DNA of 64,000 bases from an uncultured Acidobacteriota bacterium (GTDB taxonomy: Bacteria; Acidobacteriota; JAQAZP01). The DNA lies in the NCBI GenBank assembly GCA_963836075.1, contig CAWIIB010000009.1:512001-576000 (forward strand), in the 5' to 3' direction. Both the position numbers and the translations under genes were made by a program. Under the pieces are notes generated by a model. The model was not told the origin of the DNA, did not search any database, and worked only from the letters and a program-made list of their open reading frames with translations. The stretch's first letter is position 1, and each line of letters opens with the position of its first letter. Positions 1 to 64,000 of this stretch are shown here, one piece after another.

Positions 1-521
1 TTCTCCTTTTTCAGTGCCTGAAGGGCCCGGGCCAGCGCCTCGGGGCTGGCGCCCTTGAGGCTGTCCCGCAGTTCCTCCTTGAGGGCGATCTTCTCCGTGG
101 CCTCGTCGGCCACGGCAATGCCCAGGGCTCGCTGGATGCTGCGCACGTAAGAGGCAGGGTTCACCGGCTTCTCCAGGTAGGTCCCCGGTCCGGACATGGT
201 CCGGTTGTCCATCAGTTCCTTCAGGTCACCCTTGCCCAGCTCGTCCCGGGCGTGGGCGGTGACAATGAGCACCGGGATGCGCGACAGCTCCTTGTCCCGC
301 CGCAGCTCCTTGAGCAGCCGGTGGCCCGACTTCCGCGGCATCACCAGGTCGAGGGAGATGAAGTCGGGCCTGTTCTCCCGGATCTTCGCCATCGCCTCTT
401 CCCCGTCACCGGCGGTGATCACTTTGAATCCGGCATCCACCAGCACCATCTCCAGGTACTGCCGGACATCCGGTTCGTCATCCACCACCAGTATGGTTTT
501 CTCTTCAGCCTGCTGCATCAT
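1..521 (-). CDS. Response regulator receiver protein, 3' end runs off the window
   Basis: Translated by hand: MMQQAEEKTILVVDDEPDVRQYLEMVLVDAGF...DFISLDLVMPRKSG...VLIVTAH...YLEKP; receiver motifs; start overlaps the kinase stop. Confidence 0.85.
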   Translation of the reverse strand, partial: MMQQAEEKTILVVDDEPDVRQYLEMVLVDAGFKVITAGDGEEAMAKIRENRPDFISLDLVMPRKSGHRLLKELRRDKELSRIPVLIVTAHARDELGKGDLKELMDNRTMSGPGTYLEKPVNPASYVRSIQRALGIAVADEATEKIALKEELRDSLKGASPEALARALQALKKE

Positions 522-2056
522 CTCTCCTCCTGGCAACCCGGTCGCCGGGCTGTTTTCTCTTTCATCCCTTCAGCGAGTTCCTCGGTCTCCACGGCCTCCC
601 CATCACCAGGCCGCGGCAGATTGTCCCGGGGAAATTCCAGGCTGAAAACCGACCCCTCACCTGCTTTCGAATCAAACGAAACCTTCCCGCCATGCTCCTG
701 GACTATCTTTCTCGTGGTCAGCAACCCCAGACCGGTCCCCTTGTCCGAACCCTTGGTGGAGAAGAAGGCGGTGAAGATCTTTTTCTTTACCTCGTAATCC
801 ATCCCGGCACCGTCATCGGCCACCTTGAAGATCAGCACGCCGTCCCGGTCGCGGGTGGTGATGGTGATGGACCGGTGGGCCTTGTCGCTGATCTTGCATG
901 CGTCGATGGAATTGGTCACCAGGTTGGAGAGGCAGGCGTGTATCGCTTCCTCGTCCATCAGGGCGTAGGGGATCGCGTCCTGCAGATCGAGGTGCAGGGT
1001 GACCCCGGCCAGGCCCGCCGTGTCGTGGAACAGATCAAAGACTTTCATCGCCAGCCGGTTGGGGTCGATCAGCTGCACGGTGGGCGTCCGGCCCCGGGCA
1101 AACTCCAGAAACTCCTTGACGAAGAAGGTAATCCGCTCGATGTTGCCCTCCAGCATCTGCCAACCCTGGAAGATCCGTTCGCTGTCGCCCTTTTCCATCC
1201 CCGAGCGGAAGACATACATCCCGCCTTCAACACCCATCAGAACGTTCTTCACCCCGTGGGCCAGGCCGGCCACCGTCTGGCCCACCGCGGCAAGCCGCTC
1301 GGCCTCCATCTTTTCCTTGCCCAGCCGCTTGACCTCGGTGATGTCGGTGGACATCTCGATGATGTACGGGATCTCACCGTCGTTCATGACAACAGGCACC
1401 ACGCGAACCAGGTAGGTGGTCTGCTCGCCATCGATCACCAGGCCCTTTTCCTCCCGCGTCCGGATATCGCCGTCGATGAAGGTTGCCGCGGCGTTGCAGC
1501 TCAGGCACCGTTCACTGCGGCCCTTGTACACGGAGTAGCAGTAGTGATTTCCGAAATCCCCGTAGGCCATGGTGAACGCCTTGTTGGCCTCCACGATCTT
1601 GTACTCGCGGTCGATGACACAGATCCGCACCGGCACCTGGTCCCACAACTCGTTGCGCACCCAGTTCCTGATGGTGGCGCTCTCCTCATTCAGCGCCTTC
1701 ATCTGGGTGATGTCGGTGGTCATCTCGATGATATAGGGAACGCTCCCGTCAGGGAGTGCAATGGGCACGGTGCGGACAAGATCATGGGTCGGCCGTCCAT
1801 CGATCACCGGACCCACCGCCTGGCGCACCCGCGTCCGCCCGTCGGCGAAGGTTTCGGCGGCACTGCACTGCTCGCAGCGCTCGCTGCGGCCTTTATACTT
1901 GACGTAGCAGGGCTCTCCTATCCAGTCTCCATACGCCTCGCGGAAGGATCGATTGACTTCCACGATCCTGAAGTCGCGGTCAATGACGCAGATCCGCACC
2001 GGCACCTGGTCCCACAACTCCGTCTTCACCCAATTGCTGATCAGCCCTTCGTTCAT
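518..2056 (-). CDS. Sensor histidine kinase with two tandem Cys-containing PAS domains
   Basis: H-box AGLAHGVKNVL, N-box NLVTNSIDA, G boxes DDGAGM and GTGLGL; duplicated NWVxxELWDQVPVRICVIDR PAS units. Confidence 0.92.
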   Translation of the reverse strand: MNEGLISNWVKTELWDQVPVRICVIDRDFRIVEVNRSFREAYGDWIGEPCYVKYKGRSERCEQCSAAETFADGRTRVRQAVGPVIDGRPTHDLVRTVPIALPDGSVPYIIEMTTDITQMKALNEESATIRNWVRNELWDQVPVRICVIDREYKIVEANKAFTMAYGDFGNHYCYSVYKGRSERCLSCNAAATFIDGDIRTREEKGLVIDGEQTTYLVRVVPVVMNDGEIPYIIEMSTDITEVKRLGKEKMEAERLAAVGQTVAGLAHGVKNVLMGVEGGMYVFRSGMEKGDSERIFQGWQMLEGNIERITFFVKEFLEFARGRTPTVQLIDPNRLAMKVFDLFHDTAGLAGVTLHLDLQDAIPYALMDEEAIHACLSNLVTNSIDACKISDKAHRSITITTRDRDGVLIFKVADDGAGMDYEVKKKIFTAFFSTKGSDKGTGLGLLTTRKIVQEHGGKVSFDSKAGEGSVFSLEFPRDNLPRPGDGEAVETEELAEGMKEKTARRPGCQEER

Positions 2057-4046
2057 AGGCCCCCCTCACCGGTCTCGCCACCGGCCCCGGACCGGGCCTC
2101 GGCCAGCAACGTCAGATCGGGCATCGGCGGGCCGGGCAGCCGGCGCTCCTCGTGGCAGGTGGAGCAGCGGGCAAAGTCCTCGCCCACCTTGACAACCCCT
2201 TCGGCCACGGTCTGTTCGTGGCAGGTGACACAGAGGCCGTGCATCGCGTCCATGTACCCCGTGGCAAAACCTTCCATACCCGTTTCCGGCGGCTTGACCA
2301 CCGAACCGGCCACCAGCATCCCGGCGTGACAGCCGGTGCAGGCCAGCGCGGTGGCGCGGCCCTTGGCCCCCTCCGGGTCGCGGTGGCAGTCGGTGCAGCC
2401 GTTGTTGCCGCGCACCGCCGCCACGTGGCTGGAGTGGTCGAAGATATCGGTCACCGCGTACATGTCGCGGTGGCACTCACTGCAGGCCGAGTTGCGGTCC
2501 CGCGGCATGTTCATGTGATGGCAGCGCACACAGGAGCCGTTCTGCCCCAGTTTCTCCACGTGGAAGGTGTGGGGAAAGAGCGAGACCCGGCCGTTGCGGT
2601 TGCCGTCAATGGTGTAGAGCGCCTGGAGAGCCGCCCCCGCCGGCGGGGCCTCGTCATCCTGCAGTATGGCGAAATCGGTGCCGGGCGCTTCGGCCCGGGC
2701 CGTGGCATACCCCTCCACCGCGCGCGGCGGCGACACCGGGGTCAGCGTATCCTGGACGCCCAGCAGCGCGTCGGTGGGCAGGAGCGCGATGGCCACCGCC
2801 GCAGCCAGCAGCGCCGCCATGGTGTAGCGCCGGGGCCCGTCCAGTGAGGCCGGGGAGAGCAGGCGCATGGTTGACGGGTTGTAGAGGTCGCGTTCGGGAA
2901 CCGCCGGGGCCGCCGGTTCCTCGTCGTCATCGTGCTCGCAGACCCGGAACTTCTCGATGAAGAAGATGAAGACCAGCATCGCGCCGGCCACGATGCCCAT
3001 GCTCACCGCCACTTCCATCCAGCTGGGGAAGTAGGGCATGTCTTCGGGCCGCATGAAGGCGACGATGCAGACATCGAAGCGGTAGCCGATCATGCCGAAG
3101 ATGGTCATTGCCGCGCAGGTGCCCAGACCGATGCCGCTGGTCCGCACCTTGTTGAACAGGAGCAGCGTGGCCGGCAGCAGGGCGCTGAGCAGGACCTCGA
3201 AGAGGAAGAGGTTCGACTGCCACGAGCCGTCGGTCAGCGTGGGCAGCAGGCCGCGGTAGGCCAGGTCGCCCAGCCGCAGCGCCGACGTAGATGAAGAGCA
3301 CGATGGAGGCCGCCCGGCCCAGGCCGGCCAGCAGGTCCAGGCGCAGCTTGTGCCTGAAGAGCCACGCGGAGAAGAACGACTCGGCGGTGACCATCATCAG
3401 CCCCAGGGCGATGGCCGAGACGAAGAACAGGACCCAGATGATCGGGCTGTACCACAGCGGGTGCAGCCGGTAGGGCGTGATCAGGAACAGCGAGCCCAGC
3501 GACGACTGGTGCAGCGTGGAGAGCACGATGCCCGCGATGACCAGCGGGATGGTCAGCTTCTTGATCCAGCGAGTGGACGGTGCGAAAGAGCGGCCTGTCG
3601 AACCAGGGGTGCTCCAGCACCACCGGCGCGAACTCCAGCGACAGCACCGTCAGGTAGAGCATCACGCACATGGCCACTTCGAACAGCACCGAGTGGTGCT
3701 GGGGATAGATCATCGGGTGCCAGATGTGCCAGGGCAGGCCCAGGTCGTAGAGCAGGCCCACCGCCACCGCGACGTAGCCGAGCAGCGCGGTGAGGATCGC
3801 CGGCCGGACGAAGCGGTGATACTCCTCGCGGCCGAAGATGTAGACCGTGGCCGCCACCACGAACCCGCCGGCCGCCAGGGCCACGCCCGACATCACGTCG
3901 AAGGCGATCCAGAACCCCCAGGGGGCGACGTCGGTCAGGGCGGTGGTGGCGCCCAGGCCGCGCATGAACCGCGCCAGGGTCAGCACCGCCAGGACGCCCA
4001 CCAGTGCCCAGAGAATGGTCTTCGTATTGCTGAGTCTTCTGTTCAT
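2053..4046 (-). CDS. NrfD/HybB/HmcC-type membrane subunit fused to a C-terminal multiheme (6 CxxCH) cytochrome c; split by apparent frameshifts near 3570 and 3285
   Basis: ORFs 3234-4046 (PWGFWIAFDV, DLGLPW), 2927-3526 (LSTLHQSSLGSL) and 2053-3147 (YFPSWMEV then CVRCH, CSECH, CTDCH, CTGCH, CVTCH, CSTCH) join into one colinear protein. Confidence 0.8.
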
Positions 4047-4868
4047 GCCTCTGTCTCTTTCTCTTCCGGGGCCGGCTCCGCGGTCTCACCGCTCTCCGGC
4101 GCGTCAACGTGCTGCTCCTCCTCGGCCAGCTTCATGCGCCGGCCGACGATCCACCAGACGCCGGCCATCAGGCCGCCCATGCCGACAATCAGCGGCGGGA
4201 CCTTGGACAGCGCCGCCCAGGTGAGTTCGGGCAGCGGCTTGTCGCCGAGGTTCGGCTTGAAGCCGAGGAAGTCGAGCGGGATGTCGGAGATGTAGATCAC
4301 CGACGTCCCGCCGACCTCGGTCTCGCCGTAGACCTTGTCGCTGTACCGTCCGGGGTTCTGCTCGATGCGGCGGTGCGCCTCGGCGAGCAGCTCCTCGCGC
4401 GTGCCGAAGATGGTCGCCTTCTCCGGGCAGGCCTCGACGCAGGCCGGGCTGTCCGCCCTTGACCAGCCGCTCGTAGCACATGTTGCACTTGCGGACGTAC
4501 GGGCACCGTGGCCTCCCAGTCGTAGCGCGGAATGCCGTAGGGACAGGCCATCATGCAGTAGCGGCAGCCCATGCACCTGTCGGCGTCGTAGATCACCGGC
4601 CCCTCGGGGGTCTTCTGCAGGGCGCCCACCAGGCAGGCCGAGACACAGGCCGGCTCCAGACAGTGGCGGCACTGCTGCCGCACGAAGTGGTTGCCGCCCG
4701 GGCGCGCACGATGGTGGTGAAGCGGGTGGACGAGAGGTCGTCGATGCGCAGCTTCCAGCGCCGCGGCACGTCCTTGCCCAGTCTGTTCTCCTTCTTGCAG
4801 GCCTCGACGCACTCCTCGCAGCCGGTGCAGAGCGTGGTGTCGGTGAGAATGGCCATTCGCTGGCTCAT
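4043..4868 (-). CDS. HybA/HmcB-like 4Fe-4S dicluster protein with C-terminal membrane anchor (frameshifted)
   Basis: Fragments CTGCEECVEAC, CRHCLEPACVSAC, CMGCRYCMMACP, PACVEACP, YGETEVGGTS, terminal hydrophobic helix. Confidence 0.85.
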
Positions 4869-5571
4869 ATCGGCTCGTTCTCCTTTCCCAGGGTCACCGC
4901 CAGCTTGCTGCCGGCGTCGGGCGGCCAGTGCCAGGCCACTTCCGACACGAGCTGCACGCCGGGGATCAGCACCATGTGGCTCAGCTTGGTGAGCGGGATC
5001 AGGACGAACACAGGTTGGCGCTCATCACGTGGACCAGCAGCGTGGCCTGCGTAGGAGAAGGGGTTCAGCGCCGGGTGCATCACCAGGAACCCGGACGCGA
5101 AGGGCAGCGCGACGATCAGCGGCAGGGCGTAGTCCTGGAACCGGGACAGCGCCCGGCTGGTGTGCCCGCGCGGCGCGCTGGACCACCAGGGCCACGGCCG
5201 TGACCACGGCGACGATGGTCAGCACGATCGGCCAGCGCTGTTGGACAGCGCCGGCCAGGAGAGGCCCACAGCCCCGTGTCCAGAGAGCGATGTGCCCGGC
5301 GAGGAAGAGCGGGCACCAGGATCACCGCCACGTGAAAGACCAGCGAGGTCAGGCTGAACAGAACCTGCTCCTTCACTTTGGTCACCGGCACCAGCCACTT
5401 CAGGGTGTCGATGATCAGCGCCTGTAGTTGAGGCTCTTGTCCCCGGCCCGCTGCATGGCTGCGGACGATCTCCCAGACCGTCAGCGCCACGTGGCGGACC
5501 AGGCCCAGCACCATGAACGAGAATGCGAAGATGAAAACAGGCCCTCTCGCCCACTCCAGCCAGGATTCCAT
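4865..5571 (-). CDS. NarI/HmcE/DsrM-like cytochrome b membrane subunit (frameshifted)
   Basis: MESWLEWARGPVFIFAF..., FHVAVILVP, IPLTKLSH motifs in successive frames. Confidence 0.75.
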
Positions 5572-7002
5572 CAGCTTTTCTCCCCTTCAGTTCGGTTTCC
5601 GGCGGCTGCCAGTCGTCGTCATCGCCGGTGGGCACGAACTTCTCCACCCCCGCCGCTTCGAAATCGATGACCTTCAGCAGCAGATCGTGCAGCCCGACCA
5701 CCTCGACGTCGTCCAGGTCCGTTGTCCTCGCAGACCTCCTTGAGCTGCTTCTTGCAGTTGGCGCAGGGCGAGACCACGATCTCCGCCCCGGTGGCGCGGA
5801 TCTGGTCGGCCTTGCGCTTGCCCATCAGGCTCGGTGCGGAACTCGCGGATCTCGTCGATGGAGACCGTCCCGCCGCCGCCGCCGCAGCAGTAGTTCTCCG
5901 TGCGGTTGGGGGTCATCTCCACGAAGTCCTCGCAGATCGCTCTTCAGGATCTCCCGCGGCTCCTCGGTGATCCGCCCGCTGCGGGCGATGTTGCACGGGT
6001 CGTGGTAGGTCACCCGCTCCTTGATCTTCTCCGCCTTCAGCGGGATCTTGCCCGCTTGCAGCTGCGCGTAGGCGTACTGCAGGCAGTTGACCACCTCCGG
6101 CGCGTCCGGGCCCGCAGAAGGTGGGGACGAACCAGGCGCTGCGGGTGGCGTGGCCGCACTCGCCGACCAGGATCTTCTTGCCCTTGAGCCGCCGGACCTC
6201 GGCCACCACGTTCTTGACGATCCGCTCCATCATCCGGTCGCTGTAGAACAGGCCGTAGTTGATCCCGTCGTAGTTGCCGGTGCCGATGGTCCAGGAGCCG
6301 CCGGTGACGTGCATCACCGCGGCGTTGCCCATCAGGGTGTCCGGCTCCAGCAGGTAGTCGGAGACGGCGGGGAAGAAGACGTACTCGGCTCCTCCACGTC
6401 GATGGGGAACTTGATCTCGTCGACGCCGTAGATCTCCTCGAACTCCTCCTCGAGGAACTCGCAGGTGTCCTTCAGGGCGGGCACCGGAATGGCCGAGGTG
6501 TTGCCCACGCCCTCGAGCTGCTCGCGGGTCGCCACCAGCAGCGCCTTGGGGATCACGTCGATCTCGGCAAGCAGCCAGCGGGCCAGGTGGGTGACCAGGC
6601 CGTGGTCGATGCCCATCGGGCAGGTCGACTTGCAGCGCCGGCAGGCCGTGCAGCGGTAGAAGGCCTCGGCCATCTCGTCGAGATACTCGTCGGTCAGCGT
6701 GAAGCCGCCGAAGAGCCGCGCCTTGAGCGATGCCGGCCCGGGTGAAGTACCGGCGGTAGATCCTGAACAGCAGCTCCGAGCGATGGCAGGGGATGTCCCG
6801 GTCCTCGCCGGTCGATCTGGTAGAGCTGGCAGGCCGCCGCGCAACGGCTGCACTTGGTGCTCAGCCGGGTGTAGACATCCAGGGCCAGGCCGTAGCTGCC
6901 GTGCTCGAGGACGGCGGCGAACGCCTCGAGGAACTTCCTCGGGCGGTCGCTGACCTCCAGCGCTTTCTCCTCGACGTAGTAGCTGTACTTCGACTTGCTC
7001 AT
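5570..7002 (-). CDS. HmcF/DsrK/HdrD-like CCG-domain (Fe-S)-binding protein (multiple frameshifts)
   Basis: CTACRRCKSTCPMGID, GECGHA, TYHDPCNIAR, NYCCGGGGG, PCANCKKQL across ORFs 6694-7002, 6332-7138, 5913-6332, 5825-6094, 5674-5922, 5619-5825. Confidence 0.82.
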
Positions 7003-7383
7003 CTAGTTCGACCCTTTCCTTGCCTTGTCCGTCCCCTCCGGATCGTGCGGCTGCGGCACGGTACAGGACCCGCTGCCCGGTTCCAGCTCGCCCTTGAGAA
7101 ATTGGACCAGCAGTTCCTCCACCCCGCCCGAGACCCACGAGATGACGTGGACCCCGTTGGCCTTCACCATGTCCTCGAAGGTGTTCTCCACCCCGCCGCA
7201 GATCAGCACGTCCACCTGCTGGTCGCGAAGCAGCCGCAGCCGGTCGAAGACGTTCCGGCTCTCCAGGCGGAAATCCACCTGGTTCACCAACTCCAACCCA
7301 TCGAGGGTGAAGATGGCGATGGTGGCCGAGTACTCGTAGCAGGGGGCCACCATTTCCTCAAACCTTGGTATGGCAACTTTCAT
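7003..7383 (-). CDS. NifB/NifX (FeMo-cofactor-binding, Orp-like) family protein
   Basis: MKVAIP...VAPCYE...VDVLICGG...GVHVI...GGVEELL; GGAGG RBS upstream of ATG 7383. Confidence 0.82.
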   Translation of the reverse strand: MKVAIPRFEEMVAPCYEYSATIAIFTLDGLELVNQVDFRLESRNVFDRLRLLRDQQVDVLICGGVENTFEDMVKANGVHVISWVSGGVEELLVQFLKGELEPGSGSCTVPQPHDPEGTDKARKGSN

Positions 7384-7411
7384 CACTATTCGCCTCCGGG
7401 GGAGGGAACGT

Positions 7412-7427
7412 AGCAAAAGGCGGGCCA
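7412..7427 (-). promoter_or_regulatory. Sigma54 -24/-12 promoter of the Hmc-like operon
   Basis: Minus strand TGGCCCGCCTTTTGCT fits TGGCAC-N5-TTGC; IHF consensus TATCAATGCGTTA at 7446-7458 (minus). Confidence 0.75.
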
Positions 7428-7482
7428 GGTTTTGGAATGGCAGCTTAACGCATTGATATTGTATTGCTTAGCGCGGATGATG

Positions 7483-7563
7483 TGTTGCAAAGCGTTCGTT
7501 GCGATGATGCATCAATGCAACGCAACATGGTTGCAGCGTTTCACTATTGGAACGATGAAACGC
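7483..7563. promoter_or_regulatory. Candidate upstream activator sequences (inverted repeats)
   Basis: CGTTGC..GCAACG (7497-7522) and GCGTTTCA..TGAAACGC (7536-7563), 70-140 bp upstream of the sigma54 promoter. Confidence 0.55.
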
Positions 7564-7773
7564 GTGATCAAACCGCATCCGGAGTGCGGAGGAGCCGAAG
7601 GCAGGGGTTGCAGGTGGGCATATGAGCAGCAGGATGGGGCCGCCGGCTGCATACTCTCGATAGCTCGCTTGCCCTTTTTGCATAAAGAAATTATATTCAC
7701 TGCATGTATGGTTGGCTCAAGCCGATCCCAGTATCATATATCTCTGTATATTCAACCAAATGAGGCGGTTACC

Positions 7774-9294
7774 ATGCTCAGAGCTGGGACGAGTCTGGCT
7801 TTCATCCTCTTGTGCTCTTCCATTGTGGTGACTGGCGCAGTTATCCATGTCCCGAGCGGCCAGCCCACCATCCAGGCGGGGATCGACGCTGCCGTGGACG
7901 GGGACACCGTGCTGGTGGCCGATGGAACCTTCACCGGTGACGGGAACCGTAACATCGGCTTTCACGGCAAGGCGATCACCGTCAGGTCGGAGAACGGGGC
8001 GGAGTACTGCATTATCGATTGTGAAGGCTGGGGATTTGGATTCACTTTCCAAAACGGTGAGGATCTGGATTCGGTGCTGGACGGATTCACGATCCGCAAC
8101 GGAGAATATATCGCTGGTGGTGGGATCTACTGCGACGGCTCCTCCCCAACGATCGCCAACTGCACCTTCAGTGGAAACGTAGCTGATTTTTTGGGTGGTG
8201 GGCTGTTTTGCGTCTACTCCTCGCCAACGATCGCCAACTGCACCTTCAGTGGAAACGTAGCTGATAGTGACGGTGCCGGTGGTGGGATCTACTGCGCTCA
8301 ATCCTCCCCGACGATCACCAACTGCACCTTCAGCGCTAACGGGGCACAAGGGGCTTGGGGTGGGGGTAACGGTGGTGGGATCTTCTGCGACGCCTCCTCG
8401 CCAACGATCACCAACTGCACCTTCAGCGCTAACTGGGCACATGGGGGTTATGATGGGGGTACGGGTGGTGGGATCGCCTGCTGGGGCTCATCAACGACGA
8501 TCACCAACTGCACCTTCAGCGAGAACGTAGCTGATAATGGTTATGGTAGTGGGATCTTCTGCACGGGGGCGGGATCCTCGCAAACGATCACCAACTGCAT
8601 CGTCTGGAACAACAGCCCGGACGGCATCCATGACGCATCGGGCTCCTCGATCGTCTCCTACTCCGACGTTCAGGGCGGCTGGCCGGGCGAGGGCAACATC
8701 GACGCCGATCCGCTGTTCATTGCCGGACCCGAGGGCAACTACTACCTCAGCCAAGTAGCCGCTGGGCAGGCCGAGGACAGCCCGTGTCTGGATGCCGGGA
8801 GCGAACCGTCAGCGGACATCTGCTACGACAGTGGCGAGGGGACTGTCTGCCTCGACCAGCGCCCGACCCGCACCGACTTCGTCGACGACGCCGGGCAGGT
8901 GGACATGGGATACCACTACCCCGGCCGGATGGTGGAGTCGGTTCTGACCAGTTCCCTGACGTTCGGCACGGTGCCCTTCACGACGGATCTGTCGGTGACG
9001 GTCTCGAACCGGCACCCAAGCCAGTCCCGGACTCTCGTCGGCCGTATCGACGTCGAGCTCGCCGGCGGCCAGTCTTTCCCGAACTGGCGAACCGGATTCT
9101 TGAGCGTTCCGCCCGGAGACAGCTTTACCACGTCCTGGCCCCGGAACATCCCGGCCCTCGGGTCGGTGATTGGGAGAAACGAGTTCACGCTGGTGGCCGA
9201 GGACGTGACATCCGCACCCTTCAACCAACCGCCCTATCCACCGGCAGGGGACACCGCCACGGCCTCCTGCACGGTGACGGGGATCGCTCCGTGA
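7774..9294 (+). CDS. Secreted right-handed parallel beta-helix repeat protein with shared C-terminal domain
   Basis: Signal peptide, VIHVPSGQPTIQAGID, repeated GGGIYC..SSPTIxNCTFSxN units, GNIDADPLF, C-terminal NWRxG...NQPPYPPAGD. Confidence 0.85.
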   Translation: MLRAGTSLAFILLCSSIVVTGAVIHVPSGQPTIQAGIDAAVDGDTVLVADGTFTGDGNRNIGFHGKAITVRSENGAEYCIIDCEGWGFGFTFQNGEDLDSVLDGFTIRNGEYIAGGGIYCDGSSPTIANCTFSGNVADFLGGGLFCVYSSPTIANCTFSGNVADSDGAGGGIYCAQSSPTITNCTFSANGAQGAWGGGNGGGIFCDASSPTITNCTFSANWAHGGYDGGTGGGIACWGSSTTITNCTFSENVADNGYGSGIFCTGAGSSQTITNCIVWNNSPDGIHDASGSSIVSYSDVQGGWPGEGNIDADPLFIAGPEGNYYLSQVAAGQAEDSPCLDAGSEPSADICYDSGEGTVCLDQRPTRTDFVDDAGQVDMGYHYPGRMVESVLTSSLTFGTVPFTTDLSVTVSNRHPSQSRTLVGRIDVELAGGQSFPNWRTGFLSVPPGDSFTTSWPRNIPALGSVIGRNEFTLVAEDVTSAPFNQPPYPPAGDTATASCTVTGIAP

Positions 9295-9375
9295 ACGACC
9301 GGGTGAAACAGCGACATTGATCGGGCAGGCCTCGTAGCGCATCCAGAAAACGATCCCAGCAAAATAGCCGATCTA

Positions 9376-9429
9376 TTGTTATCAACAACTTAAATTGACT
9401 ACATCATTAGCATGTTGTGACCGCCGGCC
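9376..9429 (+). repeat. 54-bp conserved box, copy 1
   Basis: 47/54 identical to 11189-11242; contains TATCAACAACTTA (IHF consensus) and CATCAT-TAGC-ATGTTG. Confidence 0.8.
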
Positions 9430-9634
9430 GAAAAATAAAAGGCTTCCTCGCCACTTTCTTCTTGCCGTTTCGTAAAAATTGCTTATATTTAGCACAAAAG
9501 CACTGCCTATTATTCGTTTTATCCTTCTCTAATCTGATGGCGCCCGAAAGGATTTGTCATCCACGGGAGACAAGGAGCAACGAGATAAGGATTCCTATCT
9601 ATTGAAACGTGGAGGCCATAAAAGGAGTAGTCCC

Positions 9635-11107
9635 ATGAACATCCGCATGTTCTGTTTTATCTGCATCGCATTGCTGACTCTGTGCTTTATTCCAACGACG
9701 ATAACCGAAGCACAGTTATTTGAGCCAGCCGTGAACTACAGTGCCGGTTATGAGCCTTACTCCGTCGACATCGGCGACCTTGATGGCGACGGCACCCCGG
9801 ACCTGGCCGTAGCGAACCGGGTCGACGACAATGTCTCGGTGCTGCTGGGTAACGGGGACGGCACTTTCCAGGATGCGGAGAATTACGGCGCAGCTGAGTC
9901 TCCCGAATCAGTTGCCATCGCAAACCTTGATGGCAACGGCGCCCCGGACCTGGCTGTGGCGAATTACCTGAGTGACAATGTCTCGGTACTCCTGGGCATT
10001 GGGGACGGCATTTTTGGGGCTGCGGTGAATTACGGCGTCGATGACGGGCCTATATCGGTCGCCATCGCAGACCTTGATGGCGATGGCAACTCGGACCTGA
10101 CTGTGGTGAATTACCTGGGTTTCAATGTCTCGGTACTCCTGGGCATTGGGGACGGCACCTTTGGGGCCGCGGTGAATTACGGCGTCAATATCGGGCCTTA
10201 CTCGGTGGCCATCGATGACCTGGATGGCAACCAAGTTCTGGACCTGGCCGTGGCGAATAGTAGCAGTGTTTCCATACTCTTGGGTCTTGGGGACGGCACC
10301 TTTGAAGCCGCGGTGCATTACAACGCCGGCGATGAGCTTAGATCGGTCGCTATCGATGACCTGAATGGCGACGGTGCCCTGGACCTGGCCGTGGCCAATT
10401 CCTTGAGCGACGATGTCTCGGTGCTGCTAGGCAACGGCGACGGCACCTTCCAGACAAGGGTCAATTACGGGGCCGGTGACGGTTCTTACTCGGTCGCCAT
10501 CGGCGACCTGGATGGCGACTTCAACCCGGACCTAGCCGTGTCCAATATATGGAGCAACAATATCTCCGTTCTGTTAGGCAACGGGGACGGCACTTTCCAG
10601 AATGCGGAGAATTACGGGGTCGATCATTGGCCATGGTCGGTCGCCATCGAAGACCTTGATGGCGACGGTGCCCTGGACCTGGCCGTGGCAAATCGAGCTG
10701 GCAACAATATCTCGGTGCTTATCAACCGGAGCGCTGAGAATATCATCGCCGCCGAGCTGACCTGCGTCCCGGCATCGGGCACGATACCCTTTATGGTCAG
10801 CATGACGGTGGGATTGACGAACCAATACAACGGGCAAACCCGCCGTATTGCCGGCCACATTAACCTCCAGCTGGCCGGGGGCGACTACTACTCCAACTGG
10901 CGAGCGGGCTACACCAACGTGGGTCCCGGTCAGACGTACTCGTCATTGTGGGTGCAGACAATCCCGGACCTCGGATCGGTGATCGGCACGAACACTTTCA
11001 CGCTGGTGGCCGAGGACGTGACGCCCTCACCATACAACCAGCCCCCATACCCACCGGCTGGGGATATCGACATGGTCAGCTGCACGGTGACGGGGATCGC
11101 TCCCTGA
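9635..11107 (+). CDS. Secreted FG-GAP/VCBS repeat protein with shared C-terminal domain
   Basis: Signal peptide, seven DLDGDGxxDLAVAN...SVLLGxGDGTF-type repeats, same C-terminal domain; AGGAG RBS. Confidence 0.9.
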   Translation: MNIRMFCFICIALLTLCFIPTTITEAQLFEPAVNYSAGYEPYSVDIGDLDGDGTPDLAVANRVDDNVSVLLGNGDGTFQDAENYGAAESPESVAIANLDGNGAPDLAVANYLSDNVSVLLGIGDGIFGAAVNYGVDDGPISVAIADLDGDGNSDLTVVNYLGFNVSVLLGIGDGTFGAAVNYGVNIGPYSVAIDDLDGNQVLDLAVANSSSVSILLGLGDGTFEAAVHYNAGDELRSVAIDDLNGDGALDLAVANSLSDDVSVLLGNGDGTFQTRVNYGAGDGSYSVAIGDLDGDFNPDLAVSNIWSNNISVLLGNGDGTFQNAENYGVDHWPWSVAIEDLDGDGALDLAVANRAGNNISVLINRSAENIIAAELTCVPASGTIPFMVSMTVGLTNQYNGQTRRIAGHINLQLAGGDYYSNWRAGYTNVGPGQTYSSLWVQTIPDLGSVIGTNTFTLVAEDVTPSPYNQPPYPPAGDIDMVSCTVTGIAP

Positions 11108-11188
11108 TAGGCGAGGCAAGGCAGCGGCAATCTTCAACCAGATGGCGCAAGTAGCGGGAAGTCCCGCTTCGTCCAGACTACCCCTTTT

Positions 11189-11242
11189 TTGTTTTCAATA
11201 ACTTAATTTGAATACATCATTAGCATGATGGGGCCGCCGGCC
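11189..11242 (+). repeat. 54-bp conserved box, copy 2
   Basis: Same offset from the upstream stop codon as copy 1; perfect CATCAT-TAGC-ATGATG palindrome. Confidence 0.8.
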
Positions 11243-11427
11243 ATCGCCTTCTATCCCACCAGGAGCATTGTTCAGCTCTGGCCCCAAGGCGCATCGAGAT
11301 CTATAATCAAAATATCGGATGTCCATGGCGTGTTTTCATGGACAATGGTTTGATCCTGCAGGCAATTAAATACTTGTGGAATACCCTGGCGCCCCGCGCC
11401 CGGACTGAGCTTCTTCGCCTGGGAATA

Positions 11428-11641
11428 GTCGCTCGTCCGTTACGGTGCCACCGTGTTCGCCGGCGCCGACCTGGATGGTGACGGCCGGGACGACCTGGTG
11501 GTGGGCGGCGGCCCCGACCCCGGCATCGGCACACCGGTCAACGTTTTTCGATATGACGGTGTGGCTGTGGGGCAGTGGTTCTCACTGGAGGGCTACGAAG
11601 GATTGACCCACGGCGTCAACGTGGCGGCGGGACGGTTCTAG
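11428..11641 (+). pseudogene. C-terminal remnant of an FG-GAP-like protein
   Basis: SSVRYGATVFAGADLDGDGRDDLVVGGGPDP...GVNVAAGRF*; no start or signal peptide; resembles the C-terminal repeats of 25866-28064. Confidence 0.65.
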
Positions 11642-11665
11642 GAGAATCGACAGGTTGGGCCCCTA

Positions 11666-11974
11666 TCAATCTATTGGGGATTCTGGCTTAAGTATCGGGA
11701 GTCTTTCTGTGCCATCCCTTCTGACACATTCGGTCATTTTATGATAAGACCGGATGGTGTTCTGCAATGTCATCAGGCGCTCCGCCGGGGTCATGGACAG
11801 CATCCAGCGAATCAGAGTCAGGTCAACGCCATCCTCGCTGTGGGTCTTTTTCGTCTCCCCAACGTTCAGGTTTGAATCGTCGAGTTTTCGATCCTGCACG
11901 GCAGCACCTCGGCATGATTCCAGTGGAGAAAATATCGTTGACCAAAGAGTAGGGAACTGCATACCCACTGTCAA
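11666..11974 (-). CDS. Small hypothetical protein (GVDLTLIRWMLSMTPAERL motif); start uncertain
   Basis: Motif recalls small proteins encoded next to nucleotidyltransferases; no partner gene here. Confidence 0.45.
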   Translation of the reverse strand: MTVGMQFPTLWSTIFSPLESCRGAAVQDRKLDDSNLNVGETKKTHSEDGVDLTLIRWMLSMTPAERLMTLQNTIRSYHKMTECVRRDGTERLPILKPESPID

Positions 11975-13344
11975 TCAGTCTGATACTCCCGGGCGTCGAT
12001 CCCCAGCTTCTTCATCTTGCGCCACAGTGTGGTGCGGCTGATGCCCAGGTCGCGGGCCGTCTCCTCCACCCGGCCCTGGTTGGCGCGGAGGGCGGTGCGG
12101 ATGGCATCCCCCTCGGCGGCCTTCAATTTCCTTTTCGGGTCTCCGGCGGCAGCGGCCTTGCCCGGTGCGGCGGCCTGCCGGCGCAGACCGGACTGCAAGT
12201 CTTCGGGCAGGTGGTGCACGTCGATCACCAGGTCGTGGCAGAGGACAAAGCCGTACTCGATGAGGTTCTCCAGTTCGCGCACGTTGCCCGGGAAGTCGTG
12301 GCGCATCAGGATCTCCATCACCGCCGGGGTGACGCCGGTGATCGTCTTGCCCCGCTTGGCCGAAAAGCGCCGGATGAAGTGCTCCACGAGGAAGGGGATG
12401 TCCTGGCGCCGCTCGCGGAGCGGGGGCACGGTGAGGCGGATCACCGCCAGCCGGAAATAGAGGTCGTCGCGGAACTTGCCCTGGCTCACCAGCTCGGCCA
12501 GCTTGCGGTTGGTGGCCGCCACCACCCGCACGTTGGTCTTCAGCGGCCCTTCGCCCCCCAGCGGCTCGTACTCGCGCTCCTGGAGGACGCGGAGCAGCTT
12601 GACCTGGGTCTCCGGCGGCAGCTCGCTGATCTCGTCGAAGAAGATCGTCCCCCCCTCGGCCAGGGTCAGCCGCCCCGGCTTGTCCCGCTTGGCATCGGTG
12701 AACGCGCCCTTGATGTAGCCGAAGAGCTCCGACTCGAAGAGGGTCGCCGGCAGGGCGCCGCAGTTGACCACCACGTAGGGTTGTTTGGCTCGCTGGCTCA
12801 GGTTGTGCACCGCCCGGGCGAGAAGTTCTTTGCCCGAGCCGCTGGGGCCTTCGATGAGCACGGTGGACTCGCTCTCGGCGATGTCGGGGAGCAGGGCGAA
12901 GATCTTGCGGAAGGCCTCGCTCTTGCCGACGATGTCCTCGAAGGTGTACTGGCTCTTGATCTCGCGGCGCAGCTGCTCGATGGCCGAGAGGTCGCGGAAG
13001 GTCTCCACCGCCCCGATCAGCGTGCCGTCGGCATCGCGCAGCACCGCGGTGCTGACACTGATCGGCGTCGACTTGCCTTTGGCGTCGAGGATGCGGGCCG
13101 GCAGGTCGATCTGCTCCATGCCGGTGTCGCGGGTCTGGCGCATGGCGCAGCCCGACTCGCAGATGTTGGCGTGGAAGACGTCGCAGCAGCGCTGGCCGAT
13201 GGCCTCCTCGGCGGAAACCCCGGTGATCCGCTCGGCGGCGCGGTTGAACGAGGTGATCTTCCAATCGCGGTCAACGGTGAACACACCGTCGGCGATGGAA
13301 CTGAGGATCAGTTCGAGAAACTGCCTGTTGTATTCCGGTTTCAT
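11971..13344 (-). CDS. PAS-domain sigma54 enhancer-binding protein, OrpR-like
   Basis: PAS with CCDVFHANICESGC (C-X8-C-X3-C), Walker A GPSGSGKE, GAFTDA, Fis-type HTH. Confidence 0.9.
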   Translation of the reverse strand: MKPEYNRQFLELILSSIADGVFTVDRDWKITSFNRAAERITGVSAEEAIGQRCCDVFHANICESGCAMRQTRDTGMEQIDLPARILDAKGKSTPISVSTAVLRDADGTLIGAVETFRDLSAIEQLRREIKSQYTFEDIVGKSEAFRKIFALLPDIAESESTVLIEGPSGSGKELLARAVHNLSQRAKQPYVVVNCGALPATLFESELFGYIKGAFTDAKRDKPGRLTLAEGGTIFFDEISELPPETQVKLLRVLQEREYEPLGGEGPLKTNVRVVAATNRKLAELVSQGKFRDDLYFRLAVIRLTVPPLRERRQDIPFLVEHFIRRFSAKRGKTITGVTPAVMEILMRHDFPGNVRELENLIEYGFVLCHDLVIDVHHLPEDLQSGLRRQAAAPGKAAAAGDPKRKLKAAEGDAIRTALRANQGRVEETARDLGISRTTLWRKMKKLGIDAREYQTD

Positions 13345-13530
13345 GGTCTCGCACCTGATACATTGCTCAGCCCAATGCCACCAATCCCCATAATGATAAC
13401 GTGATTTCAGAAATATATCGAACCGTCGGCGGTGACGTCCCGTAATTTCTGTGGTAATGGTTTTGATGCTGTCTGCGTTGGTAATGTATTGATGTTTTCA
13501 TAGATGCCGATGGTGTTGCCCGAGGAGAAA

Positions 13531-14559
13531 ATGATGCCCTGTAAAAGCCGCCGATTCCCGATGCTGACCATGTCCATCCTGCTGGCCCTCTCACTGGCCG
13601 GTCCGTGGTGCCTCGCCCAGGAGGAACCGCAACCCGATTTCGACGCCCTGGCGGCGCAGTTCAAGGAGGCCCGGGAGGCCGGGGACTACGCCCGGGCGCT
13701 GGAGCTGGCCGAACAGAAGAACGAGCTGGCCCAGATCGACTACATCTTCACCCTGCGCGACGTGGCCGCCATGCACTGCCGGCTGGGCGACACGGAATTG
13801 GCCTATCAGTGGCTGCAGGAGTCGTTTGACGCCGGGTTCTGGGACTTTGGCGAGCTGATGAAGGACGAGGACTTCGCCGCCATCAGCAAGGAGCGGCGGT
13901 TCCGCAAGATGATGCGCACGGCCTGGACCGGCCAGTACCTGTCGATGCTGGAACGGGAGGAGCGCGAGGAGTTCCAGCATCCCGGTCAGGTGATGGAAAC
14001 CCTGGGTCTCAAGCCGGGCGAGAAGGTGGCCGACATCGGCGCCGGATCGGGCTACTTCACCATCCCCGCGGCCCACGCCGTGGGCCAGGAGGGGGTGGTC
14101 TGGGCCATCGACATCCGCCAGGAAATGCTCGATCACGTGGCCGGACGGCTGGAGGAGGAGGAACTGGACAACGTGAGGCTGATGCGTGTGGATGCCACCG
14201 ACCCCCAGCTGCCGGAAGCCGGAGTGGACACCATCCTGATGATCGACACCCTGCACTATGTCAAGGACCGCACGGCCTACGCGGAAAAGCTGAAATACGG
14301 GCTGGTGCCGGGGGGGCGGGTGGTGATCATCGACTACCGGCCCAAGTCGTTCGAGGAGCGGCCCTGGGGCCCGCCGCCGCAGCAGCAGATGTCGAAGGAG
14401 GAGGTGGACGCCGACTTCGCCGCGGCCGGGCTGAAGGTGCTCCGCACCCATGATTTCCTGCCCGAACAGGTACTTCGTGGAATACGGGGTCGAGTGATCA
14501 GCGGCGATACGAACGGAACGGGTGAACCGCCGTGTCCCAGGCCCCGAAAAAAGAACTGA
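13531..14559 (+). CDS. Exported class I SAM-dependent methyltransferase with N-terminal TPR-like region; probable +1 error near 14470 (corrected stop about 14497)
   Basis: VADIGAGSGYF, AIDI, LVPGGRVVIID; FLPEQ continues as YFVEYGVE* in the next frame. Confidence 0.85.
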   Translation: MMPCKSRRFPMLTMSILLALSLAGPWCLAQEEPQPDFDALAAQFKEAREAGDYARALELAEQKNELAQIDYIFTLRDVAAMHCRLGDTELAYQWLQESFDAGFWDFGELMKDEDFAAISKERRFRKMMRTAWTGQYLSMLEREEREEFQHPGQVMETLGLKPGEKVADIGAGSGYFTIPAAHAVGQEGVVWAIDIRQEMLDHVAGRLEEEELDNVRLMRVDATDPQLPEAGVDTILMIDTLHYVKDRTAYAEKLKYGLVPGGRVVIIDYRPKSFEERPWGPPPQQQMSKEEVDADFAAAGLKVLRTHDFLPEQVLRGIRGRVISGDTNGTGEPPCPRPRKKN

Positions 14560-15848
14560 CCCTCTTCGACTGCACCTGCCTGACGGTGGGGATCATCATC
14601 GGCGCCGGTCTGTACCAGATGGCGCCGGACATCGCCCGCGGGGCCGGCAGCGGCTGGGGAGTGATGGCCCTCTGGGCGGCGGGCGGGCTGATCTCGCTCT
14701 TCGGGGCCCTGGGCTACGCTGAGCTGGCCAGCGCCTGGCCCCGCCACGGCGGTGACTTCGTCTATCTCAGCAAGGCCTACGGCCCGTGGGCCGGATTCCT
14801 CTTCGGCTGGATCCAGACGGTGATCGTCCGGCCCAGCGACATTGCCATCATGGCCTTTGCCTTTGCCATGTATGGCCGGGAGATCTGGGACCCCTTTGCC
14901 GGGACTTCATTCGCGTACGGTGACCAGGTCTTCGCCGGCTGCGCGGTGCTGGCGATGACCGCGATCAACATCATCGGCGTGCGGGAGGGCAAGTGGACCC
15001 AGAACCTGCTGACCACGGTGAAGGTCGTCGGCCTGCTGGTGATCATCGGCGCGGCGCTGGCCGCGCCGGCGCAGGAGAAGGGGGCGGCGGCCACCGGCTT
15101 CGACCCCATGCCGCTGAGCGTGGCGCTGATCCTGGTCCTCTTCACCTTTGGCGGCTGGAACGAGATGGCTTTCGTTGCCGCCGAAGTGCGCGACCCCAAA
15201 CGGAACATCGTGCGCGCCCTGGTGCTGGGCACCGTGGTGGTCACCCTGCTCTACCTGCTGGCCAACGCCGCCTTCCTGCACAGCCTGGGCTACGAGGGCA
15301 TGGCCTCCTCCGGGGCGGTGGCGGTGGACGCGGTCTCCGGTCTCTTCCCCGCCGCCGGCGGCCGGCTGATCAGCCTGCTGATCAGCATCTCGGCCCTCGG
15401 CGCGGTGAACGGCCTGATCTTTGCCGGGGGCCGGATCTCTTTTGCCGTGGGCTCCGAGCACCGGGCCTTCAGGGTTCTCGGCCGCTGGAACCCGCGCACC
15501 GGCACGCCGGTCCGCTCGCTGCTGCTCCAGGCCGCGGTGGCCATGGCCCTGATCATCGCCCTCGGTTCCTTCGTCAACACCATCCTCTACATGGCGGCCG
15601 CGGTCTACAGCTTCTACCTCGCCACCAGCCTCGCCGTCTTTGTTCTGCGCCGCAAGGAACCGCATGTGGAGCGCCCGTATCGCGTGGCCGGCTATCCCTG
15701 GCCGACGCTGATCTTCTCGGCGGTGTGCCTCTTCCTGATCTACAGCGCCGTGGCCTACCGCCCGCTGATCGCGGCCAGCTCCTGTGCCCTGCTGCTGGCG
15801 GGATACCCGGTCTATTGGCTCACCACCCACGACCCGCAACGAACTTAA
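14532..15848 (+). CDS. APC-family amino acid permease
   Basis: IIIGAGLY, YAELASAWPRHGGDFVYL, FTFGGWNE, RPYRVAGYP; many TM segments. Confidence 0.92.
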   Translation: MSQAPKKELTLFDCTCLTVGIIIGAGLYQMAPDIARGAGSGWGVMALWAAGGLISLFGALGYAELASAWPRHGGDFVYLSKAYGPWAGFLFGWIQTVIVRPSDIAIMAFAFAMYGREIWDPFAGTSFAYGDQVFAGCAVLAMTAINIIGVREGKWTQNLLTTVKVVGLLVIIGAALAAPAQEKGAAATGFDPMPLSVALILVLFTFGGWNEMAFVAAEVRDPKRNIVRALVLGTVVVTLLYLLANAAFLHSLGYEGMASSGAVAVDAVSGLFPAAGGRLISLLISISALGAVNGLIFAGGRISFAVGSEHRAFRVLGRWNPRTGTPVRSLLLQAAVAMALIIALGSFVNTILYMAAAVYSFYLATSLAVFVLRRKEPHVERPYRVAGYPWPTLIFSAVCLFLIYSAVAYRPLIAASSCALLLAGYPVYWLTTHDPQRT

Positions 15849-15918
15849 TTAGTTACCTGTCCCCTAATTAAGGAGTGAATTGATTAATTTACTAAATCAG
15901 GGGACAGGTAACTAATTA
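15846..15918. repeat. AT-rich inverted repeat with GGGGAC motif
   Basis: Perfect 20-bp arms TAATTAGTTACCTGTCCCCT / AGGGGACAGGTAACTAATTA; supplies the permease stop codon. Confidence 0.8.
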
Positions 15919-16029
15919 GCACAGCCTCTTCATTCGATGGCCCGAACCCTTGTAAGATATGGTCGATTTCCTGAAGTTGACCGCTCCTGAGGAGAGATTG
16001 GTGTTATCCAGAGCATTCCTCCTCCACTA

Positions 16030-17817
16030 TTGCTCAGCGCACTGCTGCTGCTCGCCGGCTGCGGCGGACGGAGCAATCGGCCGCTCCCGGAACAGCGACG
16101 GCAGCAGAAGGCCGGGCCGAACCTCCTGCTGATCACCCTCGACACCGCCCGGGCCGACCGCCTCGGTTGTTACGGCTACCAGAAGGCGGCCACTCCGAAC
16201 ATCGACCGGCTGGCCGTTGATGGTGTGCTCTTCGAGAAGGCCTTCACCCCGGTTCCGCTCACCGTCTCCTCCCACGCCTCGATCTTCACCGGCTGCTACC
16301 CCCCGCACCACGGCGTACACACCAACGACGAAAAGCTCCTCGACGAGCCGAACCTCTGCCTGGCGGAGATGCTCGAGGCCAGGGGATACCACACCGCGGC
16401 GTTTCTCGGTGCGGCGGTGCTGCACCGTGATTCCGGAATGGCCCAGGGATTCGAGACATACTTCGACGACTTCTCGGCCGCGGGGCCGGCCAGGGCGGCG
16501 GCCTCGCCGGAGAAGTCTGCCGCAGAGGTGGTCGACCCGGCGATCCTCTGGCTGCTGCAGGAGGTGGAGGCTCCGTTCTTTCTCTGGATCCACCTCTTCG
16601 ACCCCCACCGCCCCTTCCAGGCGCCGGCGACCTTCGCCGCCCGCGGGTCGGGTGACCCGTATGACGCCGAGATCACCTACAGCGACCACTGGATCGGCGA
16701 ACTGCTCACAGCCCTGCGCGTGTCGGGCCACCGCGACAACACGGTGGTGGCCTTTCTCTCCGACCACGGGGAGGGCCTGGGTGACCACGACGAGACGGCC
16801 CACGGTTTCTTCATCTACGACAGCACGCTCCACGTGCCCCTGATCATCTCCGCGCCGGGCCTGCTCCCCCGGGGTGAGCGGATCGAACCGCTGGTGCGGA
16901 CCGTGGATCTGGCCCCCACCCTGCTCGACCTGCTGGGCGTCCCGGTTCCCGCAGGGATGCACGGGACGAGCCTCAAGCCGCTGATCGACGGGGCGCCGGA
17001 CCAGCCGCGGGAGCTCTACGCCGAGACCTACTACCCGGCCACCTCCTTCGGCTGGAGCCCGCTGCTCGGCCTGCGCACCGCGGAGCGCAAGGCGATCCTC
17101 GCCCCGCGTCCCGAGTATTACCTGCTGGAGGAGGACGGCGGCGAGACCGTTGACCGCTACGCGGAGATGCCCGGGGAGGCGGCCGGTCTGCTGGCCCGCC
17201 TGGAGGCCCGGGTGCCGCAGCTGGAACGGGAGGGGGTCAGCCAGACACGGCTGCTGGATGAACAGAGCCGGGAGATGCTCCGCGCCCTGGGCTACCTCAC
17301 CGGCGATTCGGCACCGCCCCTGGAGGCAGGCGAGGCACTGCCCGACCCCAAGGACCGGATCGAGGTGGTGAACCGGCTGGAGCTGGCCGTGGAGTTGATG
17401 GGACAGAACCGCCACGCCGACGCAGTGGGGATCCTGGAGGAACTGGCCGCCGAGGAACCGGACAGCGGGATCATTCACAACCTGCTGGGTGAATCTTTGC
17501 TGGTCACCCGCCGCTATGCCAAGGCCGCCCGGGTCTACCGCCGACTCAGCCGGCTGACCCCCGATGATCCCATCCCGCTGGTCAACCTCGGCTCCCTTTC
17601 CTTCATGGACAAGGAATACGACAAGGCGGCCGCCTATTTTGAGCAGGCCCTCGAGCTTTCGCCCCGCCAGGTGGAGGCGCTGCTCAACCTCGGCTACCTC
17701 AATCACCAGAAGTTGGGCAACCGGCAAAAGGCCCGCGAATACTACGGCCGCTTCCTCGAGGCCGCACCCAACGACCCGCAGGCACCGAAGATCCGGTCGC
17801 TGCTCGACATGCTCTAG
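16030..17817 (+). CDS. Sulfatase-like hydrolase with C-terminal TPR repeats, putative lipoprotein
   Basis: LLITLDTARAD, TPNIDRLA, PLTVSSHASIFTG, SDHGE, LLAGC lipobox, TPR motifs. Confidence 0.88.
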   Translation: MLSALLLLAGCGGRSNRPLPEQRRQQKAGPNLLLITLDTARADRLGCYGYQKAATPNIDRLAVDGVLFEKAFTPVPLTVSSHASIFTGCYPPHHGVHTNDEKLLDEPNLCLAEMLEARGYHTAAFLGAAVLHRDSGMAQGFETYFDDFSAAGPARAAASPEKSAAEVVDPAILWLLQEVEAPFFLWIHLFDPHRPFQAPATFAARGSGDPYDAEITYSDHWIGELLTALRVSGHRDNTVVAFLSDHGEGLGDHDETAHGFFIYDSTLHVPLIISAPGLLPRGERIEPLVRTVDLAPTLLDLLGVPVPAGMHGTSLKPLIDGAPDQPRELYAETYYPATSFGWSPLLGLRTAERKAILAPRPEYYLLEEDGGETVDRYAEMPGEAAGLLARLEARVPQLEREGVSQTRLLDEQSREMLRALGYLTGDSAPPLEAGEALPDPKDRIEVVNRLELAVELMGQNRHADAVGILEELAAEEPDSGIIHNLLGESLLVTRRYAKAARVYRRLSRLTPDDPIPLVNLGSLSFMDKEYDKAAAYFEQALELSPRQVEALLNLGYLNHQKLGNRQKAREYYGRFLEAAPNDPQAPKIRSLLDML

Positions 17818-17830
17818 GAACGACGGCTGA

Positions 17831-19132
17831 TCAGAACCGGATGGTGAACTCGGTGAGCCCCGCCTCGCTCCGCTCCAGGCTGAAGTCGAAACCGTGACGG
17901 ATGAGGATCTCGCGGATCAGGGTCAGACCGATGCCCTGGCCTTCCGCCTTGGTGGAGTAGAAGGGAGCGAAGAGGTTCGCCCGGGTCTCGGCGGTGAAGC
18001 CCTCGCCGCTGTCGGCCACCAGCAGCACCGGGCGGCCGCGGTGCAGCGCCAGGCGAACGGTGATCTCACCATCCTCGCCGATGGCCTCCAGCGCGTTCTT
18101 GAAGATGTTGATCAGCACCTGCTCCAGCTGCAGCGGGTCGAGGCTGATCCGGGGCAGCCCGTCCTCCAGCTGCAGGTTCCAGGTCACCCGCCGCCGGGCA
18201 CTCTCCTCCCGCAGCAACAGAGCGACCTCGTTGATCAGCTCCCCGAGGTCGGTTTCCTGCCGGGCCGGTGCGGGCAGGCGGATCACGTCGGCGAAGTTCT
18301 GCATGAACTGGTTCATCCGGCCGGTGCGGCTGATGGCCACGCTGATCGCTCGGACAAAGTCCTCCCGGTCGTCCTCGCCGATCTGGCTGCCGTAGCTGAG
18401 ACAGGAGTCGAGCAGCGAGCCCACCGCGCCGGTGGTGTTGTTCACCTCGTGACTCATCACCCGGATCAGCTTTTCGTACGCCGCCTTCTCGGTTCGGTGC
18501 AGTTCCTCGGTCAGTTCGTCCATCAGCAGAAACCGGCGGGTGAATCCCCGGTCCATGAAGGTCAGCGCCTGGCACTTCACCCGGCGGCGGCCGTCCAGCG
18601 TGAGCACGTCAGCTCCGTCGTCCTCCAGCCGGGACAGGTCCCGGGCAAAGGGACCCAGCTCCGCCAGCGGGCGGCCGGTGAGCTGGTCCCGTTCCCGACC
18701 AAGGAGACGGGCCGCCGCGGCGTTGGCCATGCTCACCCGCCCCTCGAGATCGAGGGTCAGGATGCCGCTTGGCGAACCGCTGATGATCCGGTGAAGGAAG
18801 TGTTCCTGCTCCTCGCTGCGGATCCTCTCCTCGCGGAGATGGTCAGCCATGGCGTTGTAGACCCGGATCAGCGGGTCGAGGTCGCCCTGCCCCACCTCGC
18901 GGAAACGGGTGCCGAACTCGCTGGCCTGGATGAACTCGATGCCGCTGCGAATCAGCCGGATCGGCTCGAAAAGCCGGCGGACCAGCACCAGGCCGGTGAT
19001 GAAGGAGAGGAGGAAGAAGGCTTCCACCGCCAGCAGCCAGGGCCGCTGGTCCCGCAGCAGCCAGACGGTGACCGCGCAGAACACCAGGTGGATGAAGAGG
19101 AGGTAGAGGATGAACTTGGTGCGCAGGCTCAA
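17831..19132 (-). CDS. Membrane PAS sensor histidine kinase
   Basis: Two TM helices, MSHEVNN, NIFKNALEA, GQGIGL; TTG start overlaps the regulator stop. Confidence 0.88.
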   Translation of the reverse strand: MSLRTKFILYLLFIHLVFCAVTVWLLRDQRPWLLAVEAFFLLSFITGLVLVRRLFEPIRLIRSGIEFIQASEFGTRFREVGQGDLDPLIRVYNAMADHLREERIRSEEQEHFLHRIISGSPSGILTLDLEGRVSMANAAAARLLGRERDQLTGRPLAELGPFARDLSRLEDDGADVLTLDGRRRVKCQALTFMDRGFTRRFLLMDELTEELHRTEKAAYEKLIRVMSHEVNNTTGAVGSLLDSCLSYGSQIGEDDREDFVRAISVAISRTGRMNQFMQNFADVIRLPAPARQETDLGELINEVALLLREESARRRVTWNLQLEDGLPRISLDPLQLEQVLINIFKNALEAIGEDGEITVRLALHRGRPVLLVADSGEGFTAETRANLFAPFYSTKAEGQGIGLTLIREILIRHGFDFSLERSEAGLTEFTIRF

Positions 19133-20499
19133 AGCTTGATCCCGTATTTCTCCATCCGGCGATACAGCGCCTGACGGCTGAGGCCGAGGGATTCGGCCAC
19201 CCGGGTCAGGTTGCCCCGGTGGTGCTCGATGCTGCGGAGGATCATCGTCTTCTCCATGCCGTCCACGGTCATGCTGCCCACAGGTGGCAGGCCGTTCTTT
19301 GCTGTCTCCCCGCGCTCCATGGCCAGGGTCTCCTCGAAGTGTCCCGGCTGGAGTTCGTCGGCGCCGGTGACCAGCAGGGCGCGCTCGATGAACTGTTTCA
19401 GCTGGCGGATGTTCCCCGGCCACTCCCGGGCCTGGAGCCAGGAAGCGGCCGCCGCGCCAAGGGCTGCCTGGCGGCCGTAGGTCTCCCGGGTCTGATCGAG
19501 GAAGTGCCGGGCCAGCAGCGGGATGTCGTCCCGCCGCTCGGCCAGGGTCGGCAGGTGGATGGTGATCAGGTTGAGCCGGTAGAGCAGGTCCTCGCGAAAA
19601 CGCCCCTCCTCCACCGCCACGGCCAGGTCGCGGTTGGTGGCCGAGATCACCCGCACATCCAGAGTCCTTGTCTCGGATGAGCCGAGCACCTCGTAGGTGC
19701 GGTCCTGCAGCACCCGCAGCATCTTCACCTGGCTGCGCAGGTCGAGATCGCCGATCTCATCGAGCAGGATCGTTCCCCCGTCGGCCACGGCGAAACGCCC
19801 CTCCCGGTCGCGGTGGGCATCGGTGAAAGCGCCGCGGACGTGGCCGAACATCTCGCTCTCGAAGAGCGCCGGAGGAATGCCGCCGAGGTTGACCTTGACA
19901 AAGGGCCCGTCCCGCCGCGGGCTGTTGCGGTGCATCGCCTCGGCGACCACCTCCTTGCCCGTGCCGCTCTCGCCGGTGATCAGCACCGAGGCATCGGTGC
20001 CACTGACCCGGCCCAGAAGGTCGAGGATCTCCATCAGGCGCGGGTCCTCGCCGATCACTCCGGCAAGGTCGAAGCGGCTGTCCAGTTCCGACCGTGAGAG
20101 CGGCGCACCCCCGGTCTGGTCGCCGCCACTGGCCTGCAGGCCCAGCGTGGTTCGCACCGACTGCAGCAGCTGCTGCTTGTTCCACGGCTTGGTGATGAAG
20201 TCGGCGGCGCCGGCCTTCATCCCCTGCACCGCCAGCTCGATGCTGCCCCAGGCGGTGATCAGCAGCACCGGCACCCGGGGGTGGCGGCCCTTGATCGACG
20301 CCAGCAGTTCCAGCCCCTCCTCACCGGTGGTCCGCCGCGAGAAGTTCATGTCCTGGAGCACCAGGCTCACGCCCCCCCTGTCCAGCCGCTCCAGCGCCTC
20401 TTCCGGGGAGGAGACGGACGCCGAGACATGTCCTGCCTGCTTGAGCAGCAGCCCGAGGGAGACGGTGATCGCCTCGTCGTCGTCAATGATCAGGATCAT
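19129..20499 (-). CDS. NtrC-family sigma54 response regulator
   Basis: Receiver ILIIDDD, GESGTGKE, GAFTDA, HTH SRQALYRRM. Confidence 0.93.
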   Translation of the reverse strand: MILIIDDDEAITVSLGLLLKQAGHVSASVSSPEEALERLDRGGVSLVLQDMNFSRRTTGEEGLELLASIKGRHPRVPVLLITAWGSIELAVQGMKAGAADFITKPWNKQQLLQSVRTTLGLQASGGDQTGGAPLSRSELDSRFDLAGVIGEDPRLMEILDLLGRVSGTDASVLITGESGTGKEVVAEAMHRNSPRRDGPFVKVNLGGIPPALFESEMFGHVRGAFTDAHRDREGRFAVADGGTILLDEIGDLDLRSQVKMLRVLQDRTYEVLGSSETRTLDVRVISATNRDLAVAVEEGRFREDLLYRLNLITIHLPTLAERRDDIPLLARHFLDQTRETYGRQAALGAAAASWLQAREWPGNIRQLKQFIERALLVTGADELQPGHFEETLAMERGETAKNGLPPVGSMTVDGMEKTMILRSIEHHRGNLTRVAESLGLSRQALYRRMEKYGIKL

Positions 20500-20574
20500 G
20501 GGTTCACCGATACTGGTCGCTGTGGCTCCCAAAGGAAAATCAATAGCAACATTCTATATCAGACCGGACGGAGG

Positions 20575-20626
20575 TTGGGGATGTACATGAATTTATGAAT
20601 ATTCATAAATTCATGTACGTCCCCAA
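20575..20626. repeat. Palindromic element, copy A
   Basis: TTGGGGATGTACATGAATTTATGAAT-ATTCATAAATTCATGTACGTCCCCAA; arms nearly identical to 42356-42422. Confidence 0.85.
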
Positions 20627-20630
20627 TCCC

Positions 20631-21873
20631 CTATTCATACTGCAGCGCTTCAGCCGGTTCCACGCGGGTGGCCAGCCAGCTGGGGTAGAGCCCGCAGATG
20701 ATGACAAAGAGATACATGCCGACCAGCGAGACCGCCAGGCCAAAGAGATAGGTCGTCGAGGGCACCGAGGGGAAGGCCTCGAAGAAGGGGAACTGGATGA
20801 AGACCAGCGTCCCGGCTGCGGCGGCCACGGTGGTCAGGGCCAGCAGTTCGCCCAGCACCTGGTGCCGCACCTCGCCGCCGGGGGCGCCCACCGCCCGGCG
20901 GAGGCCCCACTCCCGGGTGCGGCGGGTGACGCTCTGCCAGAGCACACCAACCAGGCCGAGGCCGACCATGATGATCAGGAAGACGGCAATCACCGCCCCC
21001 AGGGCCAGTTGCATCAGGCTGTCGCGCAGACGCGACTCGCGCATCGCGGACAGCGTCCGGATGTTGACGATCCAGTCGGGGGCGATCCGGCGGATACCAT
21101 CGACCAGTTCCTCTTCGAAGGCGGCAGTGGTGCCGCTCTGCATCCGCATCAGGTAGGACTCCGCCGGCCGGGCATACTTCTCGGTGGGCATCTCCCGGTG
21201 GGTGAACTGGCAGAAACAATAGGGCTCCAGCTCACCGCGTATCCGCATGTCACTGATCACGCCCACTACCCGGCGTACCGGTTGCTCGTCTTCCTCCTCA
21301 TCTTCCTCGAGGTTTCCCTCTGCGTCGTACTCCAGCACCTCGCGGCCCAGGGGGTCTTCGTCGCCGAACAGGCCCCGGGCGTAGTTGCTGGTGAGGACCA
21401 CCGGGTCCCAGTTCAGCGCCTCGTCGCCCGGTTCGATCCAGCGGCCGGCCAGCAGCTCCAGCCCGAGCACATCCTTCATTGCCGGCAGGACGTCGTTCTG
21501 GTAGATGAACTCGTTGGCGCCATTGATGTTGTTGCTGTATCCCGACATCGATCCGCCAAAGGGGATGTTCCAGTCCACCGGGCTCCAGGCCTCGATCTCC
21601 TCCATCCCGGTGAGCATCAGGTCGAGCTGTTTGCTGGTAGCCCAGGCCTCCGACTTGCCATCCTCGTCCATGCTGCGGTAGGAGGGCGTGTCCAGGTCGA
21701 GATACCAGACCTGCTGATAGTCGTATCCCAGAGGCTGGGTGGTGCTGATCAGGTAGTTGCAGGCGATGGTCAGCACGGTGCAGAGCACCAGGAAGCAGCA
21801 GAAGAGCTCCACCAGGATCAAGTCCGTTGGTCCGCCGGCGGTTCCAGATCAGCTTGAACAGGTGACCGATCAT
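20631..21873 (-). CDS. MacB/FtsX-like ABC transporter permease (frameshift near 21822)
   Basis: MIGHLFKLIWNRRR start in one frame, rest in ORF 20631-21821 with RREWGLRRAVGA-like motif (RRTREWGLRRAVGA) and PAEALQYE. Confidence 0.85.
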
Positions 21874-23121
21874 CTCGCACCTCCTCGGAGCGCCTCGACC
21901 GGGTGAAGCCGCGACGTGCGCCAGGCAGGGTAAGCGCCCGAGATCAGGCCGAAGAAAAGGGCCAGCCCCAGGGCGTAGAAATAGACCCGGAAGTTCAGAT
22001 GGAACTCGGCGTAGGGGATCAGTCCGGAGCCCTCGGCCACTTCCAGGACGACGGCCGCGCCGGCCAGGGCCAGCAGGCCGCCCACCAGGCAGAGCACCAG
22101 GTTCTCGACGATGAACTGGATCACCAGGTGGACCGACGAGGCGCCGAAAGCCTTGCGCACACCGATCTCCGACGAGCGCTCGATAATTCGGCTGAGGTTG
22201 ATGCTGACCAGGTTCACCGTGGGCAAAAAGAGAAAAGCGGCAACGAGACTGATGATCAGCAGGATCACCCGGTAAACGGGTGGCTCCTTATCATCGGAGG
22301 CGTTGCTCATCCCGACGGCCGCCGTTTCGATCATGGTCATGGCATGGCCCTGCATGGTGTGCCACGGCTCGGTGAACTCCACGTGGGGCAGCCGTGAGTG
22401 GAACTCGGCCTTGATCGCCGGGAAGTCGGCCGTCGAGCCAGCCATCAACAGGCCCAGGTGACCGCTCATCAGCTCGTCACGAAAGCTCTGGGACCGGGCC
22501 GTGCTGTGCGGGGCCCAGATGTCGGCATAGGCGGTGACCCGGGTGATGGAAACGTTTTCCACCACGCCCACCACCCGGTAGCGCTGGCCGTCGGCCTCGA
22601 TAAACTTGCCCAGCGCCGGATCGTCGCCAAAGAAACGGTGGCGCGTGGCCTCGTTGATCACCGCCACCATGTTCGCCTGCTCCTCGTCCTGCCGGGTGAA
22701 CGGCCCGCCCTTCGATGAAATTGAAATCGAGAATCTCCCAGTAGGGTCCATCGGTCTGGCGCAGCTTGGAGACCACCTTCTCGCCGTCGAGAAAACTGGC
22801 CACGTCCTGGTTGGTGGAGCTGATGGAGAACTTTTCCACACCGGGGATGTCGCGGCAATACACGTCGAGAAACTTGTATCCCGGATCCCCGTTCCACATC
22901 GACTGCCGTTCTTCGGTTCCGCCGAGCATTTTCATGCGCGAGACCAGCAGCGTGCGGTCCATGTTCACTTCCGGCGGCAACGGCGCCAGCATGTGGTCGA
23001 GCAGTGCCGAAGCCACCAGCAGCACCATCAGGGTGAACCCCACACCGAAGAGACTGATCGCGGTGAAAAACTTCCGCCGCACCAGAACCTTCAGCGCCAT
23101 CTTGATGTAGTTTTTCAGCAT
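21870..23121 (-). CDS. MacB/FtsX-like ABC transporter permease (frameshift near 22710)
   Basis: MLKNYIKMALKVL N-terminus; EIGVRKAFGA and HPVEALRG C-terminus. Confidence 0.85.
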
Positions 23122-23130
23122 GGCATGGCC

Positions 23131-23883
23131 TCACTGCACCTGCCGGCCGTCAAAGAGCCGCACCGTGCGTTGGGTCCGTTCTCCCAACTGCGGGTCGTGG
23201 GTCACCATGATGATGGTGGTGCCCTCGTCCCGGTTGAAGCCCTCCAGCAGCTCCATGATCTCCTCGCCCATGCGGCTGTCCAGGTTGCCGGTGGGCTCGT
23301 CGGCCAGCAGCAGCTGGGGCTTCCCCACGATCGCCCGGGCGATGGCCACCCGCTGCTGCTGCCCGCCGGAGAGCTGGGAGGGGAAGTGGTCCATCCGCGA
23401 CCCCAGTCCCACTTTCTCCAGGGCCTGTCTGGCCGCTTCCCGCCGGTTACCGCTGAACCCGTGCCGGTAGAGCAGCGGGATCTCCACGTTGTCGACCACC
23501 TTGAGGTCGCTGATCAGGTGGAAAGTCTGGAAGATGAACCCAATCTCCTCGTTACGCAGGCGGGCGGTCTCCTTGTCACCGTACCCGGCAATGGAACGGC
23601 CGCCGAGGCTGATCGTCCCCTTGCTCGGCGCGTCCAGCAGTCCGATCACGTTGAGCAGGGTGCTCTTTCCCGAGCCGGAGGGGCCCATCACCGAGATGAA
23701 CTCGCCGTTCCCCACGGTGAGATTGAGATCGCTGAGGGCCACGGTTTCGATCTTGTCCGTGCGGTAGACCTTCTCCACGCCTTGCAGCTCCACCGCCAGA
23801 CCCTTTTTCGGCTCTTCACTGGCCATCACCGGAGGCCGCCTCTCCACCGGTTCCATGCCCAGGACTTGCGTTGCTTTCATCAT
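23131..23883 (-). CDS. LolD/MacB-type ABC transporter ATP-binding protein
   Basis: GPSGSGKST, LSGGQQQRVAIAR, LLADEPTGNLD. Confidence 0.95.
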   Translation of the reverse strand: MMKATQVLGMEPVERRPPVMASEEPKKGLAVELQGVEKVYRTDKIETVALSDLNLTVGNGEFISVMGPSGSGKSTLLNVIGLLDAPSKGTISLGGRSIAGYGDKETARLRNEEIGFIFQTFHLISDLKVVDNVEIPLLYRHGFSGNRREAARQALEKVGLGSRMDHFPSQLSGGQQQRVAIARAIVGKPQLLLADEPTGNLDSRMGEEIMELLEGFNRDEGTTIIMVTHDPQLGERTQRTVRLFDGRQVQ

Positions 23884-25124
23884 TTCAGTTTCACCTCCCT
23901 GGCGTGCAGCAGTTTGCTCATATCGGACAGAATCACCTCGTCCCCTTCCGCGAGGCCCTCGATGATCTGGTAGGTTTCAAAATTGGTGATGCCGAACTTC
24001 ACCGGCGTGCGCACCGCCCGGTCGCCGCGGATCACGAAGACGGCCCGACGACCCTCGATGTTGAGGAATGAGCCGCGTTTGATGCGCAGCGTGTCAGCCA
24101 CCCGTTCGGTGACGATGAACACGTCCACCCGCAGGTTGTGGCGCAGGTCGGGGTGCCGGTTCTCATCGAGGTCCACATCCATGGAGACCACACCGTTCTC
24201 CACCGTGGGCCGGACGCTGGCCACCCGGCCGGCCAGCAGCAGGTCACCGGAGCGGACCAGCACCGGCAGGCCGGTGGAGACACGGCCGGCATGAACGTCG
24301 CTCACCGTGGCCTCCACCCGGAAGGCGCTGAGGTCAGCCACCCGGGCGATTTCGTCGCCCCGCCTGACGGCGATGCCCTCGCTGGGCACAACCCAGGTGA
24401 GCACCCCCTCCCGGTCGGCGGCGGTGGAGGCCAGGCGCAGCTGGTGCGCCTGTTCGCCGAGCTCCTTCTCCAGGATCGCCAGCTCCAGGTCGAGGCCCTC
24501 CAGGTCGGTCTTCAGGGCCTGGGCGGCGTGGACCATGGCCTCCTCGATCTGGCGTAGCTCGATGCGGGCCCGCTCGGTGTCGTTCTCCGCCTTGCGCAAC
24601 TCGTCGCGGCTGAAGATCCCCGTGGCCAGGTTATCCCGGCAGCGCTGGGCCTCAAACTCCAGCGACTTCAGCTCCAGGGCCTTGATGTCCCGCTGCCCCT
24701 CCCACTCGTCCACCTTGCGCGCCAGGTCCTCCCGGGCCTTCCGCCGTTCGTTCCGCTTCAGGGCCACCTGGTCCTCCAGCCGGTGGAGGGCCAGCTGCGC
24801 CTCACCGGTGTCCAGCTCCACGATGGGATCCCCCTGGACCAGCCTGTCGCCCGGCTGACGGAGAATCCTGGTCACCCGGCTGTCGATGGGGCTGGTGACT
24901 ACCTGTTCGAAGGCCGGCACAACACTCCCCGACGCGCTGATGGTGGCCTCCACCACGCCCCGGTCCACCAGGGCGGTGCGGATCTCCGCCCGCCGGACCG
25001 AGGGCCGGATCCAGCCGAAGAGGGCCCAGAACGCCGCCAGGACCACCACGGCGCCGACGAGAACGATCCCCACCCGCTTCACCACCCGGCCCCGGCGTTC
25101 ACTGCTGCTGATCTCTCGGTCCAT
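23880..25124 (-). CDS. Efflux periplasmic adaptor (membrane fusion protein)
   Basis: N-terminal TM, lipoyl-like halves flanking a coiled coil, GLAEGDEVI. Confidence 0.88.
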   Translation of the reverse strand: MDREISSSERRGRVVKRVGIVLVGAVVVLAAFWALFGWIRPSVRRAEIRTALVDRGVVEATISASGSVVPAFEQVVTSPIDSRVTRILRQPGDRLVQGDPIVELDTGEAQLALHRLEDQVALKRNERRKAREDLARKVDEWEGQRDIKALELKSLEFEAQRCRDNLATGIFSRDELRKAENDTERARIELRQIEEAMVHAAQALKTDLEGLDLELAILEKELGEQAHQLRLASTAADREGVLTWVVPSEGIAVRRGDEIARVADLSAFRVEATVSDVHAGRVSTGLPVLVRSGDLLLAGRVASVRPTVENGVVSMDVDLDENRHPDLRHNLRVDVFIVTERVADTLRIKRGSFLNIEGRRAVFVIRGDRAVRTPVKFGITNFETYQIIEGLAEGDEVILSDMSKLLHAREVKLK

Positions 25125-25148
25125 GGGAATCCTCCTGCACCGGGATAC

Positions 25149-25164
25149 AGCAAGACCTATGCCA
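25149..25164 (-). promoter_or_regulatory. Sigma54 promoter of the ABC exporter operon
   Basis: TGGCATAGGTCTTGCT; adjacent IHF match AATCAATTCGTTG; upstream TGTCCG-GAAC-CGGACA palindrome near 25238. Confidence 0.8.
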
Positions 25165-25419
25165 GGAATCAATTCGTTGATATTTAAAGACTTGGATAAA
25201 AGAGGAGGCCGGATTCCGACCGCTTGCGGACGACGGTTGTCCGGAACCGGACAGCTCCCGCCGGAGAGTCGGTCAACAAGGCGGGGAATGGTGCACCCGG
25301 CAGCCGGCTTGACTGGCCGGGAAAGCTGGAGAATACTGGGTCACTTTTGATTGACAGAACCTGCGATGGCGCAACGTTACGACAGCACATCTCAATCTTA
25401 TAAACGGGGAGGAAGAACA

Positions 25420-25830
25420 GTGAAACGGTGGATGACGTTGGTGGTGTGTCTTCTGGCGCTGGTCCTGGTGACCGGCTGCGGCGGCAAATACTCGGACGTG
25501 AAAAAGGCCAACGAGGAATACATCGAGATCATCGAGGAATACATCGCTGCGCTGGACAAGGCCGACGACTCAAAAAGCGTGGTCAAGGCGATGAACAACT
25601 TCAGTGACGACCTGGAAGAGCTCTGGCCCAGAATGCAGGAGATGGCCGAGAAATACCCCGAACTGAAGAACGAAGAGGATCTCCCCGAAGAGCTGAAAGA
25701 GTCGCAGGACCGGGCCGAGGAAGTGAGCACCAAGATGGCCAACAGCTTCATGAAACTGATGAAGTACATGGATGACCCGGAAGTGATGGCCGCCCAGGAA
25801 CGCATGGGCAAAATCATGATGCAGCAGTAA
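25420..25830 (+). CDS. Hypothetical helical lipoprotein
   Basis: GGAGG RBS, GTG start, LVTGC lipobox. Confidence 0.8.
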   Translation: MKRWMTLVVCLLALVLVTGCGGKYSDVKKANEEYIEIIEEYIAALDKADDSKSVVKAMNNFSDDLEELWPRMQEMAEKYPELKNEEDLPEELKESQDRAEEVSTKMANSFMKLMKYMDDPEVMAAQERMGKIMMQQ

Positions 25831-25865
25831 CCGGCTCCCCTGGCCGGGATTCACCAGGGGGGATC

Positions 25866-28064
25866 ATGAGCCGCTGGCGAATGGTTGGATCGGTCATTTC
25901 CCTCGTGCTGCTCGCCCTGCCGGGTGCTGCGGCGGGGGATACCGCCGACCCGGGCCCCCCCTGCGAACTCCAGTGGCTCGACCCCTTCGAGGCCCCCGGC
26001 AGCCGCTTCCCCAACTACGCCTGCCACATCGACGACCAACTGCTGGTCCTCGGCGATGCCGATCTCGATTTCGGTGCCGTCCACATCTACCGCCGGGAGG
26101 GCCTGACCTGGGTCTACGATGAACTGTTGCTCCCCGACAAGCCGATCGAGGACATCGCCTTCGGTTACCGCATCGCCCTGGATGGTGACCGGCTGCTGGT
26201 GGGCGCCCCGCTCTACGGCAGCATCGGTGACCATCCGGGTGCGGTGTACGCCTTCCGGCGCATTGGCGGCGACTGGGTCGAGGAGGAGATCATCGTCCCC
26301 GGCGACGAGCCCAGTCGGGCCTGGTTCGGTTCAGAGATCGCCATCTCCGGCAACCTGGCGGCCGTCGCAGCGTCCTCCCGGGACAATGGTGCGGTTTACG
26401 ATGCCGGAGCGATCTACATCTTTGAGGACAGCGGCAGCGGGTGGACCGAGCAGGGCCTGATCACCCTCCCGGACCCCAGGGAGGATGAAATGTTCGGCCG
26501 GGATCTGGCCTTTGCCGGCGAACGGATCTTCGCCGCCCAACGATGGCGTGACCACTCGGGCGTTGCCTCCGGTTCGGTGTATATCTTTAAAGAGGATGGG
26601 GCTTCCTGGATCGAGGAGGATGTCATCTGGGCCGATGATGCGGAGCAGGGCGACCTCTTCGGCTTCGATGTGGCCGCGGACGGCGACCGGGTTCTGGTCG
26701 GGGCCCCGGGATCCAGCGGCCCCACCGCCCAGAGCGGGATAGCCCATATCTTCCGCAATGACGGTGGGAACTGGGTGGAGGAGGACCGTCTCGTCGACAG
26801 CGAAAGCTGGGGCGAGGATTATCTGGGGTCCTGTGTCGAGTTCACCGCTGGCCTGGCCATCGTCGGGATACCCCGTTTCCAGCCGTTCGGGTCCTGCCTG
26901 ATCTTCGAGCAGCAGGGCTCCCAGTGGCTTCCGGCCGAACGGGTCAGCCCCACCCTGGAATTCGACGTGAGCGCCTTCGGTTCCGGCCTCTCCTGTCACG
27001 GTGGTTTCCTGCTGGTCAGCGGCCAGGACAATGCCGCGGTGTACGGCACTACCTCCGAGACCTGTTGCCCCCTGGTGCTGGTGGCGCCTGGACCGGCCGA
27101 GGCCAATCCCGCACGTATCCGCGCGTTCGACACCTACGGAAATCCCTATGCCGCCACGGATTTCACCGCATACCAGTCGTACGGGTACGGCGTCCGGCTG
27201 ACCACCGGCCGTTTCCTCGGCTACAACGATTACCCGGAAATCATCACCGGACCCGGGCCGGGGGAAAACAACCCTCCCCGGGTGTCGATGTTTTCAAACC
27301 GGGGTCAGCATATCGAAATGGACTTCACGGCGTACGGTGTGCCGAAATACGGGGTGAACGTGGCCTGCGGCGACCTGGACGGGGACGGTGACGACGAGAT
27401 TGTCACCGGCGCCGGGCCGGGTGCGGTCTTCGGCCCCCACGTCCGCGGCTGGCGCTGGGAGGATGATGTCTGGCCCATGACAAACGTCAACTTCCTGGCC
27501 TACGGCACCAACAAGTATGGCGTCAACGTGGCCTGCGGCGACATCGACGCCGACGGGATGGCCGAAATCATCACCGGCGCCGGGCCGGGAGCGGTCTTCG
27601 GCCCCCACGTCCGCGGCTGGGACGTGGACGGCGGCACGGCCGCGCCGATCCCCGGGGTCAACTACTTTGCCTACGGCACGCCGAAGTGGGGTGTCAACGT
27701 GGCCTGCGGTGACATCGACGGGGACGGCTATGACGAGATCATCACCGGCGCCGGGCCGGGAGCGGTCTTCGGCCCCCACGTCCGGGCCTGGAATCATGAC
27801 GGAAGCGGGATCGCCCCCATCCCCGGGGTCAGCTATTTCGCCTACGGCACGAACAAGTTCGGCGTACGGGTGACCGCCGGTGATCTGGACTACGACGGGA
27901 TCGACGAAATCGTCACCACTCCGGGCCCCGGCGCCGTGTTCGGGTCGCACGTCCGCGGCTGGAATTACGATGGCCAGACGCTCTCGGCAATCTCCACGAT
28001 GAGCTTTTTCGCCTACGACGGTTCCATGCGCTACGGGGCCGATGTGGCACTGCTCGACCGCTGA
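25866..28064 (+). CDS. Secreted FG-GAP beta-propeller protein with C-terminal GPGAVFGPHVRGW repeats
   Basis: Signal peptide; FGxxxAxDGDRxLVGAP repeats; repeats of GVNVACGDIDGDGxDEIITGAGPGAVFGPHVRGW. Confidence 0.88.
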   Translation: MSRWRMVGSVISLVLLALPGAAAGDTADPGPPCELQWLDPFEAPGSRFPNYACHIDDQLLVLGDADLDFGAVHIYRREGLTWVYDELLLPDKPIEDIAFGYRIALDGDRLLVGAPLYGSIGDHPGAVYAFRRIGGDWVEEEIIVPGDEPSRAWFGSEIAISGNLAAVAASSRDNGAVYDAGAIYIFEDSGSGWTEQGLITLPDPREDEMFGRDLAFAGERIFAAQRWRDHSGVASGSVYIFKEDGASWIEEDVIWADDAEQGDLFGFDVAADGDRVLVGAPGSSGPTAQSGIAHIFRNDGGNWVEEDRLVDSESWGEDYLGSCVEFTAGLAIVGIPRFQPFGSCLIFEQQGSQWLPAERVSPTLEFDVSAFGSGLSCHGGFLLVSGQDNAAVYGTTSETCCPLVLVAPGPAEANPARIRAFDTYGNPYAATDFTAYQSYGYGVRLTTGRFLGYNDYPEIITGPGPGENNPPRVSMFSNRGQHIEMDFTAYGVPKYGVNVACGDLDGDGDDEIVTGAGPGAVFGPHVRGWRWEDDVWPMTNVNFLAYGTNKYGVNVACGDIDADGMAEIITGAGPGAVFGPHVRGWDVDGGTAAPIPGVNYFAYGTPKWGVNVACGDIDGDGYDEIITGAGPGAVFGPHVRAWNHDGSGIAPIPGVSYFAYGTNKFGVRVTAGDLDYDGIDEIVTTPGPGAVFGSHVRGWNYDGQTLSAISTMSFFAYDGSMRYGADVALLDR

Positions 28065-28118
28065 TGTCCCCACCCGTCTCACCCCCGTTGATTTTATTTT
28101 TCAAAGGGATAGAATCCC

Positions 28119-28146
28119 TGAGACACTTCCGCCCTGACTGAGACAC
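28119..28146 (+). promoter_or_regulatory. Direct repeat TGAGACAC x2 upstream of the activator gene
   Basis: TGAGACAC at 28119 and 28139; the same motif is clustered at 39765-39824. Confidence 0.55.
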
Positions 28147-28167
28147 CCACGCAGTGACGGAGAGCCA

Positions 28168-30021
28168 ATGCCCCGGAAAATGAAAATCCTCTTTATCTGC
28201 CTGACCAACTCCACCCGGAGCCAGATGGCCGAAGCCCTGCTCCGGGCCAGGGCGGGGGACCGGGCCGAGGCATTCAGCGCCGGGATCGAACCGTCAGAGC
28301 TCCACCCGCTGGCCATCCAGGTGCTGGAGGAGGCCGGCGTCCCGGTGGAACACCAGCGGGCCAAGTCCATCGGCCAGCTGGAAGAGGGGATGTTCGACCT
28401 GGTGATCACCCTCTGCAACGACGCCCGGGAAGCCTGTTTCTCTCCCGAGCGCACCGGCGAGGAAGAGCAGAAGCGGCTCTTCTCCGGGGTGCCGATCTAC
28501 CTCCACTGGCCGGTGCGCGAACCGGCCGACGGAGCCGGCTCGGCCCGGGAAGCGCTGGACGCCTTCCGCTCGGTCCGCGACCTGGTGGGCAAGCGGTTGG
28601 ACGACCTGGTGAGCTGCGGCTATCTCGACGCCTTTGCCCGGGAACGCGAGCGACTGCAGCTCTTTGTCGACATCCAGCAGAGCGGCATCCTGATCCACGA
28701 CGAAAACCGCCGGATCTTCCTGGTCAACGATGCCCTGCTGCGCATCACCGGTCGCTCCCGGGACGACCTCATCGGCCGCGAGTGCCAGGACGTCTTCCCG
28801 CCCGACGGCCTCTGCGGGGACAACTGCAGTTTCTGCGACGGCAAGGGCGGCGTCACCGAAGAGATGGAATACCGCTTCCGTTTTGCCGACGCCCGGGGCA
28901 AGCAGAAGCAACTGCGGGTCATCGCCCGGCCGCTGGAGATGGAGCCGGGCAAGTACGGCGTGGTGGCCCTGGTGCGCGACGAGACCGAGGTGAGCCGGCT
29001 GCGCACCCGGCTCTCCGGTCAAAAGACCTTCCACCATATGGTGGGTGTCTCCCCGGCCATCCGCGAGGTCTTCGGGATGATCGAGTCGGTGAGCCACTCC
29101 GACTACCCGGTGCTGATCACCGGCGATAGCGGCACCGGCAAGGAGCTGGTGGCCGCGGCGATCCACCGCGAGAGCGGCCGCCGGGGCGGCCCCTTCGTCC
29201 CGGTGAACTGCGGGGCCCTGCCGGAGAACATCCTGGAGAGCGAACTGTTCGGCCACGTGCGGGGCGCCTTCACCGGCGCCATCCGGGACAAGAAAGGCCG
29301 CTTTGAGCTGGCCGGGAGCGGCACGCTCTTCCTTGACGAGGTGGGCGAACTGTCTCCGCCGGTGCAGATCAAACTGCTGCGGGTCCTGCAGGAGAAGGTG
29401 ATCGAGCGGGTGGGCGGCGAGAAGCCGATCCCGGTGGATGTCAGGATCATCAGCGCCACCAACAGGGACCTGCGGGAGATGGTGGGCCAGGGCTCGTTTC
29501 GCGAAGACCTCTTCTACCGCCTCTGCGTGGTGCCCATGGCCCTGCCGCCGCTGCGTGAGCGGCGGGAGGACATCGCCCCGCTGGTGGTCCACTTCCTCGA
29601 GCGGATCAGCCGCGAGACCGGCCGGGAGTTTCTCCAGGTGGATGACGGGGCCCTGGAATGCCTGCTCAACCACCACTGGCCGGGCAATGTGCGCGAGCTG
29701 ATCAACGCCCTGCAGTTCGCCGCGGTGCGCTCCACCGGCGAAATACTCCGCCCCGAGCACCTACCCCCGGAGGTGCGGTTCCGGCCGACCACGGCCCGTT
29801 CCACCCAACCCGTCCCGCTGACCGGCCCCGGAGAGGGCCCGCCGGTGTCATTCCCCCCCACCCCCCGGGGACAGCGGGTCAAGCTGACCATGGCCATGGT
29901 GGAGCAGGCCCTGGGGGAGACCGGCGGCAACAAAGTCCGGGCGGCCAGACTGCTCGGTGTGGGCCGGGCCACGCTCTACCGCTTCCTCGATGCCCAGAAA
30001 AAGAACCCCTCCGTCTCCTGA
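28168..30021 (+). CDS. Sigma54 enhancer-binding protein with N-terminal ArsC/LMW-PTP-like and PAS domains
   Basis: ILFICLTNSTRSQMAEA, SAGIEP, VITLC..AREAC; PAS; GDSGTGKE, GAFTGA, GVGRATLYR. Confidence 0.9.
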   Translation: MPRKMKILFICLTNSTRSQMAEALLRARAGDRAEAFSAGIEPSELHPLAIQVLEEAGVPVEHQRAKSIGQLEEGMFDLVITLCNDAREACFSPERTGEEEQKRLFSGVPIYLHWPVREPADGAGSAREALDAFRSVRDLVGKRLDDLVSCGYLDAFARERERLQLFVDIQQSGILIHDENRRIFLVNDALLRITGRSRDDLIGRECQDVFPPDGLCGDNCSFCDGKGGVTEEMEYRFRFADARGKQKQLRVIARPLEMEPGKYGVVALVRDETEVSRLRTRLSGQKTFHHMVGVSPAIREVFGMIESVSHSDYPVLITGDSGTGKELVAAAIHRESGRRGGPFVPVNCGALPENILESELFGHVRGAFTGAIRDKKGRFELAGSGTLFLDEVGELSPPVQIKLLRVLQEKVIERVGGEKPIPVDVRIISATNRDLREMVGQGSFREDLFYRLCVVPMALPPLRERREDIAPLVVHFLERISRETGREFLQVDDGALECLLNHHWPGNVRELINALQFAAVRSTGEILRPEHLPPEVRFRPTTARSTQPVPLTGPGEGPPVSFPPTPRGQRVKLTMAMVEQALGETGGNKVRAARLLGVGRATLYRFLDAQKKNPSVS

Positions 30022-30494
30022 TCCACGAACCTCCAGGGATAGTTTTTACGTTGTGCGTACGTTCTTGCCCCGCCGAGGTTGTGCCCCGGCAGCGGCCTCT
30101 TTCCACAGAAGGCAACATTCCCTACCGAATTAATAGGGTTTATTCCTTTTATTCATTGCCCTGGAATCAATTCCACCTTCCGGAGAGCAACAACGTACCG
30201 ACGACGTCCCCCCCAAAAAAACTTCCCTGGCGCCGCAAAATCCAGATAATAGATACATCACGTCGATCATGTGGTTGGCAGTTCACCACGTGGCCGGCAA
30301 ACGACTCTCAAGTTTTTCAGTTTTTTCAAACCGAAGAGGCCCCAAGCGGGGCAAACGCAGTGCCTGGGGGGCAATGGTGCTTCCTCAGGTTCCGGTCATG
30401 GTTGAACGTTACGTATTTACGTATTCGCGAACCCGTGGCTGATGGAAGACAACACGGCCCATAATCGGGCTGCAACAACGAGTGGAGATAGCAG

Positions 30495-32978
30495 ATGAAA
30501 AGTTTTTGGACCAGAACTCTGACAGCCACCCTCTGTATGTTGATCCTGGTGCTTCCGGCGATGGCGTCCGATGCACCACTGAGAAATGGGAAGATCCAGC
30601 CGACCGGCCTCGCCTCATCCCCGGCCGAAGCGGCCCATATGATGGCCAGCGTGCAGCGCTCGACCAGTACTGCCCGGCAGCGGATGCAGCTGTCGAATAT
30701 CGGCGGCCTGGGACTTCAGGCATTGCGGGACAGTTGGACGCCCGCACCCGGTTACGCGACACCGGAAATGCAGATGACGAACATCGGCAAAGAGTCGATG
30801 CGCACCTTCGAGGGCCACGACCTCGGTTCGTTGAGCGATGGGGTGGTCACCGCCACGGCCATTCTCTACGCGCCCTCCCAGCCTGACAACCCGGCCTTCC
30901 GCACGGCGCTCTCCGCCTGCACCGGCGCCACCGTCGATTACTTCGATGCCAGTGCCGGCACCCCGAGCGTGGCCCTGCTCTCGGCCTATGACTGCGTGTA
31001 CGTCTGGGGCAACTATGCCTTTGCCGATGCCGTCCTCTACGGCGACAACCTCGCGGCTTACGTGGACGTCGGCGGCAAGGTGATCCTCGGCCAGTGGTGC
31101 TACCACACCACTCAGATCAACTGGCTGGAGGGTGCGATCATGACCCCGGCCTACTGCCCCATCACCGCAACGGGTTATGAAAGCGGAGCCTACAACGGCG
31201 ACGGCGGCGACTGCGTCCACGGCGGCGTCGGCGCCTACGATTCCTCCTATTTCGACGCCTGCACGCCGATCGGCGGCGCCTTCTCCGACGGGACATTCAA
31301 CAACCCCTCGAACAGCCTGGCCGTGGCCTGGCGCGCCGACCGCGCCGTCTACTACAGCCCGGGCTTCACCGGCACCGACTACGGCACCGGTGACTGGGCC
31401 ACGTTGGCCTGCAACATGTGCGACTGCACCGCCGGCGGCGGCTGGGGCATCCTCTACGCGCCCACCGAAAATGACAACCCGACCTTCCGCGCTGATGTCG
31501 CCGCCTGTTCGGGTAAAAACGTCGACTATTACGACGCGCGCACTGGCACCCCGACCGTGGCCGAGCTGATGGCCTACGATTGCGTGTTCACCTGGACGAA
31601 CGGCGCCTATGCCGACGCCACCACTTTCGGCAACAACCTCGCCGCCTACGTCGACGCCGGCGGTAAGGTGATCCTCGGCCAGTGGACCCTGCAGAGCGAC
31701 CAGGCCTACTTCCTGGGCGGCGCGATCATGACCGCGGCCTACTGCCCGGTCACCACGAGCACCAGTTACGACTCGGGTGCCTACAACGGCGACGGCACTG
31801 ACTGCGTGCACGGCGGCGTTGGCGCCTACGACACGACCTATCTCGACGTCGCCACGGCGATCGGCGGAGCTTCCTCCGACGGGACGTTCAACAACGGTTC
31901 GAACAGCCTGGCCGTGGCCTGGCGCGCCGACCGCGGCGTCTACTACAGCCCGGGCAACACCGGCAACACTTACGGCACCGGTGAATGGGCCGAGTTGATC
32001 TGCAACATGGATTCCTGCGTCGACGTCACCTACGGGGACATCCTCTACGCACCGAGCGAAGCGGACAACTCGGTCTTCCGCGCTGAAGTGGCTGCCTGCA
32101 CCGGCATGACCGTCGACTACTACGACGCGCGCGTTGGCACCCCGGACGTGGCACTGCTCTCGAACTACGACTGCGTGCTCACCTGGGCCAACTATGCCTA
32201 CTTCGACAATGTCGCATTCGGCGACAACCTGGCGACCTACGTGGACGGCGGAGGCAAGGTGATCCTCGGTCAGTGGTGTCTGCCCACCGCGGGCAACTAC
32301 CTCTCCGGCGCGATCATGACCTCAGCCTACTGCCCGACCACCGCAGTTTCGCCCTGGGAATCCGGAGCCTACAACGGCGACGGCACCGATTGCGTGTTTG
32401 GCGGTGTCGCCGGCCTTGATGCCCCCTATTTCGACGCCGCTACGCTGGTGGCCGGGGCTTCCGATGGGACGTTCAACAACCCGTCGAACAGCCTGGCCGT
32501 GGCCTGGCGCGCCGACCGGATGGTCTACTCCAGCCCGGGGCAGACCGGCGGCACCTACACCACCGGTGATTGGGCCCAGTTGCTCTGCAACATGTGCTCC
32601 TGCTCGGCGGGACCGAGCGGCACCATCGCCGTGGACCTGGATGCGACGCCCGACAGCGGTTTCACACCCTTCACCTCCTACTTCTCCGCGACGTTGACCA
32701 ACCTGACCACCGAGAACCGGCGCGCTGCCGCGAGAATCAACGTGGTCATCGCCAACGGCAACAACTACAACAACTGGAGAGCCGGTTGGACCAACCTCTC
32801 CAGCCTGGAGGTCTTCACCAAGTCCTGGTACCAGACCATCCCGGCCCTGGCAACCGTGATCGGCACCAACACCTTCACCCTTCAGGGTGCTGACGTGACG
32901 CCGGCCCCCTACAACCAGCCGCCCTTCATGCCGTCTGGTGACACGGACACGGACGTGCAGACCGTGATCGCCAACTAG
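30495..32978 (+). CDS. Secreted protein with three ~200-aa Cys-rich repeats and the shared C-terminal domain
   Basis: Signal peptide; three ILYAP...GDNLAAYVDxGGKVILGQW...SLAVAWRADR units; C-terminal NWRAG...PYNQPP. Confidence 0.88.
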   Translation: MKSFWTRTLTATLCMLILVLPAMASDAPLRNGKIQPTGLASSPAEAAHMMASVQRSTSTARQRMQLSNIGGLGLQALRDSWTPAPGYATPEMQMTNIGKESMRTFEGHDLGSLSDGVVTATAILYAPSQPDNPAFRTALSACTGATVDYFDASAGTPSVALLSAYDCVYVWGNYAFADAVLYGDNLAAYVDVGGKVILGQWCYHTTQINWLEGAIMTPAYCPITATGYESGAYNGDGGDCVHGGVGAYDSSYFDACTPIGGAFSDGTFNNPSNSLAVAWRADRAVYYSPGFTGTDYGTGDWATLACNMCDCTAGGGWGILYAPTENDNPTFRADVAACSGKNVDYYDARTGTPTVAELMAYDCVFTWTNGAYADATTFGNNLAAYVDAGGKVILGQWTLQSDQAYFLGGAIMTAAYCPVTTSTSYDSGAYNGDGTDCVHGGVGAYDTTYLDVATAIGGASSDGTFNNGSNSLAVAWRADRGVYYSPGNTGNTYGTGEWAELICNMDSCVDVTYGDILYAPSEADNSVFRAEVAACTGMTVDYYDARVGTPDVALLSNYDCVLTWANYAYFDNVAFGDNLATYVDGGGKVILGQWCLPTAGNYLSGAIMTSAYCPTTAVSPWESGAYNGDGTDCVFGGVAGLDAPYFDAATLVAGASDGTFNNPSNSLAVAWRADRMVYSSPGQTGGTYTTGDWAQLLCNMCSCSAGPSGTIAVDLDATPDSGFTPFTSYFSATLTNLTTENRRAAARINVVIANGNNYNNWRAGWTNLSSLEVFTKSWYQTIPALATVIGTNTFTLQGADVTPAPYNQPPFMPSGDTDTDVQTVIAN

Positions 32979-32991
32979 GCTTTGCAAACCC

Positions 32992-33028
32992 CGCTCCCCC
33001 CGGTTTCGGCCGGGGGGAGCGTTTCCCT
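32992..33028 (+). terminator. Probable intrinsic terminator
   Basis: CGCTCCCCCCGG-type GC stem-loop followed by TTTCCCTT just after the stop. Confidence 0.55.
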
Positions 33029-33162
33029 TCTCCCCCCCTATCCCCGACTCCCCCACCATAAAACCGTCAGGCCTGCGGCATGAATGGCAGCATTCAGTGC
33101 GCTATACTTCCCCCATAGACGGACTATATCTTTCATCCATCCGTTCAGCGAGGGACACGCTC

Positions 33163-34134
33163 ATGTTTTCAGCACACAGACGCCCGGTGGTCACGGTGGT
33201 TCTCCTATCCATTGCGCTTTCCATTGCCTGGAGCGGCACCAGCAGTGCCGGAAGCCTTCCGTATGCCATCTACCCCGAGGTCAACGAGAAACAACCTGAT
33301 CTGCCGTCACCATTCACCGATCAGGCCCGGATTGAATATGTCGTAGCGGTGACCAAAGATAATCGTTTTGCGGTCATCCCGGTGACCCTGAGCAACGATC
33401 GATGGATCTGCCGGCAACTGGTGACCGATTCCGAGGATTTCCCGACTTTCGCCCGGACGGGTCTTCACACGGACGCCGAACTGGACAAGATCAAAACCAT
33501 CACCGGCCGCCCGCTGGACGAGATCACCCGGCTGGGCCGCCCCGGCGGCCTGTCAGAGGGAGGGTTCATGGCCGCGGACGAGACGATCCTCTCGGTGATC
33601 AGGTCCGACAACCGCCTGGTGCGGGCGCTGGGCCTGACCCACCCGGATCTGGCCCGGCCGCTGTTCCACGTGCTGAACATGATGGATACCGACCTGAACC
33701 TCAACCGCTGGAACATGGCCAGGCACAGATGGGAGAACATTCAGTACTTTTTCTACAACGGCCACAAGGTATATGTTGATGCCGGGGACACCAAGGGCGG
33801 TCAGAAGTCCATCTTCGACGACGGGATCGAAGGCGGGTTTCACATCAAGCTGTGGCGCGAGCTGGAACCGGAGGAGCTGAAGCTCCTGGAAAAGACCTAT
33901 GGCGACCTGTCACCCGCCCGGATGGAAAAGTTCAAGCAACTGCTCAGTTTCATCAATACCGGCGAGATACAGCCGCAATACATCATGAGATACGGCTTCT
34001 ATGAAGGCCACACCTACTGGAGAGCCGACCCCATCGCCATCACCTTCATCTTCGGGCTGAAAACCCTGCCCGAAATCGAGGGCGCTTTCCCGGGGATGCT
34101 CCATACGACCCTGACGGCCCATTTCACGGAATAG
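33163..34134 (+). CDS. Hypothetical exported protein
   Basis: Long ORF with genomic codon bias and signal-like N-terminus; no recognised family. Confidence 0.75.
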   Translation: MFSAHRRPVVTVVLLSIALSIAWSGTSSAGSLPYAIYPEVNEKQPDLPSPFTDQARIEYVVAVTKDNRFAVIPVTLSNDRWICRQLVTDSEDFPTFARTGLHTDAELDKIKTITGRPLDEITRLGRPGGLSEGGFMAADETILSVIRSDNRLVRALGLTHPDLARPLFHVLNMMDTDLNLNRWNMARHRWENIQYFFYNGHKVYVDAGDTKGGQKSIFDDGIEGGFHIKLWRELEPEELKLLEKTYGDLSPARMEKFKQLLSFINTGEIQPQYIMRYGFYEGHTYWRADPIAITFIFGLKTLPEIEGAFPGMLHTTLTAHFTE

Positions 34135-34264
34135 CTTCCGTCGCCGGTGGTCAAACAGCAGGACCGGCTGAGTTTTCATGGACAGTTAGTGCAGCGAAAT
34201 GCCCGGCAGGTCCCTGAGCGGCCGCTTACTGCCGGAATCTCACACCGCTCACCGGGAAAACATC

Positions 34265-35566
34265 ATGGGCGACTGGGGCTGGAGCCACCTCAAGCAGAGT
34301 GACAAGCGGGCCATTCTGCGGGGCTTGAGCGACGGATCGGTCCACGGCGGGCCCTACCACGTGGAGCTGCAGCCAAGCGACCGCTGCGATATCGACTGCT
34401 TTTTCTGTTCAACACGCAGCCACCGGATCGGTGCGGAACTCCCGCTGGAAACGATCAGGGCCCTCACGCAGCAGATGAAAGCCGCAGGAGTCTATTCCAC
34501 CACCCTCTGCGGCGGGGGTGAGCCGCTCGTCTATCGTCACATCCTCCCCTTGTTCCGGATGCTCCGGAAGGCCGGCATCGCCATCGACCACCTCACCACC
34601 AACGGCACCCGGCTCACCCCTCGCTGCAGTGAAGCCCTGTTGGATGGCGGCTGTCGGGAGGTCATCATCAGCCTCAACACGTCCCGGGCTCACTGCTATG
34701 CCGGGATGATGAGGACGTCGGAAGCCACCTTCCACCGGGTGGTTGACAACATCCGTCAACTGGTGGAGCTGCGGGGTCGGAGATCAACGCCGCAGGTCAT
34801 CCTGCAGTTCATGCTGCTCAGGGAAAACTTCCGCACACTGCCGAGGATGTACGATCTGGCTGAGTCGCTGGGTGTGGACGGGATCCTGTTCAGAGAACCG
34901 GCGTTCCTCCCGGCGGGCAGCCAGCTGAACGACGATGAGACGGAAGAGATGATGCAGATGCTGGAGTCGCTGCTCCTCGAGGACCGATTTCGCCTGATCC
35001 GCTCCATCGACAGCTTCCACCGCGATATTTCCGGATCGCTGTCGCCGGTCATTTCCCGGGTCACCCGCCGGCAGGCCGGGACCCCGTTCCACCGCACCGT
35101 CTGGAATCAGTTCCGGAATCGCCACAGCAGCCTGCGTGAGAAGTGGAGACGATTTTCAAACAGCAGGCACCGCCCGGCCACCCAGGCACTGCTGGGACAG
35201 CACGGCGGCTGTGTGGCGCTGTGGCATACCATGACCGTCCGCGCGGACGGCAGCGTGCCGGTCTGCTGCGTCCGGCAAACCAGCAGACTGGCCAGTGTTG
35301 AGGATCAGTGCCTGGAAGACATCTGGTACGGTGATGCGTTCCAGCATGCGCGGCGGCAGATGCATCGCGCCCTTCAGCAGGGCCGGCACTGGGCACCCGA
35401 AGCTGAAGAGATCCCGGCCCTGGTGCCCATGTGCTCGTGGGATGCCCGCGAAGGTCTCAGGCGTTGTATCTTCCGCAACTTCTACTACTCCACCGACCAC
35501 CGGTTCGTCCGCCGATTGCACAAAACCGTTCACCTGTCACAATCACTGGCTGTGCCTTCCCCGTGA
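34265..35566 (+). CDS. Radical SAM protein with SPASM/twitch domain
   Basis: CDIDCFFC, GGGEP, TTNG, C...ADGSVPVCC. Confidence 0.88.
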   Translation: MGDWGWSHLKQSDKRAILRGLSDGSVHGGPYHVELQPSDRCDIDCFFCSTRSHRIGAELPLETIRALTQQMKAAGVYSTTLCGGGEPLVYRHILPLFRMLRKAGIAIDHLTTNGTRLTPRCSEALLDGGCREVIISLNTSRAHCYAGMMRTSEATFHRVVDNIRQLVELRGRRSTPQVILQFMLLRENFRTLPRMYDLAESLGVDGILFREPAFLPAGSQLNDDETEEMMQMLESLLLEDRFRLIRSIDSFHRDISGSLSPVISRVTRRQAGTPFHRTVWNQFRNRHSSLREKWRRFSNSRHRPATQALLGQHGGCVALWHTMTVRADGSVPVCCVRQTSRLASVEDQCLEDIWYGDAFQHARRQMHRALQQGRHWAPEAEEIPALVPMCSWDAREGLRRCIFRNFYYSTDHRFVRRLHKTVHLSQSLAVPSP

Positions 35567-35676
35567 GGAGCTATTGTTCGAACTGTACTGATTCAAGTGG
35601 AGAAACAGATGTGCACACCGATGACGGGCGGGGAAAGCTGGAAACACTGATCCCGGAGCTGCTGGGAGAATAGAAA

Positions 35677-36093
35677 TCAGCTCTCCGAGCTGCCGGCAAT
35701 CAGGTCGGCCAGGGTGGTCCCGGAAAAGTGGTCGGAGACCATCCCGTGAATGGTGGGCAGCAGGCCGCCGAAAATGCAGCTGCCAAAGGTGCAGGCTTCG
35801 TTGCCCAGCAGGCAGTGCTCGCGGGGCAGCGGGCCGTCCATCGCCTCGAAGATCTCCAGCAGGGTAATCTCCCCCGGCTCGCGGGCCAGAACAAACCCGC
35901 CGCGGGGCCCGCGCACCGATCCCACCAGCCCGGCCCTGTTCAGCCGCTGGAACACCTTGTTCAGGTGTGCCTCGGACGCGCCAAAGGGCGCTGCGGCCCG
36001 GGCCGTGGAGATGGGCCAGGCATCCTGGTTGTTGGCCAGGTAGACCAGGCTGTGCAGCGCCAGGTTGGCCGCCTCGGTGATGTTCAGAATCAT
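35677..36093 (-). CDS. Rrf2-family transcriptional regulator
   Basis: HLNKVFQRL, SVRGPRGGFVLAR, CLLGNEACTFGSC. Confidence 0.92.
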   Translation of the reverse strand: MILNITEAANLALHSLVYLANNQDAWPISTARAAAPFGASEAHLNKVFQRLNRAGLVGSVRGPRGGFVLAREPGEITLLEIFEAMDGPLPREHCLLGNEACTFGSCIFGGLLPTIHGMVSDHFSGTTLADLIAGSSES

Positions 36094-36111
36094 GACAAAC
36101 CCCTCTTAATC

Positions 36112-37149
36112 CTACATCCGCGCCACGCCGAGAAAAACAGCGTGGAGCGCGGCGGCCAGCACGATGAACGCCGGCCGCGCCGCCTGCACCGCCCGGCCGG
36201 CCAGGGTGTAGTGCAACTGGCTGTCCGGACAGATCCCCACGCAGTCACCGCAGAGCGTGCAACTGAGACCCGGTTTCTTCTCCAGCACATGCTCCCGGTT
36301 CAGCGCGTCGTAGCGGCAGACGCCGCTGCACTTGAAACACTGGTTGCAACCATCACCGATGCGTACCCGGAAGAGGGAGAGCCGGCCCAGAAGGTTGGCC
36401 AGCAATCCCATGGGGCAATAGACCACGCAGTGGGCCATGGCCCCGCTGCGCCTTGACCAGACCATCATCAGCGCCACGCCCACCAGGCCAAAGGCCAGGG
36501 CCAGCCCGCCGGCCAGCATGGTTGAGGCCCCCACCGCGCGCAGCGCCAGCGCCGCCAAGGGCACCAGAACCAGCAGCGCCCAGCGCACCGCGCGGCTCCA
36601 TGCCGGCAAGGGCCGGGGCCGTTTCCTGGACCGCGAGGCGGCATGGTCCCAGGCGCCGATGTAACAGAGGTGGCTGCACCAGGCCGGCCCCACCAGCAGC
36701 ACGGTGCTGCAGAAGAGGATCAGCATGAACAGCCCCTCCATGCGGAAGAGCGGTCCGGCGATGATCAGGGCCGGTACCGGCAGGTGCAGCTCTCCGGTCA
36801 TCAAAAAGAGGTCGTAGCCCAGCAGTCCGATCAACAGCTGGGTGAAAAAGACACCGGAGAAGACCAGCCAGACCCGGCGGCGCCACAACGGCTGGGCCGC
36901 GGGGTCGAGCATCCGCCCGCCGATCCAGGCGGCGTAGAAGGCCAGCAGCAGGGCCTCCAGCCAGCCGCCGCCAGGAACGAATCGCTCCAGCAGCAACAGC
37001 GGCCGGTCCACCGGCGCCAGCTGCACCGCGGTCAGCGCCGCCGCGGTGACGGCAAAAGCCGCGACGCGGGGCACCCGGGATGCCGGGTCCCCGGCCGCGG
37101 CTGGATGATCAGAGCCATTCCTCGCCAAGAATATTACCCCGCAGGCCAA
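36112..37149 (-). CDS. Membrane 4Fe-4S binding protein (NapH/MauN-like); start uncertain
   Basis: WCSHLCYIG, HCVVYCPMG, CNQCFKCSGVC, CTLCGDCVGICP. Confidence 0.85.
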   Translation of the reverse strand: MACGVIFLARNGSDHPAAAGDPASRVPRVAAFAVTAAALTAVQLAPVDRPLLLLERFVPGGGWLEALLLAFYAAWIGGRMLDPAAQPLWRRRVWLVFSGVFFTQLLIGLLGYDLFLMTGELHLPVPALIIAGPLFRMEGLFMLILFCSTVLLVGPAWCSHLCYIGAWDHAASRSRKRPRPLPAWSRAVRWALLVLVPLAALALRAVGASTMLAGGLALAFGLVGVALMMVWSRRSGAMAHCVVYCPMGLLANLLGRLSLFRVRIGDGCNQCFKCSGVCRYDALNREHVLEKKPGLSCTLCGDCVGICPDSQLHYTLAGRAVQAARPAFIVLAAALHAVFLGVARM

Positions 37150-37882
37150 CGGTGACCTTCTTCAGCGGCACCTTGCGCCCGGCCGCGGCGACCGCCTGGG
37201 TGGCCAGGTGGACCAGGCCGGCGCAGCAGGGGACCTCCATGATCATCACGGTGAGGGTGTTGATCTTCGACTGGTCGATCATGGTCACCAGCTTCTGCAG
37301 GTAGACATCCTGCCCCTGGTCCAGCTTGGGACAGGCCACGGCCAGCGATTTTCCCTTCAGGTGGTCGTTGTGGAAGCCGCCCATGGCAAACGCCGTGCAG
37401 TCGGCGGCCAGCAGCACGTCTGAACCCTCGAAATAGGGTGCCGTGGGTGACACCAGGTGCAGCTGGATCGGCCACTGGCGCAATGCCGACGGGCCGCTCA
37501 CTGTTTCGTCGGCGGCCGAAGCATCGGCGGGCTCGTCGAATTTCTGCATCAATGATCCCGGGCAACCGCAGGCCGCGGGCGGCCCGTCGTGATGCCCATG
37601 GGCTGCGGCAGCCGGGGCGTGAACGTGTTCCTTCTTCTTCAGCGCCTGCAGGTGCTCCTCCACCGCGGCCTCGTCATATTCGTCGGCGTCGCGCTCCACC
37701 ACGGAGATCGCCCCTTCGGGACAGTCGCCGAGACAGGCGCCCAGACCGTCGCAGAGGTTGTCGGCCACTAGTTTCGCCTTGCCGTCGATGATCTGGATCG
37801 CTCCCTCGGCACAGGAGGGCACGCAGTCGCCGCACCCGGTGCAGAGTTCCTCGTCGATCAGTACCATTGGTCGCTTTGCCAT
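37109..37882 (-). CDS. 4Fe-4S ferredoxin-domain protein (hcp partner)
   Basis: CTGCGDCVPSCAEG, CDGLGACLGDCP, QWPIQL, ACPKLD, MEVPCC. Confidence 0.88.
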   Translation of the reverse strand: MAKRPMVLIDEELCTGCGDCVPSCAEGAIQIIDGKAKLVADNLCDGLGACLGDCPEGAISVVERDADEYDEAAVEEHLQALKKKEHVHAPAAAAHGHHDGPPAACGCPGSLMQKFDEPADASAADETVSGPSALRQWPIQLHLVSPTAPYFEGSDVLLAADCTAFAMGGFHNDHLKGKSLAVACPKLDQGQDVYLQKLVTMIDQSKINTLTVMIMEVPCCAGLVHLATQAVAAAGRKVPLKKVTVGLRGNILGEEWL

Positions 37883-37905
37883 CTGAAGTTCCCTCCCGGG
37901 GCCGT

Positions 37906-39588
37906 TTACGCGGCGGAATGGTCCGCTTTTTTGGCGCCTACCATCGCCGCCACATCGGCGGCCGGCTCGGTGATGGGGGTGATGTTGAAGTTCTCCACCA
38001 GAACGTTGACCACGTTCGGCGAGAGGAAGGCGGGCAGGGTGGGCCCGAGGCGGATTCCCTTGACACCCAGGTGGAGCAGGGCCAGCAGTACGGCCACCGC
38101 TTTCTGTTCATACCAGGCGATGTCGAAAGAAATCGGCAGTTCGTTGATATCCTCCAGTTCGAAGACCTCCTTCAGCTTCAGCGCCACCACGGCCAGCGAG
38201 TAGCTGTCGTTGCACTGACCGGCATCGAGCACCCGGGGGATGCCGCCGATATCGCCGAGGTCGAGCTTGTTGTAGCGGAACTTGGCGCAACCGGCGGTGA
38301 GGATCACCGTGTCCTTCGGCAGTTCCTTGGCCACGTCGCTGAAGTATTCGCGAGACTTGTGGCGGCCGTCGCAGCCGGCCATGACGACAAAACGCTTGAT
38401 CGCCCCCGACTTCACCGCGTCCACCACCTTGTCGGCCAGGGCCAGAACCTGGTTGTGGGCAAAGCCTCCGACGATGGTCCCCATCTCCAGTTCCTTCGGC
38501 GCCGGACAGTTCTTCGCCTGCTCCACCAGCGCCGAGAAGTCTTTCCGTCCACCCTCGGTCCGGTCGGCGATATGGGTCAGCCCGGGGTAGCCCACCGCAC
38601 CGGTGATGTAGATCCGGTCCCGGTAGGAATCCTGCACCGGCACCAGGCAGTTGGTGCTCATCAGGATCGGACCGCCAAAGGTCTCGAAGTCGTTCTGCTG
38701 GTCATACCAGGCGCCGCCGTAGTTGCCCACCAGGTGGTCGTATTTCTTGAACTCCGGGTAGTAGTGGGCGGGGAGCATCTCGCCGTGGGTGTACACGTCC
38801 ACACCGGTGCCGGCGGTCTGCTCCAGCAGCTCCTCCATATCCTTCAGGTCGTGGCCGGAGATGAGGATGCCCGGGTTGTTGCGCACGCCGAGACTCACCT
38901 CGGTGACCTCGGGGTTGCCGTAGGCCGCGGTGTTCGCCGTGTCGAGGAGGGCCATGGTGGTCACGGCCACCTCACCGGCCTTCATCACCAGGGCCACCAT
39001 CTCGTCCACGGTGTGCTCACGGGTGGTGGAAACCAGCGCTTCGCTGAAGAAGCCGTAGATCTCGTCCGACTCGTGGCCCAGCATCGCCGCGTGGTGGGCG
39101 TAAGCCGCAACACCCTTCAGACCGTAGACCAGCAGCTCGCGCAGGGAGCGCACGTCCTCGTTGGCGGTGGCCATGACACCCACCTGCGCCGCCCGGTCGG
39201 CGAACTGCTCCTCGCTGCCGCTCCAGGTGGCCGAGGGGTGAAGCCCCTCTTCGGCGGGCCGGCCATGCTTCTGCTCGAAGGGGCCCGCCACCAGCGCCCT
39301 GAGCTCGTCGCGCAGCGCCAGTGCCTTCTGTATATATGTGGTGACCTGGGCATCGTCGAAGCTGGTATTGGTCACGGTGACGAACAGGCTTTCGGCGATG
39401 AACCGGCCCACGCCGCTCTTCTCGATTCCCAGCTCACGGGCCATCTCCTGCCAGATGGACAGGCCGCGCAGGGCGTCCACCAGCAGATCCTGGAGGTTCG
39501 CCGTCGTTTCCGACTTGCCGCAAACCCCCGCCACCGTGCATCCCTGATTCTTCGCCGCCTCCTGACACTGGTAACAGAACATGCTCAT
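37906..39588 (-). CDS. hcp: Hybrid cluster protein (hydroxylamine/NO reductase), class I spacing
   Basis: MFCYQCQE-x-GC..GVCGK (C-X2-C-X8-C-X5-C), [31 protein letters not shown]. Confidence 0.96.
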
Positions 39589-39692
39589 CTTCCACTCTCT
39601 CCTTGCTGGGTGACAACGGCCGAAACCGTCATGCAGAAACGAAATTGAATAGACATCTTTGTTTTCAAACGCCAGACCTTAGCATTAATCCG

Positions 39693-39733
39693 ATAAAGAG
39701 GTATCAATATACCAGTTTATTTTTGAATGTCAA
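39693..39733 (-). promoter_or_regulatory. hcp sigma70-type promoter overlapped by a palindromic operator
   Basis: Minus TTGACA-N16-TATATT; ATAAAGAGGTAT-CAAT-ATACCAGTTTAT inverted repeat at 39693-39720. Confidence 0.6.
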
Positions 39734-39764
39734 CAATCCCTGACAAGATCATGACGATTGAGTC

Positions 39765-39824
39765 TGGGACACTGAGAAGTGTCTCATGAATGTATAGCGA
39801 GACATCGCAGTGTCTCTGAGACAC
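39765..39824. promoter_or_regulatory. Cluster of GAGACAC half-sites, candidate UAS
   Basis: TGGGACAC, GTGTCTCA-N11-CGAGACAT, GTGTCTC-T-GAGACAC. Confidence 0.6.
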
Positions 39825-39913
39825 GGCGGCCATGGGCCAAACCGGCCTCCACCCCTTGCGCTTCATCTAGTATCCATATTATTATCAGGTGTTTAAACTG
39901 ATAAGCTCCAGCT

Positions 39914-39929
39914 TGGCACGACCTGTGCT
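39914..39929 (+). promoter_or_regulatory. Sigma54 promoter upstream of the ferritin/dehydrogenase cluster
   Basis: TGGCACGACCTGTGCT; IHF-like TATCAGGTGTTTA just upstream. Confidence 0.75.
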
Positions 39930-40051
39930 AGTAGACCAGATGAACAGTTTAGGAATTACCGGGCGGACCGGCACAATCCACCGCCCTTTCAGAAACCGGC
40001 CGGAAATAACTCCGGCGATACATCAACGTTTATTTTTCAGGAGACATAACC

Positions 40052-40486
40052 ATGGGCCTCAAGGAGCAGCAGGAAAAGATCGTCGCCAACATGAAGAACT
40101 GGCAGAAGATCGAGGACGCCTCTGTGGCGTCGGTGAGCGAAGTGATCGAGAAGACCGACAACGCGGTAATCAAGATCGTCATGGAGATCATCAAGCGCGA
40201 CTCCGAGATGCACCACCGCATCCAGCAGATGATTGTGGACTGTCTGGAAAGCCAGACCGTGGAAGTGAGTTCCGACGACCTGATCAAGGTCTGGGACCTG
40301 ATCGAGAAGCACATCGCCATCGAAGAGCGGGCCGCCGACCTGGCCACGCACAGCCTGGAAGCCACCGAGGGAACCAAGGGCATGCTGGTGCCGCGCTACC
40401 TTCTGACCTACCTGATGACCGACGAAGCCAAGCACGACAAGCTGCTGGAAGACCTGGAGCTGTTCAAAAAAGGGATGTACAGTTAA
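40052..40486 (+). CDS. Ferritin-like four-helix protein
   Basis: DSEMH and DEAKH di-iron-like motifs; AGGAG RBS. Confidence 0.75.
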   Translation: MGLKEQQEKIVANMKNWQKIEDASVASVSEVIEKTDNAVIKIVMEIIKRDSEMHHRIQQMIVDCLESQTVEVSSDDLIKVWDLIEKHIAIEERAADLATHSLEATEGTKGMLVPRYLLTYLMTDEAKHDKLLEDLELFKKGMYS

Positions 40487-40588
40487 GTATCATCCGGCAC
40501 GCGGGCCCCTCGGGGTCCGCGCCGGACTGCCTTCTTATTCACAACAGAACCTGCCACGTGGTCTGAAGAGTTACCCCGGAGGGAAAAT

Positions 40589-41095
40589 ATGACTATCGAG
40601 GAAGCGATCAAGACGGCCATCGAGTATGAAGTGAAGGTCAAGAACGTTTATGCGGAAGCGGTGAAGGTGGCCGGCAACGACGTCGGGCTGCGGGTCTTCA
40701 GCGTCCTGGCCCGGGAAGAACAGGGTCACGTGGATTACCTGCACTTCAAGCTCGAGGAACTGCACAAGACCGGCACGGTGAGCTCCGACGATCTGGAGAC
40801 GGCCATCCCGTCCCCCGCGGCCATCAATATCGCGGTGGAAAAACTGGAGAACAAGATGGCCGCCGACGACCGGGGCGCCGAGCTGGAGATGCTGCGCAAG
40901 GCCCTGGAGGTGGAAATCGAGACCAGCAACTACTACCAGGAACTGGTCAACACCCTCGAACCCGTGGGACAGAAGTTCTTCAAACGCTTCCTCGAAATCG
41001 AGGAAGGCCACCAGGCGATCATCCGGGCCGAGATCGACTCGCTCAATGGCAGCGGTTTCTGGTTCGACATCCCCGAATTCGACCTCGAGCACTGA
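40589..41095 (+). CDS. Ferritin/rubrerythrin-family protein
   Basis: AIEYE, EEQGH, ALEVE, EEGH. Confidence 0.85.
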   Translation: MTIEEAIKTAIEYEVKVKNVYAEAVKVAGNDVGLRVFSVLAREEQGHVDYLHFKLEELHKTGTVSSDDLETAIPSPAAINIAVEKLENKMAADDRGAELEMLRKALEVEIETSNYYQELVNTLEPVGQKFFKRFLEIEEGHQAIIRAEIDSLNGSGFWFDIPEFDLEH

Positions 41096-41146
41096 CCGGC
41101 CGCGCCGATCCGTTCGGCGCCCACCGGTTTATTACAGGAACAAGCG

Positions 41147-41659
41147 ATGAACAGCAAAACAATGAGTCTCGAAGAAGGGCTGCGGCGGGCCATCGAGGCC
41201 GAGATCGACGGCTACCACTTCTACATGATGGCCGCCAGCAAGTGCGAAGACCCCAAGGGCTGTGAGGTCTTCGAGCAGATGGCCCAGGAAGAGCTGGAGC
41301 ATGTCCGCTTCCTGCGGGCGCAGTATTCTGCCGTCGAAAAGGAAGGCAAGCCGAGCCAGTCGGTGAGACTGGCGGGCCAGGCGCGGCTCGACGCGATGAG
41401 CCCCATTTTCTCGGACAAGATCAAGGGCCGGCTCAAGGATGCGCACTTCGAGATGAGCGCCCTCTCCATCGCCGTCCAGATGGAACTCTCCGCGGTGAAC
41501 TTCTACCGTGACCGGGCCGCCGAATCGGACGATGACACGGTGAAAGATTTCTTCAGCGAACTGTCCAAGTGGGAATCTGGGCACTACAACGCCCTGCTCA
41601 ACCAGCAGCAGGCGCTGAAAGAGGACTACTGGGCGGACGGCGGATTCTCCCCCTTCTAG
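41147..41659 (+). CDS. Ferritin/rubrerythrin-family protein
   Basis: AIEAE..FY, EELEH, AVQME..FY, WESGH. Confidence 0.87.
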   Translation: MNSKTMSLEEGLRRAIEAEIDGYHFYMMAASKCEDPKGCEVFEQMAQEELEHVRFLRAQYSAVEKEGKPSQSVRLAGQARLDAMSPIFSDKIKGRLKDAHFEMSALSIAVQMELSAVNFYRDRAAESDDDTVKDFFSELSKWESGHYNALLNQQQALKEDYWADGGFSPF

Positions 41660-41667
41660 GTGCGACG

Positions 41668-42369
41668 ATGAGTACAGCAGACGCCGGCACCGCGGCCCGC
41701 CGCGGAGAGTCGCGCCACGTGCGGCAAAAGAGACTGCTGAGGGATCTCCTGGAAAAACGCGACCGGGAGGGCCTCGTCGCCTGGGCCGACGGGCGCAAGA
41801 AGGGCATCACCGCCCTGCTGGCGCTGCTGCTCTATGAAACGGACGAACTGATCCGCTGGCGCTGCATCGAGGGTCTGGGCCTGCTGGCCAGGGACCAGGC
41901 GCCACGGGGACTGGAGCAGATCCGGGACATCATCCGCCGGTTGCTCTGGATGATGAACGACGAAAGCGGAAATGTGGGTTGGTTCGCCCCCGAGGCCATT
42001 GGAGAAATCCTGGCCAACGTGCCCCGGCTGGCCAGGGAATTTGCCGATCTGCTGCCCAATTTTCTGGTGGAAGAGCCTTTTGAACGGGGCACCCACTGGG
42101 CCATGGTGCGAGTGGCCGTGGCGCTGGGCGACAGTCCTTCCGGGCAAAAAATGCTCGAAGAAGGCGCGGAAAATCTTTTACAATCGTTGAAGGACAAGGA
42201 TGCTTTCACCCGCGCCCACGCGGCCCTGGCCCTCGAACGGCTGGGCCGGCTCACCGGCGCACCGGCAGCGGCCCTGGAAAACGACCAGGCGCCGCTCTCG
42301 GTCTACGACTTCGACACCGGTCAGATGATCGACACCACTGTGGCCGGTTTGCTTGGGGGACGTACATGA
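41668..42369 (+). CDS. HEAT/PBS-lyase-like protein (DVU0298-like)
   Basis: RRLLWMMNDESGNVGWFAPEAIGEI motif. Confidence 0.75.
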   Translation: MSTADAGTAARRGESRHVRQKRLLRDLLEKRDREGLVAWADGRKKGITALLALLLYETDELIRWRCIEGLGLLARDQAPRGLEQIRDIIRRLLWMMNDESGNVGWFAPEAIGEILANVPRLAREFADLLPNFLVEEPFERGTHWAMVRVAVALGDSPSGQKMLEEGAENLLQSLKDKDAFTRAHAALALERLGRLTGAPAAALENDQAPLSVYDFDTGQMIDTTVAGLLGGRT

Positions 42370-42422
42370 ATATATGAATTTTTCTTGCTCCGCCAAAAAT
42401 TCATATATTCATGTACGTCCCC
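42356..42422. repeat. Palindromic element, copy B
   Basis: GGGGACGTACATGAATATATGAATTTTT..AAAAATTCATATATTCATGTACGTCCCC; contains the upstream gene's stop codon. Confidence 0.85.
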
Positions 42423-42449
42423 GGGAACTGATACAGAGAGGACCAGTAG

Positions 42450-43541
42450 ATGCCACTGGAAGAAATCGGAAAATACAGCGTCAGCCGCCTGCAGGTGCTC
42501 GACGAGCAAGGCAAGGTGGATCCCGAGCTGGAGCCGAAACTCAGCGACGAACAGCTGATGTGGCTCTACCGCAACATGCTGAAGACCAGAAGAGGCGACG
42601 AGCGGATGCTCAAGCTGCAGCGCCAGGGCCGCATCGGGACCTTCGGCCCCTGCACCGGCCAGGAGGCCTCGATCTGCGGTACTGCACTGGCCATGGACGA
42701 AAAGGACTGGCTGGTCGGCTCCTTCCGTGAGAACGGCGCCCGGATGATGCGGGGCGAGCCGCTGATCAACCAGATGGCCTATTTTAACGGGTTCGAAGAA
42801 GGCAACTACTTCGAGGGGATGAACCGCATCACCCCGGTATCGGTCATCGTCGGGGCGCAGCTGCTCCACGCCACCGGCATCGCCTACGCCGCACGGTACA
42901 AGGGCGAAACCGAAACGGCCGTGGTGGCGTTCACCGGTGACGGCGGCACTTCGGAGGGCGACTTCCACGAAGCGCTGAATTTCGCCACTGTCTGGCAGGT
43001 GCCGGTGGTGTTCATCATCCAGAACAACCACTGGGCCATCTCCCACCCGCGGTCGAAACAGACCCACGCCAGGTCCTTTGCCCAGAAGGCCATCGGCTAC
43101 GACATGCCCGGCATCCAGGTGGACGGCATGGACGCGCTGGCCATGTATCGCGCAGTGAAGGAAGGCCTGGACCGGGCCCGCACCGGAGGCGGCCCGTCGC
43201 TGATCGAATCCGACTGCTACCGACTGATGATGCACACCACCGCCGACGACCCGACCAAGTATCGTGACGAGGCCGAGGTGGAAGCCGCCTGGAAACGGGA
43301 GCCGCTGATCCGCTTCAAGGCCTACCTTGAAAACAAGGGGCTCCTCGACGAAAAGGGCCAGGAAAAGATGGAAGGGGAGATCAAGGCTGAAATCGAAGCC
43401 ACGGTCAAGGAACTGGACCAGTGGAAGGGGGGCCCCGTCGATGCACCCTTCGAGCATGCCTTCGCCCACAAGCACCCGGAGATCGAGATGCAGCAGGCCG
43501 AATTCCTCGATCACCTGAGAAAGGAGGGCGCCAATGGCTAA
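42450..43541 (+). CDS. pdhA: 2-oxoacid (pyruvate-type) dehydrogenase E1 alpha
   Basis: [15 protein letters not shown] motif [12 protein letters not shown]...QNN, HTTADDP. Confidence 0.88.
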
Positions 43542-44515
43542 GCTGAATATGGTCCAGGCGCTGAACCTGGCGATGGCCCAGGAGATGGCCAGAGACAAGG
43601 ACGTGGTGATCATGGGCGAGGACGTTGGTGTGGACGGCGGCGTGTTCCGCGTCACCGACGGCCTGCTGGACACCTTCGGCGAGGAGCGGGTAATCGACAC
43701 GCCGCTGGCCGAGTCGGGCATCGTCGGTACCGCCATCGGCATGGCCATGGCCGGCCTCAAACCGGTGGCCGAAATCCAGTTTTCCGGATTCGCTTTCCTG
43801 ATGTTCCACCAGCATCGAGGGGCACGCTTCCCGCTTTCGCTCCCGGACCCATGGCCACTTGACGGTGCCGATGGTGGTCCGCATGCCTTACGGCGGCAAG
43901 GTTCGGGCCCTGGAACACCACTCGGAAAGCAAGGAAGCCACCTACGCCCATCTGCCGGGTCTGAAGGTGGTCATCCCCTCGACCCCGCGCAATGCCCGGG
44001 CGCTGCTGCTGGCCGCCATTCGCGACCCGGACACCGTGATCTTCATGGAGCCCAAGCGCTCCTACCGCGCCTTCCGCGAGGAAGTGCCGGAGGAGGAAGA
44101 GGTGATGGAGATCGGTAAGGCCCAGATCGTGGAAGAGGGCACCGACCTCACCGTCATTTCCTGGGGCGCCATGATGCGGCCCACCATCGCGGCCGTGGAG
44201 CAGGTGAAAGAAAAGCGCGGGACAAGCATCGAACTGATCGACCTGCTGACCATGGCCCCGATGGACGGGGCGACCCTCGTCGAGTCGGTGCGTAAGACCG
44301 GCCGCTGCGTGGTGGTCCAGGAGGCGGCCCGCTCCTGCAGCATCTCCTCTGAAATCATCGCCCGGATCAACGACCGTGAACTGCTCTACCTCGAGGCGCC
44401 GGTGAAGCGGGTCACCGGATATGACGTGGTCACCCCGTACTTTGCGCGCGAGGAGGCCTATATCCCCGGGCCGGAGCGGATCGTTCGGGGCATCGAGGAA
44501 ACCCTCGACTTTTAG
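43534..44515 (+). CDS. pdhB: 2-oxoacid dehydrogenase E1 beta (frameshift near 43813)
   Basis: [26 protein letters not shown], then EHHSES, EPKR in the next frame. Confidence 0.85.
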
Positions 44516-44524
44516 GAGGTCACC

Positions 44525-45883
44525 GTGTACGAGTTCATACTGCCCGATCTGGGTGAAGGCATCCACGAAGCCGAGATTCTCAAGTGGTATGTCCAGGCCG
44601 GCGACACCATCGTCGAGGACGAGCCGCTGGTGGATCTCGAGACGGACAAGGCCGCGGTCACCATCCCCTCTCCCAAGGGCGGGACCGTGCAGTCCCTGGC
44701 CGGTAAGGTGGGGGACATCGTCAACGTCGGCAACGTGCTGGCGGTGATCGACGATGGGAGCGGCGCCGCAGCCGCGCCGCCTGCCGAAGTGAAGGAAGAG
44801 GCGCCGGCCGCGGAACCGGCTGCGGCAGCGGCCGCACCCGAACCGGCACCTGCGGCAGCCCAAACGCCCGCCCCGCCGGCAGCCCCGGCGGCCGCGGTGA
44901 CGGGTCCGGTGCCCGCCGCACCGGCCACGCGCCGCCTGGCCCGTGAGCTGGGGGTGGAAATCAACCTGGTGCCGCCCACGGGGCCGGCCGGCCGGGTGAC
45001 CCCGGAGGACGTGCGCCGCTTTGCCGAGGGCGGTGTCGCCGACCCGGCCGACCTCCACGTGGAGGTCAAGGCCAAAGATGTTGGCGATGACGAGCGGGCG
45101 CTCAAGGAGTTCGCGGCCCACGCCGCCTCCACCATCCCGCTGCTCGACCTCGAGCCGCTGCCCGACTTCAGCAAGTGGGGCCCGGTGGAAACGGAACAGC
45201 TCCGTTCCATCCGCCGCAAGGTGGCACGGAAAATGGTCACCTCGATGATCCTGGTGCCCCACGTGGCCCACATGGACGAGGCCGACGTCACCCTGCTCGA
45301 GGAATTCCGCAAACGGGAGAAGGATCGCCGGGCGGGTACGCCGGGCGGACACCTGACCCTGCTGGCCTTCATCGTCAAGGCGGTCACCGCGGGCTTGCGG
45401 GCGGCCAAGGCCTTCAACGCCAGCCTCGACCCGTTCAAGGAGGAGATCACCTACAAGAAGTACTACAACATCGGCGTGGCCGTGGACTCGGGCAAGGGAC
45501 TGGTGGTCCCGGTGATCAAGGATACCGACCGCAAGAGCATCATCCAGATCGCGAAGGAGATCGAGGACCTTGCCCTGCGGGCCCGCGAGGGCAAGCTGGA
45601 GGTGGACGAGCTGCGCGGCGGCACGTTCACCATCACCAACGTCGGGCCGCTGGGCGGCACGGCAATGATCCCCACCATCAACTATCCCGAGGTGGCGATC
45701 CTCGGTATGGGCAGGGCCCAGCAGAAGCCGGTGGTCAGGGACGGCGAGATCGTGATCCGCACCCTGCTTCCCCTTACCCTGGCCTTCGACCACCGGATCG
45801 CCGACGGCGCCGACGCGGCGCGGTTCGTAACCGAGATGGTCCGCCAGCTGGCCGATCCGAACCTGTTGTTACTGGAGACCTAG
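44525..45883 (+). CDS. pdhC: Dihydrolipoamide acyltransferase E2
   Basis: Lipoyl ETDKA, Ala/Pro linker, PATRRLARELG, DHRIADG. Confidence 0.9.
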   Translation: MYEFILPDLGEGIHEAEILKWYVQAGDTIVEDEPLVDLETDKAAVTIPSPKGGTVQSLAGKVGDIVNVGNVLAVIDDGSGAAAAPPAEVKEEAPAAEPAAAAAAPEPAPAAAQTPAPPAAPAAAVTGPVPAAPATRRLARELGVEINLVPPTGPAGRVTPEDVRRFAEGGVADPADLHVEVKAKDVGDDERALKEFAAHAASTIPLLDLEPLPDFSKWGPVETEQLRSIRRKVARKMVTSMILVPHVAHMDEADVTLLEEFRKREKDRRAGTPGGHLTLLAFIVKAVTAGLRAAKAFNASLDPFKEEITYKKYYNIGVAVDSGKGLVVPVIKDTDRKSIIQIAKEIEDLALRAREGKLEVDELRGGTFTITNVGPLGGTAMIPTINYPEVAILGMGRAQQKPVVRDGEIVIRTLLPLTLAFDHRIADGADAARFVTEMVRQLADPNLLLLET

Positions 45884-45911
45884 AAGCCTTCTCAAAAGTG
45901 GAGACCGAAAA

Positions 45912-47325
45912 ATGGTAATGGGCAGCCTGCGAGAGGAAACCGAACTGCTGGTCATCGGCGCCGGCCCCGGCGGTTACGTGGCGGCGATCCGCGCCGCCGA
46001 CCTGGGCCGGGAGGTGACGCTGGTGGAGGAGCGGGAGCAGTTGGGCGGCGTCTGTCTCATCGAGGGCTGCATCCCCTCCAAGGCGCTGATCAGTGCCGTG
46101 GAAGTGGCCGAATCGGCCAAGGCCGCCGAGCGGATGGGTCTCACTTTCGGCGAACCATCCCAGGACCTGTTCAAGCTCCGCCAGTGGAAGGACTCGGTGG
46201 TGGACGGCCTCACCGGTGGTATCCGCGGCCTGCTCAAACGGCGCGGCGTGCGAGGTGATTCAGGGCCGGGCCCGCTTCGACGGCAAGAACTCGGTGGCCA
46301 TCGAGGGCGGTTCCGGTGTGGATTTCAAGAACTGCATCATCGCCACCGGTTCGCGGATCAACCAGCTGCCCCCGGGATACGACCTGCCGCTCTGGTCCTC
46401 TGCCGAAGCGCTGACCCTGCCCGAAGTGCCGGAACGGCTGCTGGTGGTGGGCGGCGGGTATATCGGCATGGAGATGGGGCTGGTCTACGCCGGCCTGGGC
46501 TCACAGGTGACCATGGTGGAACTCTTCCCCCGTTTGCTGATGGGCGCTGACGAGGACCTGGTGGAAGTGGTGGTGAAGAGCTGCGCCGAGAAGTTCGAGG
46601 CGGTGCTCCTGGAGTCGAAGGTCGTTGCCGTGGAACGCGCGGAAAACGGGTACGCGGTGACCATCTCCCACGAGGGCGAGGAAAAGAAGAAGGAGTTCGA
46701 CCAGGTGCTGGTGGCCATCGGCCGGCGCCCGAACACCGACGACATCGGCCTGGAAAAAGCCGGACTGTCCACCAACGACCAGGGGCTGATCGAGGTCACC
46801 GCCGAAGGGCGCACCGCGGTGCCCCACATTTTCGCCATCGGCGACGTGGTGCCGGGGCCGGCCCTGGCCCACAAGGCCAGCCGCGAGGCCAAGGTGGCCG
46901 CCGAGGTGATCTCGGGTCTCAAATCATCCTTTGACAACCGGGCGGTGCCGGCGGTGGTCTTCACCCACCCGGAGCTGGCCTGGACCGGGATCACCGAGCG
47001 TGAAGCGAAAGAGGCGGGACGCCCGCTCACCGTGGGCAAATTCCCCCTGCGCGCCCTGGGCCGGGCCTGGACCATGGGCCAGACCGAGGGTTTCGTCAAG
47101 GTGATGTCCGACCCGGAGACGAACCTGTTGCTGGGGGTGGGCATGGTGGGCCCCCACGCCTCGGAACTGATCGCCGAGGCCACCCTGGCCATCGAGATGG
47201 GGGCGACGCTGGAAGACCTGCTGGTCACCATCCACCCCCACCCCACCCTCTCCGAAGCGCTGATGGAAGCGGCGGAAGCGGCGGCCGGGGAGGCAGTGCA
47301 CATCAACCCGCCGCGGAAGAAATGA
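45912..47325 (+). CDS. lpdA: Dihydrolipoyl dehydrogenase E3 (frameshift near 46251)
   Basis: GAGPGGY, GGVCLIEGCIPSK, GGGYIG, HPHPTLSE. Confidence 0.9.
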
Positions 47326-47984
47326 TCCGTCCGCCGCGGGAGAACGTGGCGGGTCTGTCCATCGGGGCCTACGACCTGGACGACCCGCTGATCGAGGCCA
47401 CCATGGCCGACCGCCGGCCCAGGCATCGCCTGTACCGGCCGGATGGTGTGCAGGTGGTACTGGGCCGGGGCAGCCGGCCGGAGAAAGAACTGAATAGGGC
47501 GGCCTGCCTGGAAGACCGGGTGACCGTGCTGCGGCGCCACGGCGGCGGCTGCACGGTGGTGCTCGACCCGGGGAACGTGATCGTTTCCGCGGTGCTGCCG
47601 GTAACCGGTTTTGGCGGGAATCCGGGGCACTTTGCCCGGCTCACCAGCTGGCTGATCGGCGGCCTGGAGCGGGCCGGGGTCAGCGGTGTTCGCCAGCGGG
47701 GGATCAGCGATCTGGCCCTTGGCGAACGGAAGGTCGGCGGGGCCTGTATCTACCGCAACCGGGATGTGCTGTTCTACTCGGTGACCCTGCTGGTGGAACC
47801 GGACACCGGGTTGATGGAGCGCTACCTGGCCCACCCGCCGCGGGAACCGGAGTACCGCCGGGGGAGATCCCATGCGGATTTCGTCACCTTGCTGGCCACG
47901 GAGTTCCCCGGGATCGGCGGGACGGCGGGCCTGGTGGAGAAACTGGAACGGGAACTCGACATCCCGGCCCTGACCGGGGGTTGA
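47322..47984 (+). CDS. Lipoate-protein ligase family protein
   Basis: RRHGGGCTV, SDLALGERKVGG, position after E3. Confidence 0.82.
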   Translation: MIRPPRENVAGLSIGAYDLDDPLIEATMADRRPRHRLYRPDGVQVVLGRGSRPEKELNRAACLEDRVTVLRRHGGGCTVVLDPGNVIVSAVLPVTGFGGNPGHFARLTSWLIGGLERAGVSGVRQRGISDLALGERKVGGACIYRNRDVLFYSVTLLVEPDTGLMERYLAHPPREPEYRRGRSHADFVTLLATEFPGIGGTAGLVEKLERELDIPALTGG

Positions 47985-48113
47985 ATCCCGATTATAAATA
48001 TATGATAAGCTGTTGGGCGTTCGAGAGGATGCGGATTAATAGATATCCCTGCCGGATCCACGAGTTCACGCCGAGTTTTAGTTGTTGAACTATATATATA
48101 CATTTAGTAGCTG

Positions 48114-48716
48114 ATGTTCAGTAAAAAATTCGATCGGCGAGTCTACATCGCCCTGGCAACGGTTCTGTTTGCCGTCACCGTGGGCGCCTCCTTCGGAGCC
48201 TACGTCCTCTGGCCGTCGCGGCGGGAGGCGGGGTATATGCCGGACCAGCCCATCGCCTACAACCACAAGATTCACGCCGGCGATCTGAAGATCGAGTGCC
48301 TCTATTGCCACACCGAAGCGGACCGCGGGCCCCACGCCACCGTCCCCCCCCTCTCCACCTGCATGAAGTGCCACGAGGAAGTGCAGACAAAGGACGCGGA
48401 GGGCAAACTCGAGGCGGAAACCGCCAAACTTCTCAAATACTGGGAAAAGCAGGAGCCGGTGCGTTGGAACAAGGTCAACGACGTGGCCGACTTCGTCTAT
48501 TTCGACCACAGCCGGCACATGACGGAAATCGCCGATCTCACCTGCCAGGAGTGCCACGGGCCGGTGGAGACCTTCGTGCACATGAAGCGGCAATACGGGC
48601 TCAAGATGAGCTGGTGCCTCGATTGCCACAAGGAATCATTGACCGAGGATGACCCGCGCCGTGCCACCGGGCAGAAAACCCGCGCGGCCATCCATTGCTC
48701 GGCATGCCACCGGTGA
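48114..48716 (+). CDS. actA: Alternative complex III pentaheme cytochrome c
   Basis: TM, PDQPIAYNHKIH, five CxxCH, DFVYFDHSRH. Confidence 0.9.
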   Translation: MFSKKFDRRVYIALATVLFAVTVGASFGAYVLWPSRREAGYMPDQPIAYNHKIHAGDLKIECLYCHTEADRGPHATVPPLSTCMKCHEEVQTKDAEGKLEAETAKLLKYWEKQEPVRWNKVNDVADFVYFDHSRHMTEIADLTCQECHGPVETFVHMKRQYGLKMSWCLDCHKESLTEDDPRRATGQKTRAAIHCSACHR

Positions 48717-48740
48717 GCGAAAAGAGCATCCAGGTGCCCC

Positions 48741-51731
48741 ATGAATAGAAGAAAAAATCAGCAGCAGGAACGGTGGGAACGGATCAGGGATGCCGAACTG
48801 CCCGCTCGCGAGGACAACCTCACCGCTCCGGATGAACTGAGCCGCCGCACGGTGCTCAAGGGGATGATGGCCGCCTCGGCAGCCCTGGCCTTCGGGGTCA
48901 CCGGCTGCGACCGTAAACCGCGGCGGCAGATCATCAGCCGCGCCCACCGGCCCGAGTTCCAGCCGCCGGCGGACTCGGTTTTCTATTCCTCCACCTGGTC
49001 CGGCGGGACCTACCCCTACGGGCTGATGGTCAAGACCGTGGGCGGGCGGCCGGTGAAGATCGAGGGCAGCCCCGAGCACCCGGTGAACGCCGGGTCCAGC
49101 AGCGCCCAGATTCAGGCAGACCTGCTCTCGCTCTACGACCCGGACCGCCTGCGCACGCCGCAACAGGGCGGGCAGGCATTGACCTGGGAGGAGGCCGACG
49201 CGCTGGTGGCCGAGGCCCTGCGGAGCGGCAACAAAACGGCGCTGGTCACCCGGTCTACCCTCGGCCCGTCGGAACGGGCGCTGGTGGCCCAGTTCCTCGA
49301 ACTCTGCCCCGGAGCGCGCCACTTTGTCCACGAAACGGCCCACGACGCTCCGCGTCGCAGCGCCTGGAACCGCTTCTACGGCGTCGAAGGCGAACCGCTA
49401 CCCCGCTTTGACAGGGCCCGGGTGATCCTCGGCCTCGACTGCGATTTCCTGGGCACCGATGGCGCGGTGCTGGAGAACATCCGCCGCTTTACCGAGGGGC
49501 GGATGTTGAATGAGGGCCACCCGGGCCAGACCCGGATGAGCCGTTTCTACGCTGTTGAATCGACGATGACGGTCACCGGCGGATGTGCCGACCACCGCCT
49601 GCGGCTGCTGCCCTCGGCCATGGCCCGGCTGGCCACGGCGCTCCGCGATGCCCTGGCCGGTGATGAAACGGCCCTGGATGCGCTGACCGACCTCCACGGC
49701 CTGGACCGCGTTCTGGTGGATGCCCTGCTGAACGACCTGCAGCAGAGCCGTGGTGCGGCCCTGGTGGTGGCCGGCGGCCACCTGCCCGAGGAAGCGCACA
49801 CGTCGGTGGCCTCGATCAACGCCATGCTGGAAGCCCCGGGGACAGCCCTGGAGTGGAACCCGGCGCCGGCGGCCCTGCCGGTGACCCCAGCGGCCGAGAT
49901 GGCGGCAGCGTTCCGAAACGGCATGGATGTGGCCATCTTCCTCGGTGTCAACCCGGTCTACGACTGGCCGGGAGGCGGCTTCGACGAGTTGCTGGACCGG
50001 GCCGCCCTCACCGTGGGGCACGGCCTTTACGCCGACGAGACGGTGTCAGGCTGTTCGCTCTCCCTGCCCAGCGCCCACACCCTCGAATCATGGAACGATG
50101 CGGAACCGCGGCCCGGCCTGGCCACCGTCTGCCAACCGGTGATCGCCCCGCTCTTCCAGGGCCGGCAGGAAGCGGAGTCTCTGCTCCGCTGGACCCAGGC
50201 CCTGGCGCCGGCGGACCACCCGGTGGCTGTCCACAAGGACTGGCACGACTACCTGAAACGGAACTGGCAGTCCCGAACCACCGTGGAGCCCCATGACTTC
50301 TACACCCCGGAGCAGGTGGCGGAGAAGGCTTGGGAAGAGGTGCTGCGCAGCGGCGGCATCATGGAGCAGACCGGGGCACCCTTCCCCATCATCGGCCTGA
50401 CCGAACCGGTCGAGGCGACGCCGGTGCCCACGGACAGCGGTTTCGAAGTGGTGATCCTGCCCCACAACGCGGTCCACGACGGACGCTACGCCAACAACGG
50501 CTGGCTCCAGGAACTGCCCGACCCGGTGAGCAAGCTGGTCTGGGACAACGCGGCCGCGGTCAGCCCGGCCACGGCCAGGGAGCTGGGCGTGGAGGAGGGG
50601 AACAACCTTTCCATCAAGGTGAAGGGAATGAGCATCACCGTTCCGGCGCTGATCCAGGCCGGCACCGCTGACGGTGTGGTGGTGCTGACCCTGGGACACG
50701 GCCGGACCCGCGGCGGCCAGGTGGCGGTGGAAGCCGCCGGGGTGAACGTCGCCCCGCTGCTCGGCGCCTCCGGCAGTTCTGCGCCGCGCCTGGTGACCGG
50801 CGCAGCGGTGAGCGCAGCCGGTGGCTCGGTGACCCTGGTGCGGACCCAGAAGCAGTTCGACCAGCATGACCGGCACATTGTCCGGGACACCTCGCTGGAA
50901 AAATGGGCGCGAAACCCCAAGGTGATCCAGGAGAGCCGGCACCTGCCCGACCCGGAATTCGACCTCTACGAGCCGGTGGACTACTCCAAGGGCCACAAGT
51001 GGGCCCTGGCCGTGGACCTCAACAGCTGTGTCGGCTGCGGCATCTGCGTCACCGCCTGCCAGGCGGAGAACAACATCCCCATCGTGGGCAAGGAGCAGTG
51101 CGGCAACGGGCGCGAGATGCACTGGTTGCGGCTGGACCGCTACCACGAGGGCGAACCGGAGAACCCCACGGTGCAGCAGCAACCGATGCTCTGCCAGCAC
51201 TGCGACAACGCACCGTGCGAGAATGTCTGCCCGGTGAACGCCACCAACCACAGCCCCGAGGGCCTGAACGACATGGCCTACAACCGCTGCGTGGGCACCC
51301 GCTACTGTTCGAACAACTGCCCCTACAAGGTGCGGCGGTTCAACTTCTTCCGCTTCCAGCAGGAACGCCTGCGGGACCCGGTCCAGGAACTGGTCTTCAA
51401 CCCCCAGGTGACGGTGCGCGGCGTGGGGGTTATGGAGAAGTGCACCTTCTGCGTGCAGCGGATCAACGCCGCAAAGCACCAGGCCATGGTGGCCGGACGG
51501 GAACTGGCCGAGGGCGAGATCCAGACCGCCTGCCAGCAGGCGTGCCCGGCCCGAGCCATCGCTTTTGGCGATGTCAATCGCCAGAAAGACGCCGTAACCC
51601 GGGCGCGGGAATCAAACCGCGCCTACCACGTGCTGGAAGAACTGAACGTGAAACCAAACGTCACCTACCAGGCGCGGATACGCAACCGCGCGGTGGATGA
51701 CCACACATCTGACAAGGATGGCCATCACTGA
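48741..51731 (+). CDS. actB: Alternative complex III molybdopterin-like/Fe-S subunit
   Basis: Tat motif [33 protein letters not shown]-terminal Fe-S motifs, [12 protein letters not shown]. Confidence 0.93.
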
Positions 51732-53110
51732 TGAGTGAGAGCCGATCAGCACTGTCGCCGCTGGGCCTGTTCACCACCAGGGTGGACGCCCGCCGTATCG
51801 ACGAGGACGTCTACCGCCCGGTGGAATCGTTCCCCACCGGCCGCTGGTGGGCCGCCATCTCGGTGACCAGCGTCATGGCCCTGATCTTTGTCATCAGCGT
51901 CGGGCACACCGTGATCCGGGGCATCGGCACCTGGGGCAACAACGTGCCGGTGGGCTGGGGCTGGGCCATTGTCAACTTCGTCTTCTGGATCGGCATCGGC
52001 CATGCCGGCACGCTGATCTCGGCGATCCTCTTCCTGCTGCGCCAGCGCTGGCGCACCGGCATTGCCCGTTTCGCCGAGGCGATGACCATCTTTGCCGTGA
52101 TCTGTGCCCTGCAGTTCCCGCTGATCCACACCGGGCGGCCCTGGCTGGCCATGTTCTGGCTGATCCCCTACCCCAACGGGCAGGGCATCTACCAGAACTT
52201 CCGTTCGCCCCTGGAGTGGGACGTCTTCGCCGTCTCGACCTACGGCCTGGTCTCGCTGCTCTTCTGGTTCACCGGGCTGATCCCCGATCTGGCCAGCGCC
52301 CGGGACCGGGCGACCCACCCGTTCCGCAAGTTCGCCTACGGACTGCTCAGCCTCGGCTGGAACGGCAGCAACCGCGGGTGGAGCCACTATGAAAAGGCCT
52401 ACCTGCTCTTCGCCGGCCTCTCCACGCCGCTGGTCCTTTCGGTGCACAGCATCGTCTCCTTCGACTTTGCCGTGGCGGTGATGCCGGGCTGGCACACCAC
52501 CATCTTTCCGCCATACTTCGTCGCCGGCGCCATCTTCAGCGGGTTCGCCATGGTGGCCACGCTGATCATCATCATGCGCAAGATGTTCCGGCTGCAGCAC
52601 CTGATCACCGACAACCACCTGGAGCTGATGAACAAGATCATCATCGTCACCTCGATGATGGTCGGCTACGCCTACGCCATGGAGTTTTTCATCGCCTGGT
52701 ACAGCGGGGTGGCCTACGAGCGGTTCGTCTTCCTCAACCGGGCCATGGGCCCCTACGCCTGGGCCTACTGGATCATGGTCACCTGCAACGTGATCGTGCC
52801 CCAGCTTCTCTGGTTCAAGAAGATCCGCCGCACGGTGCTGCTGATGTACCCCATCGTGCTGCTGGTCAACGTGGGGATGTGGTTCGAGCGTTTCGTCATC
52901 GTGGTCACCAGCCTGCACCGCGATTACCTCCCTTCCAGCTGGGACTATTTCCGACCCACCTGGACCGATGTCGGGTTGCTGGTGGGGAGTTTCGGGCTCT
53001 TCCTGACCCTGATGCTGCTCTTCTGCCGTTTCCTGCCCACCATCGCCACGGCGGAGCTGAAGGCGGTGGCGCCCGGGGCGCAGCCGTCCCACGGAGGGAG
53101 CCATGACTGA
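51731..53110 (+). CDS. actC: Alternative complex III NrfD-type quinol-binding subunit
   Basis: [39 protein letters not shown]. Confidence 0.93.
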
Positions 53111-53702
53111 GCCGTTGAACAACACGGCCCCGGCCGTGGAAGAGCAGACAACCCAGCTGGGGCTGGTGGGCCTCTATGACGATCCGGACGCCCTGATCCG
53201 GGGCGCGGAAGAGGTGCGCAAGGCCGGCTACAAGCACTGGGACTGCCACACGCCCTACCCGGTGCACGGGCTGGACGATGCCATGGGGCTCAAGCCGTCG
53301 CCCATACCCTATGTCACCATCACCGCCGGGTTCATCGGCCTGGTGGCCGCCCTGCTGCTCACCGGCCTGCTGAGCGTCTGGCAGTACCCGATCCGCATCG
53401 GGGGCAAGCCGCTCTGGAGCTGGCAGGCCTTCGTGCCGATCTACTTCGAACTGTTCGTCCTCTTCGCCGCCCTGGCCACCATGGGCTCGGTGATCCTGTT
53501 CTGCCGGCTGGGCCGCTGGCACTCGCCGCTCCACGACTCGGAAGTGATGCCCGAGATCACCTGCGACCGCTTCGCCATCGTGCTGGAGTCCCGGGACGGG
53601 GCCTATTCCGAACCGGCGGCGCGGCAGTTGCTGGAGTCATCGGGCTGCGGCGACATCCGGCCGCTGGTGGTGCGCGAGGAGGAGGATGACGGGTTGATAT
53701 GA
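53103..53702 (+). CDS. actD: Alternative complex III subunit D (DUF3341)
   Basis: [26 protein letters not shown]. Confidence 0.9.
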
Positions 53703-54427
53703 TGCAGAAACTGCTGCAAAACATCCTGGACAAGGTCCTGCCCCGCTGGTCGCCGCTGATGTTCAAGGCGACGTTGATCACCCTGGTGGCGGCGGCCTTT
53801 GTCATCCCGCTGGCCCTGGCCGCCACACCGTTTATCGAGTTCTTCAACGGTATGGCCGCCCAGTCCAAGGGCAAGGCGCAGATGACCTATGGCCGTACCT
53901 TCGAGGAAGAGTTGCTGGTCACCCGCGAACCGGCGCCGGGGGCCGTGCCTCGCGGCTGGCGGCCCTACCCGCTGGCGCACCTCACCGAACGGATCGATGA
54001 GGCAAAAGCCGCGGACCCTGAGATGGACCCGAAGCTCATCTCCGAGATGGAGCTGGAAGCGGCACGGCTGGCCGGGGAGCTACTGGCCAACCCCGTTCCG
54101 CTCACCGAGGAGGGGTTACTCCGCGGCAAGAACCGCTATGACATTTTCTGCATCGTCTGTCACGGCCCCCGGGGGCAGGCCAACGGCCCGGCCACCGGGA
54201 CCAACCCGGTCACCGGGGTCCCCCGTTTCCCCGCACCCCCGTCGCTGCACACCGAGCAGGCGCAGGGCTACAAAGATGGGATGATTTACCACATCATCAC
54301 CCAGGGCATGGGCCAGATGCCCGGCTACTCGGACAAACTGTCCGAGGAGGACCGCTGGCAGGTGATCAACTACGTTCGTGCCCTGCAGCGGGCGATGAAC
54401 CCCAGACCCGAGGACCTCGAGCCATGA
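53699..54427 (+). CDS. actE: Alternative complex III monoheme cytochrome c
   Basis: CIVCH, GMGQMPGY, DRWQVINYVRALQ. Confidence 0.88.
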   Translation: MMQKLLQNILDKVLPRWSPLMFKATLITLVAAAFVIPLALAATPFIEFFNGMAAQSKGKAQMTYGRTFEEELLVTREPAPGAVPRGWRPYPLAHLTERIDEAKAADPEMDPKLISEMELEAARLAGELLANPVPLTEEGLLRGKNRYDIFCIVCHGPRGQANGPATGTNPVTGVPRFPAPPSLHTEQAQGYKDGMIYHIITQGMGQMPGYSDKLSEEDRWQVINYVRALQRAMNPRPEDLEP

Positions 54428-55650
54428 GCGCGCAGACCGGACAGACCACACCGCTGGTGCCGGCGCCGAGGGAGAGCAAGCGGCTGTTTGCCGCTGCGCT
54501 GCTCCTCGTGGCGCTCGGCGCGCTGCTCAGCGCCGCGGCGTATTATTCCGGTGATGCCGGCCGGGTCCGCTTCGGCTTCGCCTACCTCTGGGGTTTTACC
54601 TTTGTCTGGAGCGTCGCCCTGGGCAGCCTCTTCTTCGTCGCCCTGCACCACCTGACCCACGCCGTCTGGTCGGTGGTGGTTCGCCGGGTGGCCGAATTGC
54701 TGGCCGCCCCGATGTGGCTTATCGGGCTGCTCTTCGTCCCCATACTGCTCTTTGCCCTGTGGAACGACCAGTTCCACCTCTTCCCCTGGCTCGACGCGGC
54801 GGCCGTGGAACACGACCACCTGCTGCAGGGCAAGGCGCCCTATCTCAACTTCACCTTCTGGACCATTCGCGCGGCGGCCTTCTTCGCGCTCTGGATCGGC
54901 TTCAGCCGTTTCTTCGTCGGCCGCTCGCTGGCCCAGGACCGCGGTGAGGGGGGCGAACAGTCCACGGCAAAGATGCGTAAATTTGCCGCACCGTTCATGC
55001 TGCTCTTTGCCGCCAGCTCGACCTTTGCCGGCATCGACTGGCTGATGAGCCTCGAACCCCACTGGTTCAGCACCATTTTCGGGGTCTACCTCTTCGGCGG
55101 CATGGTGCTCGCCTCGCTGGCCGCCATCACCATCATCACCATCTGGCTGGTGAAGAGCGGCCGCCTCGGCCAGGGGCTGATCACCCGGCACCACATCTAC
55201 AATCTCGGCACCCTGCAGTTCGTCTTTGCCTGTTTCTGGGCCTACATCGCTTTCAGCCAGTACATGCTGATCTGGTACGCCAACATGCCCGAGGAGACCT
55301 TCTACCTGGCCCACCGGATGCACGGCGGCTGGCTGGGGGTGAGCGCGGCCCTGGCCCTGGTCCGTTTCGTCATCCCCTTCCTCGCCCTGCTCTCCCAGCG
55401 GGCGAAGATGAACACGAGGATCCTGCTCTGGGTCTCCGCCCTGATGCTGGTCGGCCAGCTGCTCGACCTCTACTGGCTGATCATGCCCCAGGTTCACCAG
55501 GCCGGCCCCGCACTGGGCTGGCAGGAGCTCGGCCCGTTGCTGATGCTCTCGGGAATAGTCGGCCTCTTCATCGCCCGGTTCATCAAACGGCACTCTCCGC
55601 TGGCGGTGGGCGACCCGCTGCTCGAGGAGTCCCTGCATTTTCACCTCTAG
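54424..55650 (+). CDS. actF: Alternative complex III membrane subunit F
   Basis: DWLMSLEPHWFSTIFG, FSQYMLIWYANMPEE. Confidence 0.9.
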   Translation: MSAQTGQTTPLVPAPRESKRLFAAALLLVALGALLSAAAYYSGDAGRVRFGFAYLWGFTFVWSVALGSLFFVALHHLTHAVWSVVVRRVAELLAAPMWLIGLLFVPILLFALWNDQFHLFPWLDAAAVEHDHLLQGKAPYLNFTFWTIRAAAFFALWIGFSRFFVGRSLAQDRGEGGEQSTAKMRKFAAPFMLLFAASSTFAGIDWLMSLEPHWFSTIFGVYLFGGMVLASLAAITIITIWLVKSGRLGQGLITRHHIYNLGTLQFVFACFWAYIAFSQYMLIWYANMPEETFYLAHRMHGGWLGVSAALALVRFVIPFLALLSQRAKMNTRILLWVSALMLVGQLLDLYWLIMPQVHQAGPALGWQELGPLLMLSGIVGLFIARFIKRHSPLAVGDPLLEESLHFHL

Positions 55651-55661
55651 AGGTGGGGGAA

Positions 55662-56510
55662 ATGAACGTGATGCAAAAGGCATTCATACTGATCTTGATC
55701 CTGGTCCTGCCGTGGACCGTCCAGGCACAGGCCCTCAAGGGCCAGGCGCCCCACGCCCCTGGTCAGGAAATCAACCCGCGGGTGGGGATCGAAGAACACC
55801 TCGACACCTCCCTCGCGCTGGACGACCTGCATTTCACCGACGAGGACGGCAACCCGGTGGTATTGAAGGACCTCTTCGGCAAGCCGGTGATCCTGACCAT
55901 GGTCTACTTCAGCTGCCCCGGCATCTGCACCCCGCTGCTCAACGAGCTCTCCCGGGTGGTGCAGCAGTCGCGGATGGTCCCGGGAAAGGACTTCCGCATG
56001 GTGACCATCAGTTTCGACCCCGACGAGGGTCACGAACTGGCCCGGCTGAAGCGGACCAACATGATCGCCGCCATGGAGAAGAACAAGCCAGCGCCCGAGG
56101 ACTGGCGCTTCCTGGTGGGCGACGAGGAAAACATCCGCAAGATCACCGATGCGCTTGGCTTCCGCTACGTACGAGACAAGAACGGCATCGACTTCGTCCA
56201 CGCCGCCTCGGTGATGTTTCTCTCCCCCGAGGGAAAGATCGTCCGTTACCTGAACACCACACGCTTCAACCCGGCCGACCTGGAGATGGCGGTGATCGAC
56301 GCCGCCGAGGGCCGCTCGCGGTCCTTCATGCAGAAGGTGGAGCGCCTCTGTTATGCTTATGATCCTGAAGGACAGGCCTACGTGCTGAAGATCAACCGGA
56401 TTATCCTCGGCATCACTCTGGTCTTCGTCCTGCTCTTTGTCGGGTTCCTGGTGCTCAGGAAACCTGCGGCCCGGCGTCCTCCACGGGTGAGCAAGGGAGC
56501 CGCGTCATGA
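55662..56510 (+). CDS. SCO-family copper chaperone
   Basis: YFSCPGIC, TISFDP, FVH. Confidence 0.9.
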   Translation: MNVMQKAFILILILVLPWTVQAQALKGQAPHAPGQEINPRVGIEEHLDTSLALDDLHFTDEDGNPVVLKDLFGKPVILTMVYFSCPGICTPLLNELSRVVQQSRMVPGKDFRMVTISFDPDEGHELARLKRTNMIAAMEKNKPAPEDWRFLVGDEENIRKITDALGFRYVRDKNGIDFVHAASVMFLSPEGKIVRYLNTTRFNPADLEMAVIDAAEGRSRSFMQKVERLCYAYDPEGQAYVLKINRIILGITLVFVLLFVGFLVLRKPAARRPPRVSKGAAS

Positions 56511-58126
56511 CCACTACCACTAACGTTGCCGCGGCCGCAGCCGCTCCGAACTACCTCACCGCCAAAAAGGGGATCTGGTCCTGGCTGAGCACCACCGACC
56601 ACAAACGGATCGGTCTGCTCTACCTCTACAGCACGCTGACCTTCTTCGTCTTCGCCGCCGTGCTGGCCTTCCTCTTCCGCCTCGAGCTCTTCTCCCCCGG
56701 AGTGCAGTATTTCGGCAGCGACATCTACAACCGGCTGATCACGCTCCACGGGATCTCGATGATTTTCCTCTTCATCATCCCCGGCATCCCGGCCGTGTTC
56801 GGCAACTTCTTCCTGCCGATCCTCATCGGGGCCGAGGACGTCAGCTTCCCGCGGATCAACCTGCTTTCCTGGTACTGCTTCATCGCCGGGGCGCTGCTGG
56901 CGCTGGTCTCGGTGATCCTCGGCGGGGTGGACACCGGCTGGACCTTCTACGTGCCCTACAGCCTGCGCACCGAACAGAACATCTTCGTCCCGATGATGGC
57001 CGCCTTCATCCTCGGCTGGTCGTCGATCCTCACCGGCCTCAACTTCGTCACCACCGTGCACCGGCTGCGCGACGCGCGGATGAAGTGGTTCAGGATGCCG
57101 CTCTTCGTCTGGTCACTTTACGCCACCGGGTGGGTGCAGCTGCTGGCCACGCCGGTGGTGGGGATCACCCTGGTGATGGTGATGCTGGAGAAGTTCGTCG
57201 GGGTGGCGATCTTCGACCCCACCCGCGGCGGCGACCCGATCCTCTACGAGCACCTCTTCTGGATCTACTCGCACCCCGCGGTCTACATCATGATTCTGCC
57301 GGCGATGGGGATCGTCTCGGAGATCATCCCCACCTTCTCGCGCAAGACCATTTTCGGCTACAAGTTCATCGCCTACTCCTCGATGGCCATCGCCGGAATC
57401 GGATCGCTGGTCTGGGCCCACCACATGTTCACCTCGGGGATGGCCGACGTGGCGCGGGTGATCTTCTCCTTCCTCACCTTCTTCGTCGCCATACCCAGTG
57501 CGGTGAAGGTCTTCAACTGGCTGGCCACGATGTACAAGGGCTCGATCAAGCTCGAGCCGCCGATGGTCTGGGCGCTGATGTTCATCGTCCTCTTCACCAT
57601 CGGCGGTCTGACCGGCCTTTACAACGGCATGCTCTCCATCGACATCCACATCCACGACACCTCGTTCGTGGTGGCCCACTTCCACTACACCATGTTCGGC
57701 GGCACTGTGATGATCTTCTACGCCGCCCTGCTCTACTGGTGGCCCAAGATGTTCGGCCGGATGTACAATAAAAAGCTGGCCAACTTCCTTGCCGGCACCG
57801 TGTTCATCGGCTTCAACCTGACCTATTTCCCGCTGTTCATGGCCGGGATTGCCGGGATGCCGCGGCGCTACGCCGACTACCTGCCGCGCTACGAGATCTA
57901 CCACCGGCTCTCCACCATCGGCTCATGGATCATGATCAGCTCCCTGTTCATTCTGCTGATCCACCTGATCTGGGTCTCGAAGCGGGGGAAGAAGGCACCG
58001 GACAGCCCCTGGGGCGGGGCGACCCTGGAGTGGAGAACGGCCACGCCGCCGCCGACGCTCAATTTCACCGGCGAGCCGGACCTCAGCCGCTGGGCCTACG
58101 AGTACCCCGAAGAGGTGGAGCGATGA
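56507..58126 (+). CDS. ctaD: Heme-copper oxidase subunit I, type A2
   Basis: TDHKRIG, GWTFY, FWIYSHPAVY (YS motif), WAHHMF, VVAHFHY, GMPRRY. Confidence 0.95.
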   Translation: MTTTTNVAAAAAAPNYLTAKKGIWSWLSTTDHKRIGLLYLYSTLTFFVFAAVLAFLFRLELFSPGVQYFGSDIYNRLITLHGISMIFLFIIPGIPAVFGNFFLPILIGAEDVSFPRINLLSWYCFIAGALLALVSVILGGVDTGWTFYVPYSLRTEQNIFVPMMAAFILGWSSILTGLNFVTTVHRLRDARMKWFRMPLFVWSLYATGWVQLLATPVVGITLVMVMLEKFVGVAIFDPTRGGDPILYEHLFWIYSHPAVYIMILPAMGIVSEIIPTFSRKTIFGYKFIAYSSMAIAGIGSLVWAHHMFTSGMADVARVIFSFLTFFVAIPSAVKVFNWLATMYKGSIKLEPPMVWALMFIVLFTIGGLTGLYNGMLSIDIHIHDTSFVVAHFHYTMFGGTVMIFYAALLYWWPKMFGRMYNKKLANFLAGTVFIGFNLTYFPLFMAGIAGMPRRYADYLPRYEIYHRLSTIGSWIMISSLFILLIHLIWVSKRGKKAPDSPWGGATLEWRTATPPPTLNFTGEPDLSRWAYEYPEEVER

Positions 58127-58749
58127 GCCAGGGGACGGCAGCCGCCCAGCAGCATCACGAGCACTACGACCCGGAGGCGAACAGGATCGGGATGTGGCTT
58201 TTCCTCTTCACCGAGGTGCTGCTCTTCGGCGCCCTGTTCATCGCCTACGCCATGTATCTCACCCTGCACCGCTGGGATTTCATGGTCGGGTCGGCCCAGC
58301 TGGACAAGCTGATGGGTGCGGCGAACACGGTGATCCTGCTCACCAGCAGCCTGACCATGGCGCTGTCCATCGGCGCCCTGGAGCGGGGCAAAAAGATGCT
58401 GTCGCTGGTGCTGCTGGGGGTGACGCTGCTCTTCTCCTTCGGCTTCCTCGGCATCAAGTCGGTGGAGTGGAGCCACAAGTATCACCACGGCATCTGGCCC
58501 CAATCGGAAAACCTGGCCACGTTCCCCCAGGGCGAACAGGTCTTTTACGGGCTCTATTTCACCATGACCGGGCTGCACGCCCTGCACGTGATCATCGGCG
58601 CGGTGGCGATCCTCGTTGTTATGGCGCTGGTGGCCCGGGGGAAGGTGCACCAGGGGCGCCCCGACCTGTTGGTGAATACCGGGCTCTACTGGCACCTGGT
58701 GGATCTGGTCTGGATTTTCCTCTTTCCGTTGTTCTATCTTATCCATTGA
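58123..58749 (+). CDS. ctaE: Cytochrome c oxidase subunit III
   Basis: GMWLFLFTEVLLF, TGLHALHV, YWHLVDLVW. Confidence 0.93.
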   Translation: MSQGTAAAQQHHEHYDPEANRIGMWLFLFTEVLLFGALFIAYAMYLTLHRWDFMVGSAQLDKLMGAANTVILLTSSLTMALSIGALERGKKMLSLVLLGVTLLFSFGFLGIKSVEWSHKYHHGIWPQSENLATFPQGEQVFYGLYFTMTGLHALHVIIGAVAILVVMALVARGKVHQGRPDLLVNTGLYWHLVDLVWIFLFPLFYLIH

Positions 58750-58758
58750 GGTTCAAGC

Positions 58759-59046
58759 ATGAGCGACCATACAGACCATCAGATCGTGCCCTACCGGGTC
58801 TACCTCATCGTCTGGCTGGGCCTGCTGGCCCTGACCGTGGTCACGGTGGCCGTCTCCTATGTCGACATGCGCAACGTGGCGGTCCTCACCGCGGTGCTCA
58901 TCGCCACGGTGAAGAGCTCGCTGGTACTGCTTTACTTCATGGAAATCAGGTTCGGCAAGCCCCTCTACGCGATCATGATTCTCGCGGTGCTGGGGACCTA
59001 CGCCATTTTCATCGGATTGACATTTGCAGACTATGGATACCGTTAA
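58759..59046 (+). CDS. ctaF: Cytochrome c oxidase subunit IV
   Basis: Three TMs, IATVKSSLVLLYFME. Confidence 0.85.
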   Translation: MSDHTDHQIVPYRVYLIVWLGLLALTVVTVAVSYVDMRNVAVLTAVLIATVKSSLVLLYFMEIRFGKPLYAIMILAVLGTYAIFIGLTFADYGYR

Positions 59047-60214
59047 TCAGTTCACTCAGCCGCTCTCGGACATCACCCGCGAGGTGGACCTGGCCTTCAA
59101 CATGATGGGCTGGATCTCGCTCTTCCTGCTGCTGGGCATCACCCTGGCCATGGTCTGGTTCGTGTTCCGCTACAGCCGCGGCCGGGCAAAAACAACCACC
59201 CAGATCGAGGGCCATTTCTGGCTCGAGGTGACCTGGATCGTCCTGCCGGTGATCCTGGTCACCTGGATGTTCTGGGTCGGCTACAAAGGGTTCCTGCTCA
59301 TCCGGGAGGTCCCGGAAGGAGCGATGGTGGTCAAGGTCACCGGCCAGCAGTGGTCCTGGTCCTTCTACTACCCCGAGGAAGGGATCAGTACCACCGAAAT
59401 GGTGGTCCCGGTGAACACGCCGGTGAAGGCCGAGATCACCGCACCGCCCGACGACGTGCTGCACAGCTTCTTCATCCCCGACTTCCGGGTCAAGGAGGAC
59501 GCGGTGCCGGGCAAGGAGACCTACCTCTGGTTCGAGTCGAACCGGGTGGGAGACTTCAACATCTTCTGCGCCGAATACTGCGGCAAGGACCACTCCCGGA
59601 TGATCTCCATGCTCCACGTGGTCTCGGAAGAGGACTACCGCAAGTGGATCAAGGCCCAGGAGGCGAAGAAGTACAAACCGCTGGAATACGAGGGGCTGGT
59701 GAATGCGGACCACCCGGCCTTCGGTCCCGACGACCTGAACATCGACGCCGCGGCGCTCTACCGCAACTACTGCGCCTCGTGCCACGGGGCGGCTGGTGAC
59801 GGTTCGGGCCTGCCCGGGGTGGCGCGGGATTTCAACGACCTGCCCAAGTGGAAGAAGAGCAGCAAGGTCACCGACATCTTCCGCACCCTCACCGAGGGGA
59901 TTCCGGGAACCCAGATGCGGGCCTTTCCCAACTTCGCGCCCTGGGAGAAAGTGGGCCTGGCCCACCAGGTGCGCTCCTTCATCCGCGAGGGCGCCGAGCC
60001 GATCACCGAAGAGGACTACGCCGCCCTGGTGGAGCAGTACGAGCTGGACAAGATGCAGGGCCCGCGGGAGACCATCCCGGTGGACCGGGCCATGGAGCTG
60101 CTCACCCAGGAAGCCGCGACAAGGTCAGCTGCGCCCGCAGAAGAACCCCGACCTGAAGAGCCGCCGGTGACGGAAGAACTCGCACCACCGCACTCGGACG
60201 AACCGAATCCATAA
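59033..60214 (+). CDS. ctaC: Cytochrome c oxidase subunit II with fused cytochrome c (caa3-type)
   Basis: LEVTWIVLP, QWSW, DVLHSF, CuA CAEYCGKDHSRM, CASCH. Confidence 0.93.
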   Translation: MDTVNQFTQPLSDITREVDLAFNMMGWISLFLLLGITLAMVWFVFRYSRGRAKTTTQIEGHFWLEVTWIVLPVILVTWMFWVGYKGFLLIREVPEGAMVVKVTGQQWSWSFYYPEEGISTTEMVVPVNTPVKAEITAPPDDVLHSFFIPDFRVKEDAVPGKETYLWFESNRVGDFNIFCAEYCGKDHSRMISMLHVVSEEDYRKWIKAQEAKKYKPLEYEGLVNADHPAFGPDDLNIDAAALYRNYCASCHGAAGDGSGLPGVARDFNDLPKWKKSSKVTDIFRTLTEGIPGTQMRAFPNFAPWEKVGLAHQVRSFIREGAEPITEEDYAALVEQYELDKMQGPRETIPVDRAMELLTQEAATRSAAPAEEPRPEEPPVTEELAPPHSDEPNP

Positions 60215-60412
60215 GCCAGGTCCTTATCGTGCCATTGACGCACCGCTTACAGGTGTGTTCGCAGTCCGTTGTGTACAGTCTGGGGCGACCATGGTCATTT
60301 TTGACTGACATTTCCAGCAAAATACTTTCTTTCCAAGCAAGTAGACCGGTGGCGATACTCCTAATTCATCATCATCCATTTTGTTACTACCTCTTAGCAC
60401 GAACTGAGAACC

Positions 60413-61735
60413 CTACAGCTCATCCAGCGGGCTGCGTGCGTCCGGTGCCATCGCCTGCAATACATGGGTGTAGAGCATGGTTGTTTCCACGCTTTTGTGC
60501 CCGAGCAGATCTTGCACCCGACGGATGTCCGTGCCCTTCATCAGAAGCGCCGTGGCAAAGCTGTGTCTCAATGAATGACAACCAGCCGGCTTGGCAATCC
60601 CCGACCGCCGCACCGCCTCCTTCATCGCCCTCTGCACCGTTGCAGTGGCCATATGCCAACGCCGAATCACGCCATCATCACCCACGTTCAGCTTGGCCGA
60701 TGGGAACACAAACTGCCAGCCCCATTCACGCCCCGCATTGGCGTATTTCCGCTTTAGGGCATCCGGCAACGGCGCCTCACCGGCACCAGCCGCCAAGTCA
60801 CGCACGTGCAGGTCCTTCACCTTGGCCAGGTGGTCCTTCAGGCCCTGAACCAACCGCTCCGGTAAAAAGGTAACACGGTCTTTGTCCCCCTTGCTCACCC
60901 GCACCATAATCGATCCGGATGCGAAGTCGATTTCCTTCACCCGTAACTGCACCAGTTCGCTCACCCGCAACCCGCTGCCATAAACCAACTCGAGCATGAG
61001 CCGGTATACCCCCCGAAGTTCATTGAAAACAGCACGCGCCTCTTCCGGCATCAGCACCACCGGCAATCGACGCCCCCGCCGAGCTCGCACTGTTGCGCCC
61101 ATGTCACCCAGATCTTTCATCAGCACATGGCGGAACAAAAACAGCAGTGCATTGAAAGCCTGATTCTGGGTGGATGATGCCACGTTGCGCTGAACAGCTA
61201 GATAGCTGAGATACGACCTCACATCATCCGTTGTCGGTGCAACCCTGGTTGTCCCGTCCACGTAAGCGAGAAATCGCTGAGCCCAACCCAGATAGCTGCG
61301 CTCAGTACGATTTGCATAGCGACGCAACCTCATCAGCTGCCGCATCTCCACCAGCAGCTGCTTTGCGTTCAAGGCCCCAGTATTTCCACATTCACCACCT
61401 ACACCTGATTCCCCGCTCGCCGCACTCGAACCTGTGGAGCTGCCGGAACCATGTACATCAGTTGCCACCCCCGTAACCTGCTGTTTACGATACTGACCAC
61501 AGAAGAGTGCCACCGCATCGGCTGCTTGTCGCAGTTGCCAGCCCTGGGTCCTCCCCTCCCCCAGGTCCTCCAGGAAAACCAGCAACGTGTCCTGCCAGAC
61601 CTCAATCTGCCTGCTTGACTGCAACCGCAGGAACCGCTCCACCCACCCCACGAAAAACTGTATTTTGTGATCGGAAGTCATCCGCTTCTCACGCAGCCAC
61701 ACCGCGTATGCTTCCAACTCGCTGTTCATCCCCAC
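60413..61735 (-). CDS. intI: Integron integrase with N-terminal extension
   Basis: STQNQAFNAL, GLRVSE, KGDKDR, integron-specific patch LPDALKRKY..WGWQFVFPS..RRWH, HSLRHSFAT, LLGH, TMLYTH. Confidence 0.93.
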   Translation of the reverse strand: MGMNSELEAYAVWLREKRMTSDHKIQFFVGWVERFLRLQSSRQIEVWQDTLLVFLEDLGEGRTQGWQLRQAADAVALFCGQYRKQQVTGVATDVHGSGSSTGSSAASGESGVGGECGNTGALNAKQLLVEMRQLMRLRRYANRTERSYLGWAQRFLAYVDGTTRVAPTTDDVRSYLSYLAVQRNVASSTQNQAFNALLFLFRHVLMKDLGDMGATVRARRGRRLPVVLMPEEARAVFNELRGVYRLMLELVYGSGLRVSELVQLRVKEIDFASGSIMVRVSKGDKDRVTFLPERLVQGLKDHLAKVKDLHVRDLAAGAGEAPLPDALKRKYANAGREWGWQFVFPSAKLNVGDDGVIRRWHMATATVQRAMKEAVRRSGIAKPAGCHSLRHSFATALLMKGTDIRRVQDLLGHKSVETTMLYTHVLQAMAPDARSPLDEL

Positions 61736-61812
61736 CCAGCCTTCTGTATCAATCTGATTACTTGCAGTTTACACGTATCGCCAAACACAATACCCGACTA
61801 TGCAACCAGTCT

Positions 61813-61919
61813 AATATCCAGGTAATACCTGCCAATCACGACCCTGCCAACCAACCTGCGAATATCCAGCCTCCTGGATATCAAACTATCCTCCTATCCG
61901 AGTAATGGCCCGGTTATAC
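61813..61919 (+). other. Putative attI region
   Basis: Upstream of intI; direct repeats AATATCCAG and CCTGCCAA, then TATCCGAGTAATGGCCCG-GTTATAC core at 61913-61919. Confidence 0.5.
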
Positions 61920-62177
61920 CAATCTATTGCAGCCACATTGCCGATCTCTTGACTATCGGCCCACCCGTGTTTACCATATGACACAATGACTTGTACTCAT
62001 TCGGGTTCCGACCTTGACCTGCAACACTATGAAAAGAAAGCAATATGCGTGCCCGAATTCCCTTTTTTTGTGTATAGTCAGATATAGAATTGTTGAACTT
62101 AGCCGCTTCGCGGGGAATAAATCTTGCATAGACAGATAGTTGCGTTGATCGTGGTCCCATACCTACCGTGGTGATAT

Positions 62178-63338
62178 ATGGAAGGCAGGATTCAAGCGAT
62201 ATTCCGTCAGCACTTCGATGCGTATGCCTCGGAACATCGTCTTCCCCTACATGCCCATAAAGCCGCCCGTTCAATCATCAGCTGCCGCACCGAAGCGATG
62301 GGCGGGCACGTGATGCGCTGCCCCGCCGGCCACCTCGAGAAGATCTCATACAACTCCTGCAAGCACCGTTCCTGCCCCCAGTGCTCGAGCCTGCCCGCGG
62401 AACGCTGGCTCGAGAACCAGAAGGCGCAGTTGCTGGCCACCAATCACTTCCACGTGATCTTCACCATGCCCGATGGTCTGAACGACCTCTGGCGATGGAA
62501 CAGGAAGTTGATGGCCGACCTGCTGTTCAAGGCTTCCCGCGACACCCTCTTCGAGCTGCTCGGCGATGAACGCTATCTCGGCGCAAAGCCGGGTCTGATG
62601 AGTTCCCTCCACACCTGGGGCCGAACACTGGTCCTGCACCCGCACCTGCACTGCCTGGTCACTGGTGGCGGTCTGGATGACGAAGGCAACTGGCGACAAG
62701 CCAGGCAGGGCTACCTTCTCCCAGCCCGCCTGGTGAGCGCCCTTTACAAGGGCAAGATGATCGCCTTCATCAGCAAGACGTTCAACGAGGGTAAGCTCCG
62801 GCTACCCGCCGGATCACGGCCCAAGGACCTGTTCCGCCTGCTGGCCCGGCTCAAGAAGAAGAAGTGGAACGTCCGCCTGCAGAGTAAATACGCACACGGC
62901 AACGGCGTGACCACCTATCTCGCCCGATACGTCAAGGGCGGCCCGATCTCCAACCGTCGCGTGATCCGTGTCGATGGACACCACGTGTGGTTCCGCTACA
63001 CGGACCACCGCGACGGCCGCAACAAGACGATGAAGCTCACGCATCGCGAGTTCTTTAATCGGCTTCTGCAGCACGTACCTGTCCCCTACAGCCACACCGT
63101 GAGGTATTACGGGCTTTACCACTCGCACAACATCGATTCACTGAATCGCTGTCGATCGATTATGGGCCAGGCACCGGTGGAAAAACCGGAGCTGATGGAC
63201 TGGTCAGCCTACTGTGAGAAGATCGGTTTGGCCGACCAGGTGACGTGCCCGGTCTGCGGACGGCGGATCATCTACGCCGGCCCCTTGAAACGAGGCAAAC
63301 CACCGCCGGAGGGAGAGCGCTATGACCAAGCAGCGTAA
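62178..63338 (+). mobile_element. IS91-family rolling-circle (HUH/Y2) transposase
   Basis: Zn motif CRT..GGH..C..YNSCKHRSCPQC, HTWG..LHPHLH, YLARY, VRYYG, CPVCG. Confidence 0.92.
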
Positions 63339-63557
63339 TCACAACCTCTTCTCTGCAGCCTCATTCAACCAGGGGGAAGTGCGTCCACGGGCAACAGCCT
63401 CGATCAGATGGTGTATACCTCAGTTTCCAAAGTGTTTAGGCCGGTTAACAGTAGTTGCATTTTACGTTTTCGGAATAGACGATCGCATACGACCAGATTC
63501 ATTACTCGATGGGTGTGTGAAGAGGTGAAAACTCCATAAGGTCGAATAAAGGGGCCT

Positions 63558-63654
63558 GTTCAACCAGTAGATTGAGTTGACCGCCGACCTGTCACGTCAA
63601 TTGCGGGGCAACTGTCGCGCCAGGACGGCTCGCAACTCATCTAAGACGTTCTGC
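63558..63654 (+). other. Integron attC site (97 bp)
   Basis: R'' GTTCAAC, L'' ATTGAGTTG pairing with L' CAACTCAT with one extra base, internal imperfect stem, R' GTTCTGC. Confidence 0.82.
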
Positions 63655-63673
63655 GAAAGATCGAAGGTAAGCA

Positions 63674-64000
63674 ATGTCGTTAAAGGCCAATAAATTGCTC
63701 GTACGACGCTTATATGAAGAAGCATTCAACACCGGAAATGTTGAATTGATCGAGAGCCTTGTCTCTCCCGAATACACAGAAGTTCATGATGGGAAAAGGC
63801 ATGTCATTGGCATAGAGGGCGCTAAAGCACACGCGGTTGGTGTTCGTCAGACTTATCCGGATCTTCATATCTCAATCGAACAACAAATTGCTGAAGGCGA
63901 GTGGGTCGTCTCCTGTATTACAGCAACAGGAACACATAAAGGTTCCTGGCTGGGTATCAAGCCGACTGGCAAGTCTGTTACTTTCACTGGTGTCAATGTT
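63674..64000 (+). CDS. SnoaL-like ester cyclase, integron cassette gene, truncated by window end
   Basis: Hand translation MSLKANKLLVRRLYEEAFNTGN...YPDLHISIEQQIAEGEWV...GTHKGSWLGIKPTGKSV; low GC; starts 20 bp after attC. Confidence 0.87.
   Translation, partial: MSLKANKLLVRRLYEEAFNTGNVELIESLVSPEYTEVHDGKRHVIGIEGAKAHAVGVRQTYPDLHISIEQQIAEGEWVVSCITATGTHKGSWLGIKPTGKSVTFTGVNV

What the first reader, a model, noticed from the sequence alone, without database searches (positions are those of the whole stretch)
7774..32978. Three unrelated secreted proteins share one ~120-aa C-terminal domain: candidate undescribed sorting/anchoring signal
Seen: a beta-helix protein (domain at ~8929-9294), an FG-GAP protein (~10738-11107) and a triple-repeat protein (~32619-32978) have signal peptides and non-homologous bodies but end in the same domain: GxxPF...N...R...I...AxGxxxxNWRxG...W...IPxLxxVIGxNxFTL...DVTxxP(Y/F)NQPPxxPxGD...TV. 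Known: a constant terminal domain on variable passengers is how T9SS CTD, PEP-CTERM, SLH and dockerin systems look. This domain has no TM plus basic tail, no LPxTG/PEP motif, no terminal aromatic beta-signal, and matches none I recognise. Inference: a lineage-specific export or surface-docking tag with an unknown partner.
Basis: partly seen in the sequence, partly recalled or inferred. Interest (0 to 1): 0.85.

Follow-up and report, generated by a model that had tools for sequence, protein, structure and literature searches.

The report
Uncatalogued shared tail domain on secreted proteins
Three unrelated secreted proteins of a marine-sediment acidobacterium end in the same ~120-residue beta-sandwich domain, which sits on dozens of different exported proteins per genome, is absent from the domain catalogues searched, and most likely serves as a common docking or address tag whose partner is still unknown.

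Summary
Genes at 7774-9294 (beta-helix), 9635-11107 (FG-GAP) and 30495-32978 (triple repeat) have signal peptides, unrelated bodies (best BLASTP E 0.1) and one shared C-terminal domain (46-51% identity, tblastn E 1e-25 to 1e-42).

The domain matches no Pfam or NCBIfam model, even at E<=10. An HMM search of 1.84 billion representatives found 493 proteins. In 241 of 247 fetched bearers it ends within 6 residues of the C-terminus. Passengers are very diverse: 19 Pfam classes among 83 full-length members.

In species-representative genomes the best 80 matches lie in three MAGs: two labelled Acidobacteriota (one of them Ca. Sulfomarinibacteraceae, 98% identical to the window) and one untitled. At least 55 and 28 bearers were found in two of them.

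AlphaFold gives a confident beta-sandwich (pLDDT 94) with only generic structural neighbours: RbmA, complement MG domains, TRAP, and a CARDB lead.

The sorting or anchoring role is inferred, not shown. No partner was found. Eight proteins carry two copies and four carry the domain internally, which favours a docking module over a strict export signal.

The parts
7774..9294 (+). Gene 1: secreted parallel beta-helix protein (506 aa from ATG 7774) that ends in the shared domain
   Evidence: Translation; Pfam Beta_helix E 4e-29; ATG at 7774 and signal-peptide-like N-terminus; orthologue 99% identical in L027
8929..9291 (+). Shared C-terminal domain, copy 1. It lacks the first Cys of the family's Cys pair.
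   Evidence: tblastn 8926-9291, E 5.6e-41 to copy 2; alignment
9635..11107 (+). Gene 2: secreted FG-GAP repeat protein (490 aa from ATG 9635) that ends in the shared domain
   Evidence: Translation; Pfam FG-GAP_3 E 2.4e-47, 7 stretches; signal-peptide-like N-terminus
10739..11104 (+). Shared C-terminal domain, copy 2. It has both Cys and was the sequence modelled.
   Evidence: AlphaFold2 model pLDDT 94.1
30495..32978 (+). Gene 3: secreted protein (827 aa) with three ~190-aa repeats, ending in the shared domain
   Evidence: Translation; repeats 68-69% identical; only sub-threshold Pfam hits in the body; signal-peptide-like N-terminus
32619..32975 (+). Shared C-terminal domain, copy 3. It lacks both Cys of the pair.
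   Evidence: tblastn 32625-32948, E 5.7e-32 to copy 2; alignment

Best explanation
The domain is an extracytoplasmic, usually disulfide-stapled, ~120-residue beta-sandwich. This Thermoanaerobaculia (Acidobacteriota) lineage uses it as a common docking module.

Proposed mechanism: after Sec export through the N-terminal signal peptide, the module holds very different passengers on one shared, lineage-specific receptor at the cell surface or in the matrix. The passengers include proteases, glycosidases, esterases, phosphatases, sulfotransferase-like enzymes, and FG-GAP and beta-helix proteins. The receptor would be an envelope glycan or a scaffold protein. In logic this resembles dockerin, SLH or a surface-retention domain.

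The likely contact surface is the invariant set NWRxG, W82 and the Pro-rich loop DVTPxPYNQPPYPPxGD.

Shown: the domain, its fold class, its terminal position, its spread over passengers, its copy number and its lineage. Inferred: export to the outside, the disulfide, the existence of a receptor and the contact surface.
For: - Position: the domain ends within 6 residues of the C-terminus in 241 of 247 bearers. Its envelope ends within 6 residues of the ORF end in 84 of 86 domain ORFs in the genome loci.
- Copy number: the held loci contain 55 domain ORFs in MAG JAQAZP01 and 28 in CBESOE01.
- Passengers: of 83 full-length members, 51 fall into 19 Pfam classes and 32 have none. No Pfam model covers the tail in any of them.
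- Export: 174 of 221 members that start with M have signal-peptide-like N-termini, against 1 of 18 controls.
- Cys pair: of 255 domain copies, 218 have both Cys20 and Cys126, 16 have neither and 21 have one. This fits a disulfide between the first and last strands in an oxidising compartment.
- Constraint: median pairwise identity is about 52% both within and between genomes, and about 30 columns are 90% or more conserved. This points to an old paralogue family held by a common constraint rather than recent copying.
- Position tolerance: proteins with two copies (8 of 247) and with internal or N-proximal copies (4 of 247) are what binding modules such as dockerins, CBMs and SLH show (recalled knowledge). 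Export signals do not show this.
- Structure: the best structural superposition is with RbmA, a Vibrio biofilm matrix scaffold protein (TMq 0.70, rmsd 2.2).
Against: - No receptor, scaffold or processing gene was found in the window or in the roughly 3-kb flanks of 74 loci.
- All functional steps are inferred. There is no expression, localisation or binding data.
- The Foldseek matches are weak (best E 9.9e-5, 10-17% identity) and generic.
- The near-exclusive C-terminal position, with the chain ending exactly at the last strand, fits a T9SS-type signal equally well.
- The signal-peptide call comes from a home-made rule, not a trained predictor.
- The conservation figures come from the best-scoring 255 copies and so overstate conservation in the whole family.
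Confidence: 0.42

Rival explanations
1. The domain is an export address tag that works like the T9SS C-terminal domain. The folded domain would be recognised in the periplasm by a dedicated outer-membrane translocon. It would then be cleaved off, or used to link the cargo covalently to the surface.
For: - The domain sits at the extreme C-terminus in 241 of 247 bearers, and the chain mostly ends ...G[IVLM]AP right after the last strand.
- There are tens of cargo proteins per genome, with the enzyme and adhesin mix typical of T9SS cargo.
- It is a seven/eight-strand beta-sandwich of similar size class.
- Bearers have Sec-type signal peptides.
Against: - No T9SS CTD model (type A or B) matches any of the 3 window proteins or the 30 members tested, even at E<=10.
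- No T9SS CTD structure appears among the Foldseek rows listed.
- The titled bearer genomes are Acidobacteriota. T9SS is described only for the Bacteroidota/FCB group (recalled knowledge).
- Tandem copies (8) and copies with 195-413 residues after them (4) occur.
- No translocon or sortase-like gene was seen near any bearer.
Confidence: 0.22
2. The domain is a substrate- or particle-binding module, CBM-like or CARDB-like. It would bind something in the environment, such as a polymer, a mineral surface or detritus, rather than the cell's own surface. Exo-enzymes and adhesin-like proteins would then stick to the same target.
For: - The protein-language-model search places it nearest to CARDB-annotated clusters: score 0.91, with 9 of the ten best named hits sharing a family or clan.
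- The structural neighbours are adhesion or matrix and macroglobulin-type sandwiches.
- It has conserved aromatic and polar residues (W65, R66, N71, W82, Y110, N111, Q112, Y115).
- Tandem and internal copies occur.
Against: - The Pfam CARDB model and all CBM models fail to match at E<=10 in 30 of 30 members.
- One binding specificity is hard to reconcile with passengers as different as proteases, phosphatases, esterases, a chitinase, sulfotransferase-like enzymes and propellers.
- The recognition value of the Atlas query was below the level that most real families reach, so the CARDB lead is weak.
Confidence: 0.22
3. The domain is a passive structural or folding module: a stalk, a stabilising Ig-like cap, or a PPC-like pro-domain that aids folding or secretion. 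It would have no shared partner.
For: - The fold is a generic Ig-like sandwich.
- C-terminal beta-sandwich domains that are later removed are known on secreted peptidases (recalled knowledge of the PPC domain).
- Some bearers are peptidases (S8, M28, C1).
Against: - About 30 columns are 90% or more conserved, including a 17-residue surface-type Pro-rich loop. Identity plateaus near 52% across paralogues and genomes. That is more constraint than a spacer needs.
- Most passengers are not peptidases.
- One bearer's precomputed Pfam list includes PF04151 (recalled as the PPC domain) in addition to this tail (P0019). My own scan of that protein at E<=1e-6 returned only Peptidase_S8.
- No Pfam model matched the tail in 30 members at E<=10.
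Confidence: 0.1

Closest known systems
T9SS C-terminal domains (type A Por_Secre_tail, type B) of Bacteroidota
   Same: Both are a folded Ig-like beta-sandwich at the extreme C-terminus of Sec-exported proteins. Both occur on tens of cargo proteins per genome, with unrelated enzymatic or adhesin passengers.
   Different: There is no sequence match. This domain is longer, about 120 aa. It has a conserved Cys pair and a Pro-rich loop. It is much more conserved between paralogues (about 52%). It occurs in Acidobacteriota, and tandem and internal copies exist. No T9SS machinery was seen, and none could be searched for.
Dockerin modules of cellulosomal proteins (partner: cohesin)
   Same: Both are one small module on many different secreted enzymes. 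Both are mostly C-terminal but occasionally internal or duplicated, and both have many bearers per genome. This is the closest match in architectural statistics (the dockerin side is recalled knowledge).
   Different: The fold is entirely different: a beta-sandwich rather than a Ca-binding helical EF-hand pair. There is no Pfam match, and no cohesin-like scaffold has been identified.
CARDB (PF07705) and related E-set sandwiches (TRAP-beta, macroglobulin MG domains)
   Same: They share the fold class. The nearest named clusters in the ESM Atlas are CARDB (0.91). Foldseek hits include TRAP subunits and complement MG domains (TMq 0.54-0.60).
   Different: The Pfam CARDB HMM does not match any of 30 members at E<=10. 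CARDB has no established function or fixed terminal position (recalled), so membership would not explain the terminal placement.
RbmA FnIII-type domains (Vibrio cholerae biofilm scaffold)
   Same: This is the best structural superposition: 4be6_A, TMq 0.70, rmsd 2.2 over 119 columns. RbmA is an extracellular matrix-retention protein.
   Different: Identity is 13%, E is 4.3e-4, and there is no sequence-level relation. RbmA is a stand-alone two-domain protein, not a tag on varied passengers.

Membership tests
T9SS type A/B C-terminal sorting domain | Match to the curated CTD models (NCBIfam TIGR04183, TIGR04131 and relatives; Pfam equivalents) | tested here: not met
   No such family was returned for the 3 window proteins at E<=1 or for 30 members at E<=10. 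The model accessions are recalled.
T9SS type A/B C-terminal sorting domain | Located at the extreme C-terminus of a protein with an N-terminal Sec signal | tested here: met
   241 of 247 bearers are terminal. 174 of 221 have a signal-peptide-like N-terminus, against 1 of 18 controls. However, 4 internal copies and 8 proteins with two copies exist.
T9SS type A/B C-terminal sorting domain | Genome encodes the T9SS machinery (SprA/Sov, PorV, PorU, GldKLMN) | not testable with these tools
   Whole genomes of the bearers could not be scanned. Nothing of the kind lies in the 64-kb window or in the locus flanks that were annotated.
T9SS type A/B C-terminal sorting domain | Structural similarity to solved CTDs | tested here: not met
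   No T9SS CTD appears among the listed Foldseek PDB rows. There were 42 hits at E<=1e-3 and about 45 rows were shown. Lower-ranked rows were not seen.
CARDB (PF07705) | Match to the Pfam model | tested here: not met
   0 of 30 members at E<=10 and 0 of 83 at E<=1e-6.
CARDB (PF07705) | Fold or embedding similarity | tested here: inconclusive
   Atlas score 0.91 to a cluster in which 22% of members carry CARDB. The recognition value was below the usual level. Foldseek finds E-set relatives only weakly. No profile-profile test against CARDB was possible.
PEP-CTERM / LPXTG / GlyGly-CTERM type short sorting signals | Short motif followed by a TM helix and a basic tail at the C-terminus | tested here: not met
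   The proteins end in a predicted beta-strand, and the commonest last four residues are GIAP, GVAP and GLAP. No NCBIfam sorting-signal model was hit.
Dockerin / SLH / PKD / PPC / CBM modules | Match to the Pfam models | tested here: not met
   None was returned on the domain in 30 members at E<=10. CBM96 follows, rather than overlaps, the domain in P0161.

The most novel reading that the evidence does not exclude
Thermoanaerobaculia Acidobacteriota may possess a cargo-tag system of their own. The ~120-aa domain would be the address label for a dedicated, still unidentified partner. That partner could be an outer-membrane export or attachment machine analogous to T9SS but unrelated to it. Alternatively it could be a cohesin-like scaffold that assembles 50 or more different exo-enzymes and adhesin-like proteins on the cell surface.
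Probability: 0.3. Interest if true: 0.85.

Novelty: new variant of a known kind. Interest (0 to 1): 0.62.

Why it matters
Constant terminal modules on variable passengers have repeatedly led to the discovery of secretion and surface-attachment machinery, such as T9SS, sortases, exosortases and cellulosomes.

Here a sharply bounded, strongly conserved and uncatalogued module marks what looks like the exported-protein repertoire, hydrolases included, of an uncultured and abundant marine-sediment lineage implicated in sulfur cycling (PMC8528874; passages read).

A domain model would immediately improve annotation of several hundred "hypothetical" proteins. It would define the likely surface proteome of these organisms. 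It would also give a handle, through co-occurrence profiling and pull-downs, for finding the partner.

If the partner proves to be a dedicated machine or scaffold, it would be a new protein-sorting system. If not, this is a new family of CARDB-like surface domains, which is useful but modest.

Tried and rejected
- **Curated families.** Pfam and NCBIfam were searched at permissive thresholds on the three proteins, on 30 members and on 83 full-length members. Nothing matched on the domain.
- **PDB by sequence profile.** Nothing was found; best E 0.53.
- **Self-association.** Complex prediction with two copies of the domain (alignment A2) gave no verdict: score 0.02 against a mark of 0.42. This is neither for nor against binding.
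- **Partner hunt by neighbourhood.** I clustered 211 non-domain neighbour ORFs from 74 loci. Only three kinds recurred: FG-GAP proteins without the tail, sulfatase and/or TPR proteins, and a kinase-FGE fusion or regulators. No secretion, sortase-like or outer-membrane gene recurred. Minus-strand ORF names are off by up to 3 bases.
- **Sigma-54 promoters.** A consensus scan upstream of the three genes, which lie near three enhancer-binding proteins, gave 24 matches against 30.9 expected, and none was suitably placed.
- **Literature.** Five searches found no description of the domain: 'Sulfomarinibacter'; 'Thermoanaerobaculia' with 'C-terminal domain' and 'secreted'; 'Acidobacteriota' with 'type IX secretion'; 'Thermoanaerobaculia' with 'FG-GAP'; and 'Acidobacteria' with 'C-terminal sorting'. 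In PMC8528874 I read only the passages found by term search. Its supplementary tables were not opened.
- **Not checked.** AlphaFold DB, InterPro and HHpred were not available. The 66 genome matches beyond the best 80 and the 343 weaker hits were not seen.


Full report
**1. The observation**

Three long ORFs on the + strand end in the same sequence. A tblastn search of the three 130-residue tails against the whole window finds exactly three copies, at 8926-9291, 10727-11104 and 32625-32975. Pairwise identities are 46-51% and E-values run from 1e-25 to 1e-42. The next best hit has E 0.084.

The bodies are unrelated: the best pairwise BLASTP E is 0.1. Gene 1 is a parallel beta-helix protein (Pfam Beta_helix, E 4e-29). 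Gene 2 is an FG-GAP repeat protein (FG-GAP_3, E 2.4e-47). Gene 3 has no Pfam family above cut-off and consists of three ~190-aa repeats that are 68-69% identical.

The likely starts are ATG 7774, 9635 and 30495. Each is followed by a signal-peptide-like N-terminus under a simple hydrophobicity rule that flags 1 of 18 cytoplasmic-type proteins of the same window.

**2. The domain is not catalogued**

- Pfam-A and NCBIfam return nothing on the tail for the three proteins at E<=1.
- They return nothing recurrent for 30 family members scanned at E<=10.
- They return nothing on the tail for 83 full-length members at E<=1e-6.
- In particular, no T9SS CTD, CARDB, PKD, PPC, dockerin, SLH or CBM model matches.
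- A family profile against all PDB sequences gives nothing (best E 0.53).

**3. Size and shape of the family**

A profile of the three window copies was searched with HMMER against 1.84 billion representative proteins. It found 493 proteins at E<=1e-3, 454 at E<=1e-10 and 354 at E<=1e-30. The family is therefore sharply bounded, with few marginal hits. A word-indexed search for longer proteins gave 204 hits.

Of the 249 proteins stored by then, 247 carry the domain. The two that do not are other window proteins.

- In 241 of 247 the domain ends within 6 residues of the C-terminus.
- Two have 8-12-residue tails after it.
- Four have 195-413 further residues after it. P0147 has the domain right after its signal peptide. 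P0161 is a papain-like protease, then the domain, then CBM96. P0165 has the domain internally. P0208 is a beta-helix, then the domain, then FG-GAP.
- Eight carry two copies, seven of them directly tandem.

The commonest last four residues are GIAP (82), GVAP (36) and GLAP (12).

Among the 244 database proteins, 221 start with M, and 174 of these have a signal-peptide-like N-terminus. Many of the remaining 47 are visibly fragments or have a hydrophobic N-terminus without a K or R.

I scanned 83 of the 174 signal-peptide-like members; members over 900 aa were left out, and the call's 50,000-residue limit capped the rest. Thirty-two have no Pfam family. The other 51 fall into 19 passenger classes:

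| Passenger class | Members |
|---|---|
| FG-GAP | 12 |
| Beta_helix | 10 |
| Arylsulfotransferase-like | 6 |
| BNR | 3 |
| Subtilase (S8) | 2 |
| M28 peptidase | 2 |
| FGE-sulfatase | 2 |
| Purple-acid phosphatase | 2 |
| CotH + LTD | 2 |
| GH18, papain + lectin, CE2/GDSL esterase, GSDH, Kelch, PQQ propeller, SBBP, Reg_prop, F5/8-C, DUF362 + TSP3 | 1 each |

(All.)

**4. Lineage and copy number**

The scan of one genome per species (185,579 species) used the peptide pattern TP[ASP]P[YF]NQPP. It gave 155 pattern matches, of which 146 were confirmed by tblastn. The best 80 (74 loci) come from only three MAGs:

- JAQAZP01, titled "Acidobacteriota bacterium": 47 loci.
- CBESOE01, an untitled "uncultured bacterium": 26 loci.
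- CAWAUY01, titled "Candidatus Sulfomarinibacteraceae bacterium": 1 locus.

The other 66 matches were not shown.

The CAWAUY locus is 98.3% identical in DNA to window 8113-11751. The window therefore comes from that species-level population. NCBI taxonomy places the family in Thermoanaerobaculales, Thermoanaerobaculia, Acidobacteriota.

Re-scanning the held loci with the HMM gives 86 domain ORFs: 55 in JAQAZP, 28 in CBESOE and 3 in CAWAUY, two of which are pieces of one frame-broken gene. In 84 of 86 the domain envelope ends within 6 residues of the ORF end. These counts are lower bounds, because only one peptide pattern was used and only about 3 kb of flank was held. Bearer genes often sit next to each other, for example three in L064.

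Median pairwise identity of the domain is about 52% within JAQAZP, within CBESOE and between them. For 23 of 55 JAQAZP copies the best match lies in the other genome. The paralogues are therefore old and held at a plateau by constraint. They have not been homogenised recently.

**5. Anatomy**

AlphaFold2 with a 30-row alignment gives a confident model: mean pLDDT 94.1, pTM 0.83, with 121 of 130 residues at pLDDT 90 or above. It is an all-beta sandwich of seven to eight strands, with a 16-residue loop between the last two strands. The three-sequence model had pLDDT 73.

In 255 aligned copies taken from the best-scoring proteins, which inflates conservation, the positions conserved at 90% or more are: P22, G25, P28, F29, N39, R46, G59, W65, R66, G68, N71, W82, P87, G94, N96, F98, the loop D104-V-T-P-x-P-x-N-Q-P-P-Y115, and G119.

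Cys20 in the first strand region and Cys126 in the last strand occur together in 218 copies, are both absent in 16, and occur singly in 21. I read this as a disulfide staple, and so as evidence for an oxidising, extracytoplasmic location. This is an inference. Window copy 2 has both Cys, copy 1 has only the second, and copy 3 has neither.

**6. Structural neighbours**

Foldseek against the PDB gives 42 hits at E<=1e-3. All are weak (best E 9.9e-5, 10-17% identity) and generic:

- Spo0M and arrestin.
- Complement C3/C4 macroglobulin domains.
- TRAP subunits.
- GH-associated sandwiches.
- The best superposition, RbmA of Vibrio cholerae (4be6_A: TMq 0.70, rmsd 2.2, 119 columns).

No T9SS CTD appears among the rows listed.

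The ESM Atlas feature search puts the domain nearest to unnamed clusters (0.92-0.93). Among named clusters it is nearest to CARDB-annotated ones (0.91 to a cluster where 22% of members carry CARDB, and 9 of the ten best named hits share a family or clan). The recognition value (about 2100) is below what most real families reach. The domain is thus a CARDB/E-set-like sandwich at fold level. That is a lead, not membership.

**7. Context**

The window encodes nothing that looks like a partner. Its contents are:

- Histidine kinases and three sigma-54 activators.
- A methyltransferase and a permease.
- A sulfatase-TPR lipoprotein.
- A MacB/HlyD-type ABC system.
- A second FG-GAP protein without the tail.
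- An unknown secreted protein followed by a radical-SAM/SPASM enzyme.
- Hybrid-cluster protein, rubrerythrins and a 2-oxoacid dehydrogenase complex.
- Alternative complex III, cytochrome oxidase and an IS91 transposase.

(All.)

Clustering 211 non-domain neighbour ORFs from the 74 loci gives only FG-GAP proteins of the tail-less type (10), sulfatase and/or TPR proteins (9), and small groups of regulators. A sigma-54 promoter scan was at chance level.

**8. Mechanism**

Shown: a conserved, folded, usually terminal module on many unrelated signal-peptide proteins in a narrow lineage.

My best-supported reading (0.42) is a common docking module. It would retain exported enzymes and adhesin-like proteins on one shared receptor of the cell surface or matrix, using the invariant WRxG/W82/Pro-rich-loop surface.

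I prefer this to a T9SS-like export signal (0.22) for three reasons. The module tolerates duplication and internal placement. Nothing T9SS-like matches. The titled bearer genomes lie outside the phyla known to have T9SS.

An environmental binding module of CBM or CARDB type (0.22) is hard to square with one specificity serving proteases, phosphatases, esterases, a chitinase and propellers, but it is not excluded.

A passive structural or pro-domain role (0.10) fits poorly with the degree and pattern of conservation.

None of these readings has been tested experimentally.

**9. Novelty**

The logic, a constant terminal module on variable cargo, is known. This module is unrelated in sequence to every curated example I could test. 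I found no description of it in five literature searches. The one paper on this lineage that I consulted discusses secreted peptidases and cellulases without mentioning a shared domain (PMC8528874; passages only).

I rate it a new variant of a known kind. Interest is moderate to high because it defines a probable surface proteome and gives a direct route to an unknown partner.

Noticed in passing
window 16030-17817 (+): A lipoprotein (its N-terminus carries an LLLAGC lipobox) fuses a sulfatase/alkaline-phosphatase-type domain to C-terminal TPR repeats. Sulfatase-type relatives lie within about 3 kb of tail-bearing genes in 5 of 74 loci, and one (L041) has the same sulfatase-TPR fusion. No genome background rate was available, so the association is unproven.
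   Followed up: partly
window 25866-28064 (+): A second secreted FG-GAP protein (732 aa) lacks the shared tail. Proteins with the same repeat type and no tail recur beside tail-bearing genes in other genomes: a cluster of 10 neighbour ORFs, some of them open-ended.
   Followed up: partly
window 33097-35566 (+): Directly downstream of gene 3 lies a 345-aa protein with a signal or TM segment and no Pfam family. It is followed by a radical-SAM/SPASM enzyme. This may be a maturase pair, and a sulfatase gene lies in the same window.
   Followed up: no
window 11971-13344 (-), 19129-20532 (-), 28168-30021 (+): Three sigma-54 enhancer-binding proteins lie in 18 kb. The last has an N-terminal low-molecular-weight phosphotyrosine phosphatase domain and sits just upstream of gene 3. 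A sigma-54 promoter consensus scan was at chance level.
   Followed up: partly
window 8001-12000: G+C is 0.575-0.577 across genes 1 and 2, against 0.62-0.68 in the flanks. The cause was not examined. It could be repeat-rich codon content or a different history.
   Followed up: no
window 60001-64000: G+C falls to 0.55-0.56, with strong negative GC skew at 60-62 kb. An IS91-family transposase (Y2_Tnp plus a zinc-binding domain) lies at 62178-63338.
   Followed up: no
window 48114-60214 (+): A respiratory cluster: multihaem cytochrome c, an Fe-S/molybdopterin-like subunit, NrfD, ActD (alternative complex III), cytochrome c, SCO1, and COX1, COX3 and COX2. An oxygen-respiration module sits in a genome that also carries hybrid-cluster protein and rubrerythrins.
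   Followed up: no
L027 1831-3492 (Ca. Sulfomarinibacteraceae MAG contig CAWAUY010000016.1): The orthologue of gene 2 is split over several frames, with 15 gaps in 3651 aligned bases at 98.3% identity to the window. This is probably assembly error rather than a pseudogene.
   Followed up: partly
P0126-P0129, P0131, P0134, P0176, P0178; P0147, P0161, P0165, P0208: Eight family members carry two copies of the domain, seven of them directly tandem. Four carry it internally or N-proximally, for example papain protease, then the domain, then CBM96. These are the informative exceptions for deciding between a docking role and a signal role.
   Followed up: partly

Follow-up and report, generated by a model that had tools for sequence, protein, structure and literature searches.

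Integrons and the rolling-circle elements of the IS91/ISCR type are two of the main gene-capture systems of bacteria, and they have so far been treated as neighbours and not as one unit. The preferred reaction of the integron integrase, IntI, is the recombination of attC with attI. No tie is known between the canonical elements IS91, IS801, and IS1294 and attC sites, and ISCR1, which lies beyond the 3′-CS, is not known to have G|TT bounds or an attC. A link of ISCR1, a rolling-circle element resembling IS91, to class 1 integrons has been described (PMC6218425). In the canonical IS91 family, the left end, terIS, carries one palindrome and the right end, oriIS, one or two subterminal palindromes; the target next to oriIS is GTTC or CTTG, a tetranucleotide with T at position 2, and a single-stranded circle of the bottom strand is the active intermediate (PMC13181058). 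Pairs of an IS91 transposase and XerD have also been reported adjoining resistance genes (PMC11194056).

We analyzed a stretch of 64,000 nucleotides from the genome of an uncultured Acidobacteriota bacterium, named here the window, whose end is the start of a large complete chromosomal integron, comprising an integrase gene that exceeds the profile cut-off, an attI, and a same-strand array of attC sites. The first cassette of this array is a mobile unit of 1556 bp (62093–63648, plus strand), which is an integron cassette by its structure and placements and an insertion sequence (IS) by its termini and its gene: the bases that form the IS termini also act as the cassette signals. With a probability of about 0.7, we consider it a genuine integron gene cassette that carries a complete IS91-family IS of a distinct lineage and is mobilized by IntI.

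The integrase gene, already placed on the minus strand by the initial annotation of this locus, occupies 60413–61735 and encodes 440 residues, of which 128–440 match the profile TIGR02249 with 381.5 bits (cut-off 265). Ahead of the IntI core, the protein has an N-terminal extension of about 120 residues, for which a Pfam search gave no match; codons 1–120 differ from those of a congener (G011) by 16 nucleotides and 4 amino acids, with a dN/dS of about 0.10. The attI region extends from 61736 to 62092, with the crossover after G 62092, a point fixed by the congener and by the relatives of the unit. A promoter scan over 61500–63700 found two sites versus 1.1 expected, which is not above chance; a weak promoter-like site, itself not above chance, lies in the attI region at 61949–61977 and is oriented toward the cassettes.

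Farther along the genome, the attC model gives 34 plus-strand matches spanning about 28 kb, and repeat finding reveals two main attC families in the array, which is AT-richer than the genome (GC of about 0.41–0.55 versus 0.64). In each attC, the R″ box corresponds, as a reverse complement, to G and the six bases that open its own cassette, as checked at six junctions. The second cassette (63649–64000, start only, plus strand) is the normal cassette gene that had been noted behind the attC of the unit: it encodes a SnoaL-like protein (PF07366; 143 residues in the genome), and its attC, which lies beyond the window, has the R″ box GCAGAAC, matching its own start G|TTCTGC. In contigs of one sequencing run (X1), the start of the SnoaL-like cassette is preceded by a different attC.

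The limits of the mobile unit were set by blastn to its relatives, in which the flanks change at G|TT. A metagenome scan provided four close copies, with transposases that are 94, 86, 86, and 87% identical in amino acid sequence. DNA homology to all four begins at 62091/62092, the G of G|TTGAAC, and it ends at 63650–63656, in the R′ box, in L083 and L084, the two whose contigs reach this limit (covered at 62092–63656 and 62091–63650, respectively). The first bases of the unit stand at the attI crossover G|TTGAAC, its right end is a 97-nt attC, and on both sides its flanks diverge from those of the relatives exactly at G|TT. In L083, the unit stands mid-array: an attC belonging to family 1 of the window immediately precedes it, and after it comes G|TTGGGC, the start of a cassette whose R″ box, GCCCAAC, is the exact reverse complement. 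In L084, it is followed by G|TTAAGT, and the next attC has the R″ box ACTTAAC, again an exact reverse complement; the sequence 5′ of the unit in the lineage formed by L084, L085, and L086 differs from both the window attI and L083. The unit is single copy in its own genome and occurs at an identity of at least 99% in contigs of two more runs (X2 and X3), with two other sequences after 63650. The right flanks in the window, L083, L084, X2, and X3 are mutually different.

An empty allele, proposed as a check along with the initial annotation, is provided by the congener, whose attI is "empty" at this very position: its intI-attI region is 94% identical up to window position 62093, and another first cassette, which appears to be an antitoxin-PIN pair, comes next, with one T apparently missing at the junction. 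The filled and empty sites compared in this way show no target-site duplication. Both ends are set at G|TT by four lines of comparison: the close metagenome copies elsewhere in integrons, the congener, the contigs of further runs, and four copies in an Endozoicomonas genome. It follows that the cassette spans 62093–63648 and that the attI crossover lies at 62092|62093. The attI first proposed at 61913 was therefore misplaced by 180 bases, and the limits of 61913–63654 initially given for the unit are corrected by the homology limits of its relatives. The tetranucleotides that follow the right end of the unit are TTCT, TTGG, TTAA, and TTAG. A GTTC or CTTG target abutting the oriIS end was absent in the flanks checked, the R″ box within the unit being the one place where GTTC occurs. 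No circle or excision joints were listed in the assembled contigs of four runs, a kind of data that cannot show their absence.

The transposase gene (62178–63338, plus strand) lies on the cassette strand and is intact, as first annotated. It encodes a Y2/HUH transposase of the IS91 family composed of 386 residues, with 387 bits on NF033538 (cut-off 125) and matches to PF14319 and PF04986; according to the profile matches, the zinc-binding N-terminal domain is present. The residues His154, His156, and His158 and the tyrosines Tyr247 and Tyr251 are invariant across 25 aligned relatives, and a dN/dS of 0.11–0.13 versus L083, L084, and L085 indicates purifying selection.

The two ends of the unit differ in kind, with a terIS bearing a palindrome on the left and, on the right, a hairpin preceded by the CCATA motif and a remnant of the repeat. 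The left terminus (IRL, terIS-like; 62093–62113, plus strand) consists of TTGAAC, four bases, and the palindrome CCGCTTCGCGG, and its TTGAAC doubles as the TTRRRY start of the cassette. The window, L083, and L084 agree in all 21 nt, while the remaining leader drifts, and near-identical termini open relatives that carry their own recombinase (e.g. L023/L024 and L026). On the right, the subterminal motif GTGAAAACTCCATAAGGTCG (63526–63545, plus strand), conserved in L083 and L084, is a candidate recognition sequence of oriIS. The oriIS-like stretch suspected around 63525 thus coincides with a conserved motif: CCATA[AG] is found 27–57 nt 5′ of the right repeat in 31 of the 35 related elements examined. 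In the window copy, the right repeat has decayed in its inner portion and is present as a remnant. GTTGAAC is located at 62092–62098 and GTTCAAC at 63558–63564. Among the elements, the terminal hexamers covary (TTGGAC/GTCCAA, TTGAAC/GTTCAA, TTGTAC/GTACAA, TTGCAC/GTGCAA, and GTGAAC/GTTCAC), and the pair GTTGAAC/GTTCAAC of the window therefore represents the terminal repeats of the family, which also serve as R′ and R″. This family-wide comparison bears out the earlier suggestion that GTTCAAC is both the right repeat of the IS and an R″ box.

The attC itself extends over 97 nt (63558–63654, plus strand), with the crossover after G 63648. Its 5′ arm is made up of the R″ box GTTCAAC (63558–63564), which also forms the outermost part of the right repeat of the IS, a 5-nt spacer, and the L″ box GATTGAG (63570–63576); the 3′ arm is made up of the L′ box CTCATC (63636–63641), a 6-nt spacer, and the R′ box GTTCTGC (63648–63654). 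L″ is one base longer than L′, which accounts for an extrahelical base. The R″ box is complementary at 7 of 7 positions to the GTTGAAC that begins at 62092, at the start of the unit; the initial annotation had pointed out this exact complement, and the rule observed at six junctions of the array places it beyond chance. Our in-house covariance model R1, which is lineage-specific and built on the 17 other attCs of the array with the site of the unit left out, matches 63558–63654 over its full length with 37 bits (E 1e-7), a modest score given that true attCs on the wrong strand reach 21–36 bits. It is the sole match below E 0.4 in the 64-kb window. On the same model, L002 5124–5220, one of the ordinary short attCs in the array, reaches 36.7 bits, and the attC copies of L083 and L084 score 39.7 and 44.8 bits, respectively. 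The attC recognized at first sight at 63558–63654 thus has the layout of such a site and passes the model.

L002 5124–5220 and further attCs of the array share the central (apical) motif of the hairpin with the unit's attC. In the stem, GAG:CTC of the window corresponds to AAG:CTT in L084, a compensatory exchange, and the conservation of the attC (0.94 and 0.82) matches that of the coding sequence (0.93 and 0.82). R1 gave no match on the recombinase-carrying L023, L024, L026, and L081, nor on L006, nor on the hairpins that follow the transposase in L005/L132, L008/L123, and L120; as the model is lineage-specific, this does not speak against an attC-like fold there. A search of Rfam over 58000–64000, with E up to 1, gave no match either; Rfam apparently has no attC family.

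A genome scan for relatives of the transposase returned 79 loci at identities of up to 46%, 70 of them with a near-full transposase. The gene immediately upstream, in the same orientation, encodes a tyrosine recombinase in 65 of these 70. When seven of the recombinases were tested, TIGR02249 ranked first in four and second to an archaeal XerA model in three; with 173–228 bits, all seven stayed below the cut-off of TIGR02249, which they match in two stretches, leaving the middle of the model unmatched. We take this middle to be where the IntI-specific insert lies. By these profile comparisons, the recombinase of this IS91 subgroup is predicted to be IntI/Xer-like.

The recombinase-carrying elements resemble the unit in their left TTGRAC, followed by 3–5 bases and a palindrome, in their right CCATA motif, GTYCAA repeat, long hairpin, and short tail, and in the absence of target duplication; tandem copies occur. 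Unlike the unit, they have their own recombinase, insert outside integrons, and end with A instead of G. In a Solibacteraceae genome, a recombinase-carrying unit of 2599 bp, which starts with TTGAACTAAACCGCTTCGCGG and occurs in tandem, has GTTCAAC at its right end, then 5 nt of spacer, and after these a long hairpin with a short tail. One Vicinamibacterales genome contains 16 copies with fixed ends, with TTGGAC on the left and GTCCAAT, a hairpin, and GCTCTGCA on the right; hairpin and tail are kept in all 16, and the right flank begins with TT in 8. From this insertion outside integrons, with TT in 8 of 16 flanks, it follows that self-mobility at |TT sites exists in the wider family.

The unit falls on the other side of the transposase family. 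We computed a quick maximum-likelihood tree of 76 sequences, rooted at the midpoint, with several long branches and with no IS91, IS801, IS1294, or ISCR outgroup. One side of a branch with an SH-aLRT support of 100 holds ten sequences (the window, L083, L084, L085, L004, L005, L006, L008, L120, and L121), all recombinase-less and several of them with long branches. The other side holds 66, of which 65 have an upstream recombinase; in the exception, L076, the contig breaks off immediately ahead of the transposase gene.

On the recombinase-less side, all readable junctions place the element at the crossover of an attI or an attC, flanked at either end by G|TT. An Endozoicomonas genome (G007; L005/L132) contains four copies that are 99.4–99.7% identical, each ending with AAGCG|TT and each with a different right flank, and three of the four follow an attI-like region of about 247 nt homologous to the sequence just upstream of intI there. 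L008 starts with G|TTGGAC after an attC and is closed downstream by GTCCAAC, a hairpin, and G|TTAGAT; L121 starts with G|TTGAAC after an attC-like hairpin, and L006 starts with G|TTGAAC and the palindrome. The first slot of the array is occupied in the window, in the L084–86 lineage, and in three Endozoicomonas copies. L120, whose transposase is 38% identical to that of the window, belongs to the class 1 integron In1547, found on IncN blaIMP-6 plasmids from Japan, in the order intI1, aac(6')-Ib, blaIMP-6, aadA2, IS91 transposase, qacEdelta1. Its unit begins at the G|TTGAAC that follows the aadA2 attC, extends to the G|TTAGAT of the 3′-CS, and occurs once in each of 11 IncN plasmid records. Despite the low protein identity, the window and In1547 agree in the hairpin base ATCTAAG(A)CG|TT, which suggests that the hairpin was inherited along with the IS and not acquired from the host.

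The clade is coherent by these comparisons and apparently widespread. The best identity among the genome loci kept is 46%, and closer proteins, at 49–85% identity, come from metagenomes, which contain roughly 3600 homologues; in 109 of the 120 best protein matches listed, the longest contig is at most 10 kb. Carriage as integron cassettes would explain why these transposases are common on short contigs and rare in assembled genomes.

We infer mobility by IntI from the G|TT found on both sides of every readable junction of the recombinase-less clade, together with the recurrent first slot. Once the unit is circular, the R″ GTTCAA(C) and the left TTGAAC would pair at 7 of 7 positions. The integron integrase would act on the folded bottom strand of the unit to excise and insert it, with attI as the main site of insertion, as the junctions suggest; this preference would explain why the unit is found in the first slot so repeatedly. 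Less firmly, the Y2/HUH transposase may still nick the retained IS ends and probably generates single-stranded circles by rolling-circle replication; such single-stranded circular copies would be ready substrates for IntI. As its lineage is sister to the recombinase-carrying IS91 elements, the unit looks like an IS that relies on the integrase of the host integron.

The same features could be read, with less likelihood, as those of an IS that targets attC and attI on its own. The whole unit, including the hairpin as the outer palindrome of oriIS, would then have been inserted at G|TT by its Y2/HUH transposase and not by IntI, and its likeness to a cassette would be mimicry or convergence. We hold this to be unlikely, even though the canonical family has oriIS palindromes, a target with T at position 2, and a bottom-strand circle (PMC13181058), and the transposase, the left terminus, and the CCATA motif are all conserved. 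The tail beside the crossover is likewise conserved within the IS clade, and the recombinase-carrying relatives insert outside integrons with hairpin and tail intact in 16 of 16 copies. What speaks for IntI is that all readable recombinase-less placements are at attI or attC crossovers with G on both sides, that the apical motif of the hairpin is common to the attCs of the host array, on whose model the site scores, and that an attC × attI insertion by IntI already accounts for the first-slot bias. A domesticated transposase that moves nothing and acts as an accessory of the integron, for example by producing single-stranded DNA that stimulates cassette recombination, seems very improbable: the purifying selection on the gene, its recurrent position in the first slot, where expression would be highest, and the degraded inner right repeat of the window copy are compatible with it, but the left terminus and the CCATA motif are conserved as expected of an active IS, the unit itself is mobile between arrays, and the four near-identical copies in one genome (G007) are more in keeping with a selfish element than with a host gene.

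The initial annotation had offered two interpretations, a transposase packaged as an IntI-mobile cassette and a rolling-circle element whose 3′ end abuts the R″ box of a foreign attC. The former is supported by the G|TT bounds seen in every context, by the empty attI of the congener, and by the match of the hairpin to the covariance model. The latter is not supported in this form, because the attC travels with the transposase; a variant of it is the self-targeting IS considered above. An ordinary IS91-type insertion into an existing cassette, ending just before the GTTC of an unrelated R″ box and matching the cassette start by coincidence, we find scarcely credible. IS91-family elements do insert beside GTTC or CTTG (PMC13181058), the R″ box does begin with GTTC, and an IS-type right repeat does end there. 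The shared boundaries of the unit contradict such an insertion: the attC is co-inherited with the transposase in every copy whose contig reaches it, namely in L083, L084, the contigs of other runs, the four G007 copies, and In1547. In addition, no leftover cassette content separates the crossover from the left terminus of the IS, which is itself the cassette start, and TTGAAC/GTTCAA are intrinsic terminal repeats that covary across the family.

Beyond the preferred reading of an IntI-mobilized cassette, we tentatively put forward an idea that is more doubtful than not, namely that this IS91 subgroup is a two-enzyme mobile element. Its circular junction would fold like an attC, with the terminal repeats forming the R box and the adjacent hairpin forming the L box and the variable stem; the HUH enzyme would peel off single-stranded circles, and a tyrosine recombinase would paste them at N|TT. 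The pasting recombinase would be the element's own IntI/Xer-like enzyme or, for the recombinase-less clade, the IntI of the host. If so, the recombinase-less clade would be a parasite of integrons. Since rolling-circle termination can fail at the left end, the clade could also drag along attI-intI or upstream cassettes, and such rolling-circle read-through suggests a route for moving the integron platform or its cassettes. That IntI-like recombinases go together with single-strand elements ending in hairpins may, on the same supposition, bear on the origin of integron recombination. The arrangement is found both in chromosomal integrons from the environment and in a class 1 integron of clinical origin, and it offers a testable case of two single-strand DNA enzymes on one substrate.

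Compared with known systems, the unit resembles the IS1111-attC elements and the group IIC-attC introns in that it lives in integron arrays by means of attC. Those elements interrupt the attC and use a DDE (IS110-type) transposase, or a ribozyme and a reverse transcriptase. Membership in either group is contradicted by the HUH-type transposase, the lack of an Rfam match, and the attC, which is uninterrupted and part of the unit. With canonical IS91, IS801, and IS1294, as far as the consulted description of the family extends, the unit has in common the Y2/HUH transposase, the zinc-binding N-terminal domain, the left terIS, and the right oriIS palindromes; it differs from them in its target, GTTC or CTTG being replaced by flanks that read TTCT, TTGG, TTAA, and TTAG. 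A literature search found no paper on IS91-type cassettes as a class, and such elements are already known only through passing mention in two papers. One of them concerns ISShvi3, which lies in a Shewanella chromosomal integron and can be likened to the unit by description only, from one sentence that gives no boundaries, relatives, or mechanism. The other terms the unit of In1547 a transposase (ISVsa10) insertion 3′ of aadA2, and not a cassette, with In1690, which is devoid of it, as the empty form of In1547 (PMC11049973). This ISVsa10 unit is the clinical counterpart of the window's cassette: it is on the same side of the tree, starts with G|TTGAAC and a palindrome, and has a right end made up of GTTCAAC, a 5-nt spacer, a hairpin with the extra L″ base, and ATCTAAGCG|TTAGAT, whereas it differs by a protein identity of 38%, by its location on a clinical plasmid, and by its position in the fourth slot.

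The IS91 cassette type found in the window also occurs behind a second integron integrase, on two metagenome contigs with close copies of the IS91 unit. This integrase, encoded at L085 2693-3736 and L086 138-1181, is a true integron integrase (TIGR02249, 417 bits) with 50% identity to the window's intI; it lies upstream of the IS91 cassette, is co-oriented with the cassettes, and is followed by an array with attCs of the window's attC family 1. On L086, intI and the IS91 cassette are separated by the insertion of an IS3-type (rve) element of 1422 bp. The chromosomal integron of the window's own genome carries at least 34 attC sites (L002 3558-20000 and L003 1-10073, about 574092-602073 of genome contig C9), which fall into two main families of ~116 nt and ~147 nt and into short forms of 97 nt, with the core GTCACG...TTGC...GCAAC...CGCGCC common to all of them.

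The window's intI has an N-terminal extension of ~120 residues (window 61375-61735, minus strand), for which no match was found in Pfam. The extension is probably translated, as judged from its comparison with the same-genus genome, where only 4 amino acid changes accompany 16 nucleotide changes (dN/dS ~0.10). In the integron locus of that genome, G011 (L117, G011:C9:1-3170, about position 2262), the match to the window's intI is confined to codons 1-309 and unrelated sequence follows, the G011 integrase being probably truncated. The attI junction there reads G-T-AGCCC, with one T fewer than the expected GTTAGCCC, and the first cassette looks like an antitoxin and PIN toxin pair.

At the right end of the unit, a 68-residue reading frame (window 63322-63528, plus strand) straddles the 3' end of the transposase gene and the adjoining non-coding DNA of the right end. 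This frame matches no known family and probably does not represent a gene. In two recombinase-less relatives, the Thiolapillus plasmid copy (L121, 4230) and L004 (4215), the transposase frame extends to a stop immediately 5' of ...ATCG/TT (slash, junction), and the attC-like end seems to lie within the transposase reading frame. The fourth Endozoicomonas copy has a rearranged left junction (L132 1241-1424, G007:C98): a duplicate of the unit's first 75 nt and then an attC precede the full copy, which begins 3 bases short (...CTGATG/TACGCG).

The Vicinamibacterales genome G004 has the recombinase-carrying relative in 16 copies, 6 of which (L097, L100, L104, L105, L106, and L109) lie within copies of a palindromic repeat, with the flanks ...GGTCATACTGATCA and GTATGACCAGC... 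on either side of the element. This placement suggests that the IS prefers hairpin-forming targets.
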